Shown here: piece after piece, positions 1 through 64,000 of the stretch
How positions within the stretch are numbered: position 1 is the stretch's first letter
Layout: the number at the start of each line of letters is the position of its first letter
From: Psilocybe cubensis
Lineage: Eukaryota
Reading direction: 5' to 3'
NCBI GenBank assembly: GCA_017499595.2
Contig: CM038999.1
Span: 2,170,001 to 2,234,000, forward strand
DNA length: 64,000 nt
The notes under the pieces: generated by a model
What the model was told of the DNA's origin: nothing
Seen by the model: only the letters and a program-made list of their open reading frames with translations
The model's database searches: none
Translations under genes and position numbers: made by a program

Positions 1-1620
1 AACAAGAGTTTCGTCTCTTTCAGTTCTTAGGTGCTCTGTCTCTGTTGATGAAGCCATTGCAGCCTCCGACGACATTCGTAGTCGTTCATTCTCATACTCC
101 GCTGCATCTAGGCGAGACTGTAGTTGTTCAATTATTGCGAGTTCATCAGTGCCGACAGATCTGAATGAGGTCGACGAACTTGGACGCGATGACGACGAAA
201 ATGGGGAAACGGAGGAGGTTGATTTTTCCTGGATTAAAAGATCATTTCTAGACTGTGGAGGCGAAGAGCGATTAACGCCCGTTTGCAGATGGTGCAATGG
301 CAAGGCTTTGGGTGACGGAGGGGGAGGCATTGCCACGCCACTTGGGATACGTGCTCGTGGGGTATTCATTGATGTTCGGTTCCTTGCAGACAATGAAGTA
401 GGTGAGCCACCTGCGTTAGACGAGCGTATACTACCTGCCCTAGGCGTTGAAAATGGAGAGCCCGAGGATCGAGATGGTGATGACAAGGTGCGAGACATGG
501 TCGGGCTATTTAGTGATATGCCAGAGCTTTCGCTTTTACGAGTCGAAGTCTCTGGACTTGTTTTACTGCGCGAATTGAGTTGCTGGGCTGTCATCGTCAT
601 GTACTTCGATGCACGAGAGCCGGCTGTTATTTTTTCCGAAAGAGGGGCAACTGTTTTTGGTTTGGAACTTGGGGTTTTGAAGAGCCTCTGTTGGGATAAT
701 CCTGGAAGTGAGGAATTTGGTGTGATTCTCCCACTGGAGTCTGAAGGTGTTATACGGCCCCCAGTCGATGGAGTGACTCTTCCATTGGAAAAAGATGCCG
801 AAGGGGTCCTCATGCCCACAAAAGAGGGCGTAGTCCTTCCTGAGTTCACGGTTGAGGATTTCATGCCCCCTCTGGAAGACGCTACAGATGGAGGGCGTTG
901 AATCGCTCCTGGACCAACTGTTGGAGCTGATAATTTGGTGGTGGCTACAAAAACCCCACATTTGGCAGGACAATTGAAGTACTGTTTGCTATGATATAGA
1001 AATTTTCGTTAGCCTGACTACGCGCAGAGATGATATACTAGTGGTCAACTCATAATGAAAGGCGACACTTACCCGTCAACAGAACCATTATTCTTCCCCT
1101 TTCCAGAAAACCCGCCGCTCAATTCTACACCTGCCCATAGACCAGGCTTCCCCTCAATATCCCCTATGTACCTCAGTTTCCCCTCAAAGCCCAGAGACTC
1201 TATTCTGACATTGTCGCCTACTTCGAACGTTTTAGGTGGCTTGCTAAGCTCGGATCGACTCGGGGGCCGACTTGAAACTCGTGCTGATATTGGAGTTTTA
1301 ATCCTATCTTGAGCTTTAGTTGAAGAAGAGGATGCTGATGAAGATGGTCTCCCTGCGACAGAGCGACGGCCCGAGAACGCGCCTGATTGAGGGGAAAGCG
1401 ACGACGTTGAGATACTATTTGCTAGAGAGTTATTGCGATGCATCGAGGGGTCATTCGCCTTGATTGCGTCTGCAAAGGCGCGAGTAATATCATCAGCCTG
1501 GGTTTGATCATAATTTTGATGGATATTTGAATTTGAACGAGATCTTCCAGGAGTCGGGATGCTACTGGCTCGTCCAGGTCCAGGGATCCCCGACTGTCGG
1601 GGCCTACCAGGTGTAGCCAT
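1..1620 (-). CDS. CAP-Gly domain cytoskeleton-associated protein (CLIP-170/Tip1/Bik1-like), 5' part; exon 1 1620-1073, exon 2 988 to beyond the window edge
   Basis: ATG at 1620 (MATPGRPRQSGIP...). Splicing GTAAGT (1072) to AG (989), with a CTAAC branch site, joins GKLRYIGDIEGKPGLWAGVELSGGFSGKGKNNGSVDG to KQYFNCPAKCGVFV, a canonical CAP-Gly motif. A Ser/Pro/Arg-rich linker and a coiled-coil-like start follow. Confidence 0.88.
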
Positions 1621-1760
1621 ATTTATTGAATAGCTCAGCAAGGAAACGATTGCTTGACGCAACCAACTACCATAGACGAGATCGATGTTTAGGATTATAG
1701 AGTAAAGTACAACCTTTTGACAGCCCCAAATTGACAACGCAAAACACGAACAGAGATTAA

Positions 1761-1770
1761 ATCACGTGAT
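1761..1770. promoter_or_regulatory. Perfect palindromic E-box (ATCACGTGAT) about 140 bp upstream of the CAP-Gly gene ATG
   Basis: The 10-bp palindrome is seen directly. CACGTG is a known bHLH (Cbf1-type) site; function here is inferred. Confidence 0.3.
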
Positions 1771-1968
1771 GTCATTGCTGGGAAATACTGAACGATAAAT
1801 CCCAAAAAACACGCCGTATTCTTCTTTACCTACCTGCCCACTTGATATCTTGATGACGCTCAGGCAGAAACAAAAATACAAAATAGCCCATGACGGCAAT
1901 ATAGTAATGCTCGTCGATAAGTAGGGGACAAAAAGAAGGGGGCAAACTGGACAGCATAAAAAGTATAA

Positions 1969-2598
1969 CTAGTTGCGCTTCTTCGATACACCAACAGTCT
2001 TGCCGCGACGACCTGGATAAGAATAAATAATTTTATTATCGGTTGTATTTCCAAAGTCAAATTAGACTTACCTGTCGTCTTTGTGTGCTGTCCCCTCACG
2101 CGCAGTCCCCAGTAGTGCCTCAAACCACGGTGAGCCCTGATCTTCTTCAAACGCTCCAAATCGTCACGAAGCTTGGAATCAACGCCGTTGGAAAGGATCT
2201 GAGAGTTCTTGCCGTCGACAATGTCCTTTTGTCTGTTCAAAAACCAGGTAGGAATCTTGAACTGGGTTGGATTTTGAATGATGGTGACAAGCCGTTCAAG
2301 TTCGTCTGAGTTGAGGTCGCCCGCGCTAGAGAAACTTGAGTACTAAGGTGTTATTGAAAATGAAAGTGTTACGCACCGCTTGTTCAGGTCGACATCAGCC
2401 TTTTTGCACACCAAGTTGGAGTAACGACGTCCAACACCCTTGATTTCAGTCAGAGCGTACATGATTTTGCGCTTTCCGTCGACATTGGTGTTCAACAGAC
2501 GGAGAATGTGCTGCAGAGTACGATGAGTCGCCGAAACCTTTCCATCATATCCTACACACCTGGAATTGCTGGTGGGCCTCGGGGACAACGAGAGACAT
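1969..2598 (-). CDS. RPS18: 40S ribosomal protein S18 (uS13); exons 2598-2560, 2510-2377, 2325-2072, 2012-1969
   Basis: Spliced translation [69 protein letters not shown]...[36 protein letters not shown]. Three GT-AG introns of about 50-60 nt. Confidence 0.97.
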
Positions 2599-2614
2599 TA
2601 TGTCGTGAGTGGAT

Positions 2615-2770
2615 CTGAGATAATGAAAGAGTGGGTAAGTTCAGTAATCCACTTCGTCATCCACTACGATTGCAACCAATCCAACCAAAAGTGAGGCTTT
2701 CTGACCTCGCAGCGACAAATGGTCATGATTGCATCCCGTTTGGATACCGAATACATAATGAGGGACTCAC
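2615..2770 (-). other. Putative 5'-UTR intron of RPS18 (156 nt)
   Basis: Minus-strand GTGAGT donor at 2770 and a pyrimidine-rich ...TCTCAG acceptor at 2615, 16 nt upstream of the ATG. Confidence 0.55.
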
Positions 2771-3600
2771 TTTACTGCCGTCTGATATTCTGAGCACGTT
2801 GTCGAGGGTGTCGTAGACGTTCCTGAGGGCGTATCGAACTCTGTTTGCACATGTTTACGATCAGTGGCGGTCTTGTCTGTGACGACTCGGTACTCGGCGG
2901 TACCTAATCTCGGCTCCAGATGTTCGGGAGAGCTCCGGCGGAGAATGAAAGCGGAGAAAACTATTGCAAATCGGCGTGCGTCCTAGTCTCATTCCCATCT
3001 GTTATAGGGCACAATCTCTCCTCCTGCAAGAGGCCTGGGTAGTGTTGCAGCCAGAGTGCAGTGCAGTGACAGTGAAGCCATTTTGGGGTGACTGTGACAT
3101 GCTTCACAGTGATTACAGTCCCTGTGAAGTGCTATGAAGTGTTTGTAATATTATTCACTGTCTTGACCTCACAAAATGGTTGACAAAAGGTTAACGCTTT
3201 GCAAATTATTTTGCCTATGTGTATATGATCAGTCAGTGTACTAATAGTCCAAAACACTTTAATATAGCAATTTTTTGACTTTTTGCAACAAATCTAGCAA
3301 AAACCAAGTAGAAATATGTATTGACAATAAGATCAAAAAAAGCTAGACCATGTGCACTGTTAAAATTTTTATTGGAATCTCATCTAGATAGATAAAGGTT
3401 ATGTGCAATAAATATCCTCCATATAAAGTAGATATCCCAAACATTCTCATGTATTCAATAAAAATGCAGAGACCAAATGGATTACTATGTCCGCGCGTCC
3501 GCTAGACATCCGCCAGACAGACTCATGTGACTACCTCATCATGTCGCGTCTCAATGTATATTGCGTGCAAGAGTGCGCGCTTTGTAAACATACTCAACAA

Positions 3601-3680
3601 CCCTAATCCCTAATCCCTAATCCCTAATCCCTAACTTCTACACCCAACCCTAAACTACCTAATCCCAACCCTAAACTACC
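3601..3680 (+). repeat. Telomere-like heptamer repeat (CCCTAAT)4-CCCTAAC plus degenerate CCCTAA units
   Basis: Seen directly at 3601-3635, with CCCAACCCTAAACTACC x2 downstream. Confidence 0.85.
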
Positions 3681-3711
3681 AAAAAATAAAACAAACTTCT
3701 CAAATATGGCA

Positions 3712-4159
3712 AGCACTGGAATGGTAAGATTGAAACTAAAAATTCCACCACTGCAGTAGTATAAGTTATGTAGACTATTCCACTACTTCAGTGGTAAAAA
3801 TCATGTACACTATTCTAGCACTTAAGTGATATAAGATACATTCAAAATTCACCACTCCAGTGATGTAGGAATTATAAAATTAGTAATAATTACTATTCTT
3901 AGCATTGTATTTATTCTATCTGACACACAATTATGACCACTGCAGTGGTGGAATACAACAAGTCAATTTCAGCACTGAAGTGGTAAACTCTAACATATTA
4001 CTTTCACCACTTCAGTGCTAATTTAAGCTTGCTACATTCCACCACTAAAGTAGTTATACTTATATGCTATACTTGATTACTGGAGTGATCAAATTTACAT
4101 GTCGGATTTGACCACTTCAGTGGTAAAATCTAACATGTTAATTTCACCACCGCGGTGGT
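3712..4159. repeat. 35-bp-period array of a 14-bp palindrome ACCACTNNAGTGGT (12 copies in two blocks)
   Basis: Cores start at 3712, 3747, 3782, 3817, 3851 and at 3936, 3971, 4006, 4041, 4076, 4111, 4146, separated by 20-21-bp AT-rich divergent spacers. Confidence 0.85.
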
Positions 4160-5386
4160 CATGCGGATCACGTGCTGTCCGCCGGACACTCTATCCAGTG
4201 GATATTACAATTATAATAATCCATTCTATCTAAAAATGCATGTAATACTTCCATATTTAGTTTAAATTATCCAATATTGCAATTTACAGCATACTTTGTA
4301 GAGCATTTTACTATGACTTTGTTGCACTGTAAAGTGTGTTGGAGAATAAGAAATCAGAGTGCAGTTACAGTCATTGCAAAATGGCTATACTCTGGTAGCA
4401 ATACTAGGTCCAGGACTAATAGGTGGAAATCAAAATTAGAGTTAAAAATTCTACAAAATTTGATCAGAAAATGTGCCCTATAATGTCTGGTACAATTGCA
4501 TAAATAAAAATGTGGACATGTCACATGAGTGTTAACTTATTGACTGGTCAAAAGACTATAGTTCTTTTTGTTTAAACATTATATCTTACTATATTTATAA
4601 TCTCAAATATATAAAAGTATCTAGTTGCTAGCAAAAAACTTAAAAAATTTCTGCTGGAAGACTTTTATGGCTCTAGTCTATGTATAAGCAACCTCAAGTA
4701 TTAACTGTAAAAATATAATATATTAGGTGTGATGAGACAGTAGTATTAGGGTGTAAAGAAAAAAAATGATTTTATAGCATTACTACTAATAAAAACAAAA
4801 GAAAAGAAAGATTATATTATTAATCTAAATTTACGGTGAGTCTATAAACTATATTAGATACTTTCTAATGAGCAATAATAAATGACTTTACCTTAGCCAA
4901 AAAAAAAAGAAAAAAGACTAAGATGCAAAGAAAGAAATAAGCAACTATATGTAAGCTGGACATTGTTAGGGTTTCTCCAGTTTCCCTTCTTTATCTTCAT
5001 AGATTTATTTTATTTTTTCATTATCTTATTAATTATCTGATTAGATAGTTTATTTCTTTTATCATAGCCTTCTTGATCTACTTCTTTCTAGTAAATTCTA
5101 TATGATTTCTAGTTTTACTCATCCTTTTTCTATATAATACTACCCATACACTTTGAGAGGCCCTTACGTCCTCTCACTAAGTCTAGCCTGTTCTAGGCTA
5201 TTTAGGGCAGCACCTCCAGTGCCTCTTGTTAGGCTTCCTTTACCTATTCCTCCTCCTTTCTTCTGTTTCTTGTCCCTACTATGCACCTGCTAGTAGCTAG
5301 GTTGGTTTTGTTTCTCTTTTTTAGTCTTCTTCCTCTCATAGTCCTTTTTCTAGTACATTCTCTATAGTTGTCTGGTCTTTGTAATA

Positions 5387-6990
5387 CAGTGGGCAAAAAA
5401 ACCGTTCAAGTGTTGGTCACATATGAAAAGATTAATTTATAACTTTGAAATTAAAAATGTTAAAAATATGAGATTATTTACAGGTATACTAGAGGGTATT
5501 AGCTAAAGGATGGCACACTAATCATGTGATTTTTCCAAGAATTGACCAAATAGGAGCATATACAGTTTGCTAAGTCATTCAAACAGTTTTTTTGCTAAAC
5601 ACTTGAGTATCAATAAATCATATCTACTAGTACTTTGTATGTCCACCCTTGGCCTTAATCACTGCTGCACACCTTCTAGGCATGCTAGCAATCAAATTCT
5701 GCACCACTTCCTTGGGTATTCCATTCTATTCCTTCTCAACCTCTCCCAAAGTTCATGGATACCCTTTGGTGGGACTTCATGTTCATTAAGTCTTCTTTTG
5801 AGGTATTTCCATAGATGTTCAATAGGGTTGAGATCTGGAGATTGTGCAGGCCATATGAGGACCCTAAAATTCTGCTCTTCAAACCATTTCTTGGCCAATT
5901 TTGAGGTGTGCTTGGGGTCATTGTCTTGCTGAAAGTGGATATCTTCTACCTGTTGACCATACCACTCCAAGGATTTTAGGAGCTCATCACCTAGGATCTC
6001 AGTGTATAACTAAGCATCCATCTTCCCATCAATTCTAGTGGCAAATCCAATTCCTTCCCATCCCATACAACCCCACATCATCAAGTTTCCTCCTCCAAAC
6101 TTCACAGTTTGCTTGATTCTCCTGGGGTCCTGTCTGTTTTCCTTGTCTATCCACACCTGATCTCTGCCATCTGAACCCAATCTGTTGATTTTGGTCTCAT
6201 CTGACCACCAGACCCTTGCCCAGTCATCCACAGTCCACTCCAAGTGCCTTTCTGCAAACTCCAATCTAGCCCTCCTATGCTTTTTTGATAACAAAGGCTT
6301 CTTTTGTTTTGCCACTGAGACCATGCTAGTTGATTTGAGTGCATTCCTAACTGTTTGAGGACTGATATTCTGGCCATTAATTGTAGCCAGAGACTTGGCA
6401 GCTTGCACAGCATTCTTGATTTGTCTAGTTCGAATTCCACGCTTGGTATAGGTGATATTGGCACCAGTCAGCTTCTTTGGGTGTCCTCCATGGGAAACCA
6501 CTGCCTCAGGACAGTAGTCTTGGTGAATCTTGGTGATAGAACCAGCACTAGCTCCAGTCTGGGCCTTGATAGAGGCATAGGAGTGACCAGAAGTAAGAAG
6601 AGAGACAATAGTAGCAATGGTTGCTTTAGAGAGGGGTTTCATGCTTGATTGGGGGGATAAAGAGGTTGGTTGTAGCTATTATATACCTATTCAACATGTA
6701 GTCACATGATTTTATTGATAGTTGTTTGGTACATCAACAAAGTCATGTGATAATACATAGTTTATAGCATTTAAATTACTAGCAAAAAAACTGTTCGAAT
6801 GACTTAGCAAACTATATATGCTGCTGTTTGGTCAATTCTTGGACAAATCACATAATCAGTGTGTCATCCTTTAGCTAACACCATATAGTATATCTGTGAA
6901 TAATCTCATATTTTTAACATTTTTAATTTCAAAGTTATAAATTAATCTTTTTATACGTGACCAACACTCGAACGGTTTTTTTGCCCACTG
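5387..6990 (-). mobile_element. Tc1/mariner (DD34E) DNA transposon, 1604 bp, ~210-bp TIRs, TA TSD
   Basis: TA|CAGTGGGCAAAAAAACCGTTC...GAACGGTTTTTTTGCCCACTG|TA. TIRs at about 5387-5596 and 6780-6990. Confidence 0.95.
5627..6642 (-). pseudogene. Tc1 transposase, disrupted
   Basis: HTH region, WSDETK, FQQDNDPKH...WPAQSPDLNPIEHLW (D-34-E spacing counted) and C-terminal AKGGHTKY*. Premature stop at 6010-6012 and a frameshift near the C terminus. Confidence 0.93.
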
Positions 6991-6992
6991 TA

Positions 6993-7200
6993 TATTTTAT
7001 TAGTGCTTTTGCATTTTTTGAGTTTGTGGTGAGTTTGTCAAGAATTGTGATTTATTATTCTATTTTTCTCCATATGTCCTTCTGTGGAGCCTTATGTGCC
7101 TTGCATTCAAATAAAAAGTGTTCTACAGTTTTTGTAAAAGAGACTGTGGAATGGCTACACATGAAAATGCCAAATTTTTGGCATTTCTCATGTAAATAAG
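6993..7200 (-). mobile_element. Degenerate LINE (Tad-like) ORF2 C-terminal remnant; it appears to continue on the other side of the Tc1 (about 5340-5384)
   Basis: KTVEHFLFECKAH zinc-knuckle-type motif, followed by a KALIKY-like terminus that is interrupted at the Tc1 TA site. Confidence 0.55.
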
Positions 7201-7304
7201 TACGCACGCTAGCATACAAAGAATGGAAAAAACCATTTATTAAGTGGTGTACTATAGCAGTAGGAATACTACCACTACACAAGTAGTTATGTATTGCTGG
7301 AAAT

Positions 7305-8049
7305 TGTCATATGCCGTACTCTTTCAACTCCGTCATACAACACCATCAGTCACATTCCACATCCAACTTCCGTCTTCCAACTTCACTTCCAACTTTGGTC
7401 CTCGACTTTGTCTCCGACTTCCGTCCCTCCAACTTCAGTCCGACTTCGTATGTAGACTTGTCTTAGACACTTGTCTCACTTTACTCCTAAACCCTATTCC
7501 TTTTCTTCATTATTCTTATTTCTTATCTTTATTTCTTCTGACTCATTCATTCATTCTTTATCCTTATTCCTTATGACTCATTTCTTGGTGGTTCATCCTT
7601 ATTCCAATAGTAGTATATAAACCCTTCCTGTTGTAGGCTAAAACCCCCAAACTGATTATCAACTTGGTTCAATTTGGTACAACTTAGCTACTTTATATTC
7701 AATCTATTAAGTTCATTTGCTACTTTGTCTGACTTTGCTCCGAACTCCAATTCCAACTTTGACTGGACTTAGGCTCTAAGAAACTTAAGTCTGCCTCAAC
7801 AACTTTGATCCAACTTTGACCAGTACTTGACTGACTTTGTCTTTGACTTAGTCTCTTGCCTAGTATTGTTCTCCTCTTAGATCTCTGTATCCAAATTAGG
7901 ACACAAGGTATAGGAAGAGCGCAGCACATAAGCTGAAGCTAAGCCCTCTGACAACTGAATTTGACAGCGACTTTGTTCTCCAACTTCAGCCTTCGACTTC
8001 TGTCTATGAACTCGTCCTCGACTTTGTTCCGCTTGACACAACCCTAACA
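7305..8049 (+). mobile_element. Solo LTR (745 bp) with 5-bp TSD GAAAT
   Basis: GAAAT|TGTCA...CTAACA|GAAAT. Internal TATATAAA at about 7614 and short GACTT-rich direct repeats. Confidence 0.85.
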
Positions 8050-9399
8050 GAAATGGAATACATTGTACATTATAAACTACCGTCTATGATAAACTTAGGT
8101 GGGGTAGCTAAAAGACACCAGGGAAAGCAGCAGTATTGAGAGTGAGTGCGCTTACTAGCCGCGCTTACTTCCTACCAAAATTGGCAATAGTTGCCTAAAC
8201 GGTGATGTTTTCTACTTAGTACCCAGAAGCACCTTATGACTAGCCGCACTTAGAAATATTTTCTTCAATTCTCCGAGACTCAGCATGCTGATAGCATAGT
8301 ACAAGTAAGCAACCTGCCAGCCACTATACATATGACTACCATGTAGTGGTACACTTCAATTTTCAATAGTTGACTTATGCATTGAGGTGGAGGCTTAATA
8401 AGCAACTTCTTTATTTGGTCCAAGATTTCATATTATTGCAGGATATCATAAGCTGCAATAAAACAAGGTTTGAGACTGATAGTAAGCGTGGTTATGACAG
8501 AACACCTCCAAGTGTCCTTTTTCATATACGGGAGCCTATGATAATACTAAGATAATGAGTCGGAAGTCAAGTGTGAGATGCTGACAACTGACATAATCAC
8601 TGGACTTCAAGAATAAGCATGCTTGCTAGTAAGTCTAGCAAAAATGCAGAAATACTGTCCTTCCCAACTGACTTGGAAAGGTGCAGTAATAGTATTATGA
8701 ATGGTTTCATTTTCATTTGTAATTGTGTCTTCAAACTTCTTCTCTCAGTAGCTAGTGTAGTATAAATTAAACCATGTACTGTAGTCTAGGGGCAAGCAAT
8801 CTCATATCCAAGAATTGAGAGTACAGATTTATTTTAAACCCCCTCTTTCAAGCAGTGTGATAAGTTGTTTTGCGGACAAACTTGTTGTCTAAGTGAAGAA
8901 AAACACAAGTGTAGTTCACCCAGACTTGGATATAAAGTACTCTGGTGTATAAGAGTGCTTGTATTGCAAATTATTTCTATGCTTTCTGAGTTAACTTTCA
9001 GGAGGTGACCAGGGCAAGAGGCCACCGGTTTGGGTCCGCAAGCTCTTCTTTGAGGGAAGAGCTCCCACTCTATTTCTGTATAGCCAAGAGGGCACCTGTG
9101 ACTAAGAGGGTTGCAGTTTTGATTACTTGTTAGACAAGAGGGCACCTGCAACCAAGAGGGTTGTAGTTTGATTATTGGGATTTCAAGGATTCACCCTCAC
9201 ACCTATTAAGGGAGAATCTCATCTCTGAACAAGACTATATATACCAAAAGACTTAAAGAACAAGTGTGCGCACACAACTTTGACAAGTGCTCTTACTTGT
9301 ATTTGTGAATTAGAGGTAAATTAGTCTCTTTGCAGTTACAACTGGTATGCAGCACTGTGCATACTATCTACCCATTACATCCATTTTAAAGCTTGCGCT

Positions 9400-10890
9400 G
9401 TTCTATAAAGAGTGATAATAGCTTTGCTTCCCTTCTAGTAATGAACACAAATGTTGCAATCTATTGCTTGGGATTTGCACCGTCACCCCAAACAAGACAT
9501 TTCACCGTAGCCTTTTCACCTGCTCATTGCTTGTAGCATTTGGGGCAGAATTTGTCAAATTTTGTGTTGAATTTGCTAAGGTGCAAGTTTAAGGGGGTGT
9601 GCCCTGTGTGCAACTGGATTAGCATGCTTGCTTTTGCCCAGTTGAGTTTGTATGCTTTTTTTTGGAATTTTTTGAATAGGAATTTGTTACTAATATTCTT
9701 GTTTTTGAAGATGGTTTTCCGTTTCGAGATTTCCCAGCATGTTGTCTAGATGTTTATGAGCTTTTTGTGATATGCTTGTTGTTTGGCCAATAAGTTCTTT
9801 GGTTTGTTTTTTTGTAGTGAGTTGAATAGTTCATTTTTGGGGCTACTGTTCTCTTCTGCAGTCTATTTGGCTTTTTTGTCTACTCTCTCATTTTCTAGTA
9901 TGTCCAAGTGGCTGGAAATCCAGTACATTGTGATTTTTCCCTACAGTTTTGTTGCTGCTTCAATCAACTTTTCAGTGATATATTGGCCCGACTTAGCTTT
10001 GGGTGAGCCTGCGTTTTGCAGCATTGACTGATTGTCACTGAATATTACTGTTTTTTTGTTATGTTTAGGGTTTTCTCTCTTGGCTAGCTCCAGGGCAAGG
10101 ACACCCCCTATACTCTCTACTTTATATATGTTGTGCTCTTCCTTGGGGCTAAGATACAGTCTTAGTGTGGTGCCATGTCTGTCTTTTCTTGTTTTTAGCA
10201 GCACTGCTGCTGCCTCTATGTGGCTGTTATGACCTGATCTATCTGAGTAAACTCAGTACTTAGCTATGCAATTCTTTTCCAGTTTCATCAATTCTTTGCG
10301 GCACTTGGCAATCACTATTTTGAAGGGTAGTATGTAGTTTTGCAGCATGGTGTATGGGTGTATAATCTCCAGTGAGTCCAGTGTGAGTTTAAACATCTTG
10401 AGTAATTGGTGAATCGGGAATTTGTGTTTTTGTTGGGATCGTTTGATAGCCTTTTTTATAATAGCGTATAATAGGTGTGCTGGCGGCAGAGTGCATATTC
10501 TCAATGTGGCCCTATGACAGATTTTTAGTAGTATGAGTTTGAGTAGGAGAATACCCACATAGGCATCCAGTAATTCTGTAAGCATGGATTGCATGGCCTC
10601 AGTAATTATCAGTGTAGCATTTTGTTGTACTGTTGTCATCTGCTGTAGCACCGCTACCAAGCCTACATTTCTATGGTACCCAGTTGGTTTTGTGGGTAGT
10701 ATATACCATACATTAATCTTGTAGGCAAGACGGGGTATGATAGTTGCAATATATAATTGACACATTAGTTTTGATTGAATTCCTGTGCTGGGTTTGGATA
10801 GTCTTTGGAAGTTTGATAGCCAACTAATGGCTTTTTTGGTTGTGCTTTGCAGGTGTACCTTCCATTATAGACAGCAGTTAATCTGAAAGC
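9400..10890 (-). mobile_element. Degenerate non-LTR retrotransposon (Tad/RNase H-containing LINE) ORF2 remnant; boundaries approximate
   Basis: Fragments resembling post-RT (LYIATIIPRLAY..VWY), RNase H (ESIGGVLALEL, IFSDNQS, SGQYI) and C-terminal (IQLHTGHTPLN..CPKC) regions. Many stops and CpG depletion. Confidence 0.75.
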
Positions 10891-11128
10891 CTAGACAGTA
10901 AAAGTTGTTTACTCTCCTCTTACTTATAAGGTAGGCCAGTACTAGTGCATAGCATATACAAGGCCTTATTAGATAAAATATAAATTATTAAGAATAATTA
11001 ATTTGCTATACCAATATCTAGCATGCTCTAGTAGCATTCTGCCACATTACAAATATTGGCAGGTCTTGCTAGTAAGTTTGCATAGGATAATAATAAAAAT
11101 ACTTGTGGATTATATATGTACTAGTATT

Positions 11129-12449
11129 TACCACTTTTTATGATAAAATATAAGCAGATGCCAGCACCCTCATATCTTTTTAGCCAAGGGGTAATTAATA
11201 TAAAATCCCAATGACAAGTTATGATATGAATTAAATTTTTTTTTTCATTCTTGTCAGACAGATTTATCATTATTTGCCATAGATCTATTATTTTTTGCTA
11301 TAAAATATATCATTAGCAAATGATATAGCCAATATTAGCTAGATTATACTTATCTTATCTTAGATTATTTGTCAGATAATTATTATCTAACAGGCTATTT
11401 TATTAGATAGTACCTAGTTATTTTTATAAAGATCTAATAAATTCTGCAGAGGATGGGGATGGTATCTTTAAATCTTGGAATTTTATCAGGATTTTGAACT
11501 TTAAAATTTGGTATAATAGGCGCCTATTTAACCCTAGTTGGGCCTGAATTTATCTAATCAGAAAGGCATTCATACAAGGGGTAGGAGAAGGGGTTGGGTG
11601 CATATTCAAGTTCAATAGGTTTTACTGCTCCAATTAAGCTAAAACTTGGCATGTACTCTGTTTAACATAAATAAAAAATAATGATATAGTCAGAAAGGTG
11701 CATACTAGCCCCTGGAGGGTGCTATTTAAGGTGCACTTTTTGACCAAAACATTATATGCTTAATTGCACAATAATGAGTAAAGGTATTGCAATTTTGATT
11801 TTAGATTTGGATTAGAAAACCTTAAAACCATAGGACTACTAAAAAACACCAAGAGAAATAGTCCAGAAATGCACCCAAAAGTGCCCAATCTATTGTCAGC
11901 AATACACAAAAGTAGCATAGGATGAGCACTATTTATAGAGCCAGAAGCCGAGGCCAAGAGGAAGACTAATCAATAATGTCATTGATATAGATGCCTAGAT
12001 TAGATTTTTATAAAAATAACTAGATACTATCTAATAAGATAGCCTGTTAGATAATAATTATCTGACAAATAATCTAAGATACATAAGATAAGTATAATCT
12101 AGCTAATATTGGCTATATTATTTGCTAATGATATATTTTATGGCAAAAAATAATAGATCTATGGCAAATAATGATAAATCTGTCTAATAGACCCTATATC
12201 ATAATTTTTATATTATTCTATATTATAATGTTATTATATATTTAATGATATATATCATTAATTTCCATATCTGTTATCTATTTATATATGATAAATTTAT
12301 GGCAAAATATGATAAATCTGTCTGACAAGAATGAAAAAAAAAATTTAATTCATATCATAACTTGTCATTAGGATTTTATATTAATTACCTCTTGGCTAGA
12401 AAGATATAAGGGTGCTGGCATCTGCTTATATTTTATTATAAAAATGGTA
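11129..12449. mobile_element. AT-rich fold-back/non-autonomous TIR element with ~310-bp inverted arms
   Basis: 11129-~11437 is the reverse complement of ~12001-12186 plus ~12309-12449; the right arm carries ~120 bp extra. Ends TACCA...TGGTA. No coding capacity. Confidence 0.75.
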
Positions 12450-12613
12450 GGTACCCATCACTTGAAGTTTCTGGACATTGCGTCATTGGATGAGATGTAT
12501 GCCATTTTAATTGTTATTGCAATTGGGTAGTGGTTGATGTTGGCTGGTTTTTTGTTATACAGCACTTTGCTGTGAGATATCTGATACGCAAACGCATTGA
12601 GCACTCGGCGCGC

Positions 12614-14244
12614 TATCATACCCCAATCCTGATTGGAGATGAGATGTTCATTTTGGATCTACACACGACGCCCTCAACCCAAGCAGTCATTCTTTCCATA
12701 AGTCATCCATACATCTTATCTTATCAATACTCGTCACATGGGAGCCACATTATTCCGGATCATGTCACTTCGTCGGATCATCAAGGCTATGCAACGGATC
12801 AGTCAACCATCAAACTGCACAGCTTTCTACACTGCCTTGCACAGCCAGACTGTCAACTCTATTTTTATTAATTCAATAGTCTTACTCAGCGTCAGGCTGC
12901 GGATTACTCATTCCAACTTATTTTTGGTTTGTCTTACTCATCCTTTTATGTTTATTTATATCTTTTCTATTGTCTGTTGCGCTTTTATTGTCTTTGTCTT
13001 ACCAATCTTCTATGCTTTCTGACTCATCCTTGCTTCTTTTATCTAATCTGTATTATCATTCACCTTTGTCATACACTTCTTTCTTACTCATCCTATTCAT
13101 TTCTTATCTGTCGTCGTGTTGATATTGACATGTCTTATTGTTCTTGCTTATTGTTACACTTGCGTAGCCTCATTCTTGACACTTTGTACAGTATATGACT
13201 TAGTTTTTAGTAGCTCAGATTGGTATTTTGTTCACGTAGCTTTTAGTATAAAAGCTGTAGTAGAATTACACGAAATGACAGGAAAGTTACACCTAGTCTC
13301 CACTTTCTTTAAAGCAAGTCAATTTTCATCCAAGTCAAGTTAAATCCAAGTCAATCCACATTGATTCATTTCAATTCCAAGCTCAAGTTCAAGCCAAGCC
13401 CAAACCCAAGTCCAATTCAGTCATCAGTTCTACCCTCCGTCGAGACCAAGTTTACTTCCATTCATCCGAAGTCATTTCGCTTTCCATTAAGAGAGGATTT
13501 CATCCAAGACCAGTCCTCCTTTTCCTCCAACGCCTCTTCTTCTCAGCGTTGAATATCCAACTTCTATCCAGACATCCAGTACTCCCTACTTCCCCTCCTC
13601 CATTCAATCCGTCACCACTCCTACTCCTTCTACACCTTCCAACCATCGCCGTTAGGAGTGTAATCAAGACATTCTTTCCCTCCGTCAACTCATCTGGAGC
13701 GATTTCATTTGAGACAGACTTAGTCTTTCATCCTTGATTCAGTCGATACTCCTGCGATGTATAGCTTCATTCCAAGCATCAGAAAGATTGTCAATTTAAG
13801 GACACTTTCACCATCCCCAAGATTCAGTCCTTCAACAATGTTCCAATTCCCAGTCATCTCCTCATTTCCCCTCGAAACGTTCCCCACTCACTTCCGACCA
13901 CCCTCTAAGATTCACATTTATTGATTTCTCATACGCATTCTACGCATCTTCTTCACGCTTTTTATATACTGTACACCCGCCATCCAATTCCACGGTTTCA
14001 TCCCATTTTTGGAAGGCTTATTTACTATTGTACCCAGACGACCCGGTTATCCTCTTCTTACCATTTTGCTTTCATTACCCTTCACAATCCATACCATCCT
14101 AATCTATTTAAATCCTAGGCAGCATCCTCCCTTAAGAAACTTAGGAGAAGGTTTTGTCCTATCCAGTCTGGACCACTCTTTCCCTGGGGTTTGTGTTTGT
14201 TGGATTACATATAGTTTATAACCAATCACAAACTTCAATCTTCA
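12614..14244 (+). mobile_element. Ty3/Gypsy 5' LTR 'A' (1631 bp, TA...CA termini)
   Basis: TATCATACCCC...AATCTTCA, homologous to LTRs B, C and D. Followed by a putative PBS TGGAGCCCACCGC (14247) and gag. Left flank GCGC. Confidence 0.92.
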
Positions 14245-14439
14245 TCTGGAGCCCACCGCAAGGGAGGGTTAATTAGGATTTTGTATTAGGAACACAGGAA
14301 TCTACCACTTTATCACTTCCATTCCTTCCATTTCAACTCTTTTTCTTTACAGGATATTTTGCTTCTCTGGTTTATTCTCTAGGCAACTCTAGGCAACAAC
14401 TCTAGGCAACACTTTCTGACTCTGTAACTGGTTTACGCT

Positions 14440-17098
14440 ATGACTAATTCTGGCAATCCACTTCCATCCTCTACTCCCACTATGGCTACTACCATCATCC
14501 AACGTACTCCTGTTGATATGCCTGTTCCTAAATCTAGTGCTGCTCCGAAATTCACTGGATCCTATGTCAACGTCAAGAACTTCTTGGATCACTGCGACCG
14601 CATTTTTGATCAGTACAATGTCACTCTCAACAATGACAAAATATGATACATGGTTCAATGCTGCAACCAAGAGAGCAGAAAAATCATTGAAGGTTTACCC
14701 AGCCATCATGCCAAGCAATGGGAACAACTCAAGACCGATATGCTCAAGATCTTTGACCATGCTAGGACGACGCAGAAGTTCACGTTGAGTACTCTTTGTG
14801 CTTATGCTTTCCAACACTCCAATCTTTCTATATGCTCTCTTGACGACTTCCGCGAGTATCAGAAGCAATACATTTGCATTGCTGGTTGGCTTCTCAACAA
14901 CAACAAGATATCCAAGATGGAATACAATCAATACTTCTGGCTAGGAATCAATGAATCCCTCCGACCTGTGCTTGAAAGCAAGATCATGGTCTTTAATCCT
15001 TATATCGATCTCTCCTCACCTTTTTCCATTGAAGACGTCACCAAGGCAGTTGAAATCATCTTCAAATGAGACCGCTTTGATGTTGGAATCTTTGACAATC
15101 CTTCTGCACGCCCTTTCACATCTCTTATTCCCCCAAAGAATTCATATCCAGAGCGTTTATCAGTCTTCGACAAGATCAAGAAGTACTTACAGGAGATGTT
15201 TCCTAACATCAAGACGTGCAATGCCCGTGAACGTCCATACAATCCCCTGGAAGAGACCAAGCGCATCTTACAGGATTTAGACAAGGAAGAAAAGCAAGCG
15301 CACAAGGACAACGAAGTGGAGAACTTGATCAAGCAGATGTCAAAGCTCACCATCCATGATTCTTTGTACGCCATTTACTATCTTTGCGCCATCAAGTTGG
15401 AACCCGCTCTTGCTAACATGCTCATTGCTCCGGCCATTATGAATCCAAGTGCACAGCCAGCTCAGCCAGTCCCAAGCGCAAGTCAGTCAGCACCTCCAGC
15501 ACCACAAGCACCACGTCAGTCCGCATCCGAGATCATCTGCTATGGTTGCCACCAACAAGGCCATGGAATCAACAACTGCCCAACACTTATTGATCTTACG
15601 AACTGCAAGCTCATCTCCAGAGACAGTAGCAATTGAGTTATCTTCCCTGATGAATCCCGCATTATTTGCCAGAATGGAGAGTCAATCGCACAAGCAGTCC
15701 TTCGTCAACAACAGCCTCCTCCTCCTCCTCCTTAAGTTGCTACCACAAGCATAGCCGTATCCGAAGCATAGTATGGTCAGATGTTCAAGAACTACAGAGC
15801 CATGATTGCAGAAGAAGAAGAGGACGACATTGGAACCTGGGATGGAGAAGACAAGTTTGAGTTTATGCTGGCAGGTCCTGGTAATCAAATCCCAACTGAA
15901 AAGCAAACACGTGCTGCATGCAAACAGGTCATGGATGCTGTGGTACCTCCGGAACCCGCGTATCCCAAAGGGAAGCAAGCAGAAATGAGTAAAGCTAAGG
16001 ATTTTTCTCAGATCCCATCTATTCTTAAACGTCCGGCTAACTCTGGATTGCCAAACAACGTGCCTAGCTCTACTTCCATTCAACCTGTCCCAATCCCGTC
16101 AATTAATCAACCTTCTGCCGAAATGAATCCATCAATTTCTGTCAAACAAGCTCAACCCAATGTCCCAATTAGGGCAAATCCAACGGAAAATCCCGAGACT
16201 GTGCAACGACATGAGGTTTTTAATCCGACCAATGATGATCAAATCATGGAAGATGTCACTCCTAGTCCAGAACGTGGCAAATCAGTTACCAAGCCACGTG
16301 CAGCGCCTCAGAAACGTGTCTCTGACATTTCCCAAACTGTTGACACTATGGCCATTCTCAGACGATGCCTTAATCAACCCGTTAATGCTATATTTGGTGA
16401 GTTACTTGGAGTTTCAAAGGACCTTAGGACCCTTCTTATCAATAGCATCAAAGGCAAAACCCTTACTGTTGACGAATTCAAAGCTTCATTGGCAAACGGC
16501 AACTTAAAGCTTTCCGATAAGGAAGTTCTAGACATCATTCGCAGTGCCGAAAAGGATGTATCTGTTCAATACATGCACAAGACCAATTCAGTCGAATCCC
16601 TTCACGCTCACAAGCCCCTTCTTCAAATCACATTAATGTGTAATGGTCACAAACTCAATGTCTTGATTGACAGTGGATCTACGCAGAACATTCTAAGTGA
16701 ACAGGCTTGGAAGAAGATTGTCAGGTTGCCAATGGACAGCTGGAATACTATTGTTATGGTCGATATTCATGGCGGCAAATCCCACATGCTTGGATTCATT
16801 GGAAATGTTCAACTTGATATTGGTACAGTCAGGACGTGTGCTCATTGCTATGTATCCAACAAAGTCCAGTTTGATATACTCTTGGGACGTCCATGGACCC
16901 GTGACAACTATGTGGACATTCTAGAACAACCCGAAGGGACCTTCATTGCCTTCTATGACATCAAAGATCCTATACGTGAGCAGAAATTTCTTGTGACACC
17001 TGATACTCAGCACGACCGGCGTTACTTCACGGATACCATTTACAACAAGACCCCCCACACAATGTTAGCACACAACAACCTCTCCTTAGCTAATCCGG
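14440..17098 (+). pseudogene. Ty3/Gypsy gag-protease, with stop codons, interrupted by LTR B
   Basis: APKFTG gag start, zinc knuckle CYGCHQQGHGINNC, aspartic protease LIDSGSTQNIL...DILLGRPW. In-frame stops. The frame resumes at 29277 on the minus strand (N-P|D-A-K). Confidence 0.9.
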
Positions 17099-18728
17099 TG
17101 AAGATCAAAGTTTGTGATTGGTTATAAACTATATGTAATCCAACAAACACAAACCCCAGGGAAAGAGTGGTCCAGACTGGATAGGACGAAACCTTCTCCT
17201 AAGTTTCTTAAGGGAGGACGCTGCCTAGGATTTAAGTAGATTAGGATGGTGTGGATTGTGAAGGGTAACAAAAGCGAAATAGTAAGAAGAGGATAACCGG
17301 GTCGTCTGGGTACAATAGTAAATAAGCCTTCCGAAAATGGGATGGAACCGTGGAATTGAATGGCGGGTGTATATGGAAAGCGTGAAGAAGATGCGTAGAA
17401 TGCGTATGAGAAATCAATAAATGTGAATCTTAGAGGGGTTGTCTGAAGTGAGTGGGGAACGTTCCGAGGGGAGATGAGAAGATGACTAGGAGTCGGAATG
17501 TCGTTAACGGGCTGAATCTTGAAGAATGGTGAAAGTGTCTTTAAATTGACAATCTTTCTGAAGCTTGGAATGAAGCTATACGTCGCAGGAGTATTGACTG
17601 AATTGAGGATGAAAGACTAAGTCTGTCTCGAATGAAATCGCTCCAGATGAGTTGACAGAGGGAAAGGATGTCTTGAATACACTCCTAACGGCGATGGTTG
17701 GAAGGTGTAGAAAGAGTAGGAGCGGTGACGGATTGAATGGAGGAGAGGAAGTAGGGAAGTACTGGAGGTCTGGATAGAAGTTGGATATTCAACGCTGCGA
17801 AGAAGAGGCATTGGATGAGGAGGATGACTGGTCTCGGATGAAATCCTCTCTTAATGGAAAGCGAGATGACTTTGGATGAATGGAAGTAAACTTGGTCTCG
17901 ACGGAGGGTAGAACTGAGGACTGAATTGGACTTGGGTTTGGGCTTGGCTTGAACTTGAGCTTGGAATTGAAATGAATCGATGTGGATTGACTTGAAATTG
18001 ACTTGACTTGGATGAAAATTGACTTGCTTTGAAGAAAGTGGGGACTGGGTGTAACTTTCCTGTCATTTCGTGTAATTCTACTACAGCTTTTATACTAAAA
18101 GCTACGTGAACGAAATACCAATCTGAGCTACTGAAAACCGAGTCATATACTGTACAAAGTGTCAAGAATGAGGCTACGCAAGTGTAACAATAAGCAAGAA
18201 CAATAAGGCATGTCAATATCAACACGACGACAGATAAGAAATGAATAGGATGAGTAAGAAAGAAGTGTATGACGAAGGTGAATGGTAATACAGATTAGAT
18301 AAAAGAAGCAAGGATGAGTCAGAAAGCATAGAAGATTGGTAAGACAAAGACAATAAAAGCGCAACAGACAATAGAAAAGATATAAATAAACACAAAAGGA
18401 TGAGTAAGACAAACCAAAAATAAGTTGGAATGAGTAATCCGCAGCCTGAGGCTGAGTAAGACCATTGAATTGATAAAAATAGAGTTGACAGTCCGGCTGT
18501 GCAAGGCAGTGTAGAAAGCTGTGCAGTTTTGATGGTTGACTGATCCGTCGCATAGCCTTGATGATCCGACAAAGTGACATGATCCGGAATAATGTGGCTC
18601 CCATGTGACGAGTGTTGATAAGATAAGATGTGTGGATGACTTATGAAAAGAATGACTGCTTGGGTTGAGGGCGTCGTGTGTAGATCCAAAATGAACATCT
18701 CATCTCCAATCAGGATTGGGGTATGATA
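17099..18728 (-). mobile_element. Ty3/Gypsy solo LTR 'B' (1630 bp); left inversion breakpoint
   Basis: Reverse complement of LTR D, with about a dozen mostly CpG-transition differences by eye. Flanks CCGG (17095-17098) and GCGC (18729-18732). Confidence 0.93.
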
Positions 18729-21417
18729 GCGCATCAGGCGCTTTCATTGCCTGTTTAAATGTGTGCGGATCTGCGCTTGAAACAAGCCTAGCAAACTCCA
18801 CCTCTTCAAATCTAGGATCATTGGCTTCAGATGGTTCAGGATCATGTGAGACCTTCTACCATTCACCAGGCTGCTTAGGAACGCGAGTAGTGCGTCTCAA
18901 TGTTGAAGAATCAACTAGAGCATGCTGGCATGGCGGCATGCAGGCTTAGGAGGAGGTGCAGGAATGGTCTCAGGCTGTGGCGGTTCAGCTGGCTGTTCAG
19001 GAGGCGCAATAGGCACCTCTGGCTCAATGACAGGACTTGGAGTAGAGTCATCCTCATCATCATCAAAGTTGAAGCCATTAGAGTCCCCCCCTGAATTGGG
19101 AGGTGGTGCACTTGCAGAAGAAGTGGGAAGAAGGTCAAACTTTGGCATAGGGCCAGTGGACACCCCTAAGAAGCACCTTTTATCGAAATCAGCTCTCTCA
19201 GAGATAATGAACCTTTTGGTAACTGGGTTGTAAAACTCCCAGCCCTTGTACCCAGTAGGATACCCAACAAAGATACACTTTTCCATATGAGGCTGCAACG
19301 ATTTGCGCTTATCTCCCTGAACATAAACATATGCAAGGCAACCCCAAACCCTCAAATGACTAACATCAGGTTTGCGCTTGTTCTAGCTTTCATACGGAGT
19401 CTTGTCCGGTAGAGGAGCTGTAGGAACACAATTCCATACATGCATGTATGCTGCAACACAGCAACCCCAAAACGAAGGTGGAACACGAGCCTCATTGAGC
19501 ATGGAAGTAACATGTTCTGCCATGGTGCGATTTGCACGCTCTGCAACTCCGTTTTGTTGTGGGCGATTTCGCGTTGTATGACGACGCTCAATGCCACACT
19601 GGTCAGTGAATTTGATGAAAGCATTTGACATGTATTCACCAGCTTTGTCATCCTGCAGCGCTTTGATCTTAAAGCCTAATTTGTTCTCAGCCCATGCTTT
19701 GTACGTTTGAAACGCACTGAATGCATTGCTTTTGCGCTTAAGAAGCACAGCAGCTCTACTCTTTGTATGGTCATCAATAAAGGTTATCCAGTAGCGATAG
19801 CCTTCAGGAGTAGGGGGCGAGATAGGACCAGATTAGCATCAATGGTGATTTTGAAGCCTTTGTGCTTTGTGAGGTATAGAACAGACAGTAGATTGTTTCG
19901 GAGATCTGGTACATGTAAAACTCTAGTTAACTCGACGCCTCTTGACTTTATTCCATTTACAACTGGTTCAAAGAACACAGTGCCCACCCCTGCAGAATAA
20001 ATAACTCGTTCATCTGCTAATCGGATTGGAATGCGAAGGGGGGTGTAATTTCTAACCCAATTGCGATGGGGCGTCATATGAGAAGTCGCCCCTGTGTCTG
20101 CAATCCAATCGTCATTAGTTTGGGGTGAAATGGAAGAGGGAACATTGGTATTAAGAGCACTTGCATTTCCAGCAAATTCCATGTCCTTGGACTCTTTTTC
20201 CTCACTGGATGCCTCTGAGGCCTTGTGCGCTCTGTTGCCTTTGCGAGCCGCTTTGACACGCTCCTTCGCATCCTTTTGCGCAGCAATGAACTTGTGACAC
20301 TTGTCCATTGTATGGTTGGTCATATCACAAAATGCGCACTTGGGCTTGGATGCAGAAGGGGCTGGAGCGGTCTGGAATGCGGTGGCGAGTGCAGGCAACT
20401 CCAAAGCGCGACGACGTCATTGTATATCCTCTGTGACAAAGGCTTGATGAATTGTAGCCTTGTCCAACTTGTACAAAAGGCAAAGTGAGGATGCAAATGA
20501 ACTGTACTCTTCTGGGAGTGCCCTGACCAGAGCAAGCGAAGCAAGCTCTTCATCAAGCTTAGCCAGATCAAACTCCTTAGGGCAAAGCTGCTGAATTAGC
20601 AACATGGCTTGCTCAACTCTATTGATTAGGGTTTGAAGGTTTTCACCTTCCTCCTTTTGGATTGAGAACAGATCATCATATGCATTAAAGCGGTTGCCAG
20701 GGCGCTTTTGCTGATGTACAGCAGCGAGGGCATCCCACATCTTGATAGGATCATCCTTGATGGCTTCCACATGAACCCTTTGATCATTCTCCAAACTGAG
20801 ATAGATCAAACCACATGCTTTGTCTTTCTGCTCAAAGTAGGTTTCAAGCAAAGCTTCCTCCTGAGCAGTAGGCTTGTCTGAGAGCGTTGGCTGTGCTCTA
20901 GCACCGCTGACAATGCGCCATATCCCTTTAGACTGGAGGTAGGCGGTCATCTGGCCCGCCCAGGTATTGTAGTTGGTTGAGTTCAATGGAGTGATTTGGG
21001 GATCAGAAGTCATTATTGCGAATTGCGAAGGAACACGTAAGCGGATGGATACGAGTGTTGGTAGCAATGTGTGGGAATGTGTAATGATGTGTGGAAACGA
21101 ACTATGCGTTTCCCGGAGCTCGGGTGCAATGCAAATGCAAGTTGAAAAGACAAAGTTAAACTAGCCTAATTTAAAAGGGTTACTTTTAACTAGAAATAAC
21201 TCGGGGATTAGGCGACGGGGGCCCGCTCAACCGAGGTTAACAAGTCGCGTAAGGTGTGCTCGTTCAACCCTGCTAGCAGCGGCAATGTATGGCCGGGCCT
21301 GGTAGAGGATAAAAGCAAAAAAGACTAAAATGACTGTTTTGTGAAAACTATGCAAAAAGCAACTTGGTTCGCAAAACACGGAATTAGAGCGCTTAGAGCG
21401 CGGGGCCCATAACCTGT
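18729..21417 (-). mobile_element. Ty1/Copia 5' half (PBS, gag, PR, deleted INT); decayed relative of the array unit
   Basis: PBS GGTTATGGGCCCC (21414-21402), with only ACA of the LTR left. Same gag/PR/INT sequence as the array but with stops and frameshifts. Continues at 30908 via the GCGC TSD. Confidence 0.92.
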
Positions 21418-22644
21418 AGTCACCAAAAGGTTCATTATCTCTGAGAGAGCTGATTTTGACAAAAGGTGCTTCTTAGGGGTGTCCACTGGCCCTATGCCAA
21501 AGTTTGACCTTCTTCCCACTTCTTCTGCAAGTGCACCACCTCCCAATTCAGGGGGGGACTCTAATGGCTTCAATTTTGATGATGATGAGGATGTCTCTAC
21601 TCCAAGTCCTGTCATTGAGCCAGAAGTGCCTATTGCGCCTCCTGAACAGCCAGCTAAACCGCCACAGCCTGAGACCATTCCTGCACCTCCTCCTAAGCCT
21701 GCACGCCGCCATGCCAGCATGCTCTAGTTGATTCTTCAATATTGAGACGCACTACTCGCGTTCCTAAGCAGCCTGGTGAATGGTAGAAGGTCTCACATGA
21801 TCCTGAACCACCTGAAGCCAATGATCCTAGATTTGAAGAGGTGGAGTTTGCTGGGCTTGTTTCAAGCGCAGATCCGCGCACATTCAAACAAGCAATGAAA
21901 GCACCTGATGCGCACATGTGGGAAGAGGCTGCTAACACAGAATTCAATTTCTTGCAGCACAATCAAACTTGGGAGCAAGTTTGAGCTCCCTCCGGGTCAA
22001 AAGGCAATTGGCTGTGGTTGGGTCTTTAAAATCAAGCGAAATGCAGATGGCAGTATAGAGCGCTACAAGGCTTGTATTGTTGCCAAGGGCTATAGTCAGC
22101 GCCCTGGCATTGATTACCATGAGGTCTTTGCTCCTACTTTCCGCCCTGCTACTTTCTGCTTGATTGTGGCTCTGGCCGCCATTGGAGACTTGAAGTTGCA
22201 CTCTGTTGATATTACAGCTGCTTTCACTAAAGGTGACCTAGACGAGGAGATTTACATGTTACAACCTGATGGATTTCACCAAGGTGGTCCTAACATGGTT
22301 TTGAAGCTCAAAAAGTTGCTTTATAGTCTTAAGCAGTCTGCACGTCAATGGAACCTCAAGTTGCATGAGGCATTGTCAGATATAGGGTTCAAGCGTATAG
22401 AATCAGATTGCTTTGTCTACATCTATTCAGATGGAGATGTGAAGATTATTGTTCCCATTTACATTGATGACATCACCTTTGCCTCCAAATTAGATGCCGC
22501 CATAGATAGAGCTGTTAAGCAGCTAGCTGCGCGTTTTGAACTCCGTAATCTGGGTCCTACACAGTATTTACTTGGTGTTGCCATTGAGCAAGATATGGCT
22601 GCTAAAACCATTTCCTTGCATCAGCGTCAGTATATCCTTGATAT
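21418..22644 (+). mobile_element. Ty1/Copia INT-tail/RT fragment (inverted duplicate of the adjacent decayed copy)
   Basis: 21418-21913 is the reverse complement of 18729-19224, including shared private lesions. RT motifs YIDD and KGYSQRPGIDY. Truncated at ...CCTTGATAT. Confidence 0.88.
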
Positions 22645-23017
22645 TGTTAAAACTGCTCTCTATGTCTCCCTCACTTTGCTATCTTATCAGATTAGATTAC
22701 TTTCTTCTTATCTTCATTTGTTCTTCAGACCATTCTAGACACATGATATTTATCAGTCCATAGACTGGTCTGGACCGGACCAGAGTAGACCTAGGTAGAC
22801 CAGAGTATTTGAGTCTACACAGTATATAGTCACTCTAGTTTACATCCTGAAGTCCCCAGTTACTCACTTCGGACTTCAGGTTAGTTTGTTAGCACTTTGC
22901 TCAATTCACTCAGTTACTCACTTTGGACTTCAGATGCTTCCTGGTCGCTTATTTCTGCGCCTTACATTGTATAACTAGGTCGCCAAGTAGCCTGCTTCAA
23001 CAGGTTATGGGCCCCGC
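22645..23017 (+). mobile_element. Ty1/Copia LTR (22645-23002, 358 bp) plus PBS, probably inserted into the RT of another copy
   Basis: TGTTAAAAC...CTTCAACA|GGTTATGGGCCCCGC. No PPT in front. Lacks the 61-bp duplication found in array LTRs and has a 20-bp U5 deletion. Confidence 0.88.
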
Positions 23018-23886
23018 TGAAGATCAAAGTTTGTGATTGGTTATAAACTATATGTAATCCAACAAACACAAACCCCAGGGAAAGAGTAGTCCAGACTGGA
23101 TAGGATGAAATCTTCTCCTAAGTTTCTTAAGGGAGGACGCTGCCTAGGATTTAAGGATGGTATGGATTGTGAAGGGTAATGAAAGCAAAATGGTAAGAAG
23201 AGGATAACAGGGTCGTCTAGGTACGATAGTAAATAAGCCTTCCGAAAATGGGATGGAACCGTGGAATTGAATGGCGGGTGTACAGTATATAAAAAGCGTG
23301 AAGAAGATGCGTAGAATGTGTATGAGAAATCAATAAATGTGAATCTTAGAGGGGTGGTCGGAAGTGAATGGGGAACGTTTTGAGGGGAAATGGGGAGATG
23401 ACTGGGAGTTGGAACATTGTTGAAGGGCTGAATCTTGGGGATGGTGAAAGTGTTCTTAAATTGACAATCTTTCTGATGCTTGGAATGAAGCTATACATCG
23501 CAGGAGTATCGACTGAATCGAGGATGAAAGACTAAGTCTGTCTCGAATGAAATCGCTCCAGATGAGTTGACGGAGGGAAAGGATGTCTTGATTACACTCC
23601 TAACGGCAATGTTTGGAAGGTGTAGAAGAAGTAGGAGTGGTGACGGATTGAATGGAGGAGGAGAAGTAGGGAGTACTGGATGTCTGGATAGAAGTTGGAT
23701 ATTCAACGCTGAGAAGAAGAGGCGTTGGAGGAAAAGGAGGACTGGTCTTGGATGAAATCCATGTGACGAGTGTTGATAAGATAAGATGTGTGGATGACTT
23801 ATGGAAAGAATGATTGCTTGGGTTGAGGGCGTCATGTATAGATCCAAAATGAACATCTCATCTTCAATCAGGATTGGGGTATGATA
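23018..23886 (-). mobile_element. Ty3/Gypsy 3' LTR 'C' (869 bp, ~760-bp internal deletion)
   Basis: Same TA...CA termini; shares A-type variants such as TTTATATACTGTACACC. Deletion junction near 23760. Follows the pol stop and a weak PPT (GGGACGGA). Confidence 0.9.
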
Positions 23887-23944
23887 TCCGTCCCAAACTT
23901 GAGAAATCAACCATCCCCGGTTGCGGAAGAAAGGGGGGGATAGA

Positions 23945-26900
23945 TTAGAAGTCATCCATGTCGTTGCTCCATGTGTCTTCATCTTCCTCACTCTCGTGTC
24001 CAAGTTCTCTGATCATCCGGTCTAGCTGAGGTTGAGGAATGACTGAACCGTCTTGTGGAAAATAGTGAAGAAGTCAGAAAGCAGCTATGCCTTGAGCCAG
24101 TTGCGTACCATTAAGTTCTCTAAGCACATATGATCCTCCTCGTGTCTGTCGTACAACTTTGTAAGGTCCAAGATATTGTGGCTTGTGCTTGCAATTCATC
24201 TCCTTCTTGACTTGACTGTTCCTGACGAGGACTAGATCACCAAACTTGAAGCTTTCTTGTCGAAGACGTCGAGCAAATCGTCGTTCAAAAGTAGTTTTGG
24301 ATTGAAGTCGTAATTGTTTTAGAACCTCGGCTATGTTGGCTAAGTCTTCATCTTGTTTCATGAGTTGTCAAACACGGAGAGCTAGGAGATCTTCAGAATT
24401 CATTGCTTGTTGGAATCCGTCAACTAGAAACGTGGCTTCAAGGAGATCAAATGAAAGAACAGGATGAACACTATGCATGACGTAGAAAGGGAAATGTCCA
24501 GTAGAGCGTCGAGTGATGCATTTGTTGGAGAAGAGTGTGTGATGAACGTACTGTGGCCAGTCTAGAGGTCGGTTGCCACAAGCTTTGAGAATGGATTTAC
24601 GGAAGTCAATGTGACCACGTTCAATAGATCCATTGGCTTTAGAGTTGTAAGGAGAAATGTGAACTTGAGGAATGCCGTACTTTTCCATCAAAAGACTGAA
24701 AGCGCTAGAGACTTCTACTCCATTGTCCATGCGTACAATAGCAATAGCACCATATTGGCATATGACTTCTTCCCAAAAGAAAGTGGCTAGCTCTTCGGAA
24801 TGTAAAGACTTGAGGGCACGTCCTTCAGGTGCACGTGATACCTTCAGGTGCACGTGATAAATCGTCTCAGGCTAGGACTACGTATTGGAAGCGTCCAGAC
24901 TTGGGGCATGTACATGACGTCGACATTGATGATAGTGAAGATAGTTGGAGGAGCTGTGATAGTGATAGGAACTTTGCTTTTCTTGGTGGATCTGATCTGA
25001 CATTCATGGCAAGTAGTGAAATGATACTTGATATCTTGAAAAAAAAATGGCCAGAAAAACCGAATGCAAATAACTCCAAACACACCATATACTCCTTGAT
25101 GTCCGAGTTCTTCATGAGCTTGAGTAAGAATGAGACATCGCTTGTCTAGATCTAGAATAACCAAGAGTGGAGGTCTTCCTTGTCGTTGTCAATAGAGTTG
25201 ATCATCTTTGAGATAGTACTGAATAGCGCAAGCAAGGAATCATCGTCGGGACTGCAAATTGGGAAAAGGTGGTATAGTTTGGTCTATAAAAAATTGAAAA
25301 ATTTGTCGAAGTGTCCGTTCTTGAGAAGAAGAAGAAGCAATAAAAGAAGGAAGCAAGATAGAGTCATAGGATGGCATAGAAGAGGAAGTAAAAAGAAAAG
25401 TAGGGAAAAATTTGACCGTATTAAGAAGAGCAATGTTGTCGAGCCAGTCATTGTCTTTTTGAGGTTTTTCTAACTCTTCAGAAGTTGGTTGTTGCCTTGA
25501 AAGTCCATCAGGTCCACGATGATTACCGGCCTTTACATGGATGAGCTTGAAGTCAAAGAGAAGAATGCCTTGTATCCATCGATTCATACTAGCACTAGGC
25601 TGCAAGTCAGGCTGATTGAGCATGCCTTTGATGTACTTGGCGTCGACTTCAACGTAGAGGTTCTTGACTCCAATAAGATAGAGGCGGAATTCTCGAAGAG
25701 CACGGAAAAGACCATATAACTCAAGCTTGGGCTGACTGTATCGTGCTTCTCGTGGATTAAGTGAGATAGAACCATAGCGGACAGGTCGTCGGATGCCTTC
25801 TTTGTCAAGTTGATAGAGAATGATACCAATAGCAATGTGAGAAGTGTCCACGGCAAGAATAACTGGGCGATCGGATGAATAGTCAATAGAAGTGAGAACA
25901 GGAGGATTGGAAATGATTTCTTTGAGGGTTTGGAAAGAGTCTTCTTGTTGTTGAGTCCAGACAAAGGGTTTGTCCTTACAATAGAGTTCTGTGAGCGGTC
26001 AGACAAGGGCTGAGTAATTTCTGATCCAAACACGCATTGTTCCGCATAGACCTAGAAAGGATCGGATGTCGTGAACAGACTTTGGTCGTGGCCAATCAGT
26101 GACTTTCTGTATCTTGCTCTGATCGGGTAGTCGTCCGTCTGGAGTGCATAATTGTCCAAGGATAAGAACTTCAGGCTGAGCGAGCTGAGTCTTTGGTCCA
26201 GAAAATGTAGCACCAGCACATCCCATGCAATGCATAACTCAATGAACATTTTGAGCGTGTTCCCAGACAAATCATCGTATTCCTGGATTTTCTGGAAGTG
26301 TTTCTGGATTGCCATCCTCGTCTAAGTACTGTGTTGGAGGGCCTTTGATAGGAATGTCATCAATAAAGACATTGGCTACGTGAGGGATCTCGTCACGAAG
26401 GATAAAGGTGGTACAGGCTTGAAATTCCGCTACTGCATTCGTATATCCCATAGGCATTGAAGTAAGTTGAAGAGGTCCAATAGGCAACTGGAATGTGGTA
26501 AGATCTCGGCTCATAGGATGGATTTTGTGTGCGTCGTATCCCCAATATAAGTCAAAGACCGTGTAAATAGAATGACCAGCAAAGGGAACCACAAAGTTGT
26601 CAAGAACTGGAGGAACTCCTGCATTGCGATAGGAAATAGAGTTAAGAATCTGCAGATCATGAACTAGATGGATAGCACCAGATATCTTCTTCTTGACCCA
26701 GAAAATTGGAGAGCAATACGGAGCTTGGCTTGGTTTGTATACTCCAGCGTCTATCTTTTCATGTAAGAGATTGATAACTTGATCCTTGATGCCGCGTAGA
26801 ATAGGAATGTTTCGGACTACCCAGGGCTCGTGATCCTCAACAGGAAAGATGTATGGAGAGAAGTATTCTTCAGAAAATGTTCCACGTTCGGACTGATGAA

Positions 26901-29277
26901 AAGCGAGTGAGCGTTCATTGAGTTTAAGAATATGAAGGAAAAGCTTTTTTTCTTCCGGCCATAGGAATTTGTTGGCGTTAATGTTCATTGATTGTATGCG
27001 TTCAAGAGTGAGTCTGGTTGTTGGCGTAAAGGCAGGGGGATGGAGTGGGAGAGGTGGGAGAGATAATAAGGGATCAACAGGAATTCGTCGTATAACTTTG
27101 GCCGATTCTGGAGTAACCCGATTTATAGGTCTAACTTTCCGATCGACTCGTTTATAGGCTGTATTGGCAGAAGAGGGGGAAAGAATAGGTGATATGAATT
27201 GATTCATGGAGGCTCGGAAGGTTGATAGTGTCGATCCTGATGCGGCAGTGAATACAAAACCAATTGTAGGAGAGCTTGACGACCTTGCCGAATTAGTTCG
27301 GTTGACGGTGGGTTTAGCAGTAATATCTGAATTGAGTGACCATGATCTCGCATAAATGCTTTGATCTATCCAAAATTTCTGTAGGTCTTGACCCATCAGA
27401 GGTAATGGAGTGGTTGTCCTTCTTATCTTGTCCGTAAGCTTGATTTTTTGCTCTTTGTGGATAAGATGAAGCCCTTCCCAATTCTGTAGAAGTTCGAGGT
27501 GTATTGGAGGCGTGATGATGGTGTATATTAGAGATAGAGATTCCGTATAGCATTCCTTTGGGAGATTGCTTGTGTTTCTCCAAGAACTCTGCAATAGGTG
27601 ACCTGAGGATTCGTTTGCGGACTGAAGTGGTGAAGCGGAGGTAGAACAAATAAATAAAAGGGAGGAATAAATAAAGGTTAGTTTAACGACTTTTCGGTCG
27701 ACGTACATACAAATGGATAAAGTGGAAAGAAAATGAAAATAAAAGGTAAAGAAAAAGGTTGTATGGCGTGGAGTTGCTATTGAGAGTGTGAATGTGAGGA
27801 AAAGGCGCATAAAAGAAAAGTGGAGGCGTTCAAGAACTCGTTGCACAAATGAAAAATCTACATAAGTGCCCGTGAAATGGAAAAGAGAAACGCAAAATGT
27901 GGGAATAAAATGGGAAGTGGGATAAAGGCATAACAATGAGGAAGAAGAAACACCAGGAATAGCAAAGGTGACAAAGAAAAATTGAGGGGATTGGAGAACA
28001 AAAAGAGGGCGTTGAGGAAGCAAGCTGATGTCCATGCACCATCCAGATAGTCAGTACAATGTGTTGGCGTCCAAGGGATGTTCTTCCGTGTTGTCAATAC
28101 CAAAGGGACTTTTCTCTCCATACTGATAGTACCATTCATTTCCATTGTCCATATTTGAAGCTCGCGATTCGTGCATTGTGCTGGTTATGGGAAGAGGTAA
28201 AAGGGAAGAATTGTGGTCGACCTCTTTGCCATTTTGGGTGATTCGTAGCTCTTCTTCATCTTCGTTTAATGGCTCTTTCGGGCTGTCATGGGCTACTCGC
28301 AGAGGATGTACCAAAGCTTTCAGGCCTCGATGATGCTCATCTACATTTGCGGTGACCGTCAATGATACACGTGTTTCTTGGTGAATCATAATCAAAAGAG
28401 GCGTTTCTGGAAGAGCAGAACTTCGGGAATGAGGTTGGGGAATAGAAGAAGCGTTTTGAGAGCGAATGGATTGGGGATTAAAATGAGTCCAGGATGCTGA
28501 GTGACGTTGGCCCATTGGATAGGCACTGACTGAAGCAGAGTGGTTAGATTGAGATGAGATACCAGTGCGACTGAAGTGTAGAATAGTTGGAGTCGTTTTC
28601 AAGTTTATATGGCTGTCTCTCTGCAGATAAACATAATGGACAAAGGCCGTTCCTATTTGGTCAGAAACAACACGAGTAGGAGAAGAGTAAGTGGCGTCGT
28701 ATAGAATCCAGTCTTCAAAGCGCAAGTGGGGGTTGAGCATTCCCATAGCCATAAGGTGAGTATTGTCAGAAGAGAATTGAATAGCTTCTACTTCAGGTGA
28801 GCTCAATTGTTCCATTTCTGGATTGTCGTCAGCTGGTTTTTCTTCATGTGGGTCGTTATTGTCTGAAGTGTGGGATTTGATGGACGGATTGACAGATGGT
28901 GATGGTGGCTGTTCTATTTGTGGGGCCTCATGTGTGGAATCATAAGGTGGTGTGGAAATATGACCATAATGGGCTGTCGCATTGAATTGAGAAGTTCCCG
29001 AGTCATCTTGATACATTGAGTCATAATCGGAAGCGTAGAGACCGTGAGAGGAGTCCTGAGTCGAGTCATGTTTGCAGTTGGAGTCAGAAAAAGAGGGTGC
29101 ATCTTGTGAAGTAGATAAGTCCTTATTTGGGTTAGCAGATTTGTCCCGATTCAGAGATTGTTGCCTAGTAAGGATAGATAACTCGATCATGGAAGGGGTA
29201 GGTGATGGATAGCAAAGGTTGTCCAATAATTCACCGGGTTCTAAATCTTCTTCAATTTCACCTTCTTTGGCATCCGG
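23945..29277 (-). pseudogene. Ty3/Gypsy pol (long spacer, RT, RNase H, integrase, GPY), inverted and disrupted
   Basis: RT VFDLYWGYD and VFIDDIPIKG; RNase H VDTSHIAIG, YSQPKLELYG, VDAKYIKG; INT HEELGH..CHEC, VDVMYM, RMDNG, NGSIERGH; LGPYKVV. No chromodomain seen. Stops, frameshifts and a 19-bp duplication at 24822-24859. Confidence 0.92.
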
Positions 29278-30907
29278 TATCATACCCCAATCCTGATTGG
29301 AGATGAGATGTTCATTTTGGATCTACACACAACGCCCTCAACCCAAGCAGTCATTCTTTTCATAAGTCATCCACACATCTTATCTTATCAACACTCGTCA
29401 CATGGGAGCCACGTTATTCCGGATCATGTCACTTCGTCGGATCATCAAGGCTATGCGACGGATCAGTCAACCATCAAAACTGCACAGCTTTCTACACTGC
29501 CTTGCACAGCCGGACTGTCAACTCTATTTTTATCAATTCAATGGTCTTACTCAGCCTCAGGCTGCGGATTACTCATTCCAACTTATTTTTGGTTTGTCTT
29601 ACTCATCCTTTTGTGTTTATTTATATCTTTTCTATTGTCTGTTGCGCTTTTATTGTCTTTGTCTTACCAATCTTCTATGCTTTCTGACTCATCCTTGCTT
29701 CTTTTATCTAATCTGTATTACCATTCACCTTCGTCATACACTTCTTTCTTACTCATCCTATTCATTTCTTATCTGTCGTCGTGTTGATATTGACATGCCT
29801 TATTGTTCTTGCTTATTGTTACACTTGCGTAGCCTCATTCTTGACACTTTGTACAGTATATGACTCGGTTTTCAGTAGCTCAGATTGGTATTTCGTTCAC
29901 GTAGCTTTTAGTATAAAAGCTGTAGTAGAATTACACGAAATGACAGGAAAGTTACACCCAGTCCCCACTTTCTTCAAAGCAAGTCAATTTTCATCCAAGT
30001 CAAGTCAATTTCAAGTCAATCCACATCGATTCATTTCAATTCCAAGCTCAAGTTCAAGCCAAGCCCAAACCCAAGTCCAATTCAGTCCTCAGTTCTACCC
30101 TCCGTCGAGACCAAGTTTACTTCCATTCATCCAAAGTCATCTCGCTTTCCATTAAGAGAGGATTTCATCCGAGACCAGTCATCCTCCTCATCCAACGCCT
30201 CTTCTTCTCAGCGTTGAATATCCAACTTCTATCCAGACCTCCAGTACTTCCCTACTTCCTCTCCTCCATTCAATCCGTCACCGCTCCTACTCTTTCTATA
30301 CCTTCCAACCATCGCCGTTAGGAGTGTATTCAAGACATCCTTTCCCTCTGTCAACTCATCTGGAGCGATTTCATTCGAGACAGACTTAGTCTTTCATCCT
30401 TGATTCAGTCAATACTCCTGCGACGTATAGCTTCATTCCAAGCTTCAGAAAGATTGTCAATTTAAAGACACTTTCACCATTCTTCAAGATTCAGCCCGTT
30501 AACGACATTCCGACCCCTAGTCATCTTCTCATCTCCCCTCGGAACGTTCCCCACTCACTTCAGACAACCCCTCTAAGATTCACATTTATTGATTTCTCAT
30601 ACGCATTCTACGCATCTTCTTCACGCTTTCCATATACACCCGCCATTCAATTCCACGGTTCCATCCCATTTTCGGAAGGCTTATTTACTATCGTACCCAG
30701 ACGACCCGGTTATCCTCTTCTTACTATTTCGCTTTTGTTACCCTTCACAATCCACACCATCCTAATCTACTTAAATCCTAGGCAGCGTCCTCCCTTAAGA
30801 AACTTAGGAGAAGGTTTTGTCCTATCCAGTCTGGACCACTCTTTCCCTGAGGTTTGTGTTTGTTGGATTACATATAGTTTATAACCAATCACAAACTTCG
30901 ATCTTCA
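29278..30907 (+). mobile_element. Ty3/Gypsy solo LTR 'D' (1630 bp); right inversion breakpoint
   Basis: CCGG|TATCATACCCC...GATCTTCA|GCGC. Near-identical to LTR B in the opposite orientation. Confidence 0.93.
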
Positions 30908-30913
30908 GCGCAC

Positions 30914-32428
30914 ATGTGGGAAGAGGCTGCTAACACAGAATTCAATCTGTTGCAGCACAATCAAACTTGGGAGCAAGTTGAGCTCCCTCCGGGTCAAAAG
31001 GCAATTGGCTGTGGTTGGGTCTTTAAAATCAAGCAAAATGCACATGGCAGTATAGAGTGCTACAAGGCTTGTATTGTTGCCAAGGGCTACAGTCAGCGCC
31101 CTGGCATTGATTACCATGAGGTCTTTGCTCCTACTTTCCGCCCTGCTACTTTCCGCTTGATTGTGGCTCTGGCCGCCATTGGAGACTTGAAGTTGCACTC
31201 TGTTGATATTACAGCTGCTTTCACTAAAGGTGACCTAGACGAGGAGATTTACATGTTACAACCTGAAGGATTTCACCAAGGTGGCCCTAACATAGTTTTG
31301 AAGCTTAAAAAGTCGCTCTATGGTCTTAAGCAGTCTGCACGTCAATGGAACCTCAAGTTGCATGAGGCATTGTCAGATATGGGGTTCAAGCGTATAGAAT
31401 CAGATCGCTCTGTCTACATCTATTCAGATGGAGATGTGAAGATTATTGTTCCCATTTACATTGATGACATCACCTTTGCCTCCAAATCGGACGCCGCCAT
31501 AGACAGAGCTGTTAAGCAGCTGGCTGCGCGTTTTGAACTCCGTGATCTGGGTCCTACACAGTATTTACTTGGTGTTGCCATTGAGCGAGATATGGCTGCT
31601 AAAACCATTTCCTTGCATCAGCGTCAGTATATCCTTGATATGCTTGATACATATGGCATGACTGATTCTAATCCGGTCAAAACACCTTTGGCTGTGGGCA
31701 CTGTTCTGTCCAAGGCAGATGGACCTCAGAATGGAGATGAGGTGGAATTTATGCGAAATGTTCCCTATCTCAATGCAGTTGGCTCCTTGCAGTATCTAGC
31801 CACCATGACCCGTCCTGACATTGCTTTTACTGTGTCCTATCTGGCACGCTTCAACTCCAATCCTGGGCCTAAGCATTGGGCTGCGGTTAAACATTTATTC
31901 CGCTACCTCAGAGGCACTCTGGATTACAAGTTGACTTATTCTGGCGCTGTGGGCCATGATAACTTTGTTACCTACACTGATGCTGCACATGGTGATTGTG
32001 TAGATACTGGACGCTCTACGAGTGGTTATTTGACCGTTCTAGCTGGAGGTGCTATTGGCTGGGCAAGCAAACTCCAAACTGTTGTAACTCTGTCTACTAC
32101 TGAGGCAGAGTACATTGCTGCGGTGGAGGCAGCCAAGGAAATTGTGTGGATGCGCAATATCCTTGAGGAGTTTGGCTACACAGTCACTGAGCCCTCTGTG
32201 CTGCATATGGACAACCAGTCATCTATCAGTGTTTCCAAGAATCCAGAGCACCATGGACGGATGAAGCACCTTGATTTGCGCTATTATTGGCTTAGGGATG
32301 CTGTTGGTGTTGGAAAGATTTCTCCTTCTTATATTCCTACTGATCAGCAAGCTGCTGATATTCTTACCAAACCCCTCTCACCTCCTAAAGTGGACTTTTG
32401 TAGAGATAAAATGGGTCTCAAACTTTAA
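30914..32428 (+). CDS. Copia RT-RNase H (3' half of the interrupted first unit)
   Basis: YIDD RT motif; RNase H YTDA, TEAEY, MDNQS, ADILTK. Confidence 0.85.
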   Translation: MWEEAANTEFNLLQHNQTWEQVELPPGQKAIGCGWVFKIKQNAHGSIECYKACIVAKGYSQRPGIDYHEVFAPTFRPATFRLIVALAAIGDLKLHSVDITAAFTKGDLDEEIYMLQPEGFHQGGPNIVLKLKKSLYGLKQSARQWNLKLHEALSDMGFKRIESDRSVYIYSDGDVKIIVPIYIDDITFASKSDAAIDRAVKQLAARFELRDLGPTQYLLGVAIERDMAAKTISLHQRQYILDMLDTYGMTDSNPVKTPLAVGTVLSKADGPQNGDEVEFMRNVPYLNAVGSLQYLATMTRPDIAFTVSYLARFNSNPGPKHWAAVKHLFRYLRGTLDYKLTYSGAVGHDNFVTYTDAAHGDCVDTGRSTSGYLTVLAGGAIGWASKLQTVVTLSTTEAEYIAAVEAAKEIVWMRNILEEFGYTVTEPSVLHMDNQSSISVSKNPEHHGRMKHLDLRYYWLRDAVGVGKISPSYIPTDQQAADILTKPLSPPKVDFCRDKMGLKL

Positions 32429-32491
32429 TCTTTCTTTCTCTGTTTTGCTTTATTTTTCTTTGTTCTGGAGACTTGTCAGAACAGGGGGGAG

Positions 32492-32930
32492 TGTTAAAAC
32501 TGCTCTCTATGTCTCCCTCACTTTGCTATCTTATCAGATTAGATTACTTTCTTCTTATCTTCATTTGCTCTCCAGACCATTCTAGACACATGATATTTAT
32601 CAGTCCATAGACTGGTCTGGACCGGACCAGAGTAGACCTAGGTAGACCAGAGTACTTGAGTCTACACAGTATATAGTCACTCTAGTTTACATCCTGAAGT
32701 CCCCAGTTACTCACTTCGGACTTCAGGTTAGTTTGTTAGCACTTTGCTCAATTCACTCAGTTACTCACTTCGGACTTCAGACGCTTCGTGCTCGCTTATC
32801 CCTGCGCCCTACGTTCTATAACTAGGTCGCCGAGTAGCTCACACTGCCCCGAGCTCGCCTGCTTCAACACTACGTTCTATAACTAGGTCGCCAAGTAGCT
32901 CACACTGTCTTGAGCTCGCCTGCTTCAACA
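32492..32930 (+). mobile_element. Copia LTR (439 bp including a 61-bp U5 duplication), preceded by PPT AGGGGGGAG and followed by PBS GGTTATGGGCCCC
   Basis: TGTTAA...TTCAACA termini. The PBS is of the copia/Ty5 (Hemivirus) type, complementary to the tRNAiMet anticodon arm. Confidence 0.95.
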
Positions 32931-33333
32931 GGTTATGGGCCCCGCGCTCTAAGCGCTCCAATTCCGTGTTTTGCGAACCAAGTTGCTTTCTGCATAGTTT
33001 TCACAAAACGGTCATTTTAGTCTTTTTTGCTTTTTATCCTCTACCAGGCCCGGCCATACATTGCCGCTGCTAGTAGGGTTGAACGAGCACGCCTTACGCG
33101 ACTTGTTAACCTCGGTTGAGCGGGCCCCCGTCGCCTAATCCCCGAGTTATTTCTAGTTAAAAGTAACCCTTTTAAATTAGGCTAGTTTAACTTCGTCTTT
33201 TCCACTTGCGTTCGCATCGCACCCCGAGCTCCGGGTAACGCCTAGTTCGTTTCCACACATCATTACACATTCCCACACATTACTACCAACACTCGTATCC
33301 ATCCGCTTACGCGTTCCTTCGCAATTCGCAATA

Positions 33334-34575
33334 ATGATTTCTGATCCCCAAATCACTCCATTGAACTCAACCAACTACAACACCTGGGCAGGCCAGATGA
33401 CCGCCTATCTCCAGTCTAAAGGGATATGGCGCATTGTCAGCGGTGCTAGAGCACAGCCAACGCTCTCAGACAAGCCTACTGCTCAGGAGGAAGCTTTGCT
33501 TGAAACCTACTTTGAGCAGAGAGACAAAGCATGTGGTTTGATCTATCTCAGTTTGGAGAATGATCAGATGGTTCATGTGGAAGCCATCAAGGATGATTCT
33601 ATCAAGATGTGGGATGCCCTCGCCGCTGTACATCAGCAAAAGCGCCCTGGCAACCGCTTTAATGCATATGATGATCTGTTCTCAATCCGAAAGGAGGAAG
33701 GTGAAAACCTTCAAACCCTGATCAATAGGGTTGAGCAAGCCATGTTGCTAATTCAGCAGCTTCGCCCTAAGGGGTTTGATCTGGCTAAGCTTGATAAAGA
33801 GCTTGCTTCGCTTGCTTTGGTCAGGGCACTCCCAGAAGAGTACAGTTCATTTGCATCCTCACTTCTCCTTTTGGACAAGTTGGACAAGGCTACAATTCAT
33901 CAAGCCTTTGTCACAGAGGACATACAGCGACGTCGCCGCGCTTCGGAGTTGCCTGCACTTGCCACCGCGTTCCAGACCGCTCCAGCCCCTTCTGCATCCA
34001 AGCCCAAGTGCGCATTTTGTGATATGACCAATCATGCAATGGACAAGTGTCACAAGTTCATTGCTGCGCAAAAGGATGCGAAGGAGCGTGTCAAAGCGGC
34101 TCGCAAAGGCAATAGAGCGCACAAGGCCTCAGAGGCATTTAGTGAGGAAAAAGAGTCCAAGGACATGGAATTTGCTGGAAATGCAAGTGCTCTTAATACC
34201 GATGTTCCCTCCGATGTTCCCTCTTCCATTTCACCCCAAACTAATGACGATTGGATTGCAGACACAGGGACGACTTCTCATATGACGCCCCATCGCAATT
34301 GGGTTAGAAATTACACCCCCCTTCGCATTCCAATCCGATTAGCAGATGAACGAGTTATTTATTCTGCAGGGGTGGGCACTGTGTTCTTTGAACCAGTTGT
34401 AAATGGAATAAAGTCAAGAGGCGTCGAGTTAACTAGAGTTTTACATGTACCAGATCTCCGAAACAATCTACTGTCTGTTCTATACCTCACAAAGCACAAA
34501 GGCTTCAAAATCACCATTGATGCTAATCTGGTCCTATCTCGCCCCCTACTCCTGAAGGCTATCGCTACTGGATAA
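33334..34575 (+). CDS. Copia Gag-protease (unit 1), ending in a short frameshift-derived tail
   Basis: LNSTNYNTW gag start, zinc knuckle CAFCDMTNHAMDKC, protease WIADTG(T)TSHM. Confidence 0.88.
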   Translation: MISDPQITPLNSTNYNTWAGQMTAYLQSKGIWRIVSGARAQPTLSDKPTAQEEALLETYFEQRDKACGLIYLSLENDQMVHVEAIKDDSIKMWDALAAVHQQKRPGNRFNAYDDLFSIRKEEGENLQTLINRVEQAMLLIQQLRPKGFDLAKLDKELASLALVRALPEEYSSFASSLLLLDKLDKATIHQAFVTEDIQRRRRASELPALATAFQTAPAPSASKPKCAFCDMTNHAMDKCHKFIAAQKDAKERVKAARKGNRAHKASEAFSEEKESKDMEFAGNASALNTDVPSDVPSSISPQTNDDWIADTGTTSHMTPHRNWVRNYTPLRIPIRLADERVIYSAGVGTVFFEPVVNGIKSRGVELTRVLHVPDLRNNLLSVLYLTKHKGFKITIDANLVLSRPLLLKAIATG

Positions 34576-34610
34576 CCTTTATTGATGACCATACAAAGAG
34601 TAGAGCTGCT

Positions 34611-37142
34611 GTGCTTCTTAAGCGCAAAAGCGATGCATTCAGTGCGTTTCAAACGTACAAAGCATGGGCTGAGAACAAATTAGGCTTTAAGATCAAAGCG
34701 CTGCAGGATGACAAAGCTGGTGAATACATGTCAAATGCTTTCATCAAATTCACTGACCAGTGTGGCATTGAGCGTCGTCATACAACGCGAAATCGCCCAC
34801 AACAAAACGGAGTTGCAGAGCGTGCAAATCGCACCATGGCAGAACATGTTACTTCCATGCTCAATGAGGCTCGTGTTCCACCTTTGTTTTGGGGTCGCTG
34901 TGTTGCAGCATACATGCATGTATGGAATCGTGTTCCTACAGCTCCTCTACCGGACAAGACTCTGTATGAAAGCTGGAACAAGCGCAAACCTGATGTTAGT
35001 CATTTGAGGGTTTGGGGTTGTCTTGCATATGTTTATGTTCAGGGAGATAAGCGCAAATCGTTGCAGCCTCATATGGAGAAGTGTATCTTTGTTGGGTATC
35101 ATACTGGGTACAAGGGCTGGAAGTTTTACAACCCACTCACCAAAAGGTTCATTATCTCTGAGAGAGCTGATTTCGACGAAAGGTGCTTCCCTGGGGTGTC
35201 CACTGGCCCTATGCCAAAGTTTGACCTTCTTCCCACTTCTTCTGCAAGTGCACCACCTCCCAATTCAGGGGGGGAATCTAATGGCTTCAATTTTGATGAT
35301 AATGAGGATGACTCTACTCCAAGTCCTGTCATTGAGCCAGAAGTGCCTATTGCGCCTCCTGAACAGCCAGCTGAACCGCCACAGCCTGAGGCCGTTCCTG
35401 CACCTCTTCCTAAGCCTGCACGCCGCCAGCGTGCTCCAGTTGATCCTGCAACGTTGAGACGCACTACTCGCGTTCCTAAGCAGCCTGGTGAATGGTGGAA
35501 GGTCTCACATGATCCTGAACCACCTGAAGCCAATGATCCTAGATTTGAAGAGGTGGAGTTTGCTGGGCTTGTTTCAAGCGCAGATCCGCGCACATTTAAA
35601 CAGGCAATGAAAGCGCCTGATGCGCACATGTGGGAAGAGGCTGCTAACACAGAATTCAATCTGTTGCAGCACAATCAAACTTGGGAGCAAGTTGAGCTCC
35701 CTCCGGGTCAAAAGGCAATTGGCTGTGGTTGGGTCTTTAAAATCAAGCAAAATGCACATGGCAGTATAGAGTGCTACAAGGCTCGTATTGTTGCCAAGGG
35801 CTACAGTCAGCGCCCTGGCATTGATTACCATGAGGTCTTTGCTCCTACTTTCCGCCCTGCTACTTTCCGCTTGATTGTGGCTCTGGCCGCCATTGGAGAC
35901 TTGAAGTTGCACTCTGTTGATATTACAGCTGCTTTCACTAAAGGTGACCTAGACGAGGAGATTTACATGTTACAACCTGAAGGATTTCACCAAGGTGGCC
36001 CTAACATAGTTTTGAAGCTTAAAAAGTCGCTCTATGGTCTTAAGCAGTCTGCACGTCAATGGAACCTCAAGTTGCATGAGGCATTGTCAGATATGGGGTT
36101 CAAGCGTATAGAATCAGATCGCTCTGTCTACATCTATTCAGATGGAGATGTGAAGATTATTGTTCCCATTTACATTGATGACATCACCTTTGCCTCCAAA
36201 TCGGACGCCGCCATAGACAGAGCTGTTAAGCAGCTGGCTGCGCGTTTTGAACTCCGTGATCTGGGTCCTACACAGTATTTACTTGGTGTTGCCATTGAGC
36301 GAGATATGGCTGCTAAAACCATTTCCTTGCATCAGCGTCAGTATATCCTTGATATGCTTGATACATATGGCATGACTGATTCTAATCCGGTCAAAACACC
36401 TTTGGCTGTGGGCACTGTTCTGTCCAAGGCAGATGGACCTCAGAATGGAGATGAGGTGGAATTTATGCGAAATGTTCCCTATCTCAATGCAGTTGGCTCC
36501 TTGCAGTATCTAGCCACCATGACCCGTCCTGACATTGCTTTTACTGTGTCCTATCTGGCACGCTTCAACTCCAATCCTGGGCCTAAGCATTGGGCTGCGG
36601 TTAAACATTTATTCCGCTACCTCAGAGGCACTCTGGATTACAAGTTGACTTATTCTGGCGCTGTGGGCCATGATAACTTTGTTACCTACACTGATGCTGC
36701 ACATGGTGATTGTGTAGATACTGGACGCTCTACGAGTGGTTATTTGACCGTTCTAGCTGGAGGTGCTATTGGCTGGGCAAGCAAACTCCAAACTGTTGTA
36801 ACTCTGTCTACTACTGAGGCAGAGTACATTGCTGCGGTGGAGGCAGCCAAGGAAATTGTGTGGATGCGCAATATCCTTGAGGAGTTTGGCTACACAGTCA
36901 CTGAGCCCTCTGTGCTGCATATGGACAACCAGTCATCTATCAGTGTTTCCAAGAATCCAGAGCACCATGGACGGATGAAGCACCTTGATTTGCGCTATTA
37001 TTGGCTTAGGGATGCTGTTGGTGTTGGAAAGATTTCTCCTTCTTATATTCCTACTGATCAGCAAGCTGCTGATATTCTTACCAAACCCCTCTCACCTCCT
37101 AAAGTGGACTTTTGTAGAGATAAAATGGGTCTCAAACTTTAA
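34611..37142 (+). CDS. Copia N-truncated integrase-RT-RNase H (unit 1); the frame is open from 34527 and the ORF-track start is not an ATG
   Basis: GPISPPTPEGYRYWITFIDD, LQDDKAGEY, QQNGVAERANR, YIDD and RNase H motifs. Confidence 0.85.
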   Translation: MLLKRKSDAFSAFQTYKAWAENKLGFKIKALQDDKAGEYMSNAFIKFTDQCGIERRHTTRNRPQQNGVAERANRTMAEHVTSMLNEARVPPLFWGRCVAAYMHVWNRVPTAPLPDKTLYESWNKRKPDVSHLRVWGCLAYVYVQGDKRKSLQPHMEKCIFVGYHTGYKGWKFYNPLTKRFIISERADFDERCFPGVSTGPMPKFDLLPTSSASAPPPNSGGESNGFNFDDNEDDSTPSPVIEPEVPIAPPEQPAEPPQPEAVPAPLPKPARRQRAPVDPATLRRTTRVPKQPGEWWKVSHDPEPPEANDPRFEEVEFAGLVSSADPRTFKQAMKAPDAHMWEEAANTEFNLLQHNQTWEQVELPPGQKAIGCGWVFKIKQNAHGSIECYKARIVAKGYSQRPGIDYHEVFAPTFRPATFRLIVALAAIGDLKLHSVDITAAFTKGDLDEEIYMLQPEGFHQGGPNIVLKLKKSLYGLKQSARQWNLKLHEALSDMGFKRIESDRSVYIYSDGDVKIIVPIYIDDITFASKSDAAIDRAVKQLAARFELRDLGPTQYLLGVAIERDMAAKTISLHQRQYILDMLDTYGMTDSNPVKTPLAVGTVLSKADGPQNGDEVEFMRNVPYLNAVGSLQYLATMTRPDIAFTVSYLARFNSNPGPKHWAAVKHLFRYLRGTLDYKLTYSGAVGHDNFVTYTDAAHGDCVDTGRSTSGYLTVLAGGAIGWASKLQTVVTLSTTEAEYIAAVEAAKEIVWMRNILEEFGYTVTEPSVLHMDNQSSISVSKNPEHHGRMKHLDLRYYWLRDAVGVGKISPSYIPTDQQAADILTKPLSPPKVDFCRDKMGLKL

Positions 37143-37205
37143 TCTTTCTTTCTCTGTTTTGCTTTATTTTTCTTTGTTCTGGAGACTTGTCAGAACAGGG
37201 GGGAG

Positions 37206-37644
37206 TGTTAAAACTGCTCTCTATGTCTCCCTCACTTTGCTATCTTATCAGATTAGATTACTTTCTTCTTATCTTCATTTGCTCTCCAGACCATTCTAGA
37301 CACATGATATTTATCAGTCCATAGACTGGTCTGGACCGGACCAGAGTAGACCTAGGTAGACCAGAGTACTTGAGTCTACACAGTATATAGTCACTCTAGT
37401 TTACATCCTGAAGTCCCCAGTTACTCACTTCGGACTTCAGGTTAGTTTGTTAGCACTTTGCTCAATTCACTCAGTTACTCACTTCGGACTTCAGACGCTT
37501 CGTGCTCGCTTATCCCTGCGCCCTACGTTCTATAACTAGGTCGCCGAGTAGCTCACACTGCCCCGAGCTCGCCTGCTTCAACACTACGTTCTATAACTAG
37601 GTCGCCAAGTAGCTCACACTGTCTTGAGCTCGCCTGCTTCAACA
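37206..37644 (+). mobile_element. Copia LTR (array)
   Basis: Copy of 32492-32930, with PPT and PBS. Confidence 0.95.
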
Positions 37645-38047
37645 GGTTATGGGCCCCGCGCTCTAAGCGCTCCAATTCCGTGTTTTGCGAACCAAGTTGC
37701 TTTCTGCATAGTTTTCACAAAACGGTCATTTTAGTCTTTTTTGCTTTTTATCCTCTACCAGGCCCGGCCATACATTGCCGCTGCTAGTAGGGTTGAACGA
37801 GCACGCCTTACGCGACTTGTTAACCTCGGTTGAGCGGGCCCCCGTCGCCTAATCCCCGAGTTATTTCTAGTTAAAAGTAACCCTTTTAAATTAGGCTAGT
37901 TTAACTTCGTCTTTTCCACTTGCGTTCGCATCGCACCCCGAGCTCCGGGTAACGCCTAGTTCGTTTCCACACATCATTACACATTCCCACACATTACTAC
38001 CAACACTCGTATCCATCCGCTTACGCGTTCCTTCGCAATTCGCAATA

Positions 38048-39289
38048 ATGATTTCTGATCCCCAAATCACTCCATTGAACTCAACCAACTACAACACCTG
38101 GGCAGGCCAGATGACCGCCTATCTCCAGTCTAAAGGGATATGGCGCATTGTCAGCGGTGCTAGAGCACAGCCAACGCTCTCAGACAAGCCTACTGCTCAG
38201 GAGGAAGCTTTGCTTGAAACCTACTTTGAGCAGAGAGACAAAGCATGTGGTTTGATCTATCTCAGTTTGGAGAATGATCAGATGGTTCATGTGGAAGCCA
38301 TCAAGGATGATTCTATCAAGATGTGGGATGCCCTCGCCGCTGTACATCAGCAAAAGCGCCCTGGCAACCGCTTTAATGCATATGATGATCTGTTCTCAAT
38401 CCGAAAGGAGGAAGGTGAAAACCTTCAAACCCTGATCAATAGGGTTGAGCAAGCCATGTTGCTAATTCAGCAGCTTCGCCCTAAGGGGTTTGATCTGGCT
38501 AAGCTTGATAAAGAGCTTGCTTCGCTTGCTTTGGTCAGGGCACTCCCAGAAGAGTACAGTTCATTTGCATCCTCACTTCTCCTTTTGGACAAGTTGGACA
38601 AGGCTACAATTCATCAAGCCTTTGTCACAGAGGACATACAGCGACGTCGCCGCGCTTCGGAGTTGCCTGCACTTGCCACCGCGTTCCAGACCGCTCCAGC
38701 CCCTTCTGCATCCAAGCCCAAGTGCGCATTTTGTGATATGACCAATCATGCAATGGACAAGTGTCACAAGTTCATTGCTGCGCAAAAGGATGCGAAGGAG
38801 CGTGTCAAAGCGGCTCGCAAAGGCAATAGAGCGCACAAGGCCTCAGAGGCATTTAGTGAGGAAAAAGAGTCCAAGGACATGGAATTTGCTGGAAATGCAA
38901 GTGCTCTTAATACCGATGTTCCCTCCGATGTTCCCTCTTCCATTTCACCCCAAACTAATGACGATTGGATTGCAGACACAGGGGCGACTTCTCATATGAC
39001 GCCCCATCGCAATTGGGTTAGAAATTACACCCCCCTTCGCATTCCAATCCGATTAGCAGATGAACGAGTTATTTATTCTGCAGGGGTGGGCACTGTGTTC
39101 TTTGAACCAGTTGTAAATGGAATAAAGTCAAGAGGCGTCGAGTTAACTAGAGTTTTACATGTACCAGATCTCCGAAACAATCTACTGTCTGTTCTATACC
39201 TCACAAAGCACAAAGGCTTCAAAATCACCATTGATGCTAATCTGGTCCTATCTCGCCCCCTACTCCTGAAGGCTATCGCTACTGGATAA
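38048..39289 (+). CDS. Copia Gag-protease (unit 2)
   Basis: 413 aa; CCHC knuckle; ADTGATSHM. Confidence 0.88.
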   Translation: MISDPQITPLNSTNYNTWAGQMTAYLQSKGIWRIVSGARAQPTLSDKPTAQEEALLETYFEQRDKACGLIYLSLENDQMVHVEAIKDDSIKMWDALAAVHQQKRPGNRFNAYDDLFSIRKEEGENLQTLINRVEQAMLLIQQLRPKGFDLAKLDKELASLALVRALPEEYSSFASSLLLLDKLDKATIHQAFVTEDIQRRRRASELPALATAFQTAPAPSASKPKCAFCDMTNHAMDKCHKFIAAQKDAKERVKAARKGNRAHKASEAFSEEKESKDMEFAGNASALNTDVPSDVPSSISPQTNDDWIADTGATSHMTPHRNWVRNYTPLRIPIRLADERVIYSAGVGTVFFEPVVNGIKSRGVELTRVLHVPDLRNNLLSVLYLTKHKGFKITIDANLVLSRPLLLKAIATG

Positions 39290-39324
39290 CCTTTATTGAT
39301 GACCATACAAAGAGTAGAGCTGCT

Positions 39325-41856
39325 GTGCTTCTTAAGCGCAAAAGCGATGCATTCAGTGCGTTTCAAACGTACAAAGCATGGGCTGAGAACAAATTAGGCT
39401 TTAAGATCAAAGCGCTGCAGGATGACAAAGCTGGTGAATACATGTCAAATGCTTTCATCAAATTCACTGACCAGTGTGGCATTGAGCGTCGTCATACAAC
39501 GCGAAATCGCCCACAACAAAACGGAGTTGCAGAGCGTGCAAATCGCACCATGGCAGAACATGTTACTTCCATGCTCAATGAGGCTCGTGTTCCACCTTTG
39601 TTTTGGGGTCGCTGTGTTGCAGCATACATGCATGTATGGAATCGTGTTCCTACAGCTCCTCTACCGGACAAGACTCTGTATGAAAGCTGGAACAAGCGCA
39701 AACCTGATGTTAGTCATTTGAGGGTTTGGGGTTGTCTTGCATATGTTTATGTTCAGGGAGATAAGCGCAAATCGTTGCAGCCTCATATGGAGAAGTGTAT
39801 CTTTGTTGGGTATCATACTGGGTACAAGGGCTGGAAGTTTTACAACCCACTCACCAAAAGGTTCATTATCTCTGAGAGAGCTGATTTCGACGAAAGGTGC
39901 TTCCCTGGGGTGTCCACTGGCCCTATGCCAAAGTTTGACCTTCTTCCCACTTCTTCTGCAAGTGCACCACCTCCCAATTCAGGGGGGGAATCTAATGGCT
40001 TCAATTTTGATGATAATGAGGATGACTCTACTCCAAGTCCTGTCATTGAGCCAGAAGTGCCTATTGCGCCTCCTGAACAGCCAGCTGAACCGCCACAGCC
40101 TGAGGCCGTTCCTGCACCTCTTCCTAAGCCTGCACGCCGCCAGCGTGCTCCAGTTGATCCTGCAACGTTGAGACGCACTACTCGCGTTCCTAAGCAGCCT
40201 GGTGAATGGTGGAAGGTCTCACATGATCCTGAACCACCTGAAGCCAATGATCCTAGATTTGAAGAGGTGGAGTTTGCTGGGCTTGTTTCAAGCGCAGATC
40301 CGCGCACATTTAAACAGGCAATGAAAGCGCCTGATGCGCACATGTGGGAAGAGGCTGCTAACACAGAATTCAATCTGTTGCAGCACAATCAAACTTGGGA
40401 GCAAGTTGAGCTCCCTCCGGGTCAAAAGGCAATTGGCTGTGGTTGGGTCTTTAAAATCAAGCAAAATGCACATGGCAGTATAGAGTGCTACAAGGCTCGT
40501 ATTGTTGCCAAGGGCTACAGTCAGCGCCCTGGCATTGATTACCATGAGGTCTTTGCTCCTACTTTCCGCCCTGCTACTTTCCGCTTGATTGTGGCTCTGG
40601 CCGCCATTGGAGACTTGAAGTTGCACTCTGTTGATATTACAGCTGCTTTCACTAAAGGTGACCTAGACGAGGAGATTTACATGTTACAACCTGAAGGATT
40701 TCACCAAGGTGGCCCTAACATAGTTTTGAAGCTTAAAAAGTCGCTCTATGGTCTTAAGCAGTCTGCACGTCAATGGAACCTCAAGTTGCATGAGGCATTG
40801 TCAGATATGGGGTTCAAGCGTATAGAATCAGATCGCTCTGTCTACATCTATTCAGATGGAGATGTGAAGATTATTGTTCCCATTTACATTGATGACATCA
40901 CCTTTGCCTCCAAATCGGACGCCGCCATAGACAGAGCTGTTAAGCAGCTGGCTGCGCGTTTTGAACTCCGTGATCTGGGTCCTACACAGTATTTACTTGG
41001 TGTTGCCATTGAGCGAGATATGGCTGCTAAAACCATTTCCTTGCATCAGCGTCAGTATATCCTTGATATGCTTGATACATATGGCATGACTGATTCTAAT
41101 CCGGTCAAAACACCTTTGGCTGTGGGCACTGTTCTGTCCAAGGCAGATGGACCTCAGAATGGAGATGAGGTGGAATTTATGCGAAATGTTCCCTATCTCA
41201 ATGCAGTTGGCTCCTTGCAGTATCTAGCCACCATGACCCGTCCTGACATTGCTTTTACTGTGTCCTATCTGGCACGCTTCAACTCCAATCCTGGGCCTAA
41301 GCATTGGGCTGCGGTTAAACATTTATTCCGCTACCTCAGAGGCACTCTGGATTACAAGTTGACTTATTCTGGCGCTGTGGGCCATGATAACTTTGTTACC
41401 TACACTGATGCTGCACATGGTGATTGTGTAGATACTGGACGCTCTACGAGTGGTTATTTGACCGTTCTAGCTGGAGGTGCTATTGGCTGGGCAAGCAAAC
41501 TCCAAACTGTTGTAACTCTGTCTACTACTGAGGCAGAGTACATTGCTGCGGTGGAGGCAGCCAAGGAAATTGTGTGGATGCGCAATATCCTTGAGGAGTT
41601 TGGCTACACAGTCACTGAGCCCTCTGTGCTGCATATGGACAACCAGTCATCTATCAGTGTTTCCAAGAATCCAGAGCACCATGGACGGATGAAGCACCTT
41701 GATTTGCGCTATTATTGGCTTAGGGATGCTGTTGGTGTTGGAAAGATTTCTCCTTCTTATATTCCTACTGATCAGCAAGCTGCTGATATTCTTACCAAAC
41801 CCCTCTCACCTCCTAAAGTGGACTTTTGTAGAGATAAAATGGGTCTCAAACTTTAA
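39325..41856 (+). CDS. Copia truncated INT-RT-RNase H (unit 2)
   Basis: Same 843-aa frame as unit 1. Confidence 0.85.
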   Translation: MLLKRKSDAFSAFQTYKAWAENKLGFKIKALQDDKAGEYMSNAFIKFTDQCGIERRHTTRNRPQQNGVAERANRTMAEHVTSMLNEARVPPLFWGRCVAAYMHVWNRVPTAPLPDKTLYESWNKRKPDVSHLRVWGCLAYVYVQGDKRKSLQPHMEKCIFVGYHTGYKGWKFYNPLTKRFIISERADFDERCFPGVSTGPMPKFDLLPTSSASAPPPNSGGESNGFNFDDNEDDSTPSPVIEPEVPIAPPEQPAEPPQPEAVPAPLPKPARRQRAPVDPATLRRTTRVPKQPGEWWKVSHDPEPPEANDPRFEEVEFAGLVSSADPRTFKQAMKAPDAHMWEEAANTEFNLLQHNQTWEQVELPPGQKAIGCGWVFKIKQNAHGSIECYKARIVAKGYSQRPGIDYHEVFAPTFRPATFRLIVALAAIGDLKLHSVDITAAFTKGDLDEEIYMLQPEGFHQGGPNIVLKLKKSLYGLKQSARQWNLKLHEALSDMGFKRIESDRSVYIYSDGDVKIIVPIYIDDITFASKSDAAIDRAVKQLAARFELRDLGPTQYLLGVAIERDMAAKTISLHQRQYILDMLDTYGMTDSNPVKTPLAVGTVLSKADGPQNGDEVEFMRNVPYLNAVGSLQYLATMTRPDIAFTVSYLARFNSNPGPKHWAAVKHLFRYLRGTLDYKLTYSGAVGHDNFVTYTDAAHGDCVDTGRSTSGYLTVLAGGAIGWASKLQTVVTLSTTEAEYIAAVEAAKEIVWMRNILEEFGYTVTEPSVLHMDNQSSISVSKNPEHHGRMKHLDLRYYWLRDAVGVGKISPSYIPTDQQAADILTKPLSPPKVDFCRDKMGLKL

Positions 41857-41919
41857 TCTTTCTTTCTCTGTTTTGCTTTATTTTTCTTTGTTCTGGAGAC
41901 TTGTCAGAACAGGGGGGAG

Positions 41920-42358
41920 TGTTAAAACTGCTCTCTATGTCTCCCTCACTTTGCTATCTTATCAGATTAGATTACTTTCTTCTTATCTTCATTTGCTCTC
42001 CAGACCATTCTAGACACATGATATTTATCAGTCCATAGACTGGTCTGGACCGGACCAGAGTAGACCTAGGTAGACCAGAGTACTTGAGTCTACACAGTAT
42101 ATAGTCACTCTAGTTTACATCCTGAAGTCCCCAGTTACTCACTTCGGACTTCAGGTTAGTTTGTTAGCACTTTGCTCAATTCACTCAGTTACTCACTTCG
42201 GACTTCAGACGCTTCGTGCTCGCTTATCCCTGCGCCCTACGTTCTATAACTAGGTCGCCGAGTAGCTCACACTGCCCCGAGCTCGCCTGCTTCAACACTA
42301 CGTTCTATAACTAGGTCGCCAAGTAGCTCACACTGTCTTGAGCTCGCCTGCTTCAACA
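41920..42358 (+). mobile_element. Copia LTR (array)
   Basis: Copy of 32492-32930. Confidence 0.95.
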
Positions 42359-42761
42359 GGTTATGGGCCCCGCGCTCTAAGCGCTCCAATTCCGTGTTTT
42401 GCGAACCAAGTTGCTTTCTGCATAGTTTTCACAAAACGGTCATTTTAGTCTTTTTTGCTTTTTATCCTCTACCAGGCCCGGCCATACATTGCCGCTGCTA
42501 GTAGGGTTGAACGAGCACGCCTTACGCGACTTGTTAACCTCGGTTGAGCGGGCCCCCGTCGCCTAATCCCCGAGTTATTTCTAGTTAAAAGTAACCCTTT
42601 TAAATTAGGCTAGTTTAACTTCGTCTTTTCCACTTGCGTTCGCATCGCACCCCGAGCTCCGGGTAACGCCTAGTTCGTTTCCACACATCATTACACATTC
42701 CCACACATTACTACCAACACTCGTATCCATCCGCTTACGCGTTCCTTCGCAATTCGCAATA

Positions 42762-44003
42762 ATGATTTCTGATCCCCAAATCACTCCATTGAACTCAACC
42801 AACTACAACACCTGGGCAGGCCAGATGACCGCCTATCTCCAGTCTAAAGGGATATGGCGCATTGTCAGCGGTGCTAGAGCACAGCCAACGCTCTCAGACA
42901 AGCCTACTGCTCAGGAGGAAGCTTTGCTTGAAACCTACTTTGAGCAGAGAGACAAAGCATGTGGTTTGATCTATCTCAGTTTGGAGAATGATCAGATGGT
43001 TCATGTGGAAGCCATCAAGGATGATTCTATCAAGATGTGGGATGCCCTCGCCGCTGTACATCAGCAAAAGCGCCCTGGCAACCGCTTTAATGCATATGAT
43101 GATCTGTTCTCAATCCGAAAGGAGGAAGGTGAAAACCTTCAAACCCTGATCAATAGGGTTGAGCAAGCCATGTTGCTAATTCAGCAGCTTCGCCCTAAGG
43201 GGTTTGATCTGGCTAAGCTTGATAAAGAGCTTGCTTCGCTTGCTTTGGTCAGGGCACTCCCAGAAGAGTACAGTTCATTTGCATCCTCACTTCTCCTTTT
43301 GGACAAGTTGGACAAGGCTACAATTCATCAAGCCTTTGTCACAGAGGACATACAGCGACGTCGCCGCGCTTCGGAGTTGCCTGCACTTGCCACCGCGTTC
43401 CAGACCGCTCCAGCCCCTTCTGCATCCAAGCCCAAGTGCGCATTTTGTGATATGACCAATCATGCAATGGACAAGTGTCACAAGTTCATTGCTGCGCAAA
43501 AGGATGCGAAGGAGCGTGTCAAAGCGGCTCGCAAAGGCAATAGAGCGCACAAGGCCTCAGAGGCATTTAGTGAGGAAAAAGAGTCCAAGGACATGGAATT
43601 TGCTGGAAATGCAAGTGCTCTTAATACCGATGTTCCCTCCGATGTTCCCTCTTCCATTTCACCCCAAACTAATGACGATTGGATTGCAGACACAGGGGCG
43701 ACTTCTCATATGACGCCCCATCGCAATTGGGTTAGAAATTACACCCCCCTTCGCATTCCAATCCGATTAGCAGATGAACGAGTTATTTATTCTGCAGGGG
43801 TGGGCACTGTGTTCTTTGAACCAGTTGTAAATGGAATAAAGTCAAGAGGCGTCGAGTTAACTAGAGTTTTACATGTACCAGATCTCCGAAACAATCTACT
43901 GTCTGTTCTATACCTCACAAAGCACAAAGGCTTCAAAATCACCATTGATGCTAATCTGGTCCTATCTCGCCCCCTACTCCTGAAGGCTATCGCTACTGGA
44001 TAA
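42762..44003 (+). CDS. Copia Gag-protease (unit 3)
   Basis: Same 413-aa frame. Confidence 0.88.
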   Translation: MISDPQITPLNSTNYNTWAGQMTAYLQSKGIWRIVSGARAQPTLSDKPTAQEEALLETYFEQRDKACGLIYLSLENDQMVHVEAIKDDSIKMWDALAAVHQQKRPGNRFNAYDDLFSIRKEEGENLQTLINRVEQAMLLIQQLRPKGFDLAKLDKELASLALVRALPEEYSSFASSLLLLDKLDKATIHQAFVTEDIQRRRRASELPALATAFQTAPAPSASKPKCAFCDMTNHAMDKCHKFIAAQKDAKERVKAARKGNRAHKASEAFSEEKESKDMEFAGNASALNTDVPSDVPSSISPQTNDDWIADTGATSHMTPHRNWVRNYTPLRIPIRLADERVIYSAGVGTVFFEPVVNGIKSRGVELTRVLHVPDLRNNLLSVLYLTKHKGFKITIDANLVLSRPLLLKAIATG

Positions 44004-44038
44004 CCTTTATTGATGACCATACAAAGAGTAGAGCTGCT

Positions 44039-46570
44039 GTGCTTCTTAAGCGCAAAAGCGATGCATTCAGTGCGTTTCAAACGTACAAAGCATGGGCTGA
44101 GAACAAATTAGGCTTTAAGATCAAAGCGCTGCAGGATGACAAAGCTGGTGAATACATGTCAAATGCTTTCATCAAATTCACTGACCAGTGTGGCATTGAG
44201 CGTCGTCATACAACGCGAAATCGCCCACAACAAAACGGAGTTGCAGAGCGTGCAAATCGCACCATGGCAGAACATGTTACTTCCATGCTCAATGAGGCTC
44301 GTGTTCCACCTTTGTTTTGGGGTCGCTGTGTTGCAGCATACATGCATGTATGGAATCGTGTTCCTACAGCTCCTCTACCGGACAAGACTCTGTATGAAAG
44401 CTGGAACAAGCGCAAACCTGATGTTAGTCATTTGAGGGTTTGGGGTTGTCTTGCATATGTTTATGTTCAGGGAGATAAGCGCAAATCGTTGCAGCCTCAT
44501 ATGGAGAAGTGTATCTTTGTTGGGTATCATACTGGGTACAAGGGCTGGAAGTTTTACAACCCACTCACCAAAAGGTTCATTATCTCTGAGAGAGCTGATT
44601 TCGACGAAAGGTGCTTCCCTGGGGTGTCCACTGGCCCTATGCCAAAGTTTGACCTTCTTCCCACTTCTTCTGCAAGTGCACCACCTCCCAATTCAGGGGG
44701 GGAATCTAATGGCTTCAATTTTGATGATAATGAGGATGACTCTACTCCAAGTCCTGTCATTGAGCCAGAAGTGCCTATTGCGCCTCCTGAACAGCCAGCT
44801 GAACCGCCACAGCCTGAGGCCGTTCCTGCACCTCTTCCTAAGCCTGCACGCCGCCAGCGTGCTCCAGTTGATCCTGCAACGTTGAGACGCACTACTCGCG
44901 TTCCTAAGCAGCCTGGTGAATGGTGGAAGGTCTCACATGATCCTGAACCACCTGAAGCCAATGATCCTAGATTTGAAGAGGTGGAGTTTGCTGGGCTTGT
45001 TTCAAGCGCAGATCCGCGCACATTTAAACAGGCAATGAAAGCGCCTGATGCGCACATGTGGGAAGAGGCTGCTAACACAGAATTCAATCTGTTGCAGCAC
45101 AATCAAACTTGGGAGCAAGTTGAGCTCCCTCCGGGTCAAAAGGCAATTGGCTGTGGTTGGGTCTTTAAAATCAAGCAAAATGCACATGGCAGTATAGAGT
45201 GCTACAAGGCTCGTATTGTTGCCAAGGGCTACAGTCAGCGCCCTGGCATTGATTACCATGAGGTCTTTGCTCCTACTTTCCGCCCTGCTACTTTCCGCTT
45301 GATTGTGGCTCTGGCCGCCATTGGAGACTTGAAGTTGCACTCTGTTGATATTACAGCTGCTTTCACTAAAGGTGACCTAGACGAGGAGATTTACATGTTA
45401 CAACCTGAAGGATTTCACCAAGGTGGCCCTAACATAGTTTTGAAGCTTAAAAAGTCGCTCTATGGTCTTAAGCAGTCTGCACGTCAATGGAACCTCAAGT
45501 TGCATGAGGCATTGTCAGATATGGGGTTCAAGCGTATAGAATCAGATCGCTCTGTCTACATCTATTCAGATGGAGATGTGAAGATTATTGTTCCCATTTA
45601 CATTGATGACATCACCTTTGCCTCCAAATCGGACGCCGCCATAGACAGAGCTGTTAAGCAGCTGGCTGCGCGTTTTGAACTCCGTGATCTGGGTCCTACA
45701 CAGTATTTACTTGGTGTTGCCATTGAGCGAGATATGGCTGCTAAAACCATTTCCTTGCATCAGCGTCAGTATATCCTTGATATGCTTGATACATATGGCA
45801 TGACTGATTCTAATCCGGTCAAAACACCTTTGGCTGTGGGCACTGTTCTGTCCAAGGCAGATGGACCTCAGAATGGAGATGAGGTGGAATTTATGCGAAA
45901 TGTTCCCTATCTCAATGCAGTTGGCTCCTTGCAGTATCTAGCCACCATGACCCGTCCTGACATTGCTTTTACTGTGTCCTATCTGGCACGCTTCAACTCC
46001 AATCCTGGGCCTAAGCATTGGGCTGCGGTTAAACATTTATTCCGCTACCTCAGAGGCACTCTGGATTACAAGTTGACTTATTCTGGCGCTGTGGGCCATG
46101 ATAACTTTGTTACCTACACTGATGCTGCACATGGTGATTGTGTAGATACTGGACGCTCTACGAGTGGTTATTTGACCGTTCTAGCTGGAGGTGCTATTGG
46201 CTGGGCAAGCAAACTCCAAACTGTTGTAACTCTGTCTACTACTGAGGCAGAGTACATTGCTGCGGTGGAGGCAGCCAAGGAAATTGTGTGGATGCGCAAT
46301 ATCCTTGAGGAGTTTGGCTACACAGTCACTGAGCCCTCTGTGCTGCATATGGACAACCAGTCATCTATCAGTGTTTCCAAGAATCCAGAGCACCATGGAC
46401 GGATGAAGCACCTTGATTTGCGCTATTATTGGCTTAGGGATGCTGTTGGTGTTGGAAAGATTTCTCCTTCTTATATTCCTACTGATCAGCAAGCTGCTGA
46501 TATTCTTACCAAACCCCTCTCACCTCCTAAAGTGGACTTTTGTAGAGATAAAATGGGTCTCAAACTTTAA
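44039..46570 (+). CDS. Copia truncated INT-RT-RNase H (unit 3)
   Basis: Same 843-aa frame. Confidence 0.85.
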   Translation: MLLKRKSDAFSAFQTYKAWAENKLGFKIKALQDDKAGEYMSNAFIKFTDQCGIERRHTTRNRPQQNGVAERANRTMAEHVTSMLNEARVPPLFWGRCVAAYMHVWNRVPTAPLPDKTLYESWNKRKPDVSHLRVWGCLAYVYVQGDKRKSLQPHMEKCIFVGYHTGYKGWKFYNPLTKRFIISERADFDERCFPGVSTGPMPKFDLLPTSSASAPPPNSGGESNGFNFDDNEDDSTPSPVIEPEVPIAPPEQPAEPPQPEAVPAPLPKPARRQRAPVDPATLRRTTRVPKQPGEWWKVSHDPEPPEANDPRFEEVEFAGLVSSADPRTFKQAMKAPDAHMWEEAANTEFNLLQHNQTWEQVELPPGQKAIGCGWVFKIKQNAHGSIECYKARIVAKGYSQRPGIDYHEVFAPTFRPATFRLIVALAAIGDLKLHSVDITAAFTKGDLDEEIYMLQPEGFHQGGPNIVLKLKKSLYGLKQSARQWNLKLHEALSDMGFKRIESDRSVYIYSDGDVKIIVPIYIDDITFASKSDAAIDRAVKQLAARFELRDLGPTQYLLGVAIERDMAAKTISLHQRQYILDMLDTYGMTDSNPVKTPLAVGTVLSKADGPQNGDEVEFMRNVPYLNAVGSLQYLATMTRPDIAFTVSYLARFNSNPGPKHWAAVKHLFRYLRGTLDYKLTYSGAVGHDNFVTYTDAAHGDCVDTGRSTSGYLTVLAGGAIGWASKLQTVVTLSTTEAEYIAAVEAAKEIVWMRNILEEFGYTVTEPSVLHMDNQSSISVSKNPEHHGRMKHLDLRYYWLRDAVGVGKISPSYIPTDQQAADILTKPLSPPKVDFCRDKMGLKL

Positions 46571-46633
46571 TCTTTCTTTCTCTGTTTTGCTTTATTTTTC
46601 TTTGTTCTGGAGACTTGTCAGAACAGGGGGGAG

Positions 46634-47072
46634 TGTTAAAACTGCTCTCTATGTCTCCCTCACTTTGCTATCTTATCAGATTAGATTACTTTCTTCTTAT
46701 CTTCATTTGCTCTCCAGACCATTCTAGACACATGATATTTATCAGTCCATAGACTGGTCTGGACCGGACCAGAGTAGACCTAGGTAGACCAGAGTACTTG
46801 AGTCTACACAGTATATAGTCACTCTAGTTTACATCCTGAAGTCCCCAGTTACTCACTTCGGACTTCAGGTTAGTTTGTTAGCACTTTGCTCAATTCACTC
46901 AGTTACTCACTTCGGACTTCAGACGCTTCGTGCTCGCTTATCCCTGCGCCCTACGTTCTATAACTAGGTCGCCGAGTAGCTCACACTGCCCCGAGCTCGC
47001 CTGCTTCAACACTACGTTCTATAACTAGGTCGCCAAGTAGCTCACACTGTCTTGAGCTCGCCTGCTTCAACA
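46634..47072 (+). mobile_element. Copia LTR (array)
   Basis: Copy of 32492-32930. Confidence 0.95.
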
Positions 47073-47475
47073 GGTTATGGGCCCCGCGCTCTAAGCGCTC
47101 CAATTCCGTGTTTTGCGAACCAAGTTGCTTTCTGCATAGTTTTCACAAAACGGTCATTTTAGTCTTTTTTGCTTTTTATCCTCTACCAGGCCCGGCCATA
47201 CATTGCCGCTGCTAGTAGGGTTGAACGAGCACGCCTTACGCGACTTGTTAACCTCGGTTGAGCGGGCCCCCGTCGCCTAATCCCCGAGTTATTTCTAGTT
47301 AAAAGTAACCCTTTTAAATTAGGCTAGTTTAACTTCGTCTTTTCCACTTGCGTTCGCATCGCACCCCGAGCTCCGGGTAACGCCTAGTTCGTTTCCACAC
47401 ATCATTACACATTCCCACACATTACTACCAACACTCGTATCCATCCGCTTACGCGTTCCTTCGCAATTCGCAATA

Positions 47476-48717
47476 ATGATTTCTGATCCCCAAATCACTC
47501 CATTGAACTCAACCAACTACAACACCTGGGCAGGCCAGATGACCGCCTATCTCCAGTCTAAAGGGATATGGCGCATTGTCAGCGGTGCTAGAGCACAGCC
47601 AACGCTCTCAGACAAGCCTACTGCTCAGGAGGAAGCTTTGCTTGAAACCTACTTTGAGCAGAGAGACAAAGCATGTGGTTTGATCTATCTCAGTTTGGAG
47701 AATGATCAGATGGTTCATGTGGAAGCCATCAAGGATGATTCTATCAAGATGTGGGATGCCCTCGCCGCTGTACATCAGCAAAAGCGCCCTGGCAACCGCT
47801 TTAATGCATATGATGATCTGTTCTCAATCCGAAAGGAGGAAGGTGAAAACCTTCAAACCCTGATCAATAGGGTTGAGCAAGCCATGTTGCTAATTCAGCA
47901 GCTTCGCCCTAAGGGGTTTGATCTGGCTAAGCTTGATAAAGAGCTTGCTTCGCTTGCTTTGGTCAGGGCACTCCCAGAAGAGTACAGTTCATTTGCATCC
48001 TCACTTCTCCTTTTGGACAAGTTGGACAAGGCTACAATTCATCAAGCCTTTGTCACAGAGGACATACAGCGACGTCGCCGCGCTTCGGAGTTGCCTGCAC
48101 TTGCCACCGCGTTCCAGACCGCTCCAGCCCCTTCTGCATCCAAGCCCAAGTGCGCATTTTGTGATATGACCAATCATGCAATGGACAAGTGTCACAAGTT
48201 CATTGCTGCGCAAAAGGATGCGAAGGAGCGTGTCAAAGCGGCTCGCAAAGGCAATAGAGCGCACAAGGCCTCAGAGGCATTTAGTGAGGAAAAAGAGTCC
48301 AAGGACATGGAATTTGCTGGAAATGCAAGTGCTCTTAATACCGATGTTCCCTCCGATGTTCCCTCTTCCATTTCACCCCAAACTAATGACGATTGGATTG
48401 CAGACACAGGGGCGACTTCTCATATGACGCCCCATCGCAATTGGGTTAGAAATTACACCCCCCTTCGCATTCCAATCCGATTAGCAGATGAACGAGTTAT
48501 TTATTCTGCAGGGGTGGGCACTGTGTTCTTTGAACCAGTTGTAAATGGAATAAAGTCAAGAGGCGTCGAGTTAACTAGAGTTTTACATGTACCAGATCTC
48601 CGAAACAATCTACTGTCTGTTCTATACCTCACAAAGCACAAAGGCTTCAAAATCACCATTGATGCTAATCTGGTCCTATCTCGCCCCCTACTCCTGAAGG
48701 CTATCGCTACTGGATAA
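47476..48717 (+). CDS. Copia Gag-protease (unit 4)
   Basis: Same 413-aa frame. Confidence 0.88.
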   Translation: MISDPQITPLNSTNYNTWAGQMTAYLQSKGIWRIVSGARAQPTLSDKPTAQEEALLETYFEQRDKACGLIYLSLENDQMVHVEAIKDDSIKMWDALAAVHQQKRPGNRFNAYDDLFSIRKEEGENLQTLINRVEQAMLLIQQLRPKGFDLAKLDKELASLALVRALPEEYSSFASSLLLLDKLDKATIHQAFVTEDIQRRRRASELPALATAFQTAPAPSASKPKCAFCDMTNHAMDKCHKFIAAQKDAKERVKAARKGNRAHKASEAFSEEKESKDMEFAGNASALNTDVPSDVPSSISPQTNDDWIADTGATSHMTPHRNWVRNYTPLRIPIRLADERVIYSAGVGTVFFEPVVNGIKSRGVELTRVLHVPDLRNNLLSVLYLTKHKGFKITIDANLVLSRPLLLKAIATG

Positions 48718-48752
48718 CCTTTATTGATGACCATACAAAGAGTAGAGCTGCT

Positions 48753-51284
48753 GTGCTTCTTAAGCGCAAAAGCGATGCATTCAGTGCGTTTCAAACGTAC
48801 AAAGCATGGGCTGAGAACAAATTAGGCTTTAAGATCAAAGCGCTGCAGGATGACAAAGCTGGTGAATACATGTCAAATGCTTTCATCAAATTCACTGACC
48901 AGTGTGGCATTGAGCGTCGTCATACAACGCGAAATCGCCCACAACAAAACGGAGTTGCAGAGCGTGCAAATCGCACCATGGCAGAACATGTTACTTCCAT
49001 GCTCAATGAGGCTCGTGTTCCACCTTTGTTTTGGGGTCGCTGTGTTGCAGCATACATGCATGTATGGAATCGTGTTCCTACAGCTCCTCTACCGGACAAG
49101 ACTCTGTATGAAAGCTGGAACAAGCGCAAACCTGATGTTAGTCATTTGAGGGTTTGGGGTTGTCTTGCATATGTTTATGTTCAGGGAGATAAGCGCAAAT
49201 CGTTGCAGCCTCATATGGAGAAGTGTATCTTTGTTGGGTATCATACTGGGTACAAGGGCTGGAAGTTTTACAACCCACTCACCAAAAGGTTCATTATCTC
49301 TGAGAGAGCTGATTTCGACGAAAGGTGCTTCCCTGGGGTGTCCACTGGCCCTATGCCAAAGTTTGACCTTCTTCCCACTTCTTCTGCAAGTGCACCACCT
49401 CCCAATTCAGGGGGGGAATCTAATGGCTTCAATTTTGATGATAATGAGGATGACTCTACTCCAAGTCCTGTCATTGAGCCAGAAGTGCCTATTGCGCCTC
49501 CTGAACAGCCAGCTGAACCGCCACAGCCTGAGGCCGTTCCTGCACCTCTTCCTAAGCCTGCACGCCGCCAGCGTGCTCCAGTTGATCCTGCAACGTTGAG
49601 ACGCACTACTCGCGTTCCTAAGCAGCCTGGTGAATGGTGGAAGGTCTCACATGATCCTGAACCACCTGAAGCCAATGATCCTAGATTTGAAGAGGTGGAG
49701 TTTGCTGGGCTTGTTTCAAGCGCAGATCCGCGCACATTTAAACAGGCAATGAAAGCGCCTGATGCGCACATGTGGGAAGAGGCTGCTAACACAGAATTCA
49801 ATCTGTTGCAGCACAATCAAACTTGGGAGCAAGTTGAGCTCCCTCCGGGTCAAAAGGCAATTGGCTGTGGTTGGGTCTTTAAAATCAAGCAAAATGCACA
49901 TGGCAGTATAGAGTGCTACAAGGCTCGTATTGTTGCCAAGGGCTACAGTCAGCGCCCTGGCATTGATTACCATGAGGTCTTTGCTCCTACTTTCCGCCCT
50001 GCTACTTTCCGCTTGATTGTGGCTCTGGCCGCCATTGGAGACTTGAAGTTGCACTCTGTTGATATTACAGCTGCTTTCACTAAAGGTGACCTAGACGAGG
50101 AGATTTACATGTTACAACCTGAAGGATTTCACCAAGGTGGCCCTAACATAGTTTTGAAGCTTAAAAAGTCGCTCTATGGTCTTAAGCAGTCTGCACGTCA
50201 ATGGAACCTCAAGTTGCATGAGGCATTGTCAGATATGGGGTTCAAGCGTATAGAATCAGATCGCTCTGTCTACATCTATTCAGATGGAGATGTGAAGATT
50301 ATTGTTCCCATTTACATTGATGACATCACCTTTGCCTCCAAATCGGACGCCGCCATAGACAGAGCTGTTAAGCAGCTGGCTGCGCGTTTTGAACTCCGTG
50401 ATCTGGGTCCTACACAGTATTTACTTGGTGTTGCCATTGAGCGAGATATGGCTGCTAAAACCATTTCCTTGCATCAGCGTCAGTATATCCTTGATATGCT
50501 TGATACATATGGCATGACTGATTCTAATCCGGTCAAAACACCTTTGGCTGTGGGCACTGTTCTGTCCAAGGCAGATGGACCTCAGAATGGAGATGAGGTG
50601 GAATTTATGCGAAATGTTCCCTATCTCAATGCAGTTGGCTCCTTGCAGTATCTAGCCACCATGACCCGTCCTGACATTGCTTTTACTGTGTCCTATCTGG
50701 CACGCTTCAACTCCAATCCTGGGCCTAAGCATTGGGCTGCGGTTAAACATTTATTCCGCTACCTCAGAGGCACTCTGGATTACAAGTTGACTTATTCTGG
50801 CGCTGTGGGCCATGATAACTTTGTTACCTACACTGATGCTGCACATGGTGATTGTGTAGATACTGGACGCTCTACGAGTGGTTATTTGACCGTTCTAGCT
50901 GGAGGTGCTATTGGCTGGGCAAGCAAACTCCAAACTGTTGTAACTCTGTCTACTACTGAGGCAGAGTACATTGCTGCGGTGGAGGCAGCCAAGGAAATTG
51001 TGTGGATGCGCAATATCCTTGAGGAGTTTGGCTACACAGTCACTGAGCCCTCTGTGCTGCATATGGACAACCAGTCATCTATCAGTGTTTCCAAGAATCC
51101 AGAGCACCATGGACGGATGAAGCACCTTGATTTGCGCTATTATTGGCTTAGGGATGCTGTTGGTGTTGGAAAGATTTCTCCTTCTTATATTCCTACTGAT
51201 CAGCAAGCTGCTGATATTCTTACCAAACCCCTCTCACCTCCTAAAGTGGACTTTTGTAGAGATAAAATGGGTCTCAAACTTTAA
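48753..51284 (+). CDS. Copia truncated INT-RT-RNase H (unit 4)
   Basis: Same 843-aa frame. Confidence 0.85.
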   Translation: MLLKRKSDAFSAFQTYKAWAENKLGFKIKALQDDKAGEYMSNAFIKFTDQCGIERRHTTRNRPQQNGVAERANRTMAEHVTSMLNEARVPPLFWGRCVAAYMHVWNRVPTAPLPDKTLYESWNKRKPDVSHLRVWGCLAYVYVQGDKRKSLQPHMEKCIFVGYHTGYKGWKFYNPLTKRFIISERADFDERCFPGVSTGPMPKFDLLPTSSASAPPPNSGGESNGFNFDDNEDDSTPSPVIEPEVPIAPPEQPAEPPQPEAVPAPLPKPARRQRAPVDPATLRRTTRVPKQPGEWWKVSHDPEPPEANDPRFEEVEFAGLVSSADPRTFKQAMKAPDAHMWEEAANTEFNLLQHNQTWEQVELPPGQKAIGCGWVFKIKQNAHGSIECYKARIVAKGYSQRPGIDYHEVFAPTFRPATFRLIVALAAIGDLKLHSVDITAAFTKGDLDEEIYMLQPEGFHQGGPNIVLKLKKSLYGLKQSARQWNLKLHEALSDMGFKRIESDRSVYIYSDGDVKIIVPIYIDDITFASKSDAAIDRAVKQLAARFELRDLGPTQYLLGVAIERDMAAKTISLHQRQYILDMLDTYGMTDSNPVKTPLAVGTVLSKADGPQNGDEVEFMRNVPYLNAVGSLQYLATMTRPDIAFTVSYLARFNSNPGPKHWAAVKHLFRYLRGTLDYKLTYSGAVGHDNFVTYTDAAHGDCVDTGRSTSGYLTVLAGGAIGWASKLQTVVTLSTTEAEYIAAVEAAKEIVWMRNILEEFGYTVTEPSVLHMDNQSSISVSKNPEHHGRMKHLDLRYYWLRDAVGVGKISPSYIPTDQQAADILTKPLSPPKVDFCRDKMGLKL

Positions 51285-51347
51285 TCTTTCTTTCTCTGTT
51301 TTGCTTTATTTTTCTTTGTTCTGGAGACTTGTCAGAACAGGGGGGAG

Positions 51348-51786
51348 TGTTAAAACTGCTCTCTATGTCTCCCTCACTTTGCTATCTTATCAGATTAGAT
51401 TACTTTCTTCTTATCTTCATTTGCTCTCCAGACCATTCTAGACACATGATATTTATCAGTCCATAGACTGGTCTGGACCGGACCAGAGTAGACCTAGGTA
51501 GACCAGAGTACTTGAGTCTACACAGTATATAGTCACTCTAGTTTACATCCTGAAGTCCCCAGTTACTCACTTCGGACTTCAGGTTAGTTTGTTAGCACTT
51601 TGCTCAATTCACTCAGTTACTCACTTCGGACTTCAGACGCTTCGTGCTCGCTTATCCCTGCGCCCTACGTTCTATAACTAGGTCGCCGAGTAGCTCACAC
51701 TGCCCCGAGCTCGCCTGCTTCAACACTACGTTCTATAACTAGGTCGCCAAGTAGCTCACACTGTCTTGAGCTCGCCTGCTTCAACA
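51348..51786 (+). mobile_element. Copia LTR (array)
   Basis: Copy of 32492-32930. Confidence 0.95.
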
Positions 51787-52189
51787 GGTTATGGGCCCCG
51801 CGCTCTAAGCGCTCCAATTCCGTGTTTTGCGAACCAAGTTGCTTTCTGCATAGTTTTCACAAAACGGTCATTTTAGTCTTTTTTGCTTTTTATCCTCTAC
51901 CAGGCCCGGCCATACATTGCCGCTGCTAGTAGGGTTGAACGAGCACGCCTTACGCGACTTGTTAACCTCGGTTGAGCGGGCCCCCGTCGCCTAATCCCCG
52001 AGTTATTTCTAGTTAAAAGTAACCCTTTTAAATTAGGCTAGTTTAACTTCGTCTTTTCCACTTGCGTTCGCATCGCACCCCGAGCTCCGGGTAACGCCTA
52101 GTTCGTTTCCACACATCATTACACATTCCCACACATTACTACCAACACTCGTATCCATCCGCTTACGCGTTCCTTCGCAATTCGCAATA

Positions 52190-53431
52190 ATGATTTCTGA
52201 TCCCCAAATCACTCCATTGAACTCAACCAACTACAACACCTGGGCAGGCCAGATGACCGCCTATCTCCAGTCTAAAGGGATATGGCGCATTGTCAGCGGT
52301 GCTAGAGCACAGCCAACGCTCTCAGACAAGCCTACTGCTCAGGAGGAAGCTTTGCTTGAAACCTACTTTGAGCAGAGAGACAAAGCATGTGGTTTGATCT
52401 ATCTCAGTTTGGAGAATGATCAGATGGTTCATGTGGAAGCCATCAAGGATGATTCTATCAAGATGTGGGATGCCCTCGCCGCTGTACATCAGCAAAAGCG
52501 CCCTGGCAACCGCTTTAATGCATATGATGATCTGTTCTCAATCCGAAAGGAGGAAGGTGAAAACCTTCAAACCCTGATCAATAGGGTTGAGCAAGCCATG
52601 TTGCTAATTCAGCAGCTTCGCCCTAAGGGGTTTGATCTGGCTAAGCTTGATAAAGAGCTTGCTTCGCTTGCTTTGGTCAGGGCACTCCCAGAAGAGTACA
52701 GTTCATTTGCATCCTCACTTCTCCTTTTGGACAAGTTGGACAAGGCTACAATTCATCAAGCCTTTGTCACAGAGGACATACAGCGACGTCGCCGCGCTTC
52801 GGAGTTGCCTGCACTTGCCACCGCGTTCCAGACCGCTCCAGCCCCTTCTGCATCCAAGCCCAAGTGCGCATTTTGTGATATGACCAATCATGCAATGGAC
52901 AAGTGTCACAAGTTCATTGCTGCGCAAAAGGATGCGAAGGAGCGTGTCAAAGCGGCTCGCAAAGGCAATAGAGCGCACAAGGCCTCAGAGGCATTTAGTG
53001 AGGAAAAAGAGTCCAAGGACATGGAATTTGCTGGAAATGCAAGTGCTCTTAATACCGATGTTCCCTCCGATGTTCCCTCTTCCATTTCACCCCAAACTAA
53101 TGACGATTGGATTGCAGACACAGGGGCGACTTCTCATATGACGCCCCATCGCAATTGGGTTAGAAATTACACCCCCCTTCGCATTCCAATCCGATTAGCA
53201 GATGAACGAGTTATTTATTCTGCAGGGGTGGGCACTGTGTTCTTTGAACCAGTTGTAAATGGAATAAAGTCAAGAGGCGTCGAGTTAACTAGAGTTTTAC
53301 ATGTACCAGATCTCCGAAACAATCTACTGTCTGTTCTATACCTCACAAAGCACAAAGGCTTCAAAATCACCATTGATGCTAATCTGGTCCTATCTCGCCC
53401 CCTACTCCTGAAGGCTATCGCTACTGGATAA
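52190..53431 (+). CDS. Copia Gag-protease (unit 5)
   Basis: Same 413-aa frame. Confidence 0.88.
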   Translation: MISDPQITPLNSTNYNTWAGQMTAYLQSKGIWRIVSGARAQPTLSDKPTAQEEALLETYFEQRDKACGLIYLSLENDQMVHVEAIKDDSIKMWDALAAVHQQKRPGNRFNAYDDLFSIRKEEGENLQTLINRVEQAMLLIQQLRPKGFDLAKLDKELASLALVRALPEEYSSFASSLLLLDKLDKATIHQAFVTEDIQRRRRASELPALATAFQTAPAPSASKPKCAFCDMTNHAMDKCHKFIAAQKDAKERVKAARKGNRAHKASEAFSEEKESKDMEFAGNASALNTDVPSDVPSSISPQTNDDWIADTGATSHMTPHRNWVRNYTPLRIPIRLADERVIYSAGVGTVFFEPVVNGIKSRGVELTRVLHVPDLRNNLLSVLYLTKHKGFKITIDANLVLSRPLLLKAIATG

Positions 53432-53466
53432 CCTTTATTGATGACCATACAAAGAGTAGAGCTGCT

Positions 53467-55998
53467 GTGCTTCTTAAGCGCAAAAGCGATGCATTCAGTG
53501 CGTTTCAAACGTACAAAGCATGGGCTGAGAACAAATTAGGCTTTAAGATCAAAGCGCTGCAGGATGACAAAGCTGGTGAATACATGTCAAATGCTTTCAT
53601 CAAATTCACTGACCAGTGTGGCATTGAGCGTCGTCATACAACGCGAAATCGCCCACAACAAAACGGAGTTGCAGAGCGTGCAAATCGCACCATGGCAGAA
53701 CATGTTACTTCCATGCTCAATGAGGCTCGTGTTCCACCTTTGTTTTGGGGTCGCTGTGTTGCAGCATACATGCATGTATGGAATCGTGTTCCTACAGCTC
53801 CTCTACCGGACAAGACTCTGTATGAAAGCTGGAACAAGCGCAAACCTGATGTTAGTCATTTGAGGGTTTGGGGTTGTCTTGCATATGTTTATGTTCAGGG
53901 AGATAAGCGCAAATCGTTGCAGCCTCATATGGAGAAGTGTATCTTTGTTGGGTATCATACTGGGTACAAGGGCTGGAAGTTTTACAACCCACTCACCAAA
54001 AGGTTCATTATCTCTGAGAGAGCTGATTTCGACGAAAGGTGCTTCCCTGGGGTGTCCACTGGCCCTATGCCAAAGTTTGACCTTCTTCCCACTTCTTCTG
54101 CAAGTGCACCACCTCCCAATTCAGGGGGGGAATCTAATGGCTTCAATTTTGATGATAATGAGGATGACTCTACTCCAAGTCCTGTCATTGAGCCAGAAGT
54201 GCCTATTGCGCCTCCTGAACAGCCAGCTGAACCGCCACAGCCTGAGGCCGTTCCTGCACCTCTTCCTAAGCCTGCACGCCGCCAGCGTGCTCCAGTTGAT
54301 CCTGCAACGTTGAGACGCACTACTCGCGTTCCTAAGCAGCCTGGTGAATGGTGGAAGGTCTCACATGATCCTGAACCACCTGAAGCCAATGATCCTAGAT
54401 TTGAAGAGGTGGAGTTTGCTGGGCTTGTTTCAAGCGCAGATCCGCGCACATTTAAACAGGCAATGAAAGCGCCTGATGCGCACATGTGGGAAGAGGCTGC
54501 TAACACAGAATTCAATCTGTTGCAGCACAATCAAACTTGGGAGCAAGTTGAGCTCCCTCCGGGTCAAAAGGCAATTGGCTGTGGTTGGGTCTTTAAAATC
54601 AAGCAAAATGCACATGGCAGTATAGAGTGCTACAAGGCTCGTATTGTTGCCAAGGGCTACAGTCAGCGCCCTGGCATTGATTACCATGAGGTCTTTGCTC
54701 CTACTTTCCGCCCTGCTACTTTCCGCTTGATTGTGGCTCTGGCCGCCATTGGAGACTTGAAGTTGCACTCTGTTGATATTACAGCTGCTTTCACTAAAGG
54801 TGACCTAGACGAGGAGATTTACATGTTACAACCTGAAGGATTTCACCAAGGTGGCCCTAACATAGTTTTGAAGCTTAAAAAGTCGCTCTATGGTCTTAAG
54901 CAGTCTGCACGTCAATGGAACCTCAAGTTGCATGAGGCATTGTCAGATATGGGGTTCAAGCGTATAGAATCAGATCGCTCTGTCTACATCTATTCAGATG
55001 GAGATGTGAAGATTATTGTTCCCATTTACATTGATGACATCACCTTTGCCTCCAAATCGGACGCCGCCATAGACAGAGCTGTTAAGCAGCTGGCTGCGCG
55101 TTTTGAACTCCGTGATCTGGGTCCTACACAGTATTTACTTGGTGTTGCCATTGAGCGAGATATGGCTGCTAAAACCATTTCCTTGCATCAGCGTCAGTAT
55201 ATCCTTGATATGCTTGATACATATGGCATGACTGATTCTAATCCGGTCAAAACACCTTTGGCTGTGGGCACTGTTCTGTCCAAGGCAGATGGACCTCAGA
55301 ATGGAGATGAGGTGGAATTTATGCGAAATGTTCCCTATCTCAATGCAGTTGGCTCCTTGCAGTATCTAGCCACCATGACCCGTCCTGACATTGCTTTTAC
55401 TGTGTCCTATCTGGCACGCTTCAACTCCAATCCTGGGCCTAAGCATTGGGCTGCGGTTAAACATTTATTCCGCTACCTCAGAGGCACTCTGGATTACAAG
55501 TTGACTTATTCTGGCGCTGTGGGCCATGATAACTTTGTTACCTACACTGATGCTGCACATGGTGATTGTGTAGATACTGGACGCTCTACGAGTGGTTATT
55601 TGACCGTTCTAGCTGGAGGTGCTATTGGCTGGGCAAGCAAACTCCAAACTGTTGTAACTCTGTCTACTACTGAGGCAGAGTACATTGCTGCGGTGGAGGC
55701 AGCCAAGGAAATTGTGTGGATGCGCAATATCCTTGAGGAGTTTGGCTACACAGTCACTGAGCCCTCTGTGCTGCATATGGACAACCAGTCATCTATCAGT
55801 GTTTCCAAGAATCCAGAGCACCATGGACGGATGAAGCACCTTGATTTGCGCTATTATTGGCTTAGGGATGCTGTTGGTGTTGGAAAGATTTCTCCTTCTT
55901 ATATTCCTACTGATCAGCAAGCTGCTGATATTCTTACCAAACCCCTCTCACCTCCTAAAGTGGACTTTTGTAGAGATAAAATGGGTCTCAAACTTTAA
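53467..55998 (+). CDS. Copia truncated INT-RT-RNase H (unit 5)
   Basis: Same 843-aa frame. Confidence 0.85.
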   Translation: MLLKRKSDAFSAFQTYKAWAENKLGFKIKALQDDKAGEYMSNAFIKFTDQCGIERRHTTRNRPQQNGVAERANRTMAEHVTSMLNEARVPPLFWGRCVAAYMHVWNRVPTAPLPDKTLYESWNKRKPDVSHLRVWGCLAYVYVQGDKRKSLQPHMEKCIFVGYHTGYKGWKFYNPLTKRFIISERADFDERCFPGVSTGPMPKFDLLPTSSASAPPPNSGGESNGFNFDDNEDDSTPSPVIEPEVPIAPPEQPAEPPQPEAVPAPLPKPARRQRAPVDPATLRRTTRVPKQPGEWWKVSHDPEPPEANDPRFEEVEFAGLVSSADPRTFKQAMKAPDAHMWEEAANTEFNLLQHNQTWEQVELPPGQKAIGCGWVFKIKQNAHGSIECYKARIVAKGYSQRPGIDYHEVFAPTFRPATFRLIVALAAIGDLKLHSVDITAAFTKGDLDEEIYMLQPEGFHQGGPNIVLKLKKSLYGLKQSARQWNLKLHEALSDMGFKRIESDRSVYIYSDGDVKIIVPIYIDDITFASKSDAAIDRAVKQLAARFELRDLGPTQYLLGVAIERDMAAKTISLHQRQYILDMLDTYGMTDSNPVKTPLAVGTVLSKADGPQNGDEVEFMRNVPYLNAVGSLQYLATMTRPDIAFTVSYLARFNSNPGPKHWAAVKHLFRYLRGTLDYKLTYSGAVGHDNFVTYTDAAHGDCVDTGRSTSGYLTVLAGGAIGWASKLQTVVTLSTTEAEYIAAVEAAKEIVWMRNILEEFGYTVTEPSVLHMDNQSSISVSKNPEHHGRMKHLDLRYYWLRDAVGVGKISPSYIPTDQQAADILTKPLSPPKVDFCRDKMGLKL

Positions 55999-56061
55999 TC
56001 TTTCTTTCTCTGTTTTGCTTTATTTTTCTTTGTTCTGGAGACTTGTCAGAACAGGGGGGAG

Positions 56062-56500
56062 TGTTAAAACTGCTCTCTATGTCTCCCTCACTTTGCTATC
56101 TTATCAGATTAGATTACTTTCTTCTTATCTTCATTTGCTCTCCAGACCATTCTAGACACATGATATTTATCAGTCCATAGACTGGTCTGGACCGGACCAG
56201 AGTAGACCTAGGTAGACCAGAGTACTTGAGTCTACACAGTATATAGTCACTCTAGTTTACATCCTGAAGTCCCCAGTTACTCACTTCGGACTTCAGGTTA
56301 GTTTGTTAGCACTTTGCTCAATTCACTCAGTTACTCACTTCGGACTTCAGACGCTTCGTGCTCGCTTATCCCTGCGCCCTACGTTCTATAACTAGGTCGC
56401 CGAGTAGCTCACACTGCCCCGAGCTCGCCTGCTTCAACACTACGTTCTATAACTAGGTCGCCAAGTAGCTCACACTGTCTTGAGCTCGCCTGCTTCAACA
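56062..56500 (+). mobile_element. Copia LTR (array)
   Basis: Copy of 32492-32930. Confidence 0.95.
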
Positions 56501-56903
56501 GGTTATGGGCCCCGCGCTCTAAGCGCTCCAATTCCGTGTTTTGCGAACCAAGTTGCTTTCTGCATAGTTTTCACAAAACGGTCATTTTAGTCTTTTTTGC
56601 TTTTTATCCTCTACCAGGCCCGGCCATACATTGCCGCTGCTAGTAGGGTTGAACGAGCACGCCTTACGCGACTTGTTAACCTCGGTTGAGCGGGCCCCCG
56701 TCGCCTAATCCCCGAGTTATTTCTAGTTAAAAGTAACCCTTTTAAATTAGGCTAGTTTAACTTCGTCTTTTCCACTTGCGTTCGCATCGCACCCCGAGCT
56801 CCGGGTAACGCCTAGTTCGTTTCCACACATCATTACACATTCCCACACATTACTACCAACACTCGTATCCATCCGCTTACGCGTTCCTTCGCAATTCGCA
56901 ATA

Positions 56904-58145
56904 ATGATTTCTGATCCCCAAATCACTCCATTGAACTCAACCAACTACAACACCTGGGCAGGCCAGATGACCGCCTATCTCCAGTCTAAAGGGATATGGC
57001 GCATTGTCAGCGGTGCTAGAGCACAGCCAACGCTCTCAGACAAGCCTACTGCTCAGGAGGAAGCTTTGCTTGAAACCTACTTTGAGCAGAGAGACAAAGC
57101 ATGTGGTTTGATCTATCTCAGTTTGGAGAATGATCAGATGGTTCATGTGGAAGCCATCAAGGATGATTCTATCAAGATGTGGGATGCCCTCGCCGCTGTA
57201 CATCAGCAAAAGCGCCCTGGCAACCGCTTTAATGCATATGATGATCTGTTCTCAATCCGAAAGGAGGAAGGTGAAAACCTTCAAACCCTGATCAATAGGG
57301 TTGAGCAAGCCATGTTGCTAATTCAGCAGCTTCGCCCTAAGGGGTTTGATCTGGCTAAGCTTGATAAAGAGCTTGCTTCGCTTGCTTTGGTCAGGGCACT
57401 CCCAGAAGAGTACAGTTCATTTGCATCCTCACTTCTCCTTTTGGACAAGTTGGACAAGGCTACAATTCATCAAGCCTTTGTCACAGAGGACATACAGCGA
57501 CGTCGCCGCGCTTCGGAGTTGCCTGCACTTGCCACCGCGTTCCAGACCGCTCCAGCCCCTTCTGCATCCAAGCCCAAGTGCGCATTTTGTGATATGACCA
57601 ATCATGCAATGGACAAGTGTCACAAGTTCATTGCTGCGCAAAAGGATGCGAAGGAGCGTGTCAAAGCGGCTCGCAAAGGCAATAGAGCGCACAAGGCCTC
57701 AGAGGCATTTAGTGAGGAAAAAGAGTCCAAGGACATGGAATTTGCTGGAAATGCAAGTGCTCTTAATACCGATGTTCCCTCCGATGTTCCCTCTTCCATT
57801 TCACCCCAAACTAATGACGATTGGATTGCAGACACAGGGGCGACTTCTCATATGACGCCCCATCGCAATTGGGTTAGAAATTACACCCCCCTTCGCATTC
57901 CAATCCGATTAGCAGATGAACGAGTTATTTATTCTGCAGGGGTGGGCACTGTGTTCTTTGAACCAGTTGTAAATGGAATAAAGTCAAGAGGCGTCGAGTT
58001 AACTAGAGTTTTACATGTACCAGATCTCCGAAACAATCTACTGTCTGTTCTATACCTCACAAAGCACAAAGGCTTCAAAATCACCATTGATGCTAATCTG
58101 GTCCTATCTCGCCCCCTACTCCTGAAGGCTATCGCTACTGGATAA
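56904..58145 (+). CDS. Copia Gag-protease (unit 6)
   Basis: Same 413-aa frame. Confidence 0.88.
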   Translation: MISDPQITPLNSTNYNTWAGQMTAYLQSKGIWRIVSGARAQPTLSDKPTAQEEALLETYFEQRDKACGLIYLSLENDQMVHVEAIKDDSIKMWDALAAVHQQKRPGNRFNAYDDLFSIRKEEGENLQTLINRVEQAMLLIQQLRPKGFDLAKLDKELASLALVRALPEEYSSFASSLLLLDKLDKATIHQAFVTEDIQRRRRASELPALATAFQTAPAPSASKPKCAFCDMTNHAMDKCHKFIAAQKDAKERVKAARKGNRAHKASEAFSEEKESKDMEFAGNASALNTDVPSDVPSSISPQTNDDWIADTGATSHMTPHRNWVRNYTPLRIPIRLADERVIYSAGVGTVFFEPVVNGIKSRGVELTRVLHVPDLRNNLLSVLYLTKHKGFKITIDANLVLSRPLLLKAIATG

Positions 58146-58180
58146 CCTTTATTGATGACCATACAAAGAGTAGAGCTGCT

Positions 58181-60712
58181 GTGCTTCTTAAGCGCAAAAG
58201 CGATGCATTCAGTGCGTTTCAAACGTACAAAGCATGGGCTGAGAACAAATTAGGCTTTAAGATCAAAGCGCTGCAGGATGACAAAGCTGGTGAATACATG
58301 TCAAATGCTTTCATCAAATTCACTGACCAGTGTGGCATTGAGCGTCGTCATACAACGCGAAATCGCCCACAACAAAACGGAGTTGCAGAGCGTGCAAATC
58401 GCACCATGGCAGAACATGTTACTTCCATGCTCAATGAGGCTCGTGTTCCACCTTTGTTTTGGGGTCGCTGTGTTGCAGCATACATGCATGTATGGAATCG
58501 TGTTCCTACAGCTCCTCTACCGGACAAGACTCTGTATGAAAGCTGGAACAAGCGCAAACCTGATGTTAGTCATTTGAGGGTTTGGGGTTGTCTTGCATAT
58601 GTTTATGTTCAGGGAGATAAGCGCAAATCGTTGCAGCCTCATATGGAGAAGTGTATCTTTGTTGGGTATCATACTGGGTACAAGGGCTGGAAGTTTTACA
58701 ACCCACTCACCAAAAGGTTCATTATCTCTGAGAGAGCTGATTTCGACGAAAGGTGCTTCCCTGGGGTGTCCACTGGCCCTATGCCAAAGTTTGACCTTCT
58801 TCCCACTTCTTCTGCAAGTGCACCACCTCCCAATTCAGGGGGGGAATCTAATGGCTTCAATTTTGATGATAATGAGGATGACTCTACTCCAAGTCCTGTC
58901 ATTGAGCCAGAAGTGCCTATTGCGCCTCCTGAACAGCCAGCTGAACCGCCACAGCCTGAGGCCGTTCCTGCACCTCTTCCTAAGCCTGCACGCCGCCAGC
59001 GTGCTCCAGTTGATCCTGCAACGTTGAGACGCACTACTCGCGTTCCTAAGCAGCCTGGTGAATGGTGGAAGGTCTCACATGATCCTGAACCACCTGAAGC
59101 CAATGATCCTAGATTTGAAGAGGTGGAGTTTGCTGGGCTTGTTTCAAGCGCAGATCCGCGCACATTTAAACAGGCAATGAAAGCGCCTGATGCGCACATG
59201 TGGGAAGAGGCTGCTAACACAGAATTCAATCTGTTGCAGCACAATCAAACTTGGGAGCAAGTTGAGCTCCCTCCGGGTCAAAAGGCAATTGGCTGTGGTT
59301 GGGTCTTTAAAATCAAGCAAAATGCACATGGCAGTATAGAGTGCTACAAGGCTCGTATTGTTGCCAAGGGCTACAGTCAGCGCCCTGGCATTGATTACCA
59401 TGAGGTCTTTGCTCCTACTTTCCGCCCTGCTACTTTCCGCTTGATTGTGGCTCTGGCCGCCATTGGAGACTTGAAGTTGCACTCTGTTGATATTACAGCT
59501 GCTTTCACTAAAGGTGACCTAGACGAGGAGATTTACATGTTACAACCTGAAGGATTTCACCAAGGTGGCCCTAACATAGTTTTGAAGCTTAAAAAGTCGC
59601 TCTATGGTCTTAAGCAGTCTGCACGTCAATGGAACCTCAAGTTGCATGAGGCATTGTCAGATATGGGGTTCAAGCGTATAGAATCAGATCGCTCTGTCTA
59701 CATCTATTCAGATGGAGATGTGAAGATTATTGTTCCCATTTACATTGATGACATCACCTTTGCCTCCAAATCGGACGCCGCCATAGACAGAGCTGTTAAG
59801 CAGCTGGCTGCGCGTTTTGAACTCCGTGATCTGGGTCCTACACAGTATTTACTTGGTGTTGCCATTGAGCGAGATATGGCTGCTAAAACCATTTCCTTGC
59901 ATCAGCGTCAGTATATCCTTGATATGCTTGATACATATGGCATGACTGATTCTAATCCGGTCAAAACACCTTTGGCTGTGGGCACTGTTCTGTCCAAGGC
60001 AGATGGACCTCAGAATGGAGATGAGGTGGAATTTATGCGAAATGTTCCCTATCTCAATGCAGTTGGCTCCTTGCAGTATCTAGCCACCATGACCCGTCCT
60101 GACATTGCTTTTACTGTGTCCTATCTGGCACGCTTCAACTCCAATCCTGGGCCTAAGCATTGGGCTGCGGTTAAACATTTATTCCGCTACCTCAGAGGCA
60201 CTCTGGATTACAAGTTGACTTATTCTGGCGCTGTGGGCCATGATAACTTTGTTACCTACACTGATGCTGCACATGGTGATTGTGTAGATACTGGACGCTC
60301 TACGAGTGGTTATTTGACCGTTCTAGCTGGAGGTGCTATTGGCTGGGCAAGCAAACTCCAAACTGTTGTAACTCTGTCTACTACTGAGGCAGAGTACATT
60401 GCTGCGGTGGAGGCAGCCAAGGAAATTGTGTGGATGCGCAATATCCTTGAGGAGTTTGGCTACACAGTCACTGAGCCCTCTGTGCTGCATATGGACAACC
60501 AGTCATCTATCAGTGTTTCCAAGAATCCAGAGCACCATGGACGGATGAAGCACCTTGATTTGCGCTATTATTGGCTTAGGGATGCTGTTGGTGTTGGAAA
60601 GATTTCTCCTTCTTATATTCCTACTGATCAGCAAGCTGCTGATATTCTTACCAAACCCCTCTCACCTCCTAAAGTGGACTTTTGTAGAGATAAAATGGGT
60701 CTCAAACTTTAA
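58181..60712 (+). CDS. Copia truncated INT-RT-RNase H (unit 6)
   Basis: Same 843-aa frame. Confidence 0.85.
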   Translation: MLLKRKSDAFSAFQTYKAWAENKLGFKIKALQDDKAGEYMSNAFIKFTDQCGIERRHTTRNRPQQNGVAERANRTMAEHVTSMLNEARVPPLFWGRCVAAYMHVWNRVPTAPLPDKTLYESWNKRKPDVSHLRVWGCLAYVYVQGDKRKSLQPHMEKCIFVGYHTGYKGWKFYNPLTKRFIISERADFDERCFPGVSTGPMPKFDLLPTSSASAPPPNSGGESNGFNFDDNEDDSTPSPVIEPEVPIAPPEQPAEPPQPEAVPAPLPKPARRQRAPVDPATLRRTTRVPKQPGEWWKVSHDPEPPEANDPRFEEVEFAGLVSSADPRTFKQAMKAPDAHMWEEAANTEFNLLQHNQTWEQVELPPGQKAIGCGWVFKIKQNAHGSIECYKARIVAKGYSQRPGIDYHEVFAPTFRPATFRLIVALAAIGDLKLHSVDITAAFTKGDLDEEIYMLQPEGFHQGGPNIVLKLKKSLYGLKQSARQWNLKLHEALSDMGFKRIESDRSVYIYSDGDVKIIVPIYIDDITFASKSDAAIDRAVKQLAARFELRDLGPTQYLLGVAIERDMAAKTISLHQRQYILDMLDTYGMTDSNPVKTPLAVGTVLSKADGPQNGDEVEFMRNVPYLNAVGSLQYLATMTRPDIAFTVSYLARFNSNPGPKHWAAVKHLFRYLRGTLDYKLTYSGAVGHDNFVTYTDAAHGDCVDTGRSTSGYLTVLAGGAIGWASKLQTVVTLSTTEAEYIAAVEAAKEIVWMRNILEEFGYTVTEPSVLHMDNQSSISVSKNPEHHGRMKHLDLRYYWLRDAVGVGKISPSYIPTDQQAADILTKPLSPPKVDFCRDKMGLKL

Positions 60713-60775
60713 TCTTTCTTTCTCTGTTTTGCTTTATTTTTCTTTGTTCTGGAGACTTGTCAGAACAGGGGGGAG

Positions 60776-61214
60776 TGTTAAAACTGCTCTCTATGTCTCC
60801 CTCACTTTGCTATCTTATCAGATTAGATTACTTTCTTCTTATCTTCATTTGCTCTCCAGACCATTCTAGACACATGATATTTATCAGTCCATAGACTGGT
60901 CTGGACCGGACCAGAGTAGACCTAGGTAGACCAGAGTACTTGAGTCTACACAGTATATAGTCACTCTAGTTTACATCCTGAAGTCCCCAGTTACTCACTT
61001 CGGACTTCAGGTTAGTTTGTTAGCACTTTGCTCAATTCACTCAGTTACTCACTTCGGACTTCAGACGCTTCGTGCTCGCTTATCCCTGCGCCCTACGTTC
61101 TATAACTAGGTCGCCGAGTAGCTCACACTGCCCCGAGCTCGCCTGCTTCAACACTACGTTCTATAACTAGGTCGCCAAGTAGCTCACACTGTCTTGAGCT
61201 CGCCTGCTTCAACA
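60776..61214 (+). mobile_element. Copia LTR (array)
   Basis: Copy of 32492-32930. Confidence 0.95.
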
Positions 61215-61617
61215 GGTTATGGGCCCCGCGCTCTAAGCGCTCCAATTCCGTGTTTTGCGAACCAAGTTGCTTTCTGCATAGTTTTCACAAAACGGTCATT
61301 TTAGTCTTTTTTGCTTTTTATCCTCTACCAGGCCCGGCCATACATTGCCGCTGCTAGTAGGGTTGAACGAGCACGCCTTACGCGACTTGTTAACCTCGGT
61401 TGAGCGGGCCCCCGTCGCCTAATCCCCGAGTTATTTCTAGTTAAAAGTAACCCTTTTAAATTAGGCTAGTTTAACTTCGTCTTTTCCACTTGCGTTCGCA
61501 TCGCACCCCGAGCTCCGGGTAACGCCTAGTTCGTTTCCACACATCATTACACATTCCCACACATTACTACCAACACTCGTATCCATCCGCTTACGCGTTC
61601 CTTCGCAATTCGCAATA

Positions 61618-62859
61618 ATGATTTCTGATCCCCAAATCACTCCATTGAACTCAACCAACTACAACACCTGGGCAGGCCAGATGACCGCCTATCTCCAGTC
61701 TAAAGGGATATGGCGCATTGTCAGCGGTGCTAGAGCACAGCCAACGCTCTCAGACAAGCCTACTGCTCAGGAGGAAGCTTTGCTTGAAACCTACTTTGAG
61801 CAGAGAGACAAAGCATGTGGTTTGATCTATCTCAGTTTGGAGAATGATCAGATGGTTCATGTGGAAGCCATCAAGGATGATTCTATCAAGATGTGGGATG
61901 CCCTCGCCGCTGTACATCAGCAAAAGCGCCCTGGCAACCGCTTTAATGCATATGATGATCTGTTCTCAATCCGAAAGGAGGAAGGTGAAAACCTTCAAAC
62001 CCTGATCAATAGGGTTGAGCAAGCCATGTTGCTAATTCAGCAGCTTCGCCCTAAGGGGTTTGATCTGGCTAAGCTTGATAAAGAGCTTGCTTCGCTTGCT
62101 TTGGTCAGGGCACTCCCAGAAGAGTACAGTTCATTTGCATCCTCACTTCTCCTTTTGGACAAGTTGGACAAGGCTACAATTCATCAAGCCTTTGTCACAG
62201 AGGACATACAGCGACGTCGCCGCGCTTCGGAGTTGCCTGCACTTGCCACCGCGTTCCAGACCGCTCCAGCCCCTTCTGCATCCAAGCCCAAGTGCGCATT
62301 TTGTGATATGACCAATCATGCAATGGACAAGTGTCACAAGTTCATTGCTGCGCAAAAGGATGCGAAGGAGCGTGTCAAAGCGGCTCGCAAAGGCAATAGA
62401 GCGCACAAGGCCTCAGAGGCATTTAGTGAGGAAAAAGAGTCCAAGGACATGGAATTTGCTGGAAATGCAAGTGCTCTTAATACCGATGTTCCCTCCGATG
62501 TTCCCTCTTCCATTTCACCCCAAACTAATGACGATTGGATTGCAGACACAGGGGCGACTTCTCATATGACGCCCCATCGCAATTGGGTTAGAAATTACAC
62601 CCCCCTTCGCATTCCAATCCGATTAGCAGATGAACGAGTTATTTATTCTGCAGGGGTGGGCACTGTGTTCTTTGAACCAGTTGTAAATGGAATAAAGTCA
62701 AGAGGCGTCGAGTTAACTAGAGTTTTACATGTACCAGATCTCCGAAACAATCTACTGTCTGTTCTATACCTCACAAAGCACAAAGGCTTCAAAATCACCA
62801 TTGATGCTAATCTGGTCCTATCTCGCCCCCTACTCCTGAAGGCTATCGCTACTGGATAA
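61618..62859 (+). CDS. Copia Gag-protease (unit 7)
   Basis: Same 413-aa frame. Confidence 0.88.
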   Translation: MISDPQITPLNSTNYNTWAGQMTAYLQSKGIWRIVSGARAQPTLSDKPTAQEEALLETYFEQRDKACGLIYLSLENDQMVHVEAIKDDSIKMWDALAAVHQQKRPGNRFNAYDDLFSIRKEEGENLQTLINRVEQAMLLIQQLRPKGFDLAKLDKELASLALVRALPEEYSSFASSLLLLDKLDKATIHQAFVTEDIQRRRRASELPALATAFQTAPAPSASKPKCAFCDMTNHAMDKCHKFIAAQKDAKERVKAARKGNRAHKASEAFSEEKESKDMEFAGNASALNTDVPSDVPSSISPQTNDDWIADTGATSHMTPHRNWVRNYTPLRIPIRLADERVIYSAGVGTVFFEPVVNGIKSRGVELTRVLHVPDLRNNLLSVLYLTKHKGFKITIDANLVLSRPLLLKAIATG

Positions 62860-62894
62860 CCTTTATTGATGACCATACAAAGAGTAGAGCTGCT

Positions 62895-64000
62895 GTGCTT
62901 CTTAAGCGCAAAAGCGATGCATTCAGTGCGTTTCAAACGTACAAAGCATGGGCTGAGAACAAATTAGGCTTTAAGATCAAAGCGCTGCAGGATGACAAAG
63001 CTGGTGAATACATGTCAAATGCTTTCATCAAATTCACTGACCAGTGTGGCATTGAGCGTCGTCATACAACGCGAAATCGCCCACAACAAAACGGAGTTGC
63101 AGAGCGTGCAAATCGCACCATGGCAGAACATGTTACTTCCATGCTCAATGAGGCTCGTGTTCCACCTTTGTTTTGGGGTCGCTGTGTTGCAGCATACATG
63201 CATGTATGGAATCGTGTTCCTACAGCTCCTCTACCGGACAAGACTCTGTATGAAAGCTGGAACAAGCGCAAACCTGATGTTAGTCATTTGAGGGTTTGGG
63301 GTTGTCTTGCATATGTTTATGTTCAGGGAGATAAGCGCAAATCGTTGCAGCCTCATATGGAGAAGTGTATCTTTGTTGGGTATCATACTGGGTACAAGGG
63401 CTGGAAGTTTTACAACCCACTCACCAAAAGGTTCATTATCTCTGAGAGAGCTGATTTCGACGAAAGGTGCTTCCCTGGGGTGTCCACTGGCCCTATGCCA
63501 AAGTTTGACCTTCTTCCCACTTCTTCTGCAAGTGCACCACCTCCCAATTCAGGGGGGGAATCTAATGGCTTCAATTTTGATGATAATGAGGATGACTCTA
63601 CTCCAAGTCCTGTCATTGAGCCAGAAGTGCCTATTGCGCCTCCTGAACAGCCAGCTGAACCGCCACAGCCTGAGGCCGTTCCTGCACCTCTTCCTAAGCC
63701 TGCACGCCGCCAGCGTGCTCCAGTTGATCCTGCAACGTTGAGACGCACTACTCGCGTTCCTAAGCAGCCTGGTGAATGGTGGAAGGTCTCACATGATCCT
63801 GAACCACCTGAAGCCAATGATCCTAGATTTGAAGAGGTGGAGTTTGCTGGGCTTGTTTCAAGCGCAGATCCGCGCACATTTAAACAGGCAATGAAAGCGC
63901 CTGATGCGCACATGTGGGAAGAGGCTGCTAACACAGAATTCAATCTGTTGCAGCACAATCAAACTTGGGAGCAAGTTGAGCTCCCTCCGGGTCAAAAGGC
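62895..64000 (+). CDS. Copia truncated INT-RT (unit 7), cut by the window end
   Basis: Same sequence as 34611 onward, offset by 6 x 4714. Confidence 0.83.
   Translation, partial: MLLKRKSDAFSAFQTYKAWAENKLGFKIKALQDDKAGEYMSNAFIKFTDQCGIERRHTTRNRPQQNGVAERANRTMAEHVTSMLNEARVPPLFWGRCVAAYMHVWNRVPTAPLPDKTLYESWNKRKPDVSHLRVWGCLAYVYVQGDKRKSLQPHMEKCIFVGYHTGYKGWKFYNPLTKRFIISERADFDERCFPGVSTGPMPKFDLLPTSSASAPPPNSGGESNGFNFDDNEDDSTPSPVIEPEVPIAPPEQPAEPPQPEAVPAPLPKPARRQRAPVDPATLRRTTRVPKQPGEWWKVSHDPEPPEANDPRFEEVEFAGLVSSADPRTFKQAMKAPDAHMWEEAANTEFNLLQHNQTWEQVELPPGQK

Follow-up and report, generated by a model that had tools for sequence, protein, structure and literature searches.

Retrotransposons arranged in tandem with shared LTRs are an already known kind of structure, described in plants, flies and yeasts. 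Ty1 and Ty5 also reportedly form tandems. Most instances of a dispersed retrotransposon becoming a satellite are too ancient for the first steps to be visible, and the process is still an open question. Unequal exchange and circles are named as routes to tandem transposons in the portions consulted of two reports (PMC5932611, PMC11899658), and the accessible part of a fission yeast study describes integrase-independent insertion at existing elements that gives rise to single-LTR tandems (PMC11042837). In fungi, a survey of 325 genomes reports, in the part available, no satellite-type centromere architecture in the 49 fungi it covered (bioRxiv 10.64898/2026.09.17.752431). Our literature search found no shared-LTR tandem in mushrooms as long as the one described here; the supplements of that bioRxiv atlas might list fungal tandems. 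Nothing decisive came from the consulted text of PMC13721899, PMC8865532 and bioRxiv 10.1101/2022.12.06.519325.

The window (the whole 64,000-nucleotide stretch of Psilocybe cubensis contig CM038999.1 that was analyzed) carries a forward-strand tandem array of one Copia unit at 30908..64000. Self-comparison and BLAST agree on an exact period of 4714 bp in the assembled sequence, from 30908 to the window end. Among lags of 20-15000, 4714 bp and its multiples gave an identity of 1.0 to three decimals and the next-best lag 0.28, while BLAST aligned 30908-59286 to 35622-64000 at 99.993% (2 mismatches, 0 gaps). The window holds 7 full units and 95 bp, with unit starts at 30908, 35622, 40336, 45050, 49764, 54478, 59192 and 63906, the last being a partial unit that leaves the window. 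Periodicity has its left limit at exactly 30908, in mid-RT and not at an LTR. Only 2 columns vary among the 7 units, both private to unit 1, which has T at 31070 where the other 6 have C, and A at 34270 where the other 6 have G. Units 2-7 are mutually identical over 28 kb. Neither a TSD nor host DNA was found between units in the 7 full units, where PPT, LTR and PBS are contiguous. The first-pass annotation had described about seven near-identical head-to-tail units of this exact period, running past the window with no TSD or host DNA between them, and these observations bear it out. Its term "macrosatellite" applies only provided that the array is truly as long as assembled.

At the joint between units, a polypurine tract seen on sequence inspection (32483..32491, forward strand, repeated every 4714 bp) abuts a 378-bp Copia LTR with TG...CA and 4-bp inverted ends (32492..32869, forward). 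Among the joints listed for other strains, loose read ends fall at 32492 and 32869, the latter being where most of these reads end the LTR. The LTR is followed by a second copy of its own last 61 bp (32870..32930, forward) and then by the primer binding site GGTTATGGGCCC (32931..32942, forward), which we take to be a half-tRNA-iMet site of the hemivirus type of Copia. A motif of this type was present at 30 of 79 related loci; no tRNA gene was found in the 64-kb window, and none of the 79 loci had two complete LTRs with clear flanks from which to read a TSD length. Internal regions alternate with one LTR, as in other shared-LTR tandems, with the extra 61 bp as a variation. The earlier claim of one shared LTR per joint stands for the single 378-bp LTR and fails for the second LTR end.

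The two 61-mers differ at 4 of 61 positions, all transitions, with T or A in the second copy at all four. The two LTR ends produced by one reverse transcription are expected to be identical, so these are unlike ends from a single event. Finding 4 changes in 61 bp is improbable at 0.8% divergence (p 0.002) but not at 3% (p 0.11), which tempers this argument. The second copy is likely the remnant of an older LTR hit by a younger Copia insertion. A clean one-LTR circle or a plain LTR-LTR exchange was rejected as the sole origin, as either leaves the diverged 61 bp unexplained unless the parent LTR already had it.

Sequencing reads from other strains show related structures. Four of the 23 listed runs were mapped (X21, X22, X1 and X6); runs X14-X18 and X23, with small word shares, were left out. 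Two marks define the array haplotype, the deletion joint described below and A at 34805. Among the 40 variant rows listed of about 605, the non-array letter at 34805 was carried by 647/647 and 656/658 reads in X21 and by 553/553 and 580/580 in X22. The haplotype was seen in none of the 4 mapped runs, which marks them as other strains, without bearing on array copy number. The family in two of these runs comprises about 30 undeleted copies, mostly with two LTRs, and the unit stands about 1% from the family in other strains (best word share 0.76; 12 differences in 1092 bp to a contig from X1).

One of the 15 joints listed, out of 165, connects 32809 within the LTR to the beginning of the LTR at 32492 with the opening hexamer of the 61-mer between, and has 23 reads each in X21 and X22, about the single-copy level. 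It may be the left end of a nested Copia insertion, an orientation that is itself a reading. This joint implies a 6-bp target duplication and has one extra C that a clean duplication leaves unexplained, points that count against this reading. Other Copia-in-Copia joints are among those listed, such as 34991 to 32491 with 71 and 61 reads. The 35621-to-30908 joint (639 reads in X21, among the joints listed) was rejected as evidence for tandem copies because it is the normal continuity of RT.

The unit is a Ty1/Copia copy by its Gag-PR-INT-RT-RH order, its Copia-type RT and its TG...CA LTR between PPT and PBS. Pfam places Gag, protease, an integrase remnant, an SH3-like domain and RT in succession (Retrotran_gag_2, Pol_BBD, rve and, with E 1e-66, RVT_2), with RNase H motifs after RT, recovering the domain order first annotated; identity to fungal Copia polyproteins is 52-69% among the top hits. 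The description as a whole element does not hold. At 34530 about 116-118 codons are missing relative to 4 of 5 relatives compared, and the frame changes relative to all 5. Comparison with relatives and with reads of other strains places the deletion joint at 34525..34535 (forward), where about 350 bp were lost with the GAG-pre-integrase region, the zinc finger and the conserved HxD that immediately precedes the integrase core; the conserved H, C and HxD columns of the relatives are absent from the unit. Pfam and a frame scan give a Gag-protease frame of 413 codons (33334..34575, forward) with a short out-of-frame tail behind the deletion. The integrase remnant, RT and RNase H are orphaned in a frame of 871 codons from stop to stop (34530..37142, forward; Pfam). 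This open frame, whose first Met is codon 68, is out of frame with Gag-PR owing to the deletion and carries substitutions at otherwise invariant columns. Both the continuous Gag-Pol frame and the complete integrase of an autonomous Copia are missing. Judged from these frames, the unit is defective and is predicted to be unable to make its own RT or integrase. Self-driven retrotransposition was rejected as the amplifier, since pol is out of frame. No function is implied for the array.

The left border has a history of its own. The RT-RNase H half of unit 1 (30908..32428, forward; BLAST, Pfam) begins with the copy of the GCGC target site that immediately follows Gypsy LTR X3 (29278..30907, forward), a 1630-bp LTR flanked by CCGG / GCGC that is both the left border of the array and the right end of an inversion. 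Gypsy LTR X2 (17099..18728, reverse), 99.2% identical to X3 and flanked by GCGC / CCGG, forms the left end. The swapped flanks show that the border of the array underwent ectopic recombination. One Gypsy element, itself split at CCGG, has its 5' LTR and gag-PR part at 12614..17098 (forward, Pfam) and its inverted remainder, RT-RH-INT with an internally deleted LTR, at 23018..29277 (reverse); reads of other strains join 29277 to sequence left of 17095 among the joints listed. Between these pieces lie the displaced 5' half of a Copia cut at GCGC (copy A, 18729..21417, reverse), an older Copia fragment (copy B, 21418..22644, forward) and a Copia LTR with PBS (22645..23017, forward), the latter two about 96% identical to the unit by BLAST and of the same family. 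Unit 1 was cut by the insertion of a Gypsy LTR that later took part in the inversion. On the left the array ends at this cut, and its right end lies beyond the window.

Copy A is 97% identical to the unit overall, with 1 difference in a 671-bp patch (the equivalents of 34214-34884, shared deletion included), whereas the remaining 2024 bp hold 79 (Poisson p about 1e-10). This near-identical patch indicates sequence exchange between the unit type and its neighbor. To the right of X3, the RT half belongs to a younger type, with 18 versus 4 polarised transitions against the old copy B, and its reading as the mere other half of copy A was rejected for that reason.

The defective unit, together with a joint that is no plain shared LTR, changes the likely seed of the array. 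We think that very recent homologous recombination by the host probably amplified an already dead Copia, as a nested dimer or a circle, in a heterochromatic transposon nest. First, a young Copia would have inserted 61 bp before the end of another copy's 5' LTR, creating a direct-orientation dimer of the form internal-LTR-61 bp-internal. Second, recombination between both internal regions of the dimer would have fixed a unit of 4714 bp, either by out-of-register exchange or by excision of a circle. Third, a small number of unequal sister exchanges, or one rolling-circle or break-induced replication event, would have multiplied the unit and overwritten the older RT half up to X3; gene conversion may also have reached copy A. 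Retrotransposition by the unit itself is not needed. The identity of units 2-7, the 2 changes in 33 kb confined to unit 1 and the roughly 1% distance from the family argue that one mutated copy was amplified. This supports the initial view, in which recombination made a very young array out of one Copia unit and left no TSDs. Unequal exchange and a rolling circle are indistinguishable from the window sequence.

Both variants fall in unit 1, which the flank anchors, and units 2-7 match perfectly; an assembler consensus would give the same pattern, which counts against our proposal. The true locus could be a short tandem of 2-3 units in which the assembler repeated a consensus unit, a possibility we regard as fairly unlikely. 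Zero variation over 28 kb would fit it, as would the lack of the haplotype in any independent run (0 of 18 matching runs above a word share of 0.76, among 23 runs listed). One-unit circles with terminal overlaps make up 9 of 79 related metagenome contigs, so assemblers can make such joins, some of which are perhaps real circles. Against this, long-read assemblers generally tend to collapse identical repeats and not to inflate them. The unit is a private deleted haplotype and not the majority family type of other strains, and the unit-1 variants could arise only with a minimum of two distinct 5' halves and two PPT-LTR-PBS joints. The contig that carries the window's own gene is 4.33 Mb long, so the assembly was probably built from long reads able to span the 439-bp joint.

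A route through reverse transcription appears improbable. Here, defective RNA would have been packaged in trans by intact copies, and either its cDNA, a circle of the one-LTR or autointegration kind, or a cDNA multimer would have recombined into the RT half beside the Gypsy LTR, with integrase-less Tf1 as precedent. PBS, PPT and LTR of the unit are intact, and the roughly 30 undeleted copies in other strains are possible enzyme donors. The single-LTR tandems of fission yeast arise at pre-existing elements without integrase, in the part of that study consulted (PMC11042837). An LTR end joined inside another LTR is the geometry of an autointegration circle too, and the younger type of the RT half right of X3 also agrees with cDNA entering there. 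However, a single cDNA would have given identical LTR ends in place of the 4 differences in 61 bp, and repeated independent capture is expected to leave mixed, mostly undeleted units. Helpers would also bring integrase along with RT, so recombination does not follow from a dead integrase.

The initial suggestion that the array may be the core of a regional centromere has circumstantial support. A centromeric location is plausible, at somewhat under even chances. Genes end near 3000, the other 61 kb holds only transposon-type domains in the frames scanned, and CpG observed/expected drops from 0.86-1.09 to 0.06-0.41 within 3-12 kb. This part of the window is gene-free, rich in transposons and poor in CpG and GC, as a centromere requires, though such features are not specific to one. 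Putative centromeres of Agrocybe chaxingu are rich in LINE and Copia (PMC11433599), and those of Ganoderma leucocontextum each have 1-8 copies of a Copia LTR, according to the part of the report available (PMC10817607). On the other side, a haplotype missing from all four mapped runs cannot be conserved centromere sequence, and rice tandems show no centromere bias in the portion consulted (PMC11899658). In Sparassis, three members of a 58%-identical relative share one 3.7-Mb contig with a spacing of about 400 accession numbers, a weak counterpoint that assumes that accession order follows position. That a real array of tens of kb lies in this chromosome's centromere with CENP-A, as a strain-specific macrosatellite at birth made from a centromere-seeking Copia, is doubtful. 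If true, it would contradict the recent suggestion that fungi are unable to produce or maintain centromeric satellite arrays, with its seed, a self-insertion into the LTR end, readable in every joint. That the array expanded because it provides a regional centromere with its CENP-A core, as a newborn satellite of retrotransposon origin, is highly improbable on the same evidence.

What would set the array apart is a confirmed length together with a centromeric position; if shorter than assembled or not centromeric, it is merely another dead-element tandem. The tandems of rice, Arabidopsis, almond and cotton, as described in the consulted part of one study (PMC11899658), resemble it in that internal regions alternate with single LTRs, identity is very high, internal TSDs are lacking and strains differ in them. 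The loci detailed in that study combine two internal regions with three LTRs, belong mostly to Gypsy and end in LTRs with a TSD, whereas here a fungal Copia forms 7 or more units as assembled, with a left end inside RT and 61 extra bp per joint. In Drosophila (PMC5932611, in the part available), nested or double insertions also give a dimer that host recombination expands, leaving a trace of the target in each joint; LTR tandems there come mostly from LTR-LTR exchange, R1, Bari1 and hobo make up the long arrays, and the target proposed here is the element's own LTR end. Fission yeast Tf1/Tf2 tandems, in the consulted part of that source (PMC11042837), are likewise fungal, with a single LTR between units and recombination into an older related copy that yields hybrids. 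They come from Rad52-dependent, integrase-independent cDNA insertion and are mostly two-element and RT-competent, whereas the present unit has no expressible RT and is far more amplified as assembled. GlCEN427 of Ganoderma leucocontextum, likened to the unit by description only, is also an Agaricomycete Copia, whose LTR is about 400 bp long and which has tens of genomic copies; in the available text it forms separate two-LTR elements and solo LTRs, not arrays, and its centromere call comes from Hi-C (PMC10817607). Whole-element tandem duplication by host recombination is common to centromeric transposon-derived repeats, for which the part consulted of one preprint gives examples from plants and animals, the array here being fungal (bioRxiv 10.64898/2026.09.17.752431). 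The array seems to be missing from some strains, so its birth, size change and loss could be traced in crosses. Compared with cases too old to show how they began, this locus still has a legible unit, a likely nested-insertion seed, a cut first copy and a conversion tract.

The Copia array runs head to tail from 30908 to the end of the window with an exact period of 4714 bp, giving seven complete units and a partial eighth of 95 bp. When the window was compared with itself at lags of 20 to 15000, a score of 1.0 was reached solely at 4714 and multiples of it, and the next score was 0.28. Two columns vary across the units (31070 and 34270), with the odd letter in unit 1 both times; units 2-7 are identical. 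Neither host DNA nor a target-site duplication was found between units. The array is real in the assembled sequence, confirming the first-pass annotation of about seven near-identical tandem units joined with no host DNA or target-site duplication. It is unlikely that the assembly has over-expanded an array of three units or fewer. That both variants lie in unit 1, the one anchored by unique flank, would fit such an error, as would 28 kb without variation, which resembles an assembler consensus. Nine of 79 related metagenome contigs also close as one-unit circles, and such joins are possible products of a short-read graph. However, the unit is a private haplotype and not the majority type of its family, the two unit-1 variants need at least two joints, and the window's own CAP-Gly protein lies on a 4.33-Mb contig, suggesting reads far longer than the joint. 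The nine circles (L001, L016, L024, L025, L040, L041, L048, L053 and L065; 4.5-5.4 kb with terminal overlaps) are loops that the assembler closed through the LTR or else genuine one-LTR circles.

By its domain content, the unit is classed as a Ty1/Copia element. Pfam places Gag, protease, an integrase remnant, an SH3-like domain and RVT_2 in that order, with RNase H motifs downstream, and the top fungal Copia proteins are 52-69% identical to it. It is not the whole element first described, as 116-118 codons are absent at 34530 relative to four of the five relatives compared, and the frame changes there relative to all five, the fifth aligning less cleanly at the joint. The deleted portion includes the GAG-pre-integrase region, the His and Cys columns of the zinc finger, and the almost invariant HxD immediately ahead of the integrase core. 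Going by Ty1 and HIV integrase, the Asp of this HxD would be the first of the catalytic residues. The Gag-PR frame has 413 codons from 33334 and ends shortly past the deletion joint; the pol frame has 871 codons, with its first Met at codon 68. Copia Pol is made as a single polyprotein with Gag, so a unit with this broken frame makes neither integrase nor reverse transcriptase and is dead. The unit departs from 23 relatives at 20 columns, each at least 90% conserved among those relatives, although some of these departures may be family traits. At three RT positions, a C or G kept in copy B (an older fragment of the same family, 21418-22644, plus strand) is changed in the array. Together, these departures and the unchanged positions of copy B imply that a single, already mutated copy was amplified. 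The Gag-PR linker of the unit also carries a 12-bp tandem duplication (34199-34223), absent from copy A, the displaced 5′ half of a cut Copia, and from one contig of the read run X1.

At the joint between units, the PPT (32483-32491) precedes a 378-bp LTR (32492-32869), which is followed by a second copy of the LTR's final 61 bp (32870-32930) and then the PBS. The earlier reading of one LTR per unit holds for the single 378-bp LTR, but every joint carries this extra, diverged LTR end. The second copy differs from the first by four transitions, every one toward T or A. Two read runs of other strains commonly end the LTR at 32869, where loose ends number 462 and 351; reads skipping the 61 bp number 114 and 102. 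Among the joints listed, 23 reads in each of these runs pass from 32809 to the start of the LTR by way of the 61-mer's opening hexamer. In our reading, this joint marks the insertion of one Copia into the LTR of another at the 61-mer point, at about single-copy level; its orientation, an extra C and the implied 6-bp duplication are provisional. Such an insertion would give the order internal-LTR-61 bp-PBS-internal, identical to the array joint. Autointegration or a deleted two-LTR circle would produce the same geometry, but the two LTR ends should then be identical, and here 4 of 61 positions differ. The LTR also contains a 23-bp direct repeat (32706-32782, recurring every 4714 bp) downstream of a TATA-like motif. 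It flanks a stretch that opens with GTTAGT and closes with CAG. The layout resembles a 54-nt intron in which the end of the upstream exon recurs at the 3′ end.

At its left end, the array begins within RT at GCGC, immediately after Gypsy LTR X3 (29278-30907; flanks CCGG and GCGC). Gypsy LTR X2 (17099-18728, minus strand; flanks GCGC and CCGG) is 99.2% identical to X3. The flanks are swapped between the two insertions, which implies an inversion between them, and 441 and 350 reads of other strains link 29277 to Gypsy sequence left of 17095, confirming the other half of the swap. From the swapped target duplications and these reads, the inversion spans 13.8 kb (17099-30907). Copy A (18729-21417, minus strand), to which the 5′ half of the Copia cut at this border has been displaced, is 97% identical to the unit. 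Over 489 bp compared, copies A and B have 15 differences in common against the array. Around the deletion, which is common to both, copy A differs from the unit once in 671 bp, in contrast to 79 differences in the other 2024 bp (p ~1e-10), and at 34805 it also carries the private A of the array. To the right of X3, the RT half is of the younger type: in the comparison with B, transitions that look derived number 18 on the side of B and 4 on that of the array, and other-strain contigs match parts of this half with 0 differences in 501 bp and 0 in 361 bp, while one contig has 7 in 358 bp. The patch in copy A and the younger RT half imply that array-type and older copies exchanged sequence to the left as well as the right of the Gypsy LTR, a sign of homologous recombination being active at the locus.

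Several other features mark this region. At 18729-21913, two old Copia copies are arranged as an inverted pair (496 bp, 97%), both with the same stop codon and 5-bp insertion. At the 21417/21418 joint, an LTR end runs directly into sequence from the middle of integrase. The 1.63-kb Gypsy LTR occurs at 12614-14244, 17099-18728, 23018-23886 and 29278-30907, and opens with TA, not TG. At its insertions in the window, the flanks are 4-mers made up of G and C alone (GCGC, CCGG, GCGG), suggesting a Gypsy target preference.

The array haplotype is absent from the four runs whose reads were aligned to 23891-35621, and is hence strain-specific. The array's A at 34805 appeared in at most 2 of 1305 reads in run X21 and in 0 of 1133 in run X22. 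Among the 23 runs listed, the best contains 0.76 of the unit's words. Internal-region depth (mean of 11 bins, the LTR bin left out) is about 1120 in X21 and 1040 in X22, or roughly 24-34 family copies if the genome is 40-50 Mb and every read is fungal (single-copy depth 33-43). In both runs, LTR depth is about 1.8 times internal depth, as expected of mostly two-LTR elements. Loose reads at the deletion joint (941 and 872 in X21, 909 and 805 in X22) indicate that their copies are undeleted.

The array probably originated by nested self-insertion. A Copia inserting into its own kind would give a dimer, exchange between the internal regions of the dimer would set a unit of 4714 bp, and the very recent multiplication of this unit would have come from unequal exchange or rolling-circle replication. 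The first-pass view of a very young array made by recombination is supported by 2 changes in 33 kb across the array, compared to 13 in 1630 bp between X2 and X3, and by the exchange traces at the left border. A cDNA route with helper elements is possible but quite unlikely. It draws on the tandems outlined as arising in fission yeast (PMC11042837), but leaves both the diverged 61 bp and the uniform deleted units unexplained.

The array lies beyond a sharp border. A CAP-Gly gene and ribosomal protein S18 (Pfam) occupy the first 2.6 kb, and the CAP-Gly protein, whose nearest named relatives belong to Galerina, Flammula and Cyclocybe (59-62%), identifies the host as an agaric mushroom. The two genes (1-2600) adjoin in other agarics too, where two fused gene models carry both Pfam families (relatives' proteins P0136 and P0180). 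Gene content ends near 3000, with GC dropping from 46-50% to 31-40% and the CpG observed/expected ratio going down from 0.86-1.09 to 0.06-0.41 over 3-12 kb. A CCCTAAT repeat run (3601-3680, 4.9 copies) near the border is telomere-like or a DNA transposon end. The rest of the window is a transposon nest of Tc1/mariner, a putative decayed LINE, a Gypsy whose LTRs measure 1.63 kb, older Copia pieces, and the array itself. The Tc1/mariner (5384-6993) is bounded by terminal inverted repeats of 214 bp (92.5%), its transposase frame is almost open, and it apparently interrupts an LTR-like stretch starting near 4963. The decayed frame at 9560-10894 matches RNase H weakly (E 0.004, under the Pfam cut-off) and, judging by its motifs, is presumably the tail of a LINE. 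An AT-rich element at 11129-12449 has long inverted repeats (93-95%) and is MITE- or foldback-like.

The first-pass suggestion of a centromere core is tenable for the locus, with the balance tipping slightly against it. The gene-transposon border and CpG drop favor a centromere, as do the Copia-rich putative centromeres outlined for Agrocybe chaxingu (PMC11433599) and Ganoderma leucocontextum (PMC10817607); LINEs are also noted as marking putative centromeres in Agrocybe (PMC11433599). Against this, the array haplotype is absent from other strains, rice tandems are summarized as lacking a centromere bias (PMC11899658), and Sparassis relatives are possibly dispersed, a weak hint. That the array itself is a newborn CENP-A-bearing macrosatellite in a fungus is quite unlikely, and that centromere function drove its expansion is very unlikely. 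For the centromere question, the CAP-Gly/RPS18 pair offers possible synteny markers.

In a literature covered mostly by titles and abstract openings, with subscription journals thinly represented, we found no mushroom for which an array of many whole Copia units has been described. A 2026 preprint, as far as its accessible text goes, records satellite architecture in 0 of 49 fungi and suggests fungi might not be able to form or retain satellite arrays (10.64898/2026.09.17.752431). Shared-LTR tandems are described in outline as common and polymorphic in plants (PMC11899658), frequent in Drosophila (PMC5932611) and also occurring in fission yeast (PMC11042837), and kangaroo centromeric arrays are cited in PMC11899658. 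The Psilocybe array is a shared-LTR tandem of this known kind, with an unusually readable record of its birth.

Follow-up and report, generated by a model that had tools for sequence, protein, structure and literature searches.

A tandem array of an integrase-deleted Ty1/copia element that begins at a homology junction with an older copy

The 64-kb window, which is the whole stretch of DNA analysed here, comes from an agaric mushroom, probably Psilocybe, and holds at least seven virtually identical head-to-tail units of a Ty1/copia LTR retrotransposon (Table 1). The unit is a non-autonomous deletion derivative without the N-terminal part of its integrase. The array is of recent origin, and at its visible end it joins an older copy, K1, through a homology junction. 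We propose that the integrase-null derivative was placed on K1 by integrase-independent homologous recombination, along a route like that of Tf1; we regard this origin as the probable one, with modest confidence.

Table 1. Positions of the features in the window (u, unit coordinates)
Feature	Position	Strand	Remarks
Old Gypsy element, 5' LTR (X1) and gag-protease part	12612..17098	+	
Gypsy LTR copy X2	17099..18732	-	flanks: K1-left ...GCGC; other side CCGG and old Gypsy interior
Older copy, left half A = K1 left (u500-3197)	18729..21417	-	80 substitutions vs unit
Low-divergence patch in A (u1786-2456), approximate	19475..20145	-	window coordinates by hand from unit coordinates
Older fragment B (u2709-3927)	21420..22644	+	inverted relative to A; derived changes in common with A
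Fragment C, complete old LTR and PBS	22645..23017	+	first base joined to RT position u3927 of B
Old Gypsy element, remainder (RT, RNase H, integrase, 3' LTR X3)	23018..29271	-	inverted vs its 5' part
Gypsy LTR copy X4	29272..30905	+	flanks: old Gypsy interior ...CCGG; other side GCGC and array
Tandem array	30908..64000	+	7.02 units x 4,714 bp; extends past window end
Partial first unit D (u3194-4714)	30908..32428	+	array-type sequence; begins at edge of Gypsy LTR X4
Polypurine tract (PPT) AGAACAGGGGGGAG	32478..32491	+	directly 5' of LTR; read from sequence
LTR, one per unit, 439 bp, TGTT...AACA	32492..32930	+	read from sequence
Primer-binding site (PBS) GGTTATGGGCCCCGC	32931..32945	+	directly 3' of LTR; read from sequence
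ORF1, Gag-protease, 413 aa, zinc knuckle and D-T-G active site	33334..34575	+	ATG 33334; Pfam
Deletion junction	34516..34543	+	breakpoint 34529/34530, 1-nt microhomology (G)
ORF2, IN core remnant without first Asp, SH3-like, RT (YIDD), RNase H	34527..37142	+	-1 frame vs ORF1

Structure of the array and its unit

The array has a period of 4714 bp, composed of the LTR and a 4,275-bp internal region. The internal regions all have the same orientation with exactly one LTR between each, which is the arrangement of a shared-LTR tandem. The LTR shows the features of Ty1/copia, with TG...CA ends, a PBS directly after it and a PPT directly before it; the PBS is putatively of the half-tRNA-iMet, hemivirus-like type. 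The 5' end of the LTR is confirmed by joints in conspecific reads, which stop at 32491/32492, and the last 61 bp of the array LTR are duplicated (32809-32930). The domain order gag, protease, integrase, RT and RNase H, with a copia-type gag and an RVT_2 domain, likewise places the unit in Ty1/copia (Pseudoviridae). Relatives at E <= 0.001 number 1,210, with an identity of 69% for the best of them.

Over about 28 kb of unit-to-unit comparison, successive units differ at two positions only (31070 and 34270). Both private differences are in the first two array units, and the interior units are indistinguishable. Strictly, the array and its copy number rest on the genome assembly, and an assembler could have made the tandem arrangement or the copy number from dispersed near-identical copies or circular DNA. 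The indistinguishable interior would fit such an artefact, as would the best public holder, which has only 0.75 of the sampled words of the unit. We nevertheless consider an artefact very improbable, as the left junction is specific and biologically sensible, with a target duplication in common with A, and the first two units carry private differences. Furthermore, A and B, which lie in the same window, have kept their divergence and are not homogenised, which indicates that polishing did not flatten repeats.

The integrase deletion and the reading frames

First, ORF1 matches Retrotran_gag_2 (E 3e-23) and the Pol_BBD protease barrel, and runs through ...KGFKITIDAN into 15 frame-shifted codons up to the TAA at 34573-34575. 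The pol frame is opened by the TAA at 34524-34526, with SGPISPPTPEGYRYWITFIDD as its first residues. ORF2 matches the rve profile at positions 16-102 of 102 only, followed by SH3_retrovirus and RVT_2 (E 1e-66). The preliminary description had given these frames 413 and 843 codons; the former length is reproduced, and the latter is replaced by 871 codons stop to stop or 804 from the ATG at 34728.

In every unit, the protease end (…ITIDAN) is fused out of frame to the integrase core (GPISPPTPEGYRYW…), and the out-of-frame junction described earlier for 34500-34620, with the TAA in the pol frame, reads as claimed. About 349 nt (3n+1) have been lost here, and the breakpoint lies just past the first catalytic Asp. 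Alignment to full-length relatives, which had been suggested for sizing the deletion, gives a median loss of 116 residues (range 112-307) against 69 relatives, namely 68 matches of at least 1300 aa among the 120 matches listed and the relative P0003. The approximately 116 absent residues comprise the pre-integrase domain, the HHCC finger and the first catalytic Asp; in P0003, HHCC and HSDLH are located inside the segment absent from the unit. The same three losses had been read from the sequence before, and a six-frame Pfam scan agrees. The gag_pre-integrs profile finds no match in ORF1 or ORF2 and only one chance-level match (E 0.13, 12.5 bits vs a cut-off of 28.4) among another 56 ORFs, each 35 aa or longer, that were taken from the six frames of the unit, and rve finds none in these 56; both domains were found in the positive control, the full-length relative P0008. 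The second Asp (LQDDKAGEY) and the Glu (NGVAERAN) are kept. With neither an HHCC finger nor a complete D,D,E triad, the sequence supports the reading that the unit is integrase-dead.

Full-length family members at 95% identity or more are abundant in conspecific strains, as seen in two raw-read runs under the same species label, X21 and X22. Reads leave the reference at 34530 (838 and 929 in X21, at a local depth of about 1,280; 781 and 891 in X22, at about 1,180) and, by eye, run into MEFHRKGACL... on one side and ...PLALIFSDLK on the other. These extensions are both ends of the missing segment, with the first Asp included, and most or all family copies in the two read sets are full-length.

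Judging from its frames, the unit can still encode Gag-protease. Its RNA could be copied only with Pol from full-length family members, since the deletion puts RT-RNase H in the -1 frame behind a stop. Regarding the open RT-RNase H frame, three observations leave it unsupported as a sign of function: it carries private changes at RT and IN positions that are at least 90% conserved, synonymous changes are not in excess in the IN remnant when the copies are compared, and reading the 49-nt ORF1/ORF2 overlap by eye revealed no canonical -1 slippery site.

Non-autonomous LTR retrotransposons of the LARD, TRIM, TR-GAG and BARE2 types lack all ORFs or keep gag only, and BARE2 is without a functional gag. 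Like these, the unit keeps LTRs, PBS and PPT and depends on an autonomous relative for part of its machinery; unlike these, it is without the N-terminal part of the integrase only. The LARD, TRIM and TR-GAG classes were considered for the unit and are ruled out by the gag-PR frame of 413 aa and the 871-codon frame of IN remnant, RT and RNase H.

The array could in principle be kept as a high-dose source of Gag-protease, or of antisense or small RNA, by which the family would be restrained or helped, in analogy to Ty1, whose copy number is controlled by a truncated Gag. The Gag-PR frame is open in all units, with a weak synonymous excess between A and the unit (16 observed vs 10.6 expected, permutation P = 0.029), and truncated Ty1 Gag is described in PMC4599808 as a restriction factor. 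Even so, by our analysis a functional locus of this kind is extremely improbable. With two differences the array is too young for selection, and the first full unit has a private change adjoining the protease active site. In addition, no array RNA was seen in one RNA-labelled run, which gave three contigs (one of Gypsy LTR and two of copia LTR and leader); the copia LTR contig is not derived from the array because it carries the single-copy variant of the 61-bp duplication.

The older copies and the start of the array

Between A and the unit, 80 of 2,698 sites (3.0%) are different. A carries two stops, in gag-PR and in the IN remnant respectively, and an insertion of 5 nt. B has one stop together with 5-nt and 1-nt insertions, and the earlier statement that the relatives outside the array carry stops is correct for both. 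Where A and B overlap, 15 substitutions and a 5-nt indel are common to both against the unit. The joint of C within B looks, from its sequence, like a nested self-insertion. Joints similar to the B/C joint are also present in conspecific reads.

The 28-nt junction word occurs eight times in the window and not once in 100 shuffles. The array accounts for seven of these, and the eighth lies in A (19816-19843, minus strand), so that the junction is in every unit and in the older copy, as had been noted. A 671-bp patch around the junction of A shows one difference from the array unit, vs about 3% across the rest of A, and may be a recent conversion or recombination tract between A and the unit. 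The preliminary description had used the shared junction to place the deletion before the array. This dating is unsafe, since the junction of A may have been copied together with the patch.

The place where the array starts is marked by a Gypsy LTR. X2 and X4 differ at 15 of 1,636 sites (0.9%) and are thus 99% identical. K1-left ends with GCGC at X2 and the array starts with GCGC at X4, which is a 4-bp target duplication at u3194-3197, and CCGG is common to the other flanks of X2 and X4. The ORF of the old Gypsy element is continuous only with the LTR and exactly one CCGG removed; four shifted joins all hit a stop within 2-9 codons. These flanks and the continuity of the Gypsy ORF show that A, the Gypsy LTR and D were once contiguous and were later split by an inversion.

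D shows one difference from the next unit. Of the 25 substitutions and the single indel that distinguish the old copy B from that unit, D has the unit allele at the indel and at all substitution sites but one (24 of 25). The array-type, young sequence begins within about 40-150 bp of the Gypsy LTR edge. The start of the array is therefore in register with the right half of K1, but its sequence is unlike the K1 lineage, and for this reason we conclude that homologous recombination, and not integration, put the array onto K1. The earlier proposal that the array grew without its own integrase stands in so far as there is no integration step at the visible end; its cDNA donor and the rise in copy number are parts of the proposed mechanism discussed below.

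Possible routes to the array and known systems

Blocked or weak integration of Ty1 and Ty5 diverts their cDNA into homologous recombination with resident copies. For Ty1 integrase mutants and Ty5 in Saccharomyces cerevisiae, such recombination is reported to give tandem or multimeric elements (work cited in PMC11042837 and PMC11899658), and PMC11042837 describes the route for the Ty1 mutants as integrase-independent. The array is similar in that it is formed by a copia-type element with one LTR between elements. However, the Ty1 and Ty5 cases are laboratory constructs with induced expression, whereas the array unit is natural and decaying and takes RT from helpers.

The closest precedent is Tf1 with a frameshifted integrase (Tf1-INfs) in Schizosaccharomyces pombe, for which the integrase-independent route has been shown by experiment. 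Li et al. (2022, PMC11042837) describe how most insertions of Tf1-INfs are at Tf2 copies already in the genome and how they form tandems with a single LTR between; the hybrids change over from resident to incoming sequence within RT or IN, and such tandems are polymorphic among wild isolates. The type is further defined by a cDNA donor, dependence on Rad52 single-strand annealing and, downstream, a return to resident sequence within an LTR. At its left end the array matches the described tandems: an integrase-less LTR element lies at a diverged, pre-existing relative, and the switch from resident to incoming sequence is inside the element, in the pol region. The two systems differ in that Tf1 is a self-priming Ty3/gypsy-type element of yeast and the array is Ty1/copia in an agaric. 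The described Tf1-INfs tandems have two units and the array has at least seven, and the integrase defect of the array is a natural deletion that also breaks the frame link to RT. By analogy, the array looks like a natural example of this known array-forming route.

Surveyed tandem LTR retrotransposons have the same LTR-internal-LTR-internal architecture and are described as young and polymorphic. The survey text proposes unequal LTR recombination, complex insertion and rolling circles as routes; the tandems that it covers are mostly dimers or trimers, and it does not link their formation to integrase loss.

In the Tf1-like origin that we propose, homologous recombination would have put the incoming deleted element onto the resident K1, already split by a Gypsy solo LTR, without an integrase cut at the visible end, so that the array continues from the right half of K1 and would be expected to return to K1-type sequence at its right end, past the window. 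The donor would be cDNA rather than chromosomal DNA, and the copy number may have been raised by further rounds or by unequal sister-chromatid exchange. Three points weigh against this origin. A helper particle that gives RT in trans also brings integrase, as both come from the same polyprotein, so loss of its own integrase does not force the element into an integrase-independent route, and no slippery site by which the element could make an IN-less Pol of its own was seen by eye. A single event is not enough for seven units unless the donor was multimeric or a rolling circle. Finally, chromosomal recombination alone could mimic the picture, by unequal LTR exchange and conversion up to the heterology.

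This last point can be stated as a full alternative with no cDNA: a deleted copy, integrated with a helper or lying beside K1, was amplified by unequal sister-chromatid exchange between LTRs, and conversion homogenised the right half of K1 up to the Gypsy LTR. Shared-LTR tandems of Drosophila and plants are commonly ascribed to LTR-LTR recombination in the accounts of PMC5932611 and PMC11899658, near-identical units fit rapid unequal exchange, and the patch in A suggests that DNA-level conversion may act between these copies. We judge it a real, if unlikely, possibility. If crossover points are random, young sequence that comes to about 40 bp from the heterology implies that many exchanges became fixed or that a single one was fortunate in its position. 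Had the array arisen from K1 itself, it should hold the Gypsy LTR or K1-type sequence, and it holds neither, and the separate young donor then required at or near the locus has left no trace within the window.

A one-LTR circle of 4,714 bp could also have been copied as a concatemer, for example by break-induced replication from the broken right half of K1, and then fixed. The unit length of an internal region and one LTR, the identity of the units, as from a single template, and the in-register start at a homology junction all agree with this, and rolling circles are among the routes to TE tandems proposed in PMC5932611. There is, however, no direct evidence of circles, and the literature examined holds no documented case for fungal LTR elements. 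The two private differences in the first two units also speak against a single template, though they are expected under any model. We consider a rolling circle improbable.

The Tf1-like origin can be carried further, to an integrase-null lineage that switched its mode of spreading, with cDNA made by helper RT captured by homology at resident copies, its own array included, instead of dispersing, and tandem growth in place feeding itself. We think this rather unlikely. If true, the array would represent in the wild, and with many units, what Tf1-INfs and Ty1 integrase mutants do in the laboratory. It could then also be the beginning of a change from transposon to satellite in a mushroom, and the unit-type patch in K1-left and the unit-type right half could mark the same cDNA-templated repair.

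In summary, the new observations are that the array starts exactly at the border of a Gypsy solo LTR, that A holds the 671-bp patch, and that the open pol frame gives no sign of function. They call for caution in annotation: open frames in a young array need not mean function, and a junction common to an array and an 'older' copy need not mean antiquity. Tandem LTR-retrotransposon arrays are regarded as seeds of satellite DNA and reservoirs of elements, and their natural start is still argued between unequal LTR exchange, integrase-independent cDNA recombination and rolling circles. The present locus is unusually readable: its donor has no integrase, its recipient bears an inversion and a Gypsy LTR insertion that can be dated, and old sequence gives way to young where homology ends. 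With its right end included, such a locus could separate these routes in a wild fungus.

The array unit and its missing integrase segment

The array is of the shared-LTR tandem type, (internal region–LTR)n, with a period of 4714 bp; the periodic run extends from 30908 past the window end and comprises 7.02 units. Successive units differ at two positions only, 31070 and 34270, and we regard an assembly artefact behind the array as highly improbable. Each LTR is preceded by a polypurine tract and followed by GGTTATGGGCCCCGC, which we take to be a half-tRNA-iMet (hemivirus-type) primer-binding site (PBS). Its 5′ end is confirmed by read joints that stop at 32491/32492.

Several further features of the LTR were observed. 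The terminal 61 bp of the array-type LTR, including the ...AACA end, are tandemly duplicated with a 93% match (32809–32930, in each unit). A joint skipping exactly 61 bp is common in conspecific reads and the old LTR of fragment C has one copy, so that the duplication marks the array lineage. The 20-nt word TTACTCACTTCGGACTTCAG occurs twice within the LTR (32707–32780), with a 34-nt GT...AG stretch between the copies. The LTR 5′ end is also repeatedly joined to the RT/IN interior of its own family, in the same or opposite orientation (22644/22645; read joints at 32491/32492), at positions such as 31796, 32031, 34991 and 31910, a pattern suggestive of frequent nesting of the family within itself or of aberrant strand transfer.

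Features of the array and of the older copia fragments (window positions; u, unit positions)
Feature	Position	Strand	Description
Fragment A (left half of K1)	18729–21417	minus	u500–3197
Fragment B	21420–22644	plus	u2709–3927
Fragment C	22645–23017	plus	full LTR + PBS; first base joined to the RT position u3927 of B
D (first partial array unit)	30908–32428
LTR of first unit	32492–32930		439 bp, TGTT...AACA; one per unit
ORF1 (gag-protease)	33181–34575		stop to stop; ATG 33334; 413 aa
ORF2 (integrase remnant-RT-RNase H)	34527–37142		frame opened by TAA 34524–34526

On re-reading, the sequence of 34500–34620 agrees with the preliminary description, in which the protease end is fused out of frame to the integrase core. 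ORF1 ends with ...LRNNLLSVLYLTKHKGFKITIDAN, followed by 15 shifted codons and TAA, and ORF2 starts with SGPISPPTPEGYRYWITFIDD. The pol frame has 871 codons between stops and 804 counted from ATG 34728; the figure of 843 reported at first was not reproduced. A 28-nt word across the junction occurs eight times in the window (seven in the array and one at 19816–19843 on the minus strand) versus none in 100 shuffles, and had no match in JGI metagenome contigs. Read by eye for a programmed −1 frameshift, the 49-nt overlap of the two frames (34527–34575) shows only a five-C run and, in the ORF1 frame, no X XXY YYZ heptamer.

Pfam recognizes a copia-type gag and the protease barrel (Pol_BBD, positions 1–79 of 81) in ORF1, and rve (positions 16–102 of 102), SH3_retrovirus and RVT_2 in ORF2; gag_pre-integrs has no Pfam match in either. 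A six-frame scan of one unit listed 60 ORFs of at least 35 aa, of which the two main ones had been scanned first, two are periodic repeats of scanned ORFs and the other 56 were scanned in turn. These 56 gave no match to rve, and gag_pre-integrs reached chance level only (E 0.13, 12.5 bits versus a cut-off of 28.4). Both domains were detected in the positive control, the full-length relative P0008 (gag_pre-integrs 427–477, rve 491–591). The HMM search of all frames of the unit is therefore negative and confirms the claim that the unit is integrase-dead. Alignment to 69 relatives (68 matches of at least 1300 aa plus P0003, among the 120 matches listed) puts the loss at a median of 116 residues (range 112–307), measured from where the ORF1 alignment stops to where the ORF2 alignment begins. 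In P0003, the segment absent from the unit contains H-x4-H...C-x2-C and ends with ...ELIHSDLH, which carries the first catalytic Asp. The unit keeps the second Asp (LQDDKAGEY), the Glu (NGVAERAN), the YIDD motif of RT and the D-T-G of the protease. The closest database proteins show 69% identity to ORF2 (near lengths) and 73% to residues 1–220 (shorter proteins); no near-identical family member was found in the protein database.

The array start on an older copy

The older copia fragments were found by a BLAST search of the window's left part with the unit as query, and by self-comparison. Fragment A, the left half of the decayed copy K1, has 80 substitutions in 2,698 sites relative to the unit (3.0%) and 19 indel columns, with 48 C>T or G>A changes versus 21 in the reverse direction. 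In the 490-bp overlap of A and B, 15 substitutions and a 5-nt indel relative to the unit are common to both fragments, and eight substitutions are private to A and seven to B; A also has a 2-nt end gap. These common and private changes indicate that K1 was already old when the Gypsy LTR X was inserted. Divergence between two copies of this LTR, X2 and X4, is 0.9% (15 of 1,636 sites).

The 1.64-kb Gypsy LTR is present in four copies in the window (X1–X4), and the Gypsy interior is in two parts: gag-protease follows X1 on the plus strand, and X3 is preceded, on the minus strand, by RT, RNase H and integrase. X2 is flanked by ...CCTGATGCGC of A on one side and by CCGGATTAGC... on the other; X4 is preceded by ...GGCATCCGG and followed by GCGCACATG..., then by the array. 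These flanks reveal two 4-bp target duplications, GCGC (copia u3194–3197) and CCGG (Gypsy interior), each divided between X2 and X4. When the Gypsy interior parts are joined with exactly one CCGG, the frame stays open across the join and extends from codon 442 as far as codon 847, where a stop already existed; each of the four alternative joins, offset by 1 or 2 nt, meets a stop within 2–9 codons. Inverted X solo LTRs, one in K1 and one in the old Gypsy element, would thus have recombined and inverted about 10.5 kb, and before this inversion A, X and D would have formed a single contiguous copy.

The inversion of about 10.5 kb, recognized by the swapped target duplications and the Gypsy ORF continuity, lies between 17099–18732 and 29272–30905, with 14245–17098 and 23887–29271. 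In the old Gypsy element, one in-frame stop (28051–28053, minus strand) separates the gag-protease part from the RT part; it may be a mutation or serve for read-through. Three further features lie upstream of the nest of repeats: an interstitial telomere-like CCCTAAT run (3601–3680), an ORF with a Tc3-type transposase HTH (6010–6675, E 4e-13) and part of a gene with a CAP-Gly domain (1–1761).

By its position D is the right half of K1, and it differs from the next unit at a single site in 1,521 bp. B and the unit differ at 25 substitution sites and one indel in u3194–3927; D has the unit state at 24 of these sites and at the indel, and the B state at 31070 only. The first informative site is 39 nt from X4. 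The unit-type alleles show that D is young sequence in an old position, and this young sequence starts at, or about 40–150 bp from, the homology edge set by X4. Judged from these alignments, the array start is a homologous-recombination junction later than the X insertion, and not an integrase junction. The young sequence of D at the K1 homology edge supports the earlier proposal that the array expanded by recombination.

Age of the deletion and state of the reading frames

The junction in A is the feature from which the deletion had been thought to predate the array. However, it lies within a 671-bp patch (u1786–2456; junction at u2096) in which A and the unit have one difference versus about 20 expected, so the argument is not supported as stated. 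Across 20,000 random placements, no stretch holding one substitution or none was longer than 480 bp. Hypomutability of the patch was rejected, since its GC content and CpG density resemble those of the flanks. The clustering, together with this flank-like composition, points to recent common ancestry of A and the array lineage in the patch, which may have come from gene conversion between nearby inverted copies, cDNA-templated repair or template switching. For the direction of copying, we counted departures at 303 columns whose conservation among 68 relatives is 90% or more. In the patch, the unit and A depart in common at 2 of 62 columns; elsewhere in pol, the unit departs privately at 4 of 118 and A at 1 of 73. 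The patch rate is near the private rate of the unit and not clearly apart from that of A. From these counts, the deletion may have been copied either from the array lineage to K1 or from K1 to the array lineage.

Reads were compared with 23887–35600, using the raw runs X21 and X22 (same species label), the contig run X1 and run X17, which is guessed to be RNA. Reads depart from the reference at 34530 in both directions (838 + 929 in X21, 781 + 891 in X22) with a consensus agreement of 0.97–0.99, at mean local depths of about 1,280 and 1,180, respectively. Translated by eye, the left loose end reads (…N)L-MEFHRKGACL and the right one PLALIFSDLK-(GPISPP…); they match the post-protease sequence and the first-Asp surroundings of the relatives. 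Most family copies in those strains are thus full-length, whether or not the deleted form also occurs there. The loose ends also place the breakpoint at 34529/34530, where one G is ambiguous; 3n+1 nt have been lost. Among the pieces listed for run X1, de Bruijn contigs break at 34514 and 34530, as two alternative paths might produce. Run X17 gave three contigs, one on the Gypsy LTR and two on the copia LTR and leader, at a depth of about 10–13; the contig on the copia LTR carries the 61-bp sequence once only and therefore does not derive from the array, and the run is uninformative on array expression.

Synonymous changes were compared with an expectation that controls for the observed mutation types and CpG context. 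They make up 16 of 32 changes in gag-protease between A and the unit (expected 10.6, P 0.029), 7 of 25 in the integrase remnant and linker between A and the unit (expected 7.3, P 0.64) and 14 of 35 in RT between B and the unit (expected 9.5, P 0.06). These values give weak signals of purifying selection on the deleted lineage in gag-protease and RT, and none in the integrase remnant. Plain Nei–Gojobori ratios (0.29, 0.73 and 0.50) overstate such selection because transitions dominate. Within the 303 columns, the unit departs privately, where A or B is conserved, at one position of gag (P>S), at two of IN-SH3 (P>L, P>H) and at two of RT (D>H, R>C; about 35757–35774, ORF2 residues about 411–416), where B keeps the conserved residues. 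Such departures indicate that the pol frame is decaying like a pseudogene still free of stops, and the seven open copies count as a single observation. With these private changes and no slippery heptamer by eye, the view that open frames imply function is not supported. The proposed roles in Gag dose and silencing find no support in these data. A private G>A at 34270 in the first full unit, relative to 38984 and the units that follow, changes D-T-G-A to D-T-G-T; Ala follows D-T-G in the other units and in P0007, P0008, P0011 and P0014.

Routes to the array

Neither tandem LTR elements nor integrase-independent tandem formation is new; a literature search for such arrays in Psilocybe found no paper. 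The usual explanation in plants and Drosophila (PMC11899658, PMC5932611) is chromosomal unequal exchange and conversion. Such a DNA-only route can give the same picture here and is possible, if unlikely. Rolling-circle copying of a one-LTR circle can yield this picture too, and we consider it improbable.

According to Li et al. (2022; PMC11042837), most insertions of Tf1 with a frameshifted integrase are at resident Tf2 copies. The tandems formed have a single LTR between the elements, hybrids switch from resident to incoming sequence in RT or IN, and the route requires Rad52 single-strand annealing. Similar behaviour is cited there for Ty1 integrase mutants and Ty5, and polymorphic tandems are reported from wild isolates. 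The Psilocybe array resembles this system in its integrase-less donor, in having a resident relative as the target with an internal sequence switch, and in units separated by single LTRs. A strict causal link from integrase loss to the recombination route is weakened, since helper particles that supply RT also supply integrase. Overall, we somewhat favour recombination of a cDNA donor onto the resident copy K1, with the expansion into an array following later.
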